A DNA stretch of 35,433 nt from Clostridia bacterium (GCA_045633305.1 JAZQYG010000093.1:1-35433); one strand, 5' to 3'. Numbered from the stretch's first letter, positions 1 to 35,433 are shown. A program made the numbers and translations. The notes: generated from the sequence alone by a model not told the origin.

Positions 1-249
1 ATATTCGTTGTATATTTTTCTCTATACTTTTAGAAAAATATAAAAAAATAGTCTTAAAATTCATTTTAAAATTTTTATATTGCTATATTTTATTATAGCA
101 TATTCAAGAGGCGTAAATTTAATATTGCTATATATAAATAATTGCTTTGTTTTAATTTGGCGTTATTTTTTAAAAATTTTGCCTTCTTTTTTATTATTTT
201 TCTGTTTTTTGGAGTATAAATTTGTAACTTTTTTGTTATACTATCGGTA

Positions 250-495
250 ATAATAGCCAAAGTTTATCCTTTTGTGGACAAGAATCTCTAAAAAGAGAAT
301 AAGTTTAACAAAAAGTTGAAAACTTGCTCTTTATTCACATTATTATTAACTTAAATAACTTGCTAAAAATAACAATATGTAGTATATTATATGTAGTGAA
401 TTTTCGATATGTTGATTTTTTTATTACATATCCACATATTCCACGTCCTTATTATTATAAACATTTTTAATAAAATAAATATATAAAGAATAAAA
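250..495. other. oriC: Probable replication origin oriC with DNA-unwinding element
   Basis: Non-coding, very AT-rich, directly upstream of dnaN. DnaA-box matches: TGTGGACAA (273-281, reverse), TTATTCACA (331-339), tandem ATATCCACA/TATTCCACG (428-445). These are followed by TCC, TTA-TTA-TTA trios (449-457) and an AT-rich tract, the arrangement known from the Bacillus subtilis basal unwinding system. Confidence 0.8.
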
Positions 496-505
496 GGTGA
501 GTAAA

Positions 506-1609
506 ATGAAAGTTTTTTGTCACGGTTTAGATTTAGCAGATGCATTAATTAAAGTATCAAGGGCTATCCCTGCAAAAAAGACCGTTCCTATTTTGGAAGG
601 AATTTTAATTAGCGCTAGCGGTTCTACCCTTACTATAACTGCAACAGACCTTGAACTTGGAATTGAAAAAAGAATAAATGCAGACGTTAAAATTGACGGA
701 GAAGTTGTTGTTCCCGGCAAAGAAATAGTTGATTTTATTAGAACGTTAACTTCTGAACAAATAGAATTAGATTCAAGTGAAGACGGTATCATAAAAATAA
801 GATATCAAGACAGTGAACTTTCTTTGAAAACAATGCCTGCTGATGAATTTCCTCCTCTTCGTGAAATAGGGGAAGAAGTTTCTTTTTCAATAGTTCAAAA
901 GGAATTCAAAGATTTAATAGCAAAAACCAAGATTTGCGCTTCAATAGACGATTCACGTCCTATTTTAAAAGGATGTTTACTTGAAGTAGAAGAAAATAAG
1001 ATAACGGGGGTTACCTTAGACGGATACCGTTTAGCAGTTTGTGAAAAAGCGCTTGAGAGAAATAACGGCAAAAAAGAGGTAGTTGTTCCCGTAAAAACAC
1101 TTGAAGAGATTAGTAAACTTTTAGAAGACGACGAGTATATTGTAACCGTATTTTTGCAAGATAATTATTTGATGGTAGACCTAGAGCATACTAAAATTGT
1201 TTCAAGATTACTTGACGGAGAATTTACAAAGTACAAAAAAATAATTCCTTCTGAATTTAGTTCCGTCGTTACCATAAATAAAAATCAACTCGCTCTGGCT
1301 CTCGATAGAGCAAGTCTCGTATCTCGTGGAGATAAGAGTAATATGGTTAAATTTGATATTAAGGAAAAATCCCTTATTATCGAATCAAAATCGGAAAGCA
1401 GTAATATCAAAGAAAACGTAACGGTATCGCTCAACGGAAAGGATATAGAAATAGCCTTTAACGCTCGTTACTTTATAGAGTGTATGAAAGTAATAACCGA
1501 CGATTACGTAAAACTTAGTTTTTCAACAAGCATAAATCCTTGTTTAATAAGACCCGCAGAAGGAGAAGAATACACCTACTTAATTCTTCCTGTAAAACTT
1601 AACTACTAA
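506..1609 (+). CDS. dnaN: DNA polymerase III beta sliding clamp
   Basis: Motifs PILEGILI, ATDLE, SRPILKG, TLDGYRLA, SRLLDGEF, IAFNARY, YLILPV. ATG at 506 is preferred to GTG at 497 because AGGTGA (495-500) is a well-spaced SD. Confidence 0.97.
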   Translation: MKVFCHGLDLADALIKVSRAIPAKKTVPILEGILISASGSTLTITATDLELGIEKRINADVKIDGEVVVPGKEIVDFIRTLTSEQIELDSSEDGIIKIRYQDSELSLKTMPADEFPPLREIGEEVSFSIVQKEFKDLIAKTKICASIDDSRPILKGCLLEVEENKITGVTLDGYRLAVCEKALERNNGKKEVVVPVKTLEEISKLLEDDEYIVTVFLQDNYLMVDLEHTKIVSRLLDGEFTKYKKIIPSEFSSVVTINKNQLALALDRASLVSRGDKSNMVKFDIKEKSLIIESKSESSNIKENVTVSLNGKDIEIAFNARYFIECMKVITDDYVKLSFSTSINPCLIRPAEGEEYTYLILPVKLNY

Positions 1610-1615
1610 TTTTAA

Positions 1616-1636
1616 GGCGCAGAGAAATTTTGCGCC
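1616..1636 (+). terminator. Stem-loop after dnaN (possible terminator or processing hairpin)
   Basis: GGCGCAGA-gaaat-TTTGCGCC inverted repeat with one G-U pair; no clear U tract on the + strand. Confidence 0.4.
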
Positions 1637-1650
1637 AAACTTATAAAAAA

Positions 1651-2589
1651 ATGATATATAACTTTAATTTAAAAGAAAAAGCAACTAAATCCTTGAAGGG
1701 AAAATGGTTTGACGTAACGTTAACCGTATTTATATTTTCTCTAATTACGGCGATTGCTGGAATAGTATATAATATACTTACCGAAACTCTTCGTGAACAA
1801 GTTGTATTACTCGAAGAACAAATGGCAAGTATAATGCCTTTTGAGAGTCAAGAAAATTTAGAACTTTATAACTCTTTATTTAGTAAATATATTTCCGTTT
1901 TATCAAACCTTTCTATATATTCTTTGATAACCGCGTTTGGAGCGCTTATATTTAACGCGTTTACAATGACTATCACCTCAATTTATATGATAGTTGCAAA
2001 TGGTGGAGAATATAAAATAAGAGATTTAAAATCAAGAATAAAAAGTATAAAGGATAGTTTTCTTTTAAACGTTTTAATAACTTTAAAATTAATTCCTTGG
2101 TTTTTATTATTTGTTATACCCGGAATTGTAAAATCCTTTTCATACGCGCTTTCAAACTATATAAAGATTGAAAATCCTGAATATGGATACAGAAGAGCGA
2201 TAAAAGAAAGTGAAATAATTATGAACGGCAATAAAAAGAATTTGTTCATATTTTATCTATCTTTTATAGGGTGGTATCTACTTGAAAGCGTAGCGCACAC
2301 TTTTGTGATTACAATGATACCCACAAGCGGTTTATGGATAATTCTTGTAGAGATATTATTGCTTGCGATAAGTATGCCTTTAAAGGTATACGTAGGTGTA
2401 TCAACCGTGAATTTTTATAACGTGGTTAAAAATCAACCGAGAGGGTATGCTCAATTTACAAATCAAGGAAAATATTACTATCAAAAAGAAGCATTTTCAG
2501 ATTTTAACGACAAAAAAGAAGAGCCTTTTTCTAACTTTGGAGTAGAAGAAAAATCAACGAAAGAAAAAGACCCGTTTAGTGATTTTTAG
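1651..2589 (+). CDS. DUF975-family integral membrane protein
   Basis: N-terminal LKEKATKSLKGKW, multiple hydrophobic segments and the family-typical LLFVIPGIVKSFSYA...ENPE...AIKES...MNGNK...LSFIGW. ATG 1651 chosen over TTG 1630, which lies inside the hairpin. Confidence 0.8.
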   Translation: MIYNFNLKEKATKSLKGKWFDVTLTVFIFSLITAIAGIVYNILTETLREQVVLLEEQMASIMPFESQENLELYNSLFSKYISVLSNLSIYSLITAFGALIFNAFTMTITSIYMIVANGGEYKIRDLKSRIKSIKDSFLLNVLITLKLIPWFLLFVIPGIVKSFSYALSNYIKIENPEYGYRRAIKESEIIMNGNKKNLFIFYLSFIGWYLLESVAHTFVITMIPTSGLWIILVEILLLAISMPLKVYVGVSTVNFYNVVKNQPRGYAQFTNQGKYYYQKEAFSDFNDKKEEPFSNFGVEEKSTKEKDPFSDF

Positions 2590-2590
2590 T

Positions 2591-4048
2591 ATGAAAAAAG
2601 GTATTTTACTTGCAATAAGCAGTCTTCCTTCCGATTACGGCATAGGCACTTTCGGAAAGGAAGGCTTTTTGTTTTGTGATTTTTTAAAAAAGAGTGGTCA
2701 ATCAATTTGGCAAATTTTACCCCTTAGCGTAACCTCTTATAGTGATTCGCCTTATCAGTCGCCATCTAACTTTGCTATAAACCCTTACTTTATTGATTTT
2801 GACGAGTTACAAAAAGAAGGGCTGTTAAAAGAAGAAGAATATAATTGTGTTGATTTTGGAGATGGAAACAAGGTTGACTACGGTAAACTTTATCAAAATA
2901 GAAAAAACGTTTTAGAAAAAGCGTTTCAAAGATTTGAAGAAAACAAAGAATATATAAAATTTTGCAAAAAAAATGCTTACTGGCTTGGCGATTACGCCCT
3001 TTTTATGAGTATAAAACGGTTATACGGGGGTGCGCCTTGGTCAGAGTGGAGTGAAGAGGAAAAATTTCGCAAAAAAACCGCTCTTGATAAAATAAGGGAA
3101 AGCGAAAAAGAAAGCATAGAGTATTACAAAAAAGAGCAATTCTTTGCAAACAAGCAGTGGAAAAAGTTAAAAAGTTACGCAAATAGTCAAGGAATAGAAA
3201 TAATAGGTGATATGCCTATATATAGTTCTTTTGATAGTCACGACGTTTGGAAAAATCCAAAAAGATTTATGCTTGATAAACAGTTGAATCCAACCCACGT
3301 TGCAGGCGTACCACCGGACGGATTTAGTCCAGAGGGACAACTTTGGGGAAATCCTCTTTATAACTGGGAGTACGAAGAAAAGACCGGTTTTAAACAGTGG
3401 ATAAAGAGAATTAATAGACAAAGTGAACTCTTCGATACCATAAGGATAGACCATTTCAGAGGATTTGAGGCGTTTTTTGCAATTCCAGCAGGAAAGAGCG
3501 CAAAAAAGGGTAAATGGATAAAAGCCCCCGGCTTAAAACTATTTAATAAGATAAAACAAGAGTGTAAGATAAACATAATTGCAGAGGACCTTGGGCTTAT
3601 AACCCCAGCAGTAAGAAGACTTTTGAAAAAAACAGGTTTTCCTAATATGAGGGTGATGCAGTTTGGTTTTGACGGGGATTTGTCTCACGAGTATATTCCC
3701 GAAAATTATCCTAAAAACTGCATAGCGTATACGGGAACACACGATAATGAAACCACTCTTGCTTGGTATAATAGTCTTTATGGAAAGAAAAAAGATTTCG
3801 TTGATAAATATATAAATTATAGCGCAAATCCCGTCTTTGCTCTTATTAAAAAGGCGTTTTTCTCAAAAGCGGATAGAGTGGTAATACCTATTCAAGATTA
3901 CCTTTTACAGGGAGAAGAGGCTCGCATGAACGCTCCTGGAGTATCTATGGGAAACTGGACGTATAGAATAAAGAAAGAAAATTTGACCGATAGATTTTTG
4001 ATTCGCACGATAAAAGATTTATCCACGAGGAGATGGGATAATGACTAA
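2591..4048 (+). CDS. malQ: 4-alpha-glucanotransferase (amylomaltase, GH77)
   Basis: GILLAISSLP, WQILPL, DSPY, IIGDMPIY, AGVPPDGFS-GQLWGNP, RIDHFRGF, IIAEDLG, YTGTHDN, RMNAPG-GNW motifs. Confidence 0.96.
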   Translation: MKKGILLAISSLPSDYGIGTFGKEGFLFCDFLKKSGQSIWQILPLSVTSYSDSPYQSPSNFAINPYFIDFDELQKEGLLKEEEYNCVDFGDGNKVDYGKLYQNRKNVLEKAFQRFEENKEYIKFCKKNAYWLGDYALFMSIKRLYGGAPWSEWSEEEKFRKKTALDKIRESEKESIEYYKKEQFFANKQWKKLKSYANSQGIEIIGDMPIYSSFDSHDVWKNPKRFMLDKQLNPTHVAGVPPDGFSPEGQLWGNPLYNWEYEEKTGFKQWIKRINRQSELFDTIRIDHFRGFEAFFAIPAGKSAKKGKWIKAPGLKLFNKIKQECKINIIAEDLGLITPAVRRLLKKTGFPNMRVMQFGFDGDLSHEYIPENYPKNCIAYTGTHDNETTLAWYNSLYGKKKDFVDKYINYSANPVFALIKKAFFSKADRVVIPIQDYLLQGEEARMNAPGVSMGNWTYRIKKENLTDRFLIRTIKDLSTRRWDND

Positions 4049-4682
4049 ACTCATACTTGTAAGACACGGACATAGTAAAACCAACGAAGAAAACGTTTTT
4101 GCCGGCCACTTTGATACACCGCTTACTGAACAAGGTGTAAAACAAGCGGAAATTACGGCAGAGTACGTAGCAAAAAACTACGACGTTGATATAATTTTTA
4201 CAAGCGACCTAAAAAGAGCAAGAATAACTGCCGAAAAACTTGCAACTTTAACAAATAAAGAAATAATTTGCTCACAAAAACTACGTGAAATAAACGGTGG
4301 AGAGTGGCAAGAAAAGCCGTATGCAGATTTATCTGAATTATATCCCGAAGATTATTCGGTATGGCAAAAGGATATGGGAAAAGCCGTTTGCACTGGTGGA
4401 GAAAGCGTAAAAGAATTATACGATAGAATAAACGAAGAAATAGAGAAAATAATCAATAATAACCCAAACAAAAATATTACAATAGTAACGCACGCAACTC
4501 CTATAAGGGTATTTACTGCAAAAGTAATGGGTTATACCGTAGAAGAATTAGCAAAAGTGAACTGGGTTCCAAATGCATCAGTTTCCGTATTTAAAATAGA
4601 AAACGGCAAAATTGAAATAGAAATACTTGGAGAAAACTCTTTTCACGGAGAACTTGCAACCGTTTTACCTAAAACAGTTTAA
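4041..4682 (+). CDS. Histidine phosphatase / phosphoglycerate mutase family protein
   Basis: LVRHG catalytic motif, SDLKRARITA, LREINGGEW, GGES, IVTH; overlaps the malQ stop. Confidence 0.9.
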   Translation: MTKLILVRHGHSKTNEENVFAGHFDTPLTEQGVKQAEITAEYVAKNYDVDIIFTSDLKRARITAEKLATLTNKEIICSQKLREINGGEWQEKPYADLSELYPEDYSVWQKDMGKAVCTGGESVKELYDRINEEIEKIINNNPNKNITIVTHATPIRVFTAKVMGYTVEELAKVNWVPNASVSVFKIENGKIEIEILGENSFHGELATVLPKTV

Positions 4683-4710
4683 AAAAATTATAAACAATAC
4701 ATAAAAATAG

Positions 4711-4739
4711 TTGCAAAAAAATTTTAAAAAGGCTACAAT
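4711..4739 (+). promoter_or_regulatory. Sigma-A promoter of tRNA-Ala
   Basis: TTGCAA-17 bp-TACAAT, 11 bp upstream of the tRNA. Confidence 0.75.
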
Positions 4740-4750
4740 ATAAGAGCCGT

Positions 4751-4826
4751 GGGGGTGTAGCTCAGCTGGGAGAGCACCTGCCTTGCAAGCAGGGGGTCAG
4801 CGGTTCGATCCCGCTCATCTCCACCA
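4751..4826 (+). tRNA. tRNA-Ala (anticodon TGC)
   Basis: 76-nt cloverleaf GGGGGTG...CATCTCC-ACCA with G3:U70, anticodon arm CCTGC-CTTGCAA-GCAGG, T-loop TTCGATC, encoded CCA. Confidence 0.98.
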
Positions 4827-4827
4827 T

Positions 4828-4864
4828 AATTCTCGGTTGCTTAGCTTCCGAGAATTTTTATTTT
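4828..4864 (+). terminator. Intrinsic terminator after tRNA-Ala
   Basis: AATTCTCGG-11 nt-CCGAGAATT followed by TTTATTTT. Confidence 0.75.
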
Positions 4865-4905
4865 AGGTATTTCGATATTTACTCAATTTATCAAAAAACG
4901 GAAAA

Positions 4906-6237
4906 ATGGAAAAACTGAAAAAGAAAATTTCAAATTTAATATTCCCCGCATTTCTATTTGGCTGTGGAACGGGTATTATGACGGGAGCGGTTATAACCGT
5001 TTATAAGTTCGTTGCCCATCACGCAGTCACACTTTCTTCGTCTTCCTACGAATTTGTTCGCCAAAATCTTGAATTTATTCCTCTTTTTATTATAGGTTTT
5101 ATAGGTATTGCTATTTTGATGGCTTTTATCTATAAAAAACAAGGGGATTTAAAAGGTGGAGGAATACCAACTTCGATAGGAATACTTAGAGGAATAATTA
5201 CCTTTAAATGGTTTAGAAATCTAATTGGAACCTTCTTTTTGTCCCTCGTTGCTTTTTTGACGGGCGTACCTCTTGGGACGGAAGGCCCGTCTGTTCAAAT
5301 GGGAACGGCAATAGGTAGAGGTTCGGCTAATTGTTTTTGTAGAAACAACAAGGAATTGGGAATATATTCAATGACGGGTGGCGCGTGCGCAGGTTTTGCA
5401 ACGGCAACGGGCGCGACGTTATCGGGAATAACTTTTGCTTTGGAAGAGGCGCACAAAAGTATTTCGCCTATGATAATAATAGTATCTTCAATCGCCGTAG
5501 TTTTTTCGAGAATAACGGCGGAACTTCTCTGTCCCGTGCTTGGCGTATCGGTAAGTCTAATTCCTAAATTTGATTTATTGACTTTACAAGTAAAAGATAT
5601 TTGGATTGCAATTTTGGTAGGAGTTAGCGTAGGACTTTTCTCCGTACTATTTTTGAAATATTACAAACTTTTGAACAACTTTTTTAATAAGACGCTCAAA
5701 AAAGTAAAGGCGGTTTATAAAATAACGGGGGTATACGTAGTAACGTTTGGAGTAGGAATTTTATCTTTTTCCTTTATTTCCACGGGACACGATTTAATTT
5801 TATCAATATTTGAAAAAAGCCCCGAACTTTTAGTCTTGATAGCAATAATCCTTATCCGTTCAACGTTGACCGTTAGCGCAAACGTAAACGGACTTACGGG
5901 CGGAATATTTTTGCCGATTTTAGCGCTTGGAGCGAGTTTTGCATCTTTTATCGCTGTGGGCGCGCAAAGCATTTTTGGATTGAGCGAATCCTATTACACC
6001 GCTTTTCTTGCGCTTGGAATCACGGCTTGCATATCTGGTATGATGAAAATGCCACTGACTGCAATAGTTTTTTCGGTAGAGGCGCTATGTTGCGCCCAAA
6101 ACGTATTGCACGTAATAGTGGTTGTTTCAATAACCTACGTGATATGCGAATTATTTGGCGCAAAATCAATAAACGATAGCGTTTTGGAAAGAAAAATAGA
6201 AAGAATAAAGCAAAAAGAGCAAAATCAAGGCAATTAA
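4906..6237 (+). CDS. ClC-family chloride channel / H+/anion antiporter with variant filter motifs
   Basis: GGGIP, GTEGPSVQMG, FALEE, GGIFLP, MPLTAIVFSVE motifs and many TM segments; no C-terminal CBS or TrkA domain. Confidence 0.9.
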   Translation: MEKLKKKISNLIFPAFLFGCGTGIMTGAVITVYKFVAHHAVTLSSSSYEFVRQNLEFIPLFIIGFIGIAILMAFIYKKQGDLKGGGIPTSIGILRGIITFKWFRNLIGTFFLSLVAFLTGVPLGTEGPSVQMGTAIGRGSANCFCRNNKELGIYSMTGGACAGFATATGATLSGITFALEEAHKSISPMIIIVSSIAVVFSRITAELLCPVLGVSVSLIPKFDLLTLQVKDIWIAILVGVSVGLFSVLFLKYYKLLNNFFNKTLKKVKAVYKITGVYVVTFGVGILSFSFISTGHDLILSIFEKSPELLVLIAIILIRSTLTVSANVNGLTGGIFLPILALGASFASFIAVGAQSIFGLSESYYTAFLALGITACISGMMKMPLTAIVFSVEALCCAQNVLHVIVVVSITYVICELFGAKSINDSVLERKIERIKQKEQNQGN

Positions 6238-6452
6238 TCTTTAGGAAAATCAAGTTCTTTTTTTCTATCTAAAATAGGCAAATACTCACCCCATTTATAA
6301 TCGCGGATAGGCATAACGGGGTGAGAGGGGTCGTCGAAGAGCAAAACGAGAGCAGGTGAAATTCCGTTATATGAGTTCGTGAAGAAAAAATTCACGAGTT
6401 TTCCCTCTTTTATAAGTCGCTTTGCAGTAGCGTGATAATTAAAGTAACTCAT
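6234..6452 (-). CDS. Small hypothetical protein (72 aa)
   Basis: ATG-started ORF convergent with ClC. Its pattern (YFNYHA-AK-LI-EGKL...ISPALVL...PMPIR...W-EY) resembles a small clostridial family that I recall but cannot verify here. Confidence 0.7.
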   Translation of the reverse strand: MSYFNYHATAKRLIKEGKLVNFFFTNSYNGISPALVLLFDDPSHPVMPIRDYKWGEYLPILDRKKELDFPKD

Positions 6453-6555
6453 TAATTAAATATACCCAAAACACAACAATATATAATATAATTAATACAC
6501 TAAGTAATAAAAACAATATAAATAGCAATCTGCGATTAAAAATGAAATCAAAATG

Positions 6556-6590
6556 AAAAAGCAAAACGAGAGGTTTGCTTTTTTTTATTT
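6556..6590. terminator. Terminator-like hairpin upstream of the accessory operon promoter
   Basis: AAAAAGCAAA-8 nt-TTTGCTTTTT followed by further T residues. Confidence 0.45.
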
Positions 6591-6605
6591 CAAAAAATGA
6601 AATAA
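6585..6605. promoter_or_regulatory. Candidate ROK-family operator O1 (TTATTT-N9-AAATAA)
   Basis: TTATTTCA-AAAAA-TGAAATAA, a perfect 8-5-8 palindrome in the NagC/Mlc operator format. Confidence 0.6.
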
Positions 6606-6685
6606 TTTAAAAAAACGAATATTTCCATAACAAATTTTTTCGTTAAAAAAATTTCAAAAATTCACAACTTTTTATAAAAAATGTA

Positions 6686-6713
6686 TTGACAAATTTTAGC
6701 AATATGCTATAAT
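6686..6713 (+). promoter_or_regulatory. Consensus sigma-A promoter of the ABC/surface-protein operon
   Basis: TTGACA-16 bp-TATAAT with extended -10 TG at 6705-6706. The palindrome TAGCA-ATA-TGCTA (6697-6709) covers the spacer and the start of the -10. Confidence 0.88.
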
Positions 6714-6752
6714 GCGTGCGAAGTGGAGAGACTCCACTTTATTTTGGAGCAA

Positions 6753-6773
6753 TTATTTCGCTAAAAAAAATAA
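6753..6773. promoter_or_regulatory. Candidate ROK-family operator O2 (TTATTT-N9-AAATAA)
   Basis: AATTATTT-CGCTAAAAA-AAATAATT in the transcribed leader. Confidence 0.6.
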
Positions 6774-6812
6774 TTAGTCAAAAATCAAAAAATTTAACTT
6801 TTGGAGGAAGTT

Positions 6813-8525
6813 ATGAAAAGAGCACTTTCAGTTGTAATTACGGTCGTTCTTGCGCTTGCTTGCATGGCAGGTTCGCTCGTTCTCTTTTCGGGCTGTGACG
6901 ACAACAATCCGTTCAAAATCGACCCGAATCGTACCCAACTTTATATCGGTGTAAAAGACGACGGTATCGGTAAAGATTGGGTATATGATGCAATCACTCA
7001 ATTTGAGGCAGAATATCCAAAGATTCAGGTAATTCCTAAATTTGAGGACACCCTTTACGAGGAAAAGAACGTTAAAACTACTATGCCCACCGCGAAAGAG
7101 AGCGTTTACGTCCTTTCTAGTTTGGACATTTATACTAGTTGGTTGACCAAAAATGCGGACGGAAGTTACTCTTCTCCGTATTTACTCAATCTCTACGATA
7201 TATTTAATGAAGACCCAGAAGGCGAGGAAAAATCTATTTTAGATAGAATGGACCAAGAAGAACGCGCTCACCTTACGTCTACCGACGCTAACGGTAATCC
7301 CGCAATTTATACCCTTCCATACTATGAAACTTACTGGGGCGCAATTTACGACCACAAACTATTCACGGCGGAAGGTTTATACAATCTAGACGGTTACGTC
7401 GGTATTGACTGCGAAGACGGAACACCCGACGATACGTACGGTCCTGACGGCGTTGCTAATACCTACGACGACGGACTTCCCGCAACTTGGGAAGATATGA
7501 AAATCTTGATGGACGTAATGGTAAGTAAAGGTATTACTCCTTTCACTTGGACTTATAACTATTACACCTATCAAACTCAATTTTTGAACTCGATATTCGC
7601 TATGTATGAAGGTAAAGAGGATTTCCTTCGTCGTTACACTATGACTGGCGCAGACGACGACCCGGCAATCGGCGAAATCGATTATACCAACGCATATAAA
7701 CTTGCTGACCAAGAAGGTCTTCGCGCTGCCGTTACCGTTGCAAAACACATAATGAGCAACGACCAGTATTATTCGAAGAACGCTACCTATTCTACTCAAT
7801 CTCACACTGCAGCTCAAGACGAGTTCATCACCAGTGTAAAAGCGCCCGGCGCTAAACCTATCGGTTTCTTGCTCGAATCCGGTTGGTGGGAAAATGAAGC
7901 AAAAGGAACTTTTGCGTCTATGGCTGCTATGTACGGTGAAGAATATGCATACGGAAACAGAGAATTTAAATGGCTTCCTTTCCCTAAATTCTTGGGTAGC
8001 CCCGATATAAAAGACCAAACCAACACCAAAACTACTATGTATAGCGGTGTAGGAACTGGTGGCGCTGGATGGCTTATAAGCGCAAACACCCCTGCTGAAA
8101 TCCTTCCTATCGCAAAAGATTTCGTTAAATTCTGCAATAGCGAAAGGATGTCTGCAAGATTTACCGAGATTACCGGTATTTGTAAGCCTTTGTCTTATTC
8201 TATGACTGACGAGCAAAAGGCAAATATGACCACCTACACTAGAACGATTTATGAAAACGTTCATAATCCTGAAGTTGAAAAGATTAGAGCAAGAACTAGA
8301 AACCCTCTTATCGTAAATGCTGCCAGTTACTTTACCGATTACTCTTTTAGAGCGGTAATCTTGAAAGGTACAAACCGTCAATCTTCAGAAAAGAACCCCT
8401 TCGATACCTTTAGAAACTATCCTGAACTTACCGTTGACCAGTACCTTGAGGGTATCAAAGCAGTTTACAACCAAAAAGAGTGGAACGACAAACTTTCACA
8501 ATGGTACTATCTTTTTAACGATTAA
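6813..8525 (+). CDS. Carbohydrate ABC transporter solute-binding lipoprotein (SBP family 1)
   Basis: GGAGG SD before ATG 6813, lipobox FSG-C, motifs LPYYETYWGAIYD, LPATWED, ESGWWENE; precedes two CUT1 permeases. Confidence 0.9.
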   Translation: MKRALSVVITVVLALACMAGSLVLFSGCDDNNPFKIDPNRTQLYIGVKDDGIGKDWVYDAITQFEAEYPKIQVIPKFEDTLYEEKNVKTTMPTAKESVYVLSSLDIYTSWLTKNADGSYSSPYLLNLYDIFNEDPEGEEKSILDRMDQEERAHLTSTDANGNPAIYTLPYYETYWGAIYDHKLFTAEGLYNLDGYVGIDCEDGTPDDTYGPDGVANTYDDGLPATWEDMKILMDVMVSKGITPFTWTYNYYTYQTQFLNSIFAMYEGKEDFLRRYTMTGADDDPAIGEIDYTNAYKLADQEGLRAAVTVAKHIMSNDQYYSKNATYSTQSHTAAQDEFITSVKAPGAKPIGFLLESGWWENEAKGTFASMAAMYGEEYAYGNREFKWLPFPKFLGSPDIKDQTNTKTTMYSGVGTGGAGWLISANTPAEILPIAKDFVKFCNSERMSARFTEITGICKPLSYSMTDEQKANMTTYTRTIYENVHNPEVEKIRARTRNPLIVNAASYFTDYSFRAVILKGTNRQSSEKNPFDTFRNYPELTVDQYLEGIKAVYNQKEWNDKLSQWYYLFND

Positions 8526-8575
8526 TATAATAACGAATTGACGTCCACAAACAAAAGCGACTTTTAAGGAAAATT

Positions 8576-9505
8576 ATGGAACAACAAACTGTTTACAAAA
8601 AAAAGAAAAACAAAATCCAACGCCGTAACGATTGGCTGTTTATACTGTCAATCGTTACCTGGCCGATAATCGTGTGGATTATTTTATACGTAGGCGCGCA
8701 CGGAAATCAATTTATAATGGCTTTCCAAGACTATAAACCCGAAACGAATACTTTCGTTATGTCTGGATTCCATAATTTGGAGGATTTTGTATATAACGTT
8801 TTTTACGACCCTGAACTTTCAGTTGCAATGCGAAATTCAATGCTCGTATATGCTATTGAACTTTTCTTCGGTATGCCTATATCGATAATAATTTCGTACT
8901 GTATCTATAAAAAGGTATGGGGCGCAGGCTTTTTCAAAGTCGTCCTTTTGCTCCCTTCAATCATTTCGGGAATCATTTGGGTTTTGATATTCAAGTACCT
9001 CGTAGAAAAAGGTCTTCCCGTTGCCCTGGGAAAAGTAGGACAAATGCCAAGTTTGATAACTTCGGCAAATACGGCGCTAGGAACAATGATTTTCTATTCA
9101 CAATGGATAGGCTTAGCGGGCAACCTAATTCTTTATACGGGTGCTATGAGCCGTGTTCCCGCATCTTTGGTAGAGTATGGAAAACTTGACGGACTTGGAG
9201 CGCTTAAAGAACTTTGGCATTTAACTATACCTTTGATATTCCCGACCATTACCGTTTTCTTGGTAACGGGTGTTGTAGGCATATTCACGAGCAGTTTAGC
9301 GACGTATTCCTTCCACGGAAGTAACGCGCCTGTCTCAACGTATACTACGGGATATTATTTCTTCATTAAAATATTTAACGCGCCGAGTATGGCTGAATAT
9401 CCGTATATTGCCGCAGGCGGTATGGTGTTCTCAATCGTTGCAACGCCGATAACCCTTTTCGTAAAGCATATGCTCGAAAAGTACGGTCCGTCGGTAGAAT
9501 ATTAA
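8576..9505 (+). CDS. Carbohydrate ABC transporter permease (MalF/UgpA-like)
   Basis: About six TM segments; EAA-loop variant LVEYGKLDG; HLTIPLIFP. Confidence 0.92.
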   Translation: MEQQTVYKKKKNKIQRRNDWLFILSIVTWPIIVWIILYVGAHGNQFIMAFQDYKPETNTFVMSGFHNLEDFVYNVFYDPELSVAMRNSMLVYAIELFFGMPISIIISYCIYKKVWGAGFFKVVLLLPSIISGIIWVLIFKYLVEKGLPVALGKVGQMPSLITSANTALGTMIFYSQWIGLAGNLILYTGAMSRVPASLVEYGKLDGLGALKELWHLTIPLIFPTITVFLVTGVVGIFTSSLATYSFHGSNAPVSTYTTGYYFFIKIFNAPSMAEYPYIAAGGMVFSIVATPITLFVKHMLEKYGPSVEY

Positions 9506-9518
9506 GGAGGGCAGGAAA

Positions 9519-10427
9519 ATGGCACAAAAAATAACTACTCTTGATAAGCAATCACAACGTTCCGTATTCGGCATCGTATCGACCTCCCTTCTTTCTTTAT
9601 ATGCAATAACTCTCATACTCCCCCTTTGTTGGGCGTTTATGAGCGCAATGAAAACCGACCTTGACTTTTTGTTCAATCCTCTCGGTTTTCCGAGCACAAA
9701 GGCAGGATGGCATCCCGAAAACTTTATAACGGCTTTCCAAAAAGCGTTTATCGTCGTTTATAGAGCGGACGGCTCTCAACACGTTGCGTATCTTCCCGAA
9801 ATGTTTATGTGGAGTTTTGTTTTTGCAGTAGGAACTACGCTCTTTAACGAAGTATCAAGATGTTGTTGCGCATACATTATGGCAAAATACAGAAAATACT
9901 GGCTCCCAAGACTTATGCACGACGTAATTATCGTATTGATGGTTATACCTTTGGTTGGTTCGCTTGGTTCTTCTCTTATCATTTATAAAGCAGTTGGAAT
10001 CTATGACAATATGATAATGTGGTTCTTGTTTTCAATGGGCTTTTCTGGTTCTAACGCCCTCATCTATTACGCGTCGTTTAGAGGCGTATCGTGGGGATAT
10101 GCGGAGGCAGCGTATATAGACGGAGCAAGTAACTACACCGTTATGTTTAGGATTATGATGCCTATGATAAGACCTATTATGATGGCGCATATGCTCTTAA
10201 CCTTTAAAGCCTTTTGGAACGATTATTCAACTCCGATGGTATACCTTCCCAGTTTCCCCGTTGTTGCATACGGTTTGTTCAAATTCCAAAACAGCGGTGA
10301 TAACGCGGTTACTATACCCGTTCAGATGGCTGCAAGTACTATGGTTGCAATGCCTATCCTTATTATGTACATAGCGTTTAGAAATCAACTCGTAGGTAAT
10401 ATGTCCATAGGCGGACTAAAGGGTTAA
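9519..10427 (+). CDS. Carbohydrate ABC transporter permease (MalG-like)
   Basis: EAAYIDGAS...IMMPMIRP, FWNDY, C-terminal MSIGGLKG; AAGGAGG SD. Confidence 0.94.
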   Translation: MAQKITTLDKQSQRSVFGIVSTSLLSLYAITLILPLCWAFMSAMKTDLDFLFNPLGFPSTKAGWHPENFITAFQKAFIVVYRADGSQHVAYLPEMFMWSFVFAVGTTLFNEVSRCCCAYIMAKYRKYWLPRLMHDVIIVLMVIPLVGSLGSSLIIYKAVGIYDNMIMWFLFSMGFSGSNALIYYASFRGVSWGYAEAAYIDGASNYTVMFRIMMPMIRPIMMAHMLLTFKAFWNDYSTPMVYLPSFPVVAYGLFKFQNSGDNAVTIPVQMAASTMVAMPILIMYIAFRNQLVGNMSIGGLKG

Positions 10428-10457
10428 TTCCAAGGAGTTTTCAATTTAGGAGAAAAA

Positions 10458-13400
10458 ATGAGAAAATCCAAGTATTTATTAAGTCTCGTTCTCGTCGTAG
10501 TGATGATTAGCGCAATAACCGCTATTTTTACGGGAACGGCAATAGGCGAAAGCGACGTTTTCGATACGGGCGCGTATTATACCGTTCAAGAAAACTTCAC
10601 TTCAGATAAAGTTGCCGATGCAAAAGCCGGAACTCTTATAACCGCTAGCGCAAGCGGGCAGGCTTTAAGATTCAAAAATTCTCTTGCGGGAGATTTTGAG
10701 GTAGAGTTCAGACCCCTTGCTCAAACGACGGGCACGCCCGATTTTACAAAAATAAGTTTCTACGTGCGTTCCAACGATAGCCGATACGGGTTTTATATGT
10801 ATTTGGAGCATACTGGCTTTGACGCGGAAACAAAACTTGAAAAAGTCAGATACGGACTTTCTCTCGTTATGCCCGAGCGTGTGTACGGTTGGGGTAAAGG
10901 ATTAACTAATCCCGGTCTAACGGAAACGTCGACGAGCAGTTTCATTAATCAAGGTGAAATTGCAAAAATGGGCTTTGACGTAGACAGCAAAGAAGTTTAC
11001 GTATACAATAGCGGCGTCAAAAAAGTAATGCTCGACCTTGATAGTGAAGCAAGCATGAACGCAAAACGTATGAATACTAACGTTTTGTACAAAGGATTTT
11101 CTTCGTATAACGTAGAAATAGTAGTAGACGGCATCACTGGCACGAACGCACAATTTTTGCTCTATTCGGTAAATGGCCAAAATCTTTCGGGAGCAAACAA
11201 TGCAGGCCCGTCCGTTTCTGGCAACCCCAGAATACCTAACGCCGTTTTGAATCAAGAATACGTAATCAATCCTTCTAGCGTAACGACTTTTGACTTTATT
11301 GATGGATTCAAGAGCGAATTTAAAGGAGAGATAAACGCAGTTTCGCCCGGCGGAGACGTTATTCCTTTCGTTAATAACAAGTTTACTCCTACGCAAACCG
11401 GTAGTTACGGAATAACCTTCCTTCCCGTGGACGACGCGGGCGTTCAAGGCGTAGCAAAGACTGTTGAAATCGACGTTCTTGGCGCGCAACCCGAACCCGT
11501 TCTCGAAATAGCGTATCCTTTATTTAATCAAACCGTAGCAAAAGATACTCTAGTTTATTTCCCATCCGCTACGGCATTTAGCAAATTAGATAAATATAAC
11601 ACTGCAATATCTCCCGTTCTTTCAATCAAAAAAGACGGAGCAGAAATAGTTTCGTATAGCGCTACCTCTTATAGTGAATATATGTTCACGGAAGAAGGAG
11701 AGTACGTTGTCGAAATTTCGGCAACCGACGTATACGGCGAAACGGTCAAAAAGAGCGCGACCATAACGGTGTCTTCCTCCGTTCCTTATTTGACCTTTGT
11801 AAAACAACCTAAAAGTATTTATTCTGTCGACACTTCTTTTACCGTGCCTGTGGCAAGAGTAGAGGGAGGTCAAGTAAGCACGATAATTGAATTCCCCGAC
11901 GGGAGAAGAGTTAATACCGATTGCGTTCAACTTGACGCTCTTGGAACGTACAAATTGACCTATATAGCAAACGTTAGTGGAAACACGTACGAATACGTGA
12001 GATACTTTAACGTAGACCGCTCTGCAGCCTCCCTTCTTACCAGTTATAGCGCAATCACTTCGGAAAGCGCAGTTTCTCCCGATTATTCAGCGGAAGAATA
12101 CAGAGGGGTAAAAATTACCGGTTCAAGAGCAATGTCAACGGCAAGGTGGGCAAACGTTATCGATTTGCGCGACAACACGAAAGATAACAAACTCATTGAA
12201 TTTTTCGTAATGCCTGAAGTTCAAGGCGAAAAGGAATATTCACAATTCCGTATCACGCTTACCGATATATATAACGATGCGAATAAAGTAATCCTTGAAT
12301 TTAACGAAGACAAAAACGCGGATAAATATAAATTAGATATCTCTGTTTGCGCAAATAAAGACGGCATCTTTGCTCCTCTTTCGAAGAATATCCGTATGAG
12401 CGTACAGGGAGCGTATAACTCAAGCAGAAGTTTTGGTTGGTATCCTGCAATTAGTTCGTACTTATATTACGACTATGCAACAAACACCATAGGCGGTGGA
12501 CTTCCTAACCAAAACAATACTACTCTCGGAAAGCATGATTTAGTTGATTTAACCGACGAAGAAGTAGTTGGAATAGGTAATGCGTTTAAAGGCTTCACGA
12601 CGGGCGAGGTTTATCTTGATATATCTTTCGTAACCCTCGCGTCTTCCTCTCCCGACATGCTCATTATGAACGTAGACGGACAGGACCTTTCTACCGAGTA
12701 CGTAGTTGACACTACCGCGCCCTTTTTCAGTATTGATTTTGAAGGTAACGACGAAAACGATTTACCTTTGGGTGTAGTTGGAACGGCATATCCTATATAT
12801 TCGGCTATAGCAAGAGACAACGTTGACGGTCTTTGCGTAAGCCCAGATATTAAAATTTACGCGTACGACGCGCTTGGAGGAAGAAGTCGTTATTTGAACG
12901 TAAGTGAAACTTCATTTATGCCGGAGCAAGGCGGTAAATACGGAATCGAATATACGGCAAGTGATAAACACGGCAACGTAGCAACTAAAACGATATACGT
13001 TGACGTAGTCGATACTCTTCCTTCCATTACTTACGACTGGATGGGAATAGAAGAGACCGCGGTAACGGGTGAAAAATACATAATCCCTGAAGGCGAATCA
13101 AGCGGTGGTAGTGGAAAACACAAAAAGACCTTGACCGTAACGTTAAACGACGAGCCTATCACGATTACTGATAATTCTTTCGTACCCGAAAAGGCGGGAG
13201 ATTATATCGTAACCGTAAAAATAGAAGATTACCTCAAAAACGTTTCGACTTTCACAAAAACTATTACCATATCCGCTAACCCCGAACCCGTATTCGTAAG
13301 AGGTACGGTGCCCGAGGCGGTGGTACTAAACAAAGACGTAGTATTTGCTCCGTGGAAAGCGTACGATTATTCTTCTGGAGACAAGGGAGAAATTCCCGTA

Positions 13401-14780
13401 ACGATTAAAGTTAAAAAACAAGGCGCGGACGAGTCGACGGCAACAACTTTAGGCTCAGACCGCAAGTTCAAAGCAACCGAGGTTGGCGTTTGGGAGATAA
13501 CTTTCTCTGCGTCTATCGTGGGTGGCGTGACGAGAGCGGAAACGTATACTTTCGTGGCTCTTGACCTTACCGCAGGTTCAAACGACAGCAAAACCTATTT
13601 GCACCTTGCTAATTACTTTGCGACCGAAAACTTAACCATTGAAAGGACTCCCGTATCGAGTGACCCCAACGAAAGAAGTTTCTATTTTGGTTTGAATACC
13701 TCGACGGAGGGAGGCTCGGCTACTTTCGTTAACGCTCTTCCTGCGGATGGATTTAACGTTAGATTTACCGTTCCTCAAAACGCAAACAATTTCGATAGAC
13801 TGGTTGTAACTCTCGTGGATAGTTTAAATCCCGAACAAAAACTTGTCTTTGAAATTCAAAAAGATGATGAGATAACAAAAATAGTAAATGGAAAACTTGC
13901 AATTCCCGAATATCCTACTTGTCCTATTTGGGTAAACGGAGAAGAACGTGAAATAAACGGTTCTTTCCGTGGATATACTGGAAGACCTTTTGAAATTAAC
14001 TATGATAACGATTCCTTCTTATTGCGAGATTACGTGGGTATCACCATAACGAATATACACAAAGGCGCAAACGGTTTAGAGTGGAAGGGATTTGAAAGTG
14101 GAAAGGTTTATATGAGCCTATCTTTTGTGGGGGTAACTGGTCCAAGTTCTATTAACCTCTCGGTAATATGCGACCAAGCGTTTAACCTCACGACTAAAAA
14201 GGATATTACGAAACCTACTATAATAATGCCTTCGTCAAAACCCGTTGAATTCGGCGAAATGCTCGTAATTCCCGCCGCGTCCGCCTTTGACGTTCTTTCA
14301 GACGTTGAGCAGTTCACCGTAACGGTAACTTCTCCCTCTGGTCAAGTGCTTATTAACAATCAAGACGCGACCAAGGAATATTCGATAGAAGCAAACGAAT
14401 ACGGAGATTATAACGTTAACTATTACGTAAAAGACTCCGTAGGCAACGAAACGACTGCGTATACCGCCTCTGGTTATATAGTAACCGTGCGTGACAAAAT
14501 TGCTCCCACGCTTACCATAAACGGAACGGTTTCCGAGTCTATCACGCCGAACAAAGAATTTACTCCTCCCTCTGCAACGGTAACCGACAACAGAGTAGGA
14601 GGCTCGGCAACGCTTACCGTTTACTGGATTCTTCCTAGCGGTGAAATGGTGACAGTTGGTGAAGATGGAAAAATTTCTGCCGACTACACTAAACAGGTAG
14701 GCAAATATACCCTCTTGTATTACGGAGAGGACGTTGACGGATATACCGTGATAGAGTCGTTCACCGTAATAGTAGGATAA
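10458..14780 (+). CDS. Large secreted multidomain protein (3 beta-sandwich-like modules interleaved with Ig-like repeats), function unknown
   Basis: Sec-type signal peptide. Three modules end in (Y/F/W)KGF...(V)...I-x-x-V/I-x-G/D-Q; recurring G-x-Y-x-I/V-x-Y/F Ig-like strands; DTTAP/DITKP/DKIAP linkers; no visible C-terminal anchor. Confidence 0.8.
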   Translation: MRKSKYLLSLVLVVVMISAITAIFTGTAIGESDVFDTGAYYTVQENFTSDKVADAKAGTLITASASGQALRFKNSLAGDFEVEFRPLAQTTGTPDFTKISFYVRSNDSRYGFYMYLEHTGFDAETKLEKVRYGLSLVMPERVYGWGKGLTNPGLTETSTSSFINQGEIAKMGFDVDSKEVYVYNSGVKKVMLDLDSEASMNAKRMNTNVLYKGFSSYNVEIVVDGITGTNAQFLLYSVNGQNLSGANNAGPSVSGNPRIPNAVLNQEYVINPSSVTTFDFIDGFKSEFKGEINAVSPGGDVIPFVNNKFTPTQTGSYGITFLPVDDAGVQGVAKTVEIDVLGAQPEPVLEIAYPLFNQTVAKDTLVYFPSATAFSKLDKYNTAISPVLSIKKDGAEIVSYSATSYSEYMFTEEGEYVVEISATDVYGETVKKSATITVSSSVPYLTFVKQPKSIYSVDTSFTVPVARVEGGQVSTIIEFPDGRRVNTDCVQLDALGTYKLTYIANVSGNTYEYVRYFNVDRSAASLLTSYSAITSESAVSPDYSAEEYRGVKITGSRAMSTARWANVIDLRDNTKDNKLIEFFVMPEVQGEKEYSQFRITLTDIYNDANKVILEFNEDKNADKYKLDISVCANKDGIFAPLSKNIRMSVQGAYNSSRSFGWYPAISSYLYYDYATNTIGGGLPNQNNTTLGKHDLVDLTDEEVVGIGNAFKGFTTGEVYLDISFVTLASSSPDMLIMNVDGQDLSTEYVVDTTAPFFSIDFEGNDENDLPLGVVGTAYPIYSAIARDNVDGLCVSPDIKIYAYDALGGRSRYLNVSETSFMPEQGGKYGIEYTASDKHGNVATKTIYVDVVDTLPSITYDWMGIEETAVTGEKYIIPEGESSGGSGKHKKTLTVTLNDEPITITDNSFVPEKAGDYIVTVKIEDYLKNVSTFTKTITISANPEPVFVRGTVPEAVVLNKDVVFAPWKAYDYSSGDKGEIPVTIKVKKQGADESTATTLGSDRKFKATEVGVWEITFSASIVGGVTRAETYTFVALDLTAGSNDSKTYLHLANYFATENLTIERTPVSSDPNERSFYFGLNTSTEGGSATFVNALPADGFNVRFTVPQNANNFDRLVVTLVDSLNPEQKLVFEIQKDDEITKIVNGKLAIPEYPTCPIWVNGEEREINGSFRGYTGRPFEINYDNDSFLLRDYVGITITNIHKGANGLEWKGFESGKVYMSLSFVGVTGPSSINLSVICDQAFNLTTKKDITKPTIIMPSSKPVEFGEMLVIPAASAFDVLSDVEQFTVTVTSPSGQVLINNQDATKEYSIEANEYGDYNVNYYVKDSVGNETTAYTASGYIVTVRDKIAPTLTINGTVSESITPNKEFTPPSATVTDNRVGGSATLTVYWILPSGEMVTVGEDGKISADYTKQVGKYTLLYYGEDVDGYTVIESFTVIVG

Positions 14781-14790
14781 GGAGGAAAGT

Positions 14791-16791
14791 ATGAAAAGAA
14801 TATTGTGTATATTACTAGCAATCGTAATTTCTTGCTCCGTATTCCTAGTTGCGTGTGACGGATGTTCGGAAAAGCCAAAGTATGAAGAACAAACTATTAC
14901 GCGTACGGATATCGTACTTTTTGACGGCAAAAAATCGGAATACAAAATAGTAATTCCTGAAAAAGCAAGCGAATATGAAACCTTTGCGGCAGAAGAATTA
15001 GTTTTATTCTTTGAAGAGGCAACGGGTGTAGAACTTGAAGTAATCGCCGATACCGGTCTTACTCACTCGGAAGAAAACAAATATTTTTCAATCGGACAAA
15101 CGAGCCTTCTTTCGGGTACTGATATCTTAATAAGTTACGAAGAACTCGGTAACGACGGATACAAACTTATAAGAAAGGGCAAAAGTTTATATTTTTGCGG
15201 CGGCTCGGGATTCGGAACGGTATACGCCGTATACGGATTCTTGAAGGAAGCCGTAGGATATACTCCTCTTGCTCCCGACGAGATTATTATCAATAAGGCT
15301 TATAGACTCAATATGCCTGACTTTAACGTAACGGATATACCCGCTATTGCATATAGAACGGGCGGTCACTACGTTACTAACGAAGGAAACAAACTTTTCG
15401 CTATGCGTTCAAGAACATACGCGGGTCACGGTTTGAGCATGTTCCAAGAAGATATTTGGGGTACGTGGTCACACACTCACTTCCCTCTTTTACCTAAGGC
15501 AACCTATGAAGAGGCTCATCCCGACTGGTATAGTACGGACGGTACTCAACTATGTCTTTCGAATAGTGAAATGAGAACGGAAATGGTTGAGTCAATCAAA
15601 CGCGCTATACTTGCCGATTCCACTTCGGAATTATATATGATAGGACAAGAGGACTCTAACTCCTTCTGTATATGTGACGCTTGTCAAGCAAACAAAGACG
15701 CGCTCGGCGGAAGAGAAAGCGCTCTTATGATGGAGTTTATAAACGATATCGCAATGCGTATTGACGCTTGGGCAAAAGTTGAAATTCCCCATAGACGTAT
15801 TCTTATCGGAACGTTTGCTTACCAAATGACGGAAGCGCCTCCCGTTGAGGACAATGATAAAGACGGTGTTTACCAAATTATTCCCGTTCCTTCCGTTTTG
15901 AAAGACTCGGTAAGAGGAGCAGACGGTAGAATTACGGACCGCACAACCCCCGTAACGTCACTCAAAGCAAACGATAACGTATTCGTAATGATAGCGCCCA
16001 TTTACGCAGACTGGTCCACTCCTTTGAACGACGTAACCCATAACGCTAATGCAAAAACAGCCCTTGAAGGTTGGTCGGTAGCATCGGATAAACTTGCTCT
16101 TTGGACGTATTGTAACAACTTCAATATGACACTCGAATATTTCGATAACGTCAACATGATAGCAACTAACTACGGCATATACGAAGATATGAACGCCTTT
16201 TATATCTACGACGAGTCCGGTCAGTCCGTAAAAGGCGGTATGATGTTCCAAATAATGATGGGATACCTAAACAGCGAACTTATGTGGGATAACGACCTCA
16301 ACGTAGACCAGCTCATAGATACCTTTATGAACGGTTACTACAAAGAGGCTGCAGTGCCCATGAGAAAACTTTTCGACCTTATGAGAACGTACTTCACAAC
16401 GAGGAAAAGACAACTTTCAATAGAAAAGAACACTCATTACGGTACGGGTATTTGGAGAGCGGACGCAAACAAGGCGGAACTTAGTAAAGATTTTTGGAAT
16501 ATCGGTGTGCTAGAACAAATGATTTCTTATATCGACGAGGCGTATGAGGCGATAGATAACGCCGTATACGACGCGCAAGACAGAGAAACGATGAAACTCA
16601 GAATAATGCAAGAATCTCTCACCCCAAGGATGTATTTACTTCAATTATTTGCTCCTCAAATTGAAACTAACACTTATCTAAAAATGATAGAAGAATTTGA
16701 AGCAGATATGTCTGCTCTTGGTATGAGTTATATCTTTAGTGGTAAAACGCTTACAGAAACTACTAATCAGTGGAGAAATAATAAACTTTAA
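14791..16791 (+). CDS. DUF4838-like lipoprotein (putative glycoside-hydrolase-like fold)
   Basis: Lipobox LVA-C. N-terminal AAEEL-F...TG...GTVYAVYGFL (hexosaminidase/GH67 N-domain-like), H-T-H, HPDWY...QLCLSN, GQED, FC-x-C-x-x-C, FAY, LMWD. Confidence 0.8.
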   Translation: MKRILCILLAIVISCSVFLVACDGCSEKPKYEEQTITRTDIVLFDGKKSEYKIVIPEKASEYETFAAEELVLFFEEATGVELEVIADTGLTHSEENKYFSIGQTSLLSGTDILISYEELGNDGYKLIRKGKSLYFCGGSGFGTVYAVYGFLKEAVGYTPLAPDEIIINKAYRLNMPDFNVTDIPAIAYRTGGHYVTNEGNKLFAMRSRTYAGHGLSMFQEDIWGTWSHTHFPLLPKATYEEAHPDWYSTDGTQLCLSNSEMRTEMVESIKRAILADSTSELYMIGQEDSNSFCICDACQANKDALGGRESALMMEFINDIAMRIDAWAKVEIPHRRILIGTFAYQMTEAPPVEDNDKDGVYQIIPVPSVLKDSVRGADGRITDRTTPVTSLKANDNVFVMIAPIYADWSTPLNDVTHNANAKTALEGWSVASDKLALWTYCNNFNMTLEYFDNVNMIATNYGIYEDMNAFYIYDESGQSVKGGMMFQIMMGYLNSELMWDNDLNVDQLIDTFMNGYYKEAAVPMRKLFDLMRTYFTTRKRQLSIEKNTHYGTGIWRADANKAELSKDFWNIGVLEQMISYIDEAYEAIDNAVYDAQDRETMKLRIMQESLTPRMYLLQLFAPQIETNTYLKMIEEFEADMSALGMSYIFSGKTLTETTNQWRNNKL

Positions 16792-16803
16792 TAGGAAAAG
16801 GAT

Positions 16804-18633
16804 ATGAGAAACGTTAACGAATACAAATTACTTGTTCCCGCAAAAGCGGACTTTTATGAAGAATACGCAAGACAAGAATTCGTCGCTCTTTACAAAATGG
16901 CGACGGGCAAAGATATATTGACCGTTACTGACGAAGTGATTTTTGTAGACGGCGCGAAAGTTATATCACTTGGAAGAACTAACCTTTTGAAAGAAAGCAG
17001 AGTGACGGCAGATTACGAAAAACTTGGTCGTGACGGATACAGAATCGTAACGGAAGGAGACACCGTTTTTCTTGTAGGTGGAGGCACTTACGGAACGGTA
17101 TACGCCGTATACGGATTTTTGGCTCGTTTGCTTGGATATAAGTTCTACAACCCAGAAGAAATATATTTTGCTAATCCCAAAAATGAAGAAATCGAGGATA
17201 TGGATATAACGGATATTCCCGATTTTGAAAACAGAACGGGTGGTTGGCATTATTCAAAAAAAGAAAGCGCTTGGGCTATTCGTTATCGCACGTTTAAGTA
17301 TTTTGGGGAAATGGCGGACGGCGAAGAGTTTTTCGGAAGTTGGGCTCATAACCACATAAGAGAGTATTTGCCCACAAACAAATATCTCGGGAAACACCCC
17401 GACTGGTATTCTCCCGAATTTACTCAACTTTGTTTATCCAACGAAGAAATGTGGCCCGAGTTCACGAATCGAGTTATCGAGAGAATAAAAGAAAGACCTA
17501 GAGCGGAATTTTTCCTTTTAGGTCAAGAAGATAGACCTACTTTCTGCGGATGTCCGAGATGTTTGGCTCTTATTGAAAAAATAGGTAGAAGCGGTGTAAT
17601 GATGAGATTTGTCAATTACGTTGCAAGAGAGGTCGAAAAGTGGAGAAAGGAAAACGCTTCCGATAGACATATACTTGTCGGAACGTTTGCTTATCAAAAG
17701 ACTCAAACACCTCCCGTAACTCAAGACGAAAACGGCAATTATATTCCCGTTGACCCGAGCGTTGTTCCCGAGGATAACGTATTTATAATGCTTGCGCCTA
17801 TATCGGCAGACTGTTCTGTAACGATGACCGACTCCGAGCGCAATCCTTCTGCAAAGAAAACTATAGAGGGTTGGTATTCGCTTACTCATAAATGTATACT
17901 TTGGACGTATTGTTCAAACTTTGATAGAAGGTTCGGATTCTTTGATAACTTTCACGTTTTGTCGGACAACTATAAGATTTTCCGAGATTATCAATTCCGT
18001 TGGCTTTATTACGAGAACAGCGCAGGGTTTGGCGGAACTGCTCTTCAACCTTTGCTTTGTTATCTTCACTCAAACCTTGCTTGGAACGCTGACTTTGACG
18101 TAAAAGAGGGCACGGTTGACTTTATGAAACATTACTACAAAGAAGGCGCGGGGGCAATGATTGCATATCTTAAAGGATTTAACGACTTTTACAAGGCGCG
18201 CAAAAAAGAGTACTCCGAAAGAGATAATATTTATTACGGTACTTATCTTTGGAACGCTCAAGAAAAAACGAGCGTATTAGACCCTAATTTCCATACTTGG
18301 GAGTTTGTTTGCGAGAGAGTAAAAAATCTTGACGACGCTGAAAAGGCAATCAAACTTGCTCGCTACAACAAAGAAAGAGAGCAAAAATACTTAAAACGTA
18401 TTTTGATTGAGCGCATGACGGTAAAATTCCTTATTGCGCAGTTCTTTGGACACAAATTTGAGAGCAAAGCAAAGTACGTAGAGTATCTTGATAAATTCAG
18501 AAAAGAAATTGAAAGTTTTGGAATGGAGTCAATTAAGAGAAATCAAACTTTGGATGCAACTTTCGACCAGTGGAAAGAAGACTGGTGTTCAGGTAAAGGC
18601 ACCGACCTTGATATAGGAATCGTAATGAGATAA
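16804..18633 (+). CDS. DUF4838-like cytoplasmic paralogue
   Basis: Same motifs (GTVYAVYGFL, HNH, HPDWYS...QLCLSN, GQED, FCGCPRC, GTFAYQ, LWTYC-NF, LAWN) but no signal peptide. Confidence 0.8.
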   Translation: MRNVNEYKLLVPAKADFYEEYARQEFVALYKMATGKDILTVTDEVIFVDGAKVISLGRTNLLKESRVTADYEKLGRDGYRIVTEGDTVFLVGGGTYGTVYAVYGFLARLLGYKFYNPEEIYFANPKNEEIEDMDITDIPDFENRTGGWHYSKKESAWAIRYRTFKYFGEMADGEEFFGSWAHNHIREYLPTNKYLGKHPDWYSPEFTQLCLSNEEMWPEFTNRVIERIKERPRAEFFLLGQEDRPTFCGCPRCLALIEKIGRSGVMMRFVNYVAREVEKWRKENASDRHILVGTFAYQKTQTPPVTQDENGNYIPVDPSVVPEDNVFIMLAPISADCSVTMTDSERNPSAKKTIEGWYSLTHKCILWTYCSNFDRRFGFFDNFHVLSDNYKIFRDYQFRWLYYENSAGFGGTALQPLLCYLHSNLAWNADFDVKEGTVDFMKHYYKEGAGAMIAYLKGFNDFYKARKKEYSERDNIYYGTYLWNAQEKTSVLDPNFHTWEFVCERVKNLDDAEKAIKLARYNKEREQKYLKRILIERMTVKFLIAQFFGHKFESKAKYVEYLDKFRKEIESFGMESIKRNQTLDATFDQWKEDWCSGKGTDLDIGIVMR

Positions 18634-18820
18634 GGCGCGCAAACAAATTGCGTAATGGTTGCGACGTGTTTATCAAGGACTAGCATCATAGATTCTTGAT
18701 GGATTTAGACGCAAACTTGACGGATTTGAAAGGAGCGCAGTCAAACGAAACGCGACTTTGGATGAGGTATTCGAGGACTAGAAAAGCAAACGCAAAGAGC
18801 AGACCTAATCGGAGGAAATT

Positions 18821-21800
18821 ATGAAAAAAGTATTATTTTTCGTCTTAATAATAGCCGTACTTACCGTCGGTTGTTTAGTTGGGTGTGACGGATGCTCGGA
18901 AGAGGAAATCACGGTTACGCTTAACAAAGAACAGGTGGTTATCAAAAAAATCGGCGGAACGGAACAACTAACGGCAAAGGTATCTAACGACGGCGCAGTA
19001 GAGTGGGCGTCGTTAGACGAGGAAATTGCAACCGTAACTCAAGAAGGTTTAGTAACTGCTCTTTCAAACGGAGTAACTCAAATTACGGCAACGAGCGGAG
19101 GAGTAACAGCCGTTTGTACCGTTGAGGTAAACGAACCGATAATTCCCGAGCCCGGACTAATCGTGAGTTTTTCAAAAACGTCCGCCTCCCTTAACGCATC
19201 GACGGGGGAAACTTATACTCTCGTACCTAACGTTCTCAAAAACAATCAACCTTTGAGCGAAGGCGTTACTTTAGAGTGGTCGAGTTCTGCTCCTGAAAAA
19301 GCGTCGGTAGTAAACGGTTTGGTTACCGCCCTTTCAAGCACAGAGCAAGGTGTACCCGTCGTTATAACTTGCAGGGCAACCTACGGAGACGAGTGGGCGG
19401 AAGCGCGTTTCTACGTAACGGTAAAAGACGACATTGATATCTTGTTCTTGACCGAGCAAACCAAATTTTATACCACGGATGCGGAAATTGCTCTTCCCGT
19501 GTCTGTAAAAATCAACGGAGTAGAGACAAGCGTAATTCCCGAATATTCTTCCACTGACGTTTCCGTTGCAAAAGTAGTGGCGGGCAAAATACTTCCCGTT
19601 GGCGCGGGTGAAGTTACGATTTTTGCAAACGTTAACGGTGAAGTTAAATCGTATCAAATAATCGTAAAACAAAAATTCTTCGTATCAAATGCGCAAGAGT
19701 TTATGAATATTTCAAAAGGTAGCGACAAGGTTACCTACGAATTAACTCAAAATATCGAACTAACTAACGCAAACGTACAAACCATGAATATAGGTGGAAC
19801 GGCTATAAAAACGGCTCTTACCTATTTTGTGGATTCGTTTAAAGGAGAACTTATAGGTAACGGCTACACGGTAAAATACGTATATACCGCGCCGTACGAC
19901 GGAGTAAACGTTACTTCGGATAGATTTATCGGATTGTTCAAAAATATCGAATCTACCGCTCTCATTAGAGAAACGGCTTTCGTAGGAGAGGTAACTTTTG
20001 ACTATCCTCACCAAATTGCATTTGCTCAAATCAACGAAGGCGTTATTGAAAACTGTTTCATAAGAACGGCTCGTAGACAATTAACCAGTGGCACTGGTTG
20101 GCAAGGGCATTATAACGTAGCGGGTTCAATGTTTGAAACCCAACACGGCACAATCAAAGATAGCGTCGTATACGGAGAGTTTTTCGCAGGAGGAACTACT
20201 TTGTCCGACTCTGGTGACAATATCGTAAGTTACGGAACGAAAAACTTTGGTAGATACGACAACGTAGCGTTTATATCTAAATTTAGTAGAATAGGTAACC
20301 ATACCGGAGCAAACTGGTCTTCCGCAATGGGTAAAGACGAATTCGTGAATTTCGTTTACTATCCAGGCGTAGAAGCCTTTATAGCAAAAGAAGGACAAAG
20401 AATCACTAATCCTAACGATTCGAGCAAATACGCGGAATACGTACGTACCGATTGTAACGACCAGACCTTTGATTCTTCGATATGGCAAATGAGCGAAGAA
20501 TACCTTTCGATAAACGGTAGAAAGGTTTGGGAAAAAGGAAACGTTACACTCAACCGTCAAGCAATAGCGCTAGTAGATGACGTTAGCGAAACCTTTACTC
20601 TCCTTCCTACTACGGACCATGCAGACAAACGATTCACTTATACCTCTCTTGATTCTTCCGTCGCAACGGTAAACGCAGAAGGTAAAGTTGAGTTTGTTGG
20701 AGCAGGTCAATGTAATATCGTAGCAAAACACTTTGTAACCAGTCAAACGGCTTTGCTTAAAGTGTACGCATACTCAAGCGTAACCGAAGTCAACACCAAA
20801 GACGGACTTTTGAACGCAATGAGAACTTCTACCGCAAGCACTGCTATCTCGCTCACGGGAGACGTTGAAATAACTCAAAGCGATTTTATTGAAGTAGTTG
20901 ACGAAAATGCGCAAGCGGGAGCAGTAAAACAAAAATTTGCTTACGCTGTAGAATCGTTTAAGGGCGCAATTATCGGCAATAGTCACAAGATAAGTTGGCA
21001 ATATAACGATTCAACTTCTTTCGTGGCAGGAGACCAAACCACCTATAGCGATATATATTTCAAAGGCGTAATTCAAAACCTTGAATCTACCGCGCTTATT
21101 ATCGATACCATTATAGAAGGCGAAAGCGTAATAGAAGGGGACGGCCAACCCGCTCTCATTAGTAACGTTTACGGTACGATAGAGAGTTGTTATATCAACT
21201 CCGTACGTCGTCAATTAACGTCTGGCGCAAATTATAGCGCGACTTCTGGTAACTGGAACGCAACTGCTGGAACGTTTGAGAAAAATGAAGGACTAATTGC
21301 AAACTGTATAATCGTATCCGACGCGTACAAAGCAGGAACGATTCGTGACTCTGCAAAACTCGTTTACAAAGGAGACGCATCAAAAGGTGAATTCAAAAAC
21401 GTAGCCCTCGTTCAATTCGGTGGCAAGAATGTCGGAACGAGAAACGGCGCAAACAATAACGGTCCTTTGTACGACTCTCATATGCAGGGGCTCGTTTGGT
21501 ACTCCTCGTTGAGTGAAATAGCAGAGGAAAAAGGTCAACTCGTTACTAATAAAGACCGTAATATGGTGTACGAGTACGAAGAGTATAACGCTCTTCAAAA
21601 CCTTGGCTCGGCTTGGACGATTAATCAAACTATGGACGACGAATACATTAAACTCGGAAACGTTACCATATGGCAAAAAGTCGTTATGGTAGACGACGAG
21701 GCGGACTTTATTTCAAAAGCAAGTTCGGCGCAATCAGGCACCATACTCAAATTAAGCAAAGATTTGACTTTTGATAGCGACGACTTCACCGTCGTTGATA

Positions 21801-22558
21801 ACGGCGCAACGGGAACGAAAACCAAAGACGCGTATATCGTTGAAACCTTAAACGCAAAACTTCTCGGAGACGGACACAAGATAAGTTGGTATTACAATAA
21901 ATCAACGGATTTCGTTCAAGGAGATAATTCAACTATAAGCGAAGAATCTTTTTGCGGTGTGTTTAAAACCGTGGGGCAAGGCTCGGTTATAAGTAACGTA
22001 CTTTTCGTCGGTGAAACCGTAGTCGATTTAGACGAACAACCCGCTTTTATTAGCACGCTCAACGGCAAGATAGAAAATTGCTATATTGACGTTGTTCGTA
22101 GACAACTTAGAAGCGGAAGAATTACCGACGACGGTAACGCTAACTGGCAAGCAGCAGGTGGACTTATAAAAGCAAACGAAGGCACGATAAATAGTTGCGT
22201 AATTTGGGCCAAAGGCTTGAACGGTAGTACGTCAACCACGGATGCCGGCGCAAAACTCGTGTTTAGAGGAACGACGGCAGGAAGGTTTACTAATATTGCA
22301 TATATCTCGGCAGATAGGAAGATTGCAAATAGAAATGGAGCAAACGAAAACTCTTATCTTCTTGGCGAACAAATGGACAACTTTGTATACTATGCAAGTT
22401 TGGCTAATTTAGTAAACGCAACTGGAAGCGAAGTAACCAACCCCGACGGAGCGAAATACGTATTCGTAGATTATACCGAAGCGCAAAATATAGGCTCGGC
22501 ATGGACTATAGACCAGTCGGGAATAAAACTTTACGATAAATACGTATATAACGCTTAA
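18821..22558 (+). CDS. Surface lipoprotein with Big_2-like Ig domains and three beta-helix-like repeat modules
   Basis: GGAGG SD, lipobox LVG-C. Ig motifs W-x-S-x-D-x-x-IATV...G-x-VTA...G-x-T-x-ITA. Three modules carry F-K-G-x-x-x-G-N/D-G/S-x-x-I and I-E-N/S-C-Y/F-I...RRQL(T/R)SG. Confidence 0.85.
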   Translation: MKKVLFFVLIIAVLTVGCLVGCDGCSEEEITVTLNKEQVVIKKIGGTEQLTAKVSNDGAVEWASLDEEIATVTQEGLVTALSNGVTQITATSGGVTAVCTVEVNEPIIPEPGLIVSFSKTSASLNASTGETYTLVPNVLKNNQPLSEGVTLEWSSSAPEKASVVNGLVTALSSTEQGVPVVITCRATYGDEWAEARFYVTVKDDIDILFLTEQTKFYTTDAEIALPVSVKINGVETSVIPEYSSTDVSVAKVVAGKILPVGAGEVTIFANVNGEVKSYQIIVKQKFFVSNAQEFMNISKGSDKVTYELTQNIELTNANVQTMNIGGTAIKTALTYFVDSFKGELIGNGYTVKYVYTAPYDGVNVTSDRFIGLFKNIESTALIRETAFVGEVTFDYPHQIAFAQINEGVIENCFIRTARRQLTSGTGWQGHYNVAGSMFETQHGTIKDSVVYGEFFAGGTTLSDSGDNIVSYGTKNFGRYDNVAFISKFSRIGNHTGANWSSAMGKDEFVNFVYYPGVEAFIAKEGQRITNPNDSSKYAEYVRTDCNDQTFDSSIWQMSEEYLSINGRKVWEKGNVTLNRQAIALVDDVSETFTLLPTTDHADKRFTYTSLDSSVATVNAEGKVEFVGAGQCNIVAKHFVTSQTALLKVYAYSSVTEVNTKDGLLNAMRTSTASTAISLTGDVEITQSDFIEVVDENAQAGAVKQKFAYAVESFKGAIIGNSHKISWQYNDSTSFVAGDQTTYSDIYFKGVIQNLESTALIIDTIIEGESVIEGDGQPALISNVYGTIESCYINSVRRQLTSGANYSATSGNWNATAGTFEKNEGLIANCIIVSDAYKAGTIRDSAKLVYKGDASKGEFKNVALVQFGGKNVGTRNGANNNGPLYDSHMQGLVWYSSLSEIAEEKGQLVTNKDRNMVYEYEEYNALQNLGSAWTINQTMDDEYIKLGNVTIWQKVVMVDDEADFISKASSAQSGTILKLSKDLTFDSDDFTVVDNGATGTKTKDAYIVETLNAKLLGDGHKISWYYNKSTDFVQGDNSTISEESFCGVFKTVGQGSVISNVLFVGETVVDLDEQPAFISTLNGKIENCYIDVVRRQLRSGRITDDGNANWQAAGGLIKANEGTINSCVIWAKGLNGSTSTTDAGAKLVFRGTTAGRFTNIAYISADRKIANRNGANENSYLLGEQMDNFVYYASLANLVNATGSEVTNPDGAKYVFVDYTEAQNIGSAWTIDQSGIKLYDKYVYNA

Positions 22559-22570
22559 AAGTCCACGAAG

Positions 22571-22605
22571 TTGACTATTGCAAAAGCAAATAAATATAGT
22601 ATAAT
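22571..22605 (+). promoter_or_regulatory. Internal sigma-A promoter for the small peptide and the 898-aa protein
   Basis: TTGCAA(22578)-16 bp-TATAAT(22600), or alternatively TTGACT(22571)-18 bp-TATAGT. Confidence 0.65.
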
Positions 22606-22610
22606 GTGTT

Positions 22611-22627
22611 TATAGCAAATTGCTATA
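22611..22627. promoter_or_regulatory. Palindromic operator candidate TATAGCAA-A-TTGCTATA
   Basis: Perfect 8-1-8 inverted repeat at the predicted +1; shares the core TAGCA-N3-TGCTA with 6697-6709. Confidence 0.6.
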
Positions 22628-22727
22628 CAAAGCGTATTATTAACTTTCAAAAATAAGCGGTTATCGCTTATAAATAAAAGGTTCTTGACGTATGTGACTC
22701 ACATATTTCATCATAAGGAGGTTTTTT

Positions 22728-22892
22728 ATGAAAAACTATCTTAAGCCGGAAGTTTACATAATGAACGTTTCGGCGCTAGAAGGTATATCGGCGACTTTTA
22801 GTTCGTTTGATTCCTTCTCCAGCCTTGCTGAATCGATAACGACTTATCAATTTGGTTCAGGTTTAAATTCTGCGGGAGGTGCAAATCAATGA
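22728..22892 (+). CDS. 54-aa small protein with N-terminal YxxP motif (missing from the ORF track)
   Basis: Perfect SD TAAGGAGG (22714-22721). Translation MKNYLKPEVYIMNVSALEGISATFSSFDSFSSLAESITTYQFGSGLNSAGGANQ. The TGA stop overlaps the next ATG (ATGA). Confidence 0.85.
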   Translation: MKNYLKPEVYIMNVSALEGISATFSSFDSFSSLAESITTYQFGSGLNSAGGANQ

Positions 22893-25585
22893 AAAAATAT
22901 AGCGTTGTATTATTCGTTGTAATGCTCCTTGCTTTGGCGCTCGTTGGTGCGTCTGCATACGCGGAAGGAATTGTAACTACCAACCCCGACATTTACGTAG
23001 GTGAATACGAGCACGGAAGAATTGATTTTTCTGACGACAAAGAAGTATTGATTGTGTTTGGTAGTGCGTCCATCGTAGAATCGGACGGCGTAACCGAGCG
23101 CGGTGTTGCTTTGACTTCGGGAGGAGAAACCAAATATTTCCCCGCAACTAACTACGACAAGACTAACGGAAACTTCGGTGTGGCTCTTATTAAATCTACT
23201 ATCCCCAGTGGCGATTACGTAGCAAAAGCGTACGCAGTAGTTGGCGGAATCGTTCAAGAAGGCGCGTCGCTCAATTTTGATTTCGATACGACTCTCACGG
23301 CAGATGAAAGTGAAATTACCGTAACAGCAAATCAATCCGTCGACCTCAAAAATTTCATAACCGTATCTGACGGCGACAAGGACGAAATCGTTTATACCGT
23401 TGCAACGGAAGATAGCGCAGTGCTTGCTATTAATAACGGCGTCGTTTCATACGTAAGCGGACACGGAACGGCTACGATAACTGCTAAACACGCATTTTCT
23501 GGAAGTTCAGTTGAATTTACTGCAACCGTTTGGGACAAAATCGTTCCTATAAACACTAAAGACGAACTTAGCGCGCTAGCAACCCTTACCACCGCGGATT
23601 CTTATGCGTATTTGACTGATGATATCGAAGTTAGTACCGCTGATATCGTTTCTGCGTCCGGCACTAACGTTACCGATACCGTCGTTCCCGGCGAATTCAA
23701 AGGAACCTTTGACGGTAAAGGATTCAAGGTCGGATATGCTTGGGACTACAAAGAAACTACTAGATGGAGTACAACAAGCGAGAACTCTTTCGGCGGTGTA
23801 TTTGAAAACATCGCGTTAGGCGCAACCGTACGTAACCTCGTTGTAGAAGGTATGAGCGTAGTTCCTTACGACTACGTAGCGCTCTTTGCACACACTAATA
23901 GCGGTTTAGTCGAAAACTGTTTCGTACAAGCAACTACCTTTGCATATTCAGGTAGAAATTACGCGGCTACCAGATTCATCTTTAATACGCAAGGCGGTGA
24001 AGTACGCGACTGCGTATTCAAAGTAGAAAGCGCATCTGGTACGGCAGCTTCTTTTGAAGATACGTATTCTGGTGTAGGCCTTCAACGTTACGGCGCAGGT
24101 CACTGGTACGATATCGCTTGGATATCTTACATAAAACGAGGCTCTTGGACGGGTGGCGTAAATACCGACAAACCTAATAAGCCTGACGGTCAACTTCATA
24201 ACGTAGTTTATTACGCAAACACTGCTAATTTTATTGCTGACGTTGGTAGTACTTATACTATTGCTACCGAGGGTAGCACTTCTGCAGACGGAACGACCGT
24301 ATACGACAAAGAAACCGACGTATTTACCGATATCACCGAACCTCAAACCCTTGGCTCATCTTGGGCAAAAGATTCGACTGAAGGCCTCAAATTCAACGGC
24401 GAGGTAGTACTTGCTCCGAGTTACAGTCAACTTGATTACGTTTCTACGGATAACGGTTCTATCGTGTTTACCGAAGCAGGTCAAAGTGAAACTATAAAAA
24501 TGTACTTCGCAGAAGAAGAAAGCCATTACTTCACTATGAGTACCGCAAATAGCGACGTTGCTACCGTTACTGCAAGTGGCAAAGTCACCGCAGTAGGCGT
24601 AGGCGCTACCACGATTACCGTTCGTCACGCTTTCTCGAATAAGACTATAACTATTCGCGTAGTATTTGCAGACCCTGAAAAAACTTATGCAATCTCTTCG
24701 GCAAGTGACTTAGTGTCGCTTGATACGACCAAAATGTCGTCTGGCAGTGCGTATGCATATCTTACCGGTCCTATTACCGTGACTAAAGCAGATATGATAA
24801 CCGTTGCAAATGGAAGTAATACTGAATACACCATAATTCCTCTTGCCGCTTACGGAACGAGCACCACTAGCGGATTTAAAGGCGTTCTTGACGGAAAGGG
24901 TTATCCTATTAATTACACCTTCGAAGCCACCGAGACCACCGAGAGTTTCATCGGTTTCGTTCGTAGCATAAGCGATAGCGGTCTTTTGAGAAACCTCGTT
25001 GTAAACGGCAATATAACTGCTCTTTCTTCGGGAACGGTTCAAATTACTTATTATAACAAAGGTCATATAGATAACTGTTTGTTTAATACTAACGTTAGCC
25101 AAACCGCTTCAGGAGGAACTTCCGGATATAGAACGCATATTGTTCAAAGAAACGCAGGCATAGTTAGAAATTCTATCTTTATAAGCAACTTCGATTATAT
25201 GGGAACGTATGAAACCAACACGGTACATTATCAAGCGCATACCGGATACAAACTTGAAAATTGCGCTCTCGTAGGTATTCACGAAAGAATAGCAACTATT
25301 AACGGTATTAACTGGGGTGCGATGGGTAGTGCAGACTACTACGGAATTTCAAGATACCTAAATCTCGAAAACTTTATTGCGGGCATAGGAACGAGAGTTA
25401 CTGGAGCGGCTATAGATGAGACTTCAACTCCCGCTAAATATGGCACGAGCATAAAATATTATCACACTCCGTTTACGGGTGTTGCTAAGAAAATTGGCAA
25501 GTTCGTCGTAGATTCGACCAACAAGACTATCACGATGGACGTAGACGGCGTAGACAAAGTAGTTTACACTACTCCTGCAAATTAA
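22889..25585 (+). CDS. Secreted protein with Ig-like domains and two beta-helix-like modules, paralogous to 18821-22558
   Basis: Signal peptide ending AYA, GGAGG SD, FKGTFDGKG and FKGVLDGKG modules with VRNLVV-G and ENC/DNC, Big_2-like STANSDVATVTASGKVTAVGVG; no anchor motif seen. Confidence 0.85.
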   Translation: MKKYSVVLFVVMLLALALVGASAYAEGIVTTNPDIYVGEYEHGRIDFSDDKEVLIVFGSASIVESDGVTERGVALTSGGETKYFPATNYDKTNGNFGVALIKSTIPSGDYVAKAYAVVGGIVQEGASLNFDFDTTLTADESEITVTANQSVDLKNFITVSDGDKDEIVYTVATEDSAVLAINNGVVSYVSGHGTATITAKHAFSGSSVEFTATVWDKIVPINTKDELSALATLTTADSYAYLTDDIEVSTADIVSASGTNVTDTVVPGEFKGTFDGKGFKVGYAWDYKETTRWSTTSENSFGGVFENIALGATVRNLVVEGMSVVPYDYVALFAHTNSGLVENCFVQATTFAYSGRNYAATRFIFNTQGGEVRDCVFKVESASGTAASFEDTYSGVGLQRYGAGHWYDIAWISYIKRGSWTGGVNTDKPNKPDGQLHNVVYYANTANFIADVGSTYTIATEGSTSADGTTVYDKETDVFTDITEPQTLGSSWAKDSTEGLKFNGEVVLAPSYSQLDYVSTDNGSIVFTEAGQSETIKMYFAEEESHYFTMSTANSDVATVTASGKVTAVGVGATTITVRHAFSNKTITIRVVFADPEKTYAISSASDLVSLDTTKMSSGSAYAYLTGPITVTKADMITVANGSNTEYTIIPLAAYGTSTTSGFKGVLDGKGYPINYTFEATETTESFIGFVRSISDSGLLRNLVVNGNITALSSGTVQITYYNKGHIDNCLFNTNVSQTASGGTSGYRTHIVQRNAGIVRNSIFISNFDYMGTYETNTVHYQAHTGYKLENCALVGIHERIATINGINWGAMGSADYYGISRYLNLENFIAGIGTRVTGAAIDETSTPAKYGTSIKYYHTPFTGVAKKIGKFVVDSTNKTITMDVDGVDKVVYTTPAN

Positions 25586-25610
25586 TTGCAGTAGAAGGCT
25601 AATTGACTAA

Positions 25611-25648
25611 TTAAAACGCTCTATGCCACTGGGCGTAGAGCGTTTTAA
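25611..25648. terminator. Long hairpin / terminator after the surface-protein genes
   Basis: TTAAAACGCTCTATGCC-actg-GGCGTAGAGCGTTTTAA, a 17-bp stem with one G-U pair. Confidence 0.75.
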
Positions 25649-25686
25649 CAAAGGCGCAAAAGCGCTTAATATTAACGGACGAAAAA

Positions 25687-26817
25687 ATGGAGAAAAAAAA
25701 TAATCGACGAGAAAACCGAGAATCGAACACAAGACAAGTGTTCAACTTGATATTGAGTGAGACAAACGGAATTTCACGTATTGATATATCTAAAAAAACA
25801 GGGCTTTCGGCAAGTGTAATCACGGGTATTGCAGATAAACTCATATCTGATAAATTAATTATCGAAAGCGGTGTTATAGAAAAAAAAGACGCAGGCAGAA
25901 AAGCCGTTCTTTTGAAAACGAATCCTTTTGGAGGATTTTTTGCGAGCCTTATTTTTGAAAAAAAGAAAATAAGACTTGAAGTATACGATTTGGCAAGAAA
26001 ACTGGACGCAAAATACGTAATTTCTGTTGATAGCGAAAAAATTACGGGTGATTTTCTTATTCAAGCAATTGAAGATGCCGTTCAGTACAATTATAAATAC
26101 GGAACCTTTTTTGGAATAATTCTCACTCTTCCTCCTTGGTGGATTGAGACCGAGTGCAAAGAGAGAACGCAAGAAGAATTCGGTTACTATTTCGAAGAAG
26201 GATTCAAAGAAAGACTGCACGCTTTTTATAAAGAAATCAAGATTTATACAGAGCCTTCTACCGCTATGGCCGCTTGCGCAAAACTTGATGAAGTAAAGTC
26301 GCAAACGAACGTAGTGTGCGTTGACTTCGATAAAGAAATTTATGCAAGTTTTATTTTGGGTGGTAGACTTTTTGATAAGCGACACTGCACGGATAAATTT
26401 GCAAACGCAATCATAAATCACGACCTTCTATCAACGGGAAAAGCAAGACTTAAAGACTATCTTTCGGAAGAGTCGATTTGCTCGCGTTTTATAGAAGAGA
26501 TAGGTGAAAAGTTATCCGTTAACGAAATTATTGAACGCTATAAAAGCGGAGAAGAAAAGACGGTGAACTTTATCAACAAAACCATTGAAATCTTTGCCCA
26601 AGGCATAATAGGTTTTGCAGAGATACTCGAGATAGATAGCATCATACTGAAAGGAACTCTAGCAAAAATCGGAAAATCTTTGGCGGATAAAGTAAAACAA
26701 TATTTCGTGGCTCTAGACCCCGCGTTAGAAAAAATTGAAATTTTAATTGAAAAAAACAACGAACTAGCAGGACTAGGCTCGGCGTACTTTGCCTTCAACA
26801 ACGTGTTTTCAAACTAA
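25687..26817 (+). CDS. ROK-family transcriptional regulator (XylR/NagC-like)
   Basis: N-terminal wHTH ISRIDISKKTGLSASVITGIADKL...LI-E...GRKA-LL, followed by a divergent sugar-kinase-like domain ending LAGLGSA. Confidence 0.85.
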   Translation: MEKKNNRRENRESNTRQVFNLILSETNGISRIDISKKTGLSASVITGIADKLISDKLIIESGVIEKKDAGRKAVLLKTNPFGGFFASLIFEKKKIRLEVYDLARKLDAKYVISVDSEKITGDFLIQAIEDAVQYNYKYGTFFGIILTLPPWWIETECKERTQEEFGYYFEEGFKERLHAFYKEIKIYTEPSTAMAACAKLDEVKSQTNVVCVDFDKEIYASFILGGRLFDKRHCTDKFANAIINHDLLSTGKARLKDYLSEESICSRFIEEIGEKLSVNEIIERYKSGEEKTVNFINKTIEIFAQGIIGFAEILEIDSIILKGTLAKIGKSLADKVKQYFVALDPALEKIEILIEKNNELAGLGSAYFAFNNVFSN

Positions 26818-26837
26818 ATAAAATTTTATAAGTGATA

Positions 26838-26878
26838 CAAAAAACCTCTTTTGCCCAGCAAAAGAGGTTTTTGTTTTT
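26838..26878. terminator. Bidirectional intrinsic terminator between the ROK gene and putP
   Basis: AAAAACCTCTTTTGC-cca-GCAAAAGAGGTTTTT between convergent genes. Confidence 0.9.
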
Positions 26879-26895
26879 ATCAAAATAGTGGCGCG

Positions 26896-28428
26896 TTACG
26901 CCTCTAAGCCTTCTCCTCTTTTAACTGCGTCGAAGTCTGAAACGATTTCGTTTGAAGGTTTCTCGGTGAGAAGGGACACGACGTAGATAACGATAGACGA
27001 GAGAATAAAGGCAGGGAGCAAGCAATAAACGCTCCATACGCCTCCCAAGGGGTTAAGTAAGATTTTCCATACGAAAACGGTAACTGCGCCCGTGACCATA
27101 CCGGAGATTGCGCCAACGTAGGTGGTCTTTTTCCAAAATAGAGAGAAAAGCATAAGAGGTCCAAAGGTCGCGCCGAATCCCGCCCAAGCAAAAGAGGTTA
27201 TTCCAAAGATAGTGCTGTTTGAGTCCCAAGCGATAACCATTGATACAATAGTGATAACTGCCATTGCAATTCTTGACGCCCACATTACTTGTCTGTCGGT
27301 AGCGTCTTTTTTGAAGATGCCGTGATAAATGTTTTCCGCGATTGCAGAGGTAGATATAAGTAAGTAAGAGTCCGAAGATGAAATGGACGCAGCCAAAATG
27401 CCCGCGCATGCAAATCCCGCAAGGATAGGAGGCAAGAATTTGGTTGCAAGGTCGATAAATATCGTTTCTGATTCCGCGTTTGAAGAGTAGGAAATATCTG
27501 CAAAACTACGACCTACGATACCGATAAATACGGCAACCGACATTGCGATAAAGAGCCAAATGCAAGCAACGGTACGAGAACGTTTTAATTCTTTTTCTGA
27601 GCGTATTCCCATAAAACGAAGAAGAACTTGGGGCATACCGAAATATCCAAGTCCCCAGGCAAGAGCGGATACGATACTGATTATAGAAAAGCCCGTTGCG
27701 CTTCCAAATACGTTTCCGCCTTGAGGAGTAGCCGTTTCAAATAAAGAGAAGAATCCGTCTATGCTTTGAGCGTTTTTGATAACTTCGCCGATTCCGCTTG
27801 CGCTAACTACGGCGATAACCAAAATTACGGAAAGAGCAACAATCATAACGATTGCTTGCATAAAGTCGGATGCGCTTTCTGCTAAAAATCCGCCGAGGAA
27901 GGTGTAAGCAAGTACGAAGAGCGCCGCAACTATCATCATAACGTGGTAGTCGAATCCAAAAAGATTTACGAAAAGTTTTCCACAAGAAGCAAGACATTGA
28001 CCTGCGTAAACGGTGAAGAATAAAGTTATAAACAACGAAGAAATAGTGAGAATAATCTTTTTCTTCTCGCGGAATCTTTTAGAGAAAAATCCGGGGAGAG
28101 TGATAGCGTCCACTTTTACGCTATATCTACGCAAACGACGTGAAACGATAAGCCAGTTAAAGTACGTTCCGATAAATAGGCCTATTGCCGTCCAACCCGC
28201 GTCTGCAAGACCAGTCCAGTAAGCAAGACCGGGAAGTCCCATCAAAAGCCAACCGGACATATCCGACGCTTCTGCCGAAAAAGCCGAAACCCAAGGACCT
28301 AGCGACCTTCCGCCCAAAAAATAGTCCGCCGTGCTTTTGTTTGCTCTTTTTGAAAAGTACAAACCGATAGCAATAATTGCGCCCATATAAATAATCATGG
28401 CAAATAAATGTTGTAATTCTGCGCTCAT
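26896..28428 (-). CDS. putP: Sodium/proline symporter (SSS family)
   Basis: [67 protein letters not shown]. Confidence 0.92.
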   Translation of the reverse strand: [510 protein letters not shown]

Positions 28429-28529
28429 TTTACCTTTCCTTCTAGACTTTGCTATTTAAGTCAAAGTCTAATATTGTTGTAACTATATAGATAAATTGAA
28501 TATCTATTTAAAAATACAAGTTTCGTATA

Positions 28530-28558
28530 TATTAACACAAAAAGACTTTTTTTACAAC
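28530..28558 (-). promoter_or_regulatory. Probable putP promoter
   Basis: On the minus strand TTGTAA-17 bp-TAATAT with an extended -10 TG; coordinates approximate. Confidence 0.5.
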
Positions 28559-28634
28559 TCATATAAGAAACAATTTCATATATTACTTATAAATTCACAA
28601 TTTTAACAGAATTAAAAGTTGTTTACTAAAAGAT

Positions 28635-28663
28635 TTGACTTTTTATAAAAGAAGTAGTATTAT
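28635..28663 (+). promoter_or_regulatory. Sigma-A promoter of purA
   Basis: TTGACT-17 bp-TATTAT. Confidence 0.75.
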
Positions 28664-28678
28664 ATCTTAGGTAAGGAA

Positions 28679-28755
28679 AAAAGTGTTCAAAAAGACCCAA
28701 ACGGGACTTGTTTGAGCATTTTTCGTTTTTATCCGATTATAAGGGACTTTTGTCC
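28679..28755 (+). promoter_or_regulatory. Structured 5' leader of purA (candidate cis-regulatory RNA)
   Basis: Hairpin AAAAGTGTTCAAA-AAG-A-CCC-aaac-GGG-A-CTT-G-TTTGAGCATTTTT, then a T-run and a second GGGACTT copy. Confidence 0.55.
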
Positions 28756-28770
28756 AAAAGAGAGGTATTT

Positions 28771-30045
28771 ATGTTAACTGCTATCGTCGGTATTAACTGG
28801 GGTGACGAAGGCAAAGGAAGAATGGTTGACCTTTTGTCAAGCGATTACGACCTCGTAGTTCGTTATCAAGGTGGTAACAACGCAGGTCACACCGTTATCA
28901 ACGGAGATTTGAAAGTTATTTTGAATCTTCTTCCTTCTGGTATTCTTCGCTCGAACACCGTTAACGTTATGGGTAACGGTATGGTTGTTGATATCGAGCA
29001 TCTTTGTGGAGAAATCGCAAGACTTCGTGAAAAAGGAGTATCCGTTACTCCCGCTAACTTAAAGATTAGCACCAAAGCAATTATTTGTTTGCCCTATCAC
29101 AAACTTCTCGACAACCTCGAAGAAGACAGACTTGGCGCAAACGCATACGGCTCGACCAAACGTGGTATCGCGCCCGTTTACGCAGATAAATATATGAAAA
29201 AAGGTATCCGTATGGAGGACCTTCTCGAAGAAGATACTCTCAAAAATAAAGTTGAAAGAATCGTTGAGTGGAAGAACCTCACCGTTGAAGGCGGATACAA
29301 GAGCAAAGCGGTAGACCCAAGCGAAATTTACGCTTGGCTCAAAAAATTCGGAGATGAAATCAAGCCTTATATTTGCGACACTGGCAAGGTACTCAGTGAG
29401 GCTGCAAAAGAGGGCAAACGCATTATGTTCGAGGCTCAACTCGGCGCTCTTCGTGATATAGATTTTGGTATTTATCCGTTCACTTCTTCTTCCTCAACTA
29501 TCGCAGCATACGCTCCTATAGGCGCGGGAATCCCCGGGGAAAAACTTGATGAAGTTATCGGAATTATGAAGGCGTACAGCAGTTGCGTTGGAGCAGGAAC
29601 GTTTACTTGTGAATTTGAAGGAGAGGAGGCTGTTGCTCTTCGTGAGGCAGGCGGAGAATACGGCGCTGCAACGGGTAGACCCAGAAGAGTTGGCGGATTC
29701 GACGTAGTTGCATCTAAATACGGCGCAAAAATGCAAGGCGCAGACTATATCGCTTTGACTAAACTCGACGTTCTCTCTTACCTTGACCAAATTCCCGTTT
29801 GCGTAGCCTACGAGGTTGACGGAGAAAGAGTAGACGAATTCCCAAGTGGTGATAGACTTTTGAGGGCTAAACCTATCTACGAATACAGAAAAGGTTGGAA
29901 GTGTGACGTAACTGGTTGCAGAAAACCCGAAGATTTACCCAAAGAGGCTCTTGATTACGTAAAATATCTTGAACAGGCAACCGGCACTCGTATCAAATAC
30001 GTATCGGTAGGCGCAGATAGAGACCAGTACGTTGTAATGTATTAA
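28771..30045 (+). CDS. purA: Adenylosuccinate synthetase
   Basis: NWGDEGKG, RYQGGNNAGHT, GSTKRGIAPVYADK, DIDFGIYPFTSSS, EYGAATGRPRRVG, TKLDVL. ATG 28771 follows an AGAGG SD. Confidence 0.97.
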   Translation: MLTAIVGINWGDEGKGRMVDLLSSDYDLVVRYQGGNNAGHTVINGDLKVILNLLPSGILRSNTVNVMGNGMVVDIEHLCGEIARLREKGVSVTPANLKISTKAIICLPYHKLLDNLEEDRLGANAYGSTKRGIAPVYADKYMKKGIRMEDLLEEDTLKNKVERIVEWKNLTVEGGYKSKAVDPSEIYAWLKKFGDEIKPYICDTGKVLSEAAKEGKRIMFEAQLGALRDIDFGIYPFTSSSSTIAAYAPIGAGIPGEKLDEVIGIMKAYSSCVGAGTFTCEFEGEEAVALREAGGEYGAATGRPRRVGGFDVVASKYGAKMQGADYIALTKLDVLSYLDQIPVCVAYEVDGERVDEFPSGDRLLRAKPIYEYRKGWKCDVTGCRKPEDLPKEALDYVKYLEQATGTRIKYVSVGADRDQYVVMY

Positions 30046-30115
30046 TCAATAAATCTAGCGTACCAAATTTGTATAAACCCGAAATTTTTTACCTATAATT
30101 TGATAGAGGTAAAAA

Positions 30116-31264
30116 ATGACGGCAAAAATTAACTTATTCCGCCCGTCGGCGTTTGCCGAGAGGGCGGAACTTTTTTATTCAGATATAATAGGTAGAACCA
30201 AAAGCGTAGTTTTTTCTACGCAAGAGCAAAACCCTTCTTTCGTGGACGATTCTCTATTTATTCCTATTGAACTAACGCCAAGTAAAAGTTTTAATGGCCA
30301 AAAAGTGCATATAGCAAAAAGCGCCTTGCTGGGAGGGGAAGAATTTATGGATTTTAGGAGTAAACTCTCCCAAAAAGCGCAAGAGGTCAAAGAGGGAGGG
30401 CTCACCTTCTTTGCAAAAATTGAAATCAATCTTCTCCTTTTGGATAAAAACGGACGTAAAGTTCTCTGTCAAGAAGATTTTTCTCCGATATTATCAAACG
30501 AAGTAACGAAATTTATAGACGTCATATTTGACGAGTGCAAAAAGTGTAACTTGACTCTGCTTTCGGCAAGGGCAAAAGAGGTGGGTTACGTTACTTTTTC
30601 GAGCGAAGGAGAGGCTCTTACTCTTGCTGATTTTATTTTGCTCTTTAAGGTGATAGCAAAAAGGGTTGCTCAAAAATTCGGCTACCTTTGCACGTTTATG
30701 CCAAAGCCTTTTTTGGAGGAAAAAGGGGAGGGGCTTGGAATTGAACTTGAAATAAAAGGAGAGAGGAGAGAAAGTTTTTTGGAAGGGGTGATTTTGCACT
30801 CGGGAGAACTACTTTCCCTTTGCTCGGCGAACGTGAATTCTTTTGCAAGATTTTTACCTGCAGAAAAGTACAGATATATTTGCTACGGCAAAGAAAACGC
30901 TTTGTTTTGCGAAGTGCCAAAAAGAGATTGTCTGTGCGTAAAATTTGATTTTTGTGACCTTTTACAAAACCCCTATATTATATTTTGCGCGATACTTGAG
31001 GCGGGACTTTTGGGAATAGAAAACGGGCTTAGTTTGAGAGAAGTAATTTTTGAGGTTACGCCAAGCGTAAAAAAAGAACTGGATAGACTCCCCTCATCTC
31101 TTTTAGAAGGACTGGAACTTGGTGAGGCGAGCGGTTTTTTGAGGCGAGTTTTGGGCGAGAGCGCATCGAGAATATATTACGAATTAAAAAAGAAAGAGGC
31201 AGAGTCCATCAAAGAAAACGCAGGAGAAGAAGAACACAGAAAGAGGTATTTTGATTTTTTTTAA
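30116..31264 (+). CDS. Degenerate glutamine synthetase (type I) homologue, probably non-catalytic
   Basis: Scaffold motifs SDIIGRTKSV, ALTLAD...FK, TFMPKPF, VNSFARF, NPY...AILEAGL-GIE and LPSSL are retained; the metal and substrate ligands appear absent. Confidence 0.75.
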   Translation: MTAKINLFRPSAFAERAELFYSDIIGRTKSVVFSTQEQNPSFVDDSLFIPIELTPSKSFNGQKVHIAKSALLGGEEFMDFRSKLSQKAQEVKEGGLTFFAKIEINLLLLDKNGRKVLCQEDFSPILSNEVTKFIDVIFDECKKCNLTLLSARAKEVGYVTFSSEGEALTLADFILLFKVIAKRVAQKFGYLCTFMPKPFLEEKGEGLGIELEIKGERRESFLEGVILHSGELLSLCSANVNSFARFLPAEKYRYICYGKENALFCEVPKRDCLCVKFDFCDLLQNPYIIFCAILEAGLLGIENGLSLREVIFEVTPSVKKELDRLPSSLLEGLELGEASGFLRRVLGESASRIYYELKKKEAESIKENAGEEEHRKRYFDFF

Positions 31265-31283
31265 AAGGCTTATAAGCCTTTTA
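31262..31283. terminator. Terminator-like palindrome after the GS-like gene
   Basis: Perfect 22-bp palindrome TAAAAGGCTTA-TAAGCCTTTTA followed by TTT. Confidence 0.65.
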
Positions 31284-31314
31284 TTTGTATAACGCGATTT
31301 TCTTTTCAATAAAA

Positions 31315-31343
31315 TTGACTAGTGTGTTGCTTTGAGTTATAAT
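31315..31343 (+). promoter_or_regulatory. Sigma-A promoter of nadE
   Basis: TTGACT-17 bp-TATAAT; short leader with a GAGGTG SD. Confidence 0.8.
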
Positions 31344-31359
31344 AAGGGCGAGGTGAATT

Positions 31360-32091
31360 ATGCGAAACTATCAAGAAGAATTTAATAAGCGCGTGGAATT
31401 TATCAAAAACGTGGTAAAGTCCGCAAACGCAAAAGGTATAATTTTTGGCAATAGCGGTGGTAAAGACTGCGCTTTAGTCGGCGCTTTATGTAAGGCGGCG
31501 GAAGAGAATACGATAGGCGTTATGATGCCTTGTATGAGCAGAAGAAATTTCGAAGAAGATATGCGCGACGGCAAAGAAGTTGCAGACTTTTTTGGAATAG
31601 AAACGAGAGTCGTGGATATTTCCCCCGTTAGAGAAAGTTTAGTAAAACAGTTAGACGGGGTGACCGAATTTACCCCTCTTGCTCTTGCAAATATCAATCC
31701 AAGAATAAGGATGACCACGTTGTACGCTATCGGCGCAAGCGAAAATCTTCTTGTTGCAGGTACGGGTAACCGTAGCGAAACCTACCTTGGTTATTTCACT
31801 AAGCACGGGGACGGTGGTTGCGATTTCAATCCTATATCCGACCTCACGGTAAAAGAAGTATACGAGTTTTTGGAGTTTTTGAACGCTCCTATTGCAGTTA
31901 GGACGAAAGCCCCCTCCGCAGCCCTATTCGACGGTCAAACGGACGAGGAGGAAATGGGAATAAGTTACTCCGCGGTAGACACCTATCTTCTCACGGGCGA
32001 GGCAAACGAAAAAGACAAAACTAAAATAGAGTCAATGCACGCGCGTAGCGAACATAAACGTCGTATGCCCGTAAAATATAAGGAAATTTAG
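31360..32091 (+). CDS. nadE: NH3-dependent NAD+ synthetase
   Basis: SGGKD, NINPRIRM, GTGNRSE--LGYFTKHGDG, KAPSA-LFDGQTDE, SEHKR; no glutaminase domain. Confidence 0.95.
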   Translation: MRNYQEEFNKRVEFIKNVVKSANAKGIIFGNSGGKDCALVGALCKAAEENTIGVMMPCMSRRNFEEDMRDGKEVADFFGIETRVVDISPVRESLVKQLDGVTEFTPLALANINPRIRMTTLYAIGASENLLVAGTGNRSETYLGYFTKHGDGGCDFNPISDLTVKEVYEFLEFLNAPIAVRTKAPSAALFDGQTDEEEMGISYSAVDTYLLTGEANEKDKTKIESMHARSEHKRRMPVKYKEI

Positions 32092-32107
32092 ACACCTGTC
32101 AAAATAA

Positions 32108-32136
32108 TTGCCTTTTAGGTACACTTGTGATATAAT
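32108..32136 (+). promoter_or_regulatory. Sigma-A promoter of the ecf-truA operon
   Basis: TTGCCT-17 bp-TATAAT with an extended -10 TG; the ATG lies only 7 nt downstream of the -10. Confidence 0.75.
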
Positions 32137-32143
32137 TCTTGCT

Positions 32144-32977
32144 ATGGAAAACGTCGTTACGGTAGAATCTGCCAGTTACAGTTATCAAAAAAATGGAGAG
32201 AAAAACTTTGCTCTTAGTAATCTCGACCTCACGATTCGTGAGGGCGAGTTTTTGTGTATCGTCGGAAGAAACGGTAGTGGCAAAAGTACTCTCAGCAAAC
32301 TTTTGAACGGACTACTCGTACCCGACGAAGGAAAGGTAACCGTTTTTGGTTACGATACCAAGGACGAAAAAGCAATTTACGAAATAAGAAAAAGAGTAGG
32401 ATTAGTTTTTCAAAACCCCGACAACCAAATGGTTGCAAGCATTATCGAGGACGATATTGCTTTCGGCCCTGAAAATATCGGTCTTTGTAGAGAAGAAATC
32501 GCAAAGCGTATAGACTGGGCGCTCAGTGCTGTTGGTATGAACGATTACCGCAAAAAGGGCACGAATAAACTTTCGGGCGGACAAAAACAAAGAGTTGCAA
32601 TAGCAGGCGTACTTGCCTTGAAACCTCAAGTTCTCGTTCTCGACGAGGCTACGGCTATGCTTGACCCCAAAGGTCGCAAAGAGGTTATGAATACCATAAA
32701 GGCTCTTAACAAAGAAGAAAATATTACCGTTTGTCACATAACTCACTATATGGAAGAGTGTTTGAGCGCGGATAGAATTATCGTTATGAGCGAGGGCAAA
32801 GTGGTTATGCAAGGCACTCCCGCCGAAATTTTTGCAGATAGAAAAAAACTTGAAGAGTACAAACTTTCTCTCCCTCCCGTTATGGCTCTTGCGGATATGT
32901 TAAGAGAGGGTGGACTAAATTTAGGGGAAGTGTTTGACGAAGACGCTCTCGTGGAGGAAATATGTCGGCTATTATAA
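32144..32977 (+). CDS. ecfA1: ECF transporter ATPase A1
   Basis: Walker A GRNGSGKST, VFQNPDNQ, LSGGQKQRVAIAG, LDEATAMLDP, ITHYMEE; start set at ATG 32144. Confidence 0.95.
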   Translation: MENVVTVESASYSYQKNGEKNFALSNLDLTIREGEFLCIVGRNGSGKSTLSKLLNGLLVPDEGKVTVFGYDTKDEKAIYEIRKRVGLVFQNPDNQMVASIIEDDIAFGPENIGLCREEIAKRIDWALSAVGMNDYRKKGTNKLSGGQKQRVAIAGVLALKPQVLVLDEATAMLDPKGRKEVMNTIKALNKEENITVCHITHYMEECLSADRIIVMSEGKVVMQGTPAEIFADRKKLEEYKLSLPPVMALADMLREGGLNLGEVFDEDALVEEICRLL

Positions 32978-33822
32978 AAAATCTTTCCTTCACTTATATG
33001 AAAAAAACGCCGTACGAAAGTAAGGCGCTAAACGCAATCGACCTCGAAATAAGAGAGGGCGAATTTCTCGGCATAATCGGTTCAACCGGTAGTGGAAAGA
33101 GTACTCTTATTCAACATATAAACGGTTTGATTCCTCTTCAAGAAGGTAAACTCACCGTTTGCGATATTGATTTATCCGTCAAAAAACCGGACTACAAAGC
33201 AGTTCGCAAAAAAGTCGGCATAGTTTTTCAATATCCCGAGTATCAACTATTTGACGAAACCGTGGAAAAGGACGTTGCTTTCGGTCCGAGAAATATGGGC
33301 TTATCTGAAGGTGAAATCACCGAAAGAGTGCAAGAAAGTTTGCGCCTCGTTGGAATAGACGAGAGTCTTTGGGACAAAAACCCCTTTGAACTTTCGGGCG
33401 GACAAAAAAGAAGGGTCGCAATAGCAGGCGTTATTGCAATGAGACCGGAAATGCTCATTTTAGACGAGCCAACGGCAGGTCTTGACCCGATGGGAAAGAA
33501 GGAAATACTTTCCCTTATTCTCAAACTCAAAGCAGAGTGTTCTCCCACTGTCGTTATGATTAGTCACAATATGGACGAAATCGCCGATATGGCGGATAGA
33601 ATTGCTCTTCTTCATAAGGGAAGACTACTTGCTTGTTGCTCCCCAGAGGAACTATTCACCAGTCCCGAACTTATAAAAACTGCGGGGTTAGAAATACCCG
33701 TAAGCGTTAGTATTGCTCAAAAACTTATTAAAAAGGGTGTAAAACTTGACGGCGTTCCTTGTAGAAAGAGCGTGCTTTCCAAGTTGATTTTGTCGCTTTG
33801 GAGGGAAAAAGATGCTCAGTAA
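32962..33822 (+). CDS. ecfA2: ECF transporter ATPase A2
   Basis: TPYE..AL, GSTGSGKSTLIQH, VFQYPEYQLFDETV, PFELSGGQKRRVAIAG, LDEPTAGLDP. Confidence 0.95.
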   Translation: MSAIIKNLSFTYMKKTPYESKALNAIDLEIREGEFLGIIGSTGSGKSTLIQHINGLIPLQEGKLTVCDIDLSVKKPDYKAVRKKVGIVFQYPEYQLFDETVEKDVAFGPRNMGLSEGEITERVQESLRLVGIDESLWDKNPFELSGGQKRRVAIAGVIAMRPEMLILDEPTAGLDPMGKKEILSLILKLKAECSPTVVMISHNMDEIADMADRIALLHKGRLLACCSPEELFTSPELIKTAGLEIPVSVSIAQKLIKKGVKLDGVPCRKSVLSKLILSLWREKDAQ

Positions 33823-34633
33823 CGTTACTTTTGGTCAATACTATCCCGTATCTTCTCCCGTGCACAAAATGGACGCAAGAGTCAAACTTTTGCTCACCGT
33901 ATTGTATATTGTTACGATATTTTTGGTGCAAACCTACAGTGGATATATCGCAACTTTTTGCGTATTCCTCTTTACTGTAATACTTGCGCGAATACCTATA
34001 AAAACGGTTTTAAAATCGGTAAAAGCCGTTCTCTTTTTGATACTTTTTACCACGATACTCAATTTGCTTTTGTACAAAGGCGATTATACGTGGAGTCGCT
34101 CGTGGTGGATATTCACGATATCTGACGGAGCAATTAACTTTGCCGTTCAAATGGCGCTAAGACTTGCATTTTTGGTTATGGGAACTTCCCTTTTGACCTT
34201 TACGACCACCCCCGTTGAACTAACGGACGGTATCGAGAGTTTGCTTAGACCCTTGAAAGTTATCAAATTCCCCGTTCGAGACGTTGCCGTAATTATGAGT
34301 ATAACACTCCGCTTTATTCCTATATTGATGGAAGAAACGGACAAAATTATTATGGCTCAATCTTCTCGAGGTGCGGATTTTTCAAGCGGTGGACTTATAA
34401 AAAGAGCAAAGGCTCTTCTCCCCGTTTTGATACCCCTTTTCGTTAGCGCGTTTAGACGAGCGGACGAACTCAGTCTTGCAATGGATTCTCGTTGCTACAA
34501 CGCAACGGACAAAAGAACCCGCTACAAAAAGATGAAAATAGCCTTTCGCGACGTTGTAGGCGCGTTTGTAGGGCTTGCTCTTCTTGCTTTCGTTATCGTG
34601 GATAACGCGGTGTTAACTTTACTTGTGGTATGA
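33812..34633 (+). CDS. ecfT: ECF transporter transmembrane component T
   Basis: GQYYP-SSPVH-MDARVK, LRFIP-LMEE, AQSSRG, AMDSRCY. Confidence 0.95.
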   Translation: MLSNVTFGQYYPVSSPVHKMDARVKLLLTVLYIVTIFLVQTYSGYIATFCVFLFTVILARIPIKTVLKSVKAVLFLILFTTILNLLLYKGDYTWSRSWWIFTISDGAINFAVQMALRLAFLVMGTSLLTFTTTPVELTDGIESLLRPLKVIKFPVRDVAVIMSITLRFIPILMEETDKIIMAQSSRGADFSSGGLIKRAKALLPVLIPLFVSAFRRADELSLAMDSRCYNATDKRTRYKKMKIAFRDVVGAFVGLALLAFVIVDNAVLTLLVV

Positions 34634-35379
34634 GATACAAAATAGTCGTACAGTTTGATGGAACTGCTTATTGTGGTTTTCAAGTACAACCCAACGGAAT
34701 AAGCGTTCAACAAGTACTAACCGAGGCTTTCCAAAAAATCGGGAATAGCGTTGCCGTTACGGGTTCGGGTAGAACGGATAGCGGAGTGCACGCAAGAGCC
34801 ATGGTGTGTCACGTTGATATGATGAGCACCGTCCCCGAAAAAAATATCGCAAAAGCGGTCAACGCCCACCTTCCTTCCGACGTTAGCGTGCTTTCGGCGG
34901 AAATTGCAGAAGATGGTTTTCACGCGCGCTACTCGGCAAAGCAAAAAACCTACGCGTATAGATTATACGTCAGTGATATTGCTCTTCCTCTCAAAGAGCG
35001 TTACAGCGTAAGGATAAAAACTTTCCCCGACCTTGACAAAATGAGAGAGGGAGCAAAAGAATTCGTCGGCAAAAAAGATTTTCGCGCTTTTCTTGCGAGT
35101 GGGTCGAGTGTGCAAGACACGGTTAGAGAAATTTACTCTATTGAAATAGAAAACCAAGACCAAGATATTACGGTCAAAATAACGGGTAACGGATTTTTGT
35201 ATAATATGGTACGCATTATAGTCGGCACTCTGCTTGACGTTGGCTACGGCAAAAAAACACCTGAACAGGTAAAGGAAATAATAAAATCACGAGAAAGAAA
35301 AAATTCCGGAAAAACTCTTCCTGCAAAAGGGTTAGAACTTTTTTCCGTCGAATATAATAACAAGGAGAAAAAGATATGA
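34630..35379 (+). CDS. truA: tRNA pseudouridine(38-40) synthase
   Basis: FDGT-Y-GFQ-Q, GSGRTDSGVHA, FHARY, GFLYNMVRIIVGTL, PAKGL. Confidence 0.97.
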   Translation: MRYKIVVQFDGTAYCGFQVQPNGISVQQVLTEAFQKIGNSVAVTGSGRTDSGVHARAMVCHVDMMSTVPEKNIAKAVNAHLPSDVSVLSAEIAEDGFHARYSAKQKTYAYRLYVSDIALPLKERYSVRIKTFPDLDKMREGAKEFVGKKDFRAFLASGSSVQDTVREIYSIEIENQDQDITVKITGNGFLYNMVRIIVGTLLDVGYGKKTPEQVKEIIKSRERKNSGKTLPAKGLELFSVEYNNKEKKI

Positions 35380-35433
35380 TAGAAATACGTGAAGTAAAAA
35401 CGAAAAAGGAGCAAAAAGAGTTTTGTAGTTTCC
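35376..35433 (+). CDS. N-terminus of a truncated ORF, possibly a GNAT-like acetyltransferase
   Basis: AAGGAG SD and ATGA overlap with the truA stop; MIEIREVKTKKEQKEFCSF runs off the window edge. Confidence 0.55.
   Translation, partial: MIEIREVKTKKEQKEFCSF

Follow-up and report, generated by a model that had tools for sequence, protein, structure and literature searches.

The locus described here raises the question of whether a Gram-positive bacterium could hold, in a single run of genes, what is needed to capture a glycan at its surface, cut it and import the fragments, and, if so, what kind of glycan this might be. Gram-positive polysaccharide utilisation loci (gpPULs) are defined by co-located CAZyme, transporter and regulator genes, where a CUT1 ABC importer draws on a shared ATPase of the MsmK type; examples come from Roseburia/Eubacterium, Bifidobacterium and Streptococcus. 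The window analysed, the whole stretch of 35,433 nucleotides, belongs to an uncultured gut Clostridia bacterium with a small genome (1.42 Mb, 94.9% complete), whose closest relatives are Christensenellales/Christensenellaceae MAGs. Ten ORFs, all on the + strand, occupy positions 6813-26817 (Table 1), and each was confirmed with the size and sorting signals given in a first-pass annotation, which had described them as ten co-oriented genes. The lipoboxes LFSGC, LVAC and LVGC, together with signal peptides, are seen directly in the translations, and a motif search of the locus proteins found no LPXTG. The locus is real, since independent gut-metagenome contigs from 4 studies jointly cover the whole stretch (30/30 bins); a single 12-kb metagenome contig covers 15536-26817, and the runs containing the locus are labelled as bovine gut, gut and faeces metagenomes. 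Judged by its gene content, the locus is a PUL-like Gram-positive cassette composed of an ABC importer, a lectin-array surface protein and two predicted glycosidases of DUF4838 type. It is novel in the way its known parts are put together, but as a machine it is not of an unknown kind.

Table 1. Genes and regulatory elements of the locus, with positions counted from the first nucleotide of the window.
Feature	Position	Strand	Remarks
Promoter P1	6686-6713	+	TTGACA-16-TATAAT, 12/12 match, extended TG
Operator-like palindrome O1	6695-6711		TTTAGCAATATGCTATA, overlaps P1
SBP lipoprotein, CUT1-type sugar ABC importer	6813-8525 (alternative start 6801)	+	570 aa; lipobox in translation
ABC permease	8576-9505	+	PF00528 6.3e-08
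ABC permease	9519-10427	+	PF00528 6.7e-11
Surface protein	10458-14780	+	1440 aa; N-terminal signal peptide or anchor
Surface lipoprotein, predicted DUF4838 glycosidase	14791-16791	+	666 aa; PF16126 6.7e-56; PF03648 1.3e-3; lipobox LVAC
Cytoplasmic, predicted DUF4838 glycosidase	16804-18633	+	609 aa; no signal peptide; PF16126 1.2e-52
Lipoprotein	18821-22558	+	1245 aa; Big_2 1.9e-16; internal repeats
Promoter-like site P2	ends at 22605 (P2 and O2 within 22571-22627)	+	TTGCAA-16-TATAAT
Perfect palindrome O2	22611-22627		TATAGCAAATTGCTATA, just 3' of P2
ORF, starts MKNYLKPEV	22728-22892	+	54 aa; AAGGAGG ribosome-binding site
Secreted protein	22889-25585	+	898 aa; signal peptide
GC-containing hairpin and T-rich tail	25613-25647	+	AACGCTCTA...TAGAGCGTT, 3' of the 898-aa gene
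Divergent, putative ROK-family regulator	25687-26817	+	PF00480 8.1e-07; HTH_24 0.006, candidate N-terminal winged-helix region

The conserved co-occurrence of these genes, which the first-pass annotation had proposed as a check, was borne out. Taking as core the five genes for the SBP, the two permeases, the lectin array and the DUF4838 lipoprotein, we found a complete set for 20 of the 79 related loci. Two paralogous cassettes lie elsewhere in the host genome, on contigs C11 and C168. Since the core order recurs in 19 other, colinear loci (one more being rearranged) and twice more within the genome, the clustering is more than chance. Five further loci end at contig edges, and in them the lectin-array gene still adjoins a DUF4838 gene. 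Full-length homologues of the lectin array were found in 10 of the 201 genomes sampled from the order, with 1-4 copies each. Next to the paralogous cassettes are genes for a GH78-like six-hairpin protein, a PIG-L deacetylase and a D-lyxose isomerase. In 19 related cassettes, the flanks (79 ORFs) include GH36/melibiase, GH3, GH31, GH2, GH78-like, GH112, GH94 and GH4 genes.

The two DUF4838 paralogues of the locus share 35% identity and exceed the PF16126 gathering cut-off (26.6 bits) with 190.2 and 179.5 bits; the 666-aa lipoprotein has a GH67N/GH20b-like N-domain followed by the DUF4838 TIM barrel. According to PMC10570127, DUF4838 (PF16126) is the catalytic domain of GH163, with the endo-beta-GlcNAcase BT1035, and of GH185, whose founder Sp_0475 from Streptococcus pneumoniae is a cytoplasmic exo-6-sulfo-beta-GlcNAcase with Q174, H227, D309 and Y436 as key residues. 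BT1035 from Bacteroides thetaiotaomicron, the founder of GH163, is described as a surface endo-beta-N-acetylglucosaminidase that strips LacNAc antennae from complex N-glycans (PMC10154615). The earlier view of these proteins as members of uncharacterised families does not hold, and the statement that the locus has no classical GH was wrong only because GH163 and GH185 have meanwhile taken in DUF4838; its placing of one copy at the surface (lipobox LVAC) and the other in the cytoplasm (no signal peptide) was right. A His/Asp/Tyr set and a Cys4 cluster are invariant in 90 aligned DUF4838 proteins, and both paralogues keep them: H228, D288, Y440 and the Cys4 cluster in the 666-aa protein, and H182, D243, Y369 and C210/C248/C250/C253 in the 609-aa protein, where N271, Y297 and W357 are likewise conserved across both clades of the alignment. 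The Asp-Tyr spacing is 126 residues versus 127 in Sp_0475, with the residues mapped by spacing and conservation and not by direct alignment. Only one barrel carboxylate is invariant among the 90 proteins, which would fit a mechanism without an enzyme nucleophile. By score, the locus proteins are divergent members of the family (~180-190 bits for PF16126 versus 350-362 for Bacteroidota proteins of BT1035-like architecture). A single branch (SH-aLRT 93) sets all 38 cassette-linked DUF4838 proteins apart as a clade of their own, separate from DUF4838 proteins in other phyla. The nearest solved structure found by profile is the GH115 alpha-glucuronidase 7pxq (E 1.2e-4, over the N-terminal part only), so that a substrate other than HexNAc is possible.

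The likeness to the two founders is partial. As reported for BT1035, the surface enzyme joins a DUF4838 catalytic domain to a GH67N/GH20b-like N-domain, and its location would allow a first cut before import (PMC10154615, PMC10570127). However, BT1035 carries an F5/8 type C domain C-terminal to its DUF4838 domain (PMC10570127), which both locus paralogues lack (PF00754) and which the Bacteroidota relatives in loci L026, L032 and L070 have. Compared with Bacteroidota DUF4838 proteins with F5/8-C, used as a proxy for GH163, the locus proteins show 25-28% identity, half the PF16126 bits and a separate clade; moreover, the surface enzyme is a Firmicute lipoprotein paired with an ABC importer, and not with SusC/D. 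With Sp_0475, the locus shares the DUF4838 domain, and its conserved His/Asp/Tyr, placed by spacing and conservation, may be the counterparts of H227, D309 and Y436. The cytoplasmic location of GH185 is found for the 609-aa paralogue only, the 666-aa one having a lipobox; the lack of a signal peptide likens the former to cluster 3 of the sequence similarity network in PMC10570127, described there with >30% identity and E <1e-74; the specificity of the GH185 type for 6-sulfo-GlcNAc goes through the sulfate-binding R633. In contrast with Sp_0475, a search of the host genome gave neither a sulfatase nor a sulfo-sugar gene, and the locus enzyme sits within a cassette of ABC, lectin and lipoprotein genes with a surface paralogue alongside. 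A ROK gene presumably lies near Sp_0475 in S. pneumoniae, and there is a ROK-like one nearby in the locus too.

The 1440-aa protein contains three domains (residues ~40-250, 516-746 and 1048-1259) that fold like L-type (legume) lectins, as a beta-sandwich of ~220 residues similar to ConA, and Ig/PKD-like domains lie between and after them. We propose that this membrane-tethered protein may serve for glycan capture, as its fold suggests.

For the importer, the likely start of the SBP is the ATG at 6813, just 3' of a GGAGG. The single SBP sequence has no match in Pfam; a profile built from the SBPs of 19 cassettes retrieved sugar SBPs of family 1 from the PDB, with 9h0n (E 9e-27) ahead of many others, and the SBP is accordingly classed, by profile, as a family-1 sugar binder. 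The preprint on 9h0n presents it as a protein with which Bifidobacterium infantis binds fucosylated lacto-N-biose blocks (bioRxiv 10.1101/2025.02.07.637197). Against NCBIfam, the permeases gave UgpA/MalF-like and GlcU/MalG-like matches, each under its cut-off. There is no ATPase gene within 6813-26817, as had been noted for this unit of transporter, surface binder, enzyme and regulator, and the ABC ATPase at 32108-32977 has no match to the MalK OB domain or to other TOBE-type families. The earlier idea of a borrowed MsmK-type ATPase found a candidate on another contig, where the only OB_MalK match of the genome (C103:2603-3757) is a 384-aa protein with ABC_tran, OB_MalK and TOBE_2. This gene is an orphan whose scanned neighbours, ThiT-like and GGGtGRT genes, are not transporter partners. 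The parts of a CUT1 importer, a family-1 SBP, two MalF/MalG-type permeases and a MalK/MsmK-type ATPase, are all present in the genome, the latter off-locus.

Downstream of the enzymes are two large proteins built from related modules. The 1245-aa lipoprotein has N-terminal Big_2 domains followed by three modules of ~290 aa (286-571, 651-943 and 951-1244), whereas the 898-aa protein starts with its signal peptide and an N-domain (~100 aa) that is conserved, and continues with a Big_2-like domain, module 1 (215-507), Big_2 (512-595) and module 2 (598-893). In its fold the module is similar to a beta-helix domain present in IgA1 proteases and in BACOVA_03286 (PDB 3n6z, 7uvk, 7jgj); for the lipoprotein, we infer this fold because its modules are homologous to those in the 898-aa protein. 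Single modules have no Pfam match, their alignment profile gave no PDB match in sequence searches, and the modules hold no conserved charged cluster of catalytic look. Unlike IgA1 proteases and BACOVA_03286, these proteins have no protease domain, and their modules occur in 2-3 tandem copies with Big_2 spacers. Since the module is found in only 5 of the 23 cassettes examined, it is accessory and not core; a sixth locus (L016) has one upstream of its cassette.

When up to 2 mismatches are allowed, a 17-bp palindrome has just 3 copies in the 1.42 Mb of the genome, all of them within the locus and two at promoters (O1 and O2), and a comparable element lies at the place equivalent to P2/O2 in a congeneric genome (L091). 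We regard it as the likely, predicted operator of the putative ROK regulator. PF00480 matches only residues 257-339 of this protein, with 29.3 bits where the cut-off is 22.9, and its partial matches to Mlc/NagC in NCBIfam are far under the cut-offs. The patterns used on this ROK-like protein were a Cys-rich zinc motif and a DxGxT motif, and a pattern search found both missing. A ROK homologue stands beside the cassette in 1 of the 79 related loci (L008). The hairpin at the boundary between the 898-aa gene and the regulator gene is probably a terminator; it was read by eye from the sequence, as the pattern scan passed over its longer loop.

Set against gpPULs, the locus has the same elements: an SBP, two permeases, glycoside hydrolases and a local regulator, in adjacent and co-oriented CAZyme, transporter and regulator genes, with the ATPase encoded elsewhere. 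It differs in that an N-terminally tethered protein with three lectin domains is a fixed core member, its gene lying between the permeases and the enzyme; moreover, DUF4838 proteins are the only recognisable enzymes, accessory beta-helix proteins are present, and small genomes carry the cassette in multiple copies. With the Sus-like PULs of Bacteroidota it shares a logic of surface binders, a surface endo-enzyme, oligosaccharide import, internal exo-enzymes and a local regulator. However, no SusC/TonB-dependent transporter or SusD family was matched by the ten proteins in Pfam, import does not involve passage through an outer membrane, and anchoring is by lipid or signal anchor; the Sus-like machine of the first-pass annotation survives as an analogy only. 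As a whole that interpretation is partly supported by the present comparison: it was half right, in the PUL-like cassette and not in the uncharacterised DUF4838. It had also asked whether the proteins belong to characterised CAZy families in a described locus; the families are characterised (GH163/GH185), and a literature search found no paper with a description of this cassette. The DUF4838 catalytic domain was already known, and what is new is the arrangement.

The best explanation, which we consider moderately probable, is a Gram-positive polysaccharide-utilisation cassette working as follows, and a role in glycan utilisation in general is slightly more probable still. The three lectin-fold domains of the tethered 1440-aa protein would hold a glycan at the surface, and the two Big_2 and beta-helix proteins, of 1245 and 898 aa, may supply extra binding or spacing surfaces. 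The DUF4838 lipoprotein, with its domain, location signal and His/Asp/Tyr, would make the first, extracellular cut; the family-1 SBP would catch the fragment and the two permeases import it, presumably energised by the single orphan MalK/MsmK-type ATPase of contig C103. In the cytoplasm, the signal-less DUF4838 paralogue may complete the breakdown of the imported oligosaccharide. The ROK-like protein would repress, through the 17-bp palindrome, two putative transcription units, one running from the SBP to the 1245-aa gene and the other formed by the 54-aa ORF and the 898-aa gene.

As substrate, we favour a beta-HexNAc glycan, a prediction made though nagA, nagB (PF01182), GH20, GH29, GH112 and sulfatase had no match in the genome, which leaves a simple GlcNAc harvest-and-burn scheme without the usual downstream genes. 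Being homologous to GH163 and GH185, they may act on beta-linked N-acetylhexosamine as enzymes that work through substrate-assisted catalysis, a tentative assignment with somewhat less than an even chance. The same missing nagA, nagB, GH20 and sulfatase would suit enzymes of the cassette clade acting on another linkage, for example in a uronic-acid, plant or microbial glycan of a herbivore-gut diet, with a new specificity or GH family. This rather unlikely alternative gains from the distance between the cassette clade and other phyla, with 25-28% identity to the Bacteroidota proteins with F5/8-C, from the labels of the locus-bearing runs, and from neighbours that are mainly GHs of plant-glycan type (GH78-like, GH36, GH3, GH31). 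However, both characterised DUF4838 enzymes cleave beta-GlcNAc, the His/Asp/Tyr set is conserved family-wide with its one invariant barrel carboxylate, and the matches to GH115 and GH67 lie mainly over the shared N-terminal domain. Moreover, a PIG-L de-N-acetylase by one paralogous cassette and GH112 by two related cassettes point to HexNAc-containing sugars.

Another explanation places the locus in the cell envelope and not in nutrition, with the large proteins as adhesins or an envelope layer, and a DUF4838 pair that trims the cell's own wall glycopolymer for re-import by the ABC system. Foldseek with multi-domain models led to S-layer proteins and adhesins (Sap, SbsC, SraP, PfbA), but matches to arrays of Ig domains are generic; the lack of nagA/nagB would suit salvage over catabolism, and the beta-helix module is like a non-catalytic domain of surface proteases. 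Against this, the divergent copies, three to four in a genome, have different catabolic enzymes beside them (rhamnosidase-like, isomerases, GH36, GH3, GH2, GH112), the pattern of substrate-specialised PULs and not of one housekeeping recycling system. The restriction of the cassette to just 10 of the 201 sampled genomes, and the presence of a dedicated, predicted repressor-type operator, also speak for glycan utilisation, and we hold the envelope role to be very improbable.

A minor feature is the 54-aa ORF, which had been listed as a YxxP peptide. It has the conserved motifs MKxYxKPxL ... [FW]GSF ... ITSYxYGSG, and its stop overlaps the ATG of the 898-aa gene, to which it is translationally coupled. 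We found 8 copies, spread over 4 genomes that belong to a single genus, 6 of these copies being directly 5' of a secreted protein with the same N-terminal domain as the 898-aa protein.

The ten co-oriented genes, which the first-pass annotation had read as an undescribed glycan-capture system made of uncharacterised families, were all confirmed as plus-strand ORFs with the sizes proposed there. The interpretation given there is supported in part. The locus is a Gram-positive PUL, and the enzyme domain around which it is built is a known one (GH163/GH185), albeit barely explored. The architecture is conserved and undescribed, with a triple-lectin tether as one of its core members, and literature on DUF4838, GH163/GH185 and the glycoside hydrolases and ABC transporters of Christensenellales yielded no description of the cassette.

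The window takes up the whole of contig C93 (35.4 kb), one of 198 in a genome of 1.42 Mb that is 94.9% complete, and dnaN adjoins its start. Contigs from four runs belonging to four studies cover 30 of the 30 bins of the window at 90-99% identity, the best-covering of these runs being perhaps the source sample itself, and positions 15536-26817 are spanned by a single metagenome contig of 12,012 nt. An assembly chimera was ruled out because contigs of four studies cover the stretch. Starting at the SBP gene, the intergenic gaps measure 10-50 nt as far as the second DUF4838 gene, and thereafter 187, 169 and 101 nt. A promoter, a second promoter-like site and a hairpin followed by a T-rich tail would most likely divide the locus into three transcription units.

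Coordinates of the features discussed, in the window, in other contigs of the same genome and in related loci
Feature	Position	Strand	Remarks
Ten-gene locus	6813-26817	+	SBP gene to ROK gene
DUF4838 lipoprotein gene (666 aa)	14791-16791	+	
DUF4838 gene without signal peptide (609 aa)	16804-18633	+	
Sigma-70-type promoter (P1)	6686-6713	+	perfect TTGACA-16-TATAAT, upstream of SBP gene
Second promoter-like site (P2)	22578-22605	+	upstream of 54-aa ORF
Hairpin and T-rich tail			3' of 898-aa gene
Leader hairpins	6723-6749		between P1 and SBP start
Third palindrome copy	22069-22085		inside 3' end of 1245-aa gene
tRNA gene	4751-4823		between histidine-phosphatase and CLC-channel genes
Cassette on contig C11	~5898-15661	-	SBP, permease, permease, lectin array, DUF4838 lipoprotein, Big_2 lipoprotein
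Cassette on contig C168	6746-16441		lectin array, cytoplasmic DUF4838, lipoprotein DUF4838, Big_2 lipoprotein
Peptide-family copies	G000:C6:267-428; loci L091, L101-L103, L105, L106		G000 is the genome of the window
Split lectin-array gene	L008:3882-8056		abutting ORFs of 930 and 460 aa

Both DUF4838 paralogues match PF16126, with E-values of 6.7e-56 (666 aa) and 1.2e-52 (609 aa); a lipobox is present in the first, and the second lacks a signal peptide. According to PMC10570127, catalysis in the CAZy families GH163 and GH185 is carried out by the DUF4838 domain, which makes the earlier statement that the locus holds no classical GH obsolete. The founder of GH163, BT1035, is described as an endo-beta-GlcNAcase that acts on complex N-glycans to give LacNAc (PMC10570127, PMC10154615, both in part), and the founder of GH185, Sp_0475, as a cytoplasmic exo-6-sulfo-beta-GlcNAcase with substrate-assisted catalysis, in which Q174, H227, D309 and Y436 are important and R633 binds the sulfate (PMC10570127, in part). 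These are the only two characterised DUF4838 members in the literature covered.

In an alignment of 90 DUF4838 proteins, the cassette clade and the rest alike conserve H182, D243, Y369, N271, Y297, W357 and four cysteines (609-aa numbering), and the Asp-Tyr spacing is 126 here versus 127 in Sp_0475, with an indirect residue mapping. Judging by these residues and this spacing, both enzymes of the window look catalytically intact. A quick maximum-likelihood tree built from 90 proteins places all 38 that are linked to a cassette on the same side of one branch (SH-aLRT 93). No DUF4838 structure was found in the PDB by sequence, where the family profile reached only the N-terminal regions of GH115, GH67 and GH84; no useful match came from PDB searches with single sequences of the 1440-aa protein, the SBP and the DUF4838 enzymes, and an ESM Atlas search with the 609-aa enzyme returned only ‘DUF4838’. 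A Cys-x37-Cys-x-Cys-x2-Cys cluster (C210, C248, C250, C253; 609-aa numbering) adjoins the invariant Asp and is kept in 90 of the 90 proteins compared, surface and cytoplasmic alike. This cluster, of which the accessible part of the GH185 paper makes no mention, probably binds a metal in a structural role.

The 1440-aa protein has a hydrophobic N-terminus and neither a lipobox nor an LPXTG motif. Modelling with AlphaFold plus Foldseek had been proposed by the first-pass annotation. An AF2 model of residues 447-1440 (pLDDT 82.1) was based on 21 aligned cassette homologues; with Foldseek it gave Ig arrays only, and whole multi-domain models gave no more than generic Ig arrays or weak GH110/PL6 beta-helix matches. 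VIA-align (48,161 chains) was needed to resolve domains, and on the 447-1440 model it assigned two domains of ~220 residues, at 516-746 and 1048-1259, to the legume/L-type lectin fold. The HMM of each of these two predicted lectin domains hits the other one, and a third region close to the N-terminal end is hit as well.

Regarding transport, the SBP alone had no match in Pfam, and a profile of 19 cassette SBPs matches family-1 sugar binders, the best being 9h0n (E 9e-27), which is attributed, in the partial record available, to a Bifidobacterium infantis protein that binds fucosylated lacto-N-biose blocks. The first-pass annotation brought up a borrowed ATPase, and the genome agrees with it: OB_MalK has a single match, a 384-aa MalK/MsmK-type ATPase on contig C103, flanked among the neighbours scanned by ThiT-like and GGGtGRT genes. 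This ATPase would be the partner of the permeases.

The genes were also expected to co-occur elsewhere, and a core of five does. Among 79 related loci, taken from the 80 best among 502 confirmed relatives and biased towards near kin, the core of SBP, two permeases, lectin array and DUF4838 lipoprotein is complete in 20, of which 19 are colinear and one, L008, is rearranged; five end at contig edges, yet the lectin-array gene adjoins DUF4838 in them, and DUF4838 stands alone in 54, two of these being very short contigs. The solitary genes belong to other Bacillota, Bacteroidota, Armatimonadota, Planctomycetota and other phyla. L008 is the closest full relative in this best-80 set; its lectin-array gene is split in two and its SBP gene is placed after the ROK gene, which may be due to rearrangement, frameshift or assembly error. 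In almost every cassette the N-terminus of the first DUF4838 protein is of lipoprotein type, and the second such protein, if present, lacks a signal peptide. At 1e-10 the lectin-array profile reaches 32 of 201 genomes of the order, with full-length homologues in only 10 (1-4 copies each). The flanks of 19 related cassettes hold 79 plus-strand ORFs, including GH36/melibiase, GH3, GH31, GH2, GH78-like, GtaA-like, GH112, GH94 and GH4.

The genome of the window itself has two more cassettes. The one on C11 is followed in 3' by GH78-like six-hairpin, WbsX-like and weak 3-keto-disaccharide-hydrolase-like genes, and the one on C168 is preceded by genes for a PIG-L deacetylase, a D-lyxose isomerase and an AraA-like (AraA-C-like) protein. 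Christensenellales-type Clostridia are widespread gut bacteria, mostly uncultured, with small genomes and a poorly known diet, and three cassettes and five DUF4838 genes in all within 1.4 Mb suggest that this enzyme type is central to the niche of the organism.

The 1245-aa and 898-aa proteins have in common a module of ~290 residues, in three and two copies, respectively, which matched no family in Pfam and, as a profile, no PDB sequence. A search of 1.84 billion representatives with this profile returned 578 proteins at E <=0.001 (96 at <=1e-10), mostly large and multi-copy, and eight out of ten scanned in Pfam carry Big_2 domains. The conserved positions in 77 non-redundant copies look structural (an FxGxLDGxG cap, GxxENC and Asn/Tyr/Gly), which would favour a binding or spacer role for these beta-helix modules over catalysis. 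A lyase or hydrolase was set aside as less likely, because the same copies have no charged cluster in common apart from the cap motif. The module is an accessory part of the cassette: proteins encoded downstream of DUF4838 carry it in 5 of 23 cassettes, and at L016 it belongs to a protein encoded upstream of the cassette. The 898-aa protein was matched in 8 of 201 genomes of the order, including 3/3 congeners; against metagenome contigs, its single sequence gave 31 pattern matches, 0 of them confirmed.

Partly overlapping the start of the 898-aa gene is the 54-aa ORF, which has a strong ribosome-binding site and homologues only in this genus (own genome and 3/3 congeners, that is 4/201 genomes; 2-4 copies per genome). 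The family spans 50-55 aa, with motifs MKxYxKPxL, [FW]GSF and ITSYxYGSG, and is mostly translationally coupled to a secreted-protein gene, which lies 0-13 nt downstream in six of eight copies. Those secreted proteins carry the ~100-residue N-terminal domain of the 898-aa protein (motifs YxGEY, IVFG, GKFGVA); the copy on contig C6 precedes a cytoplasmic-looking gene instead. Complex prediction for the peptide and this domain scored 0.55, 0.02 and 0.55, versus 0.37 for a control, which speaks neither for nor against a complex. This genus-specific pairing, attached to one cassette, would be a further new element.

What the cassette degrades can be approached from several sides. Beta-HexNAc is favoured by the two characterised DUF4838 members, both of which act on beta-GlcNAc in the sources available in part, by the single invariant carboxylate of the DUF4838 barrel, by the PIG-L and GH112 genes adjoining some cassettes and by the partly documented lacto-N-biose-block binder that is the nearest solved relative of the SBP. 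Against it are the structural kinship with GH115, the labels of the locus-holding runs (bovine gut, gut and faeces metagenomes) and the genome itself (94.9% complete), where nagA, nagB, GH20, GH29, GH112 and sulfatase were not found and one GH2 was. Taking these points together, a role in glycan utilisation is rather probable, and beta-HexNAc as the target is possible, with chances somewhat below even.

More tentative still is the proposal that the cassette DUF4838 clade is a GH group with its own specificity, outside GH163/GH185 proper, and that, joined by the tethered triple-lectin protein, it defines a ‘lectin-array PUL’ restricted to the lineage of Christensenellales-type gut Clostridia and present there in multiple copies. 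If true, this would be a third architectural solution for surface glycan capture, next to SusC/D PULs and the ordinary gpPULs, and every cassette copy would be tuned to a glycan of its own. The cassette clade pairs a surface enzyme with a cytoplasmic one and comes with its own lectin and SBP, which could reveal the natural substrate. Candidate new families of carbohydrate-binding modules are offered by the lectin-fold domains and the beta-helix module. The cassette extends the Gram-positive PUL concept, and current ideas are not overturned.

The sole regulator present is the ROK-like protein, a divergent one with a partial ROK match, in which the zinc and ATP motifs are absent. A perfect palindrome, TATAGCAAATTGCTATA, lies directly 3' of P2, and a copy with two mismatches overlaps the spacer and -10 of P1; copies with <=2 mismatches number three in the whole genome, all within this locus, and a similar element occupies the same place in one congener. 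The third copy, GATAGAAAATTGCTATA (2 mismatches), lies ~540 nt upstream of the perfect one and could be an auxiliary operator for looping.

An Rfam scan of the window at gathering thresholds found no riboswitch in the leaders of the locus, its sole match being one tRNA. G+C is 29-37% in positions 1-6200 (dnaN, DUF975, GH77, phosphatase) versus 40-45% in the locus and downstream, and compared with the flank downstream, the locus does not stand out as a compositional island. Between P1 and the start of the SBP gene, the leader has two small, mutually exclusive hairpins, one formed by GTGGAG-AGA-CTCCAC and followed by TTTATTTT, the other by CTCCAC-TTTATTTT-GGAG, which together could act as an attenuator.
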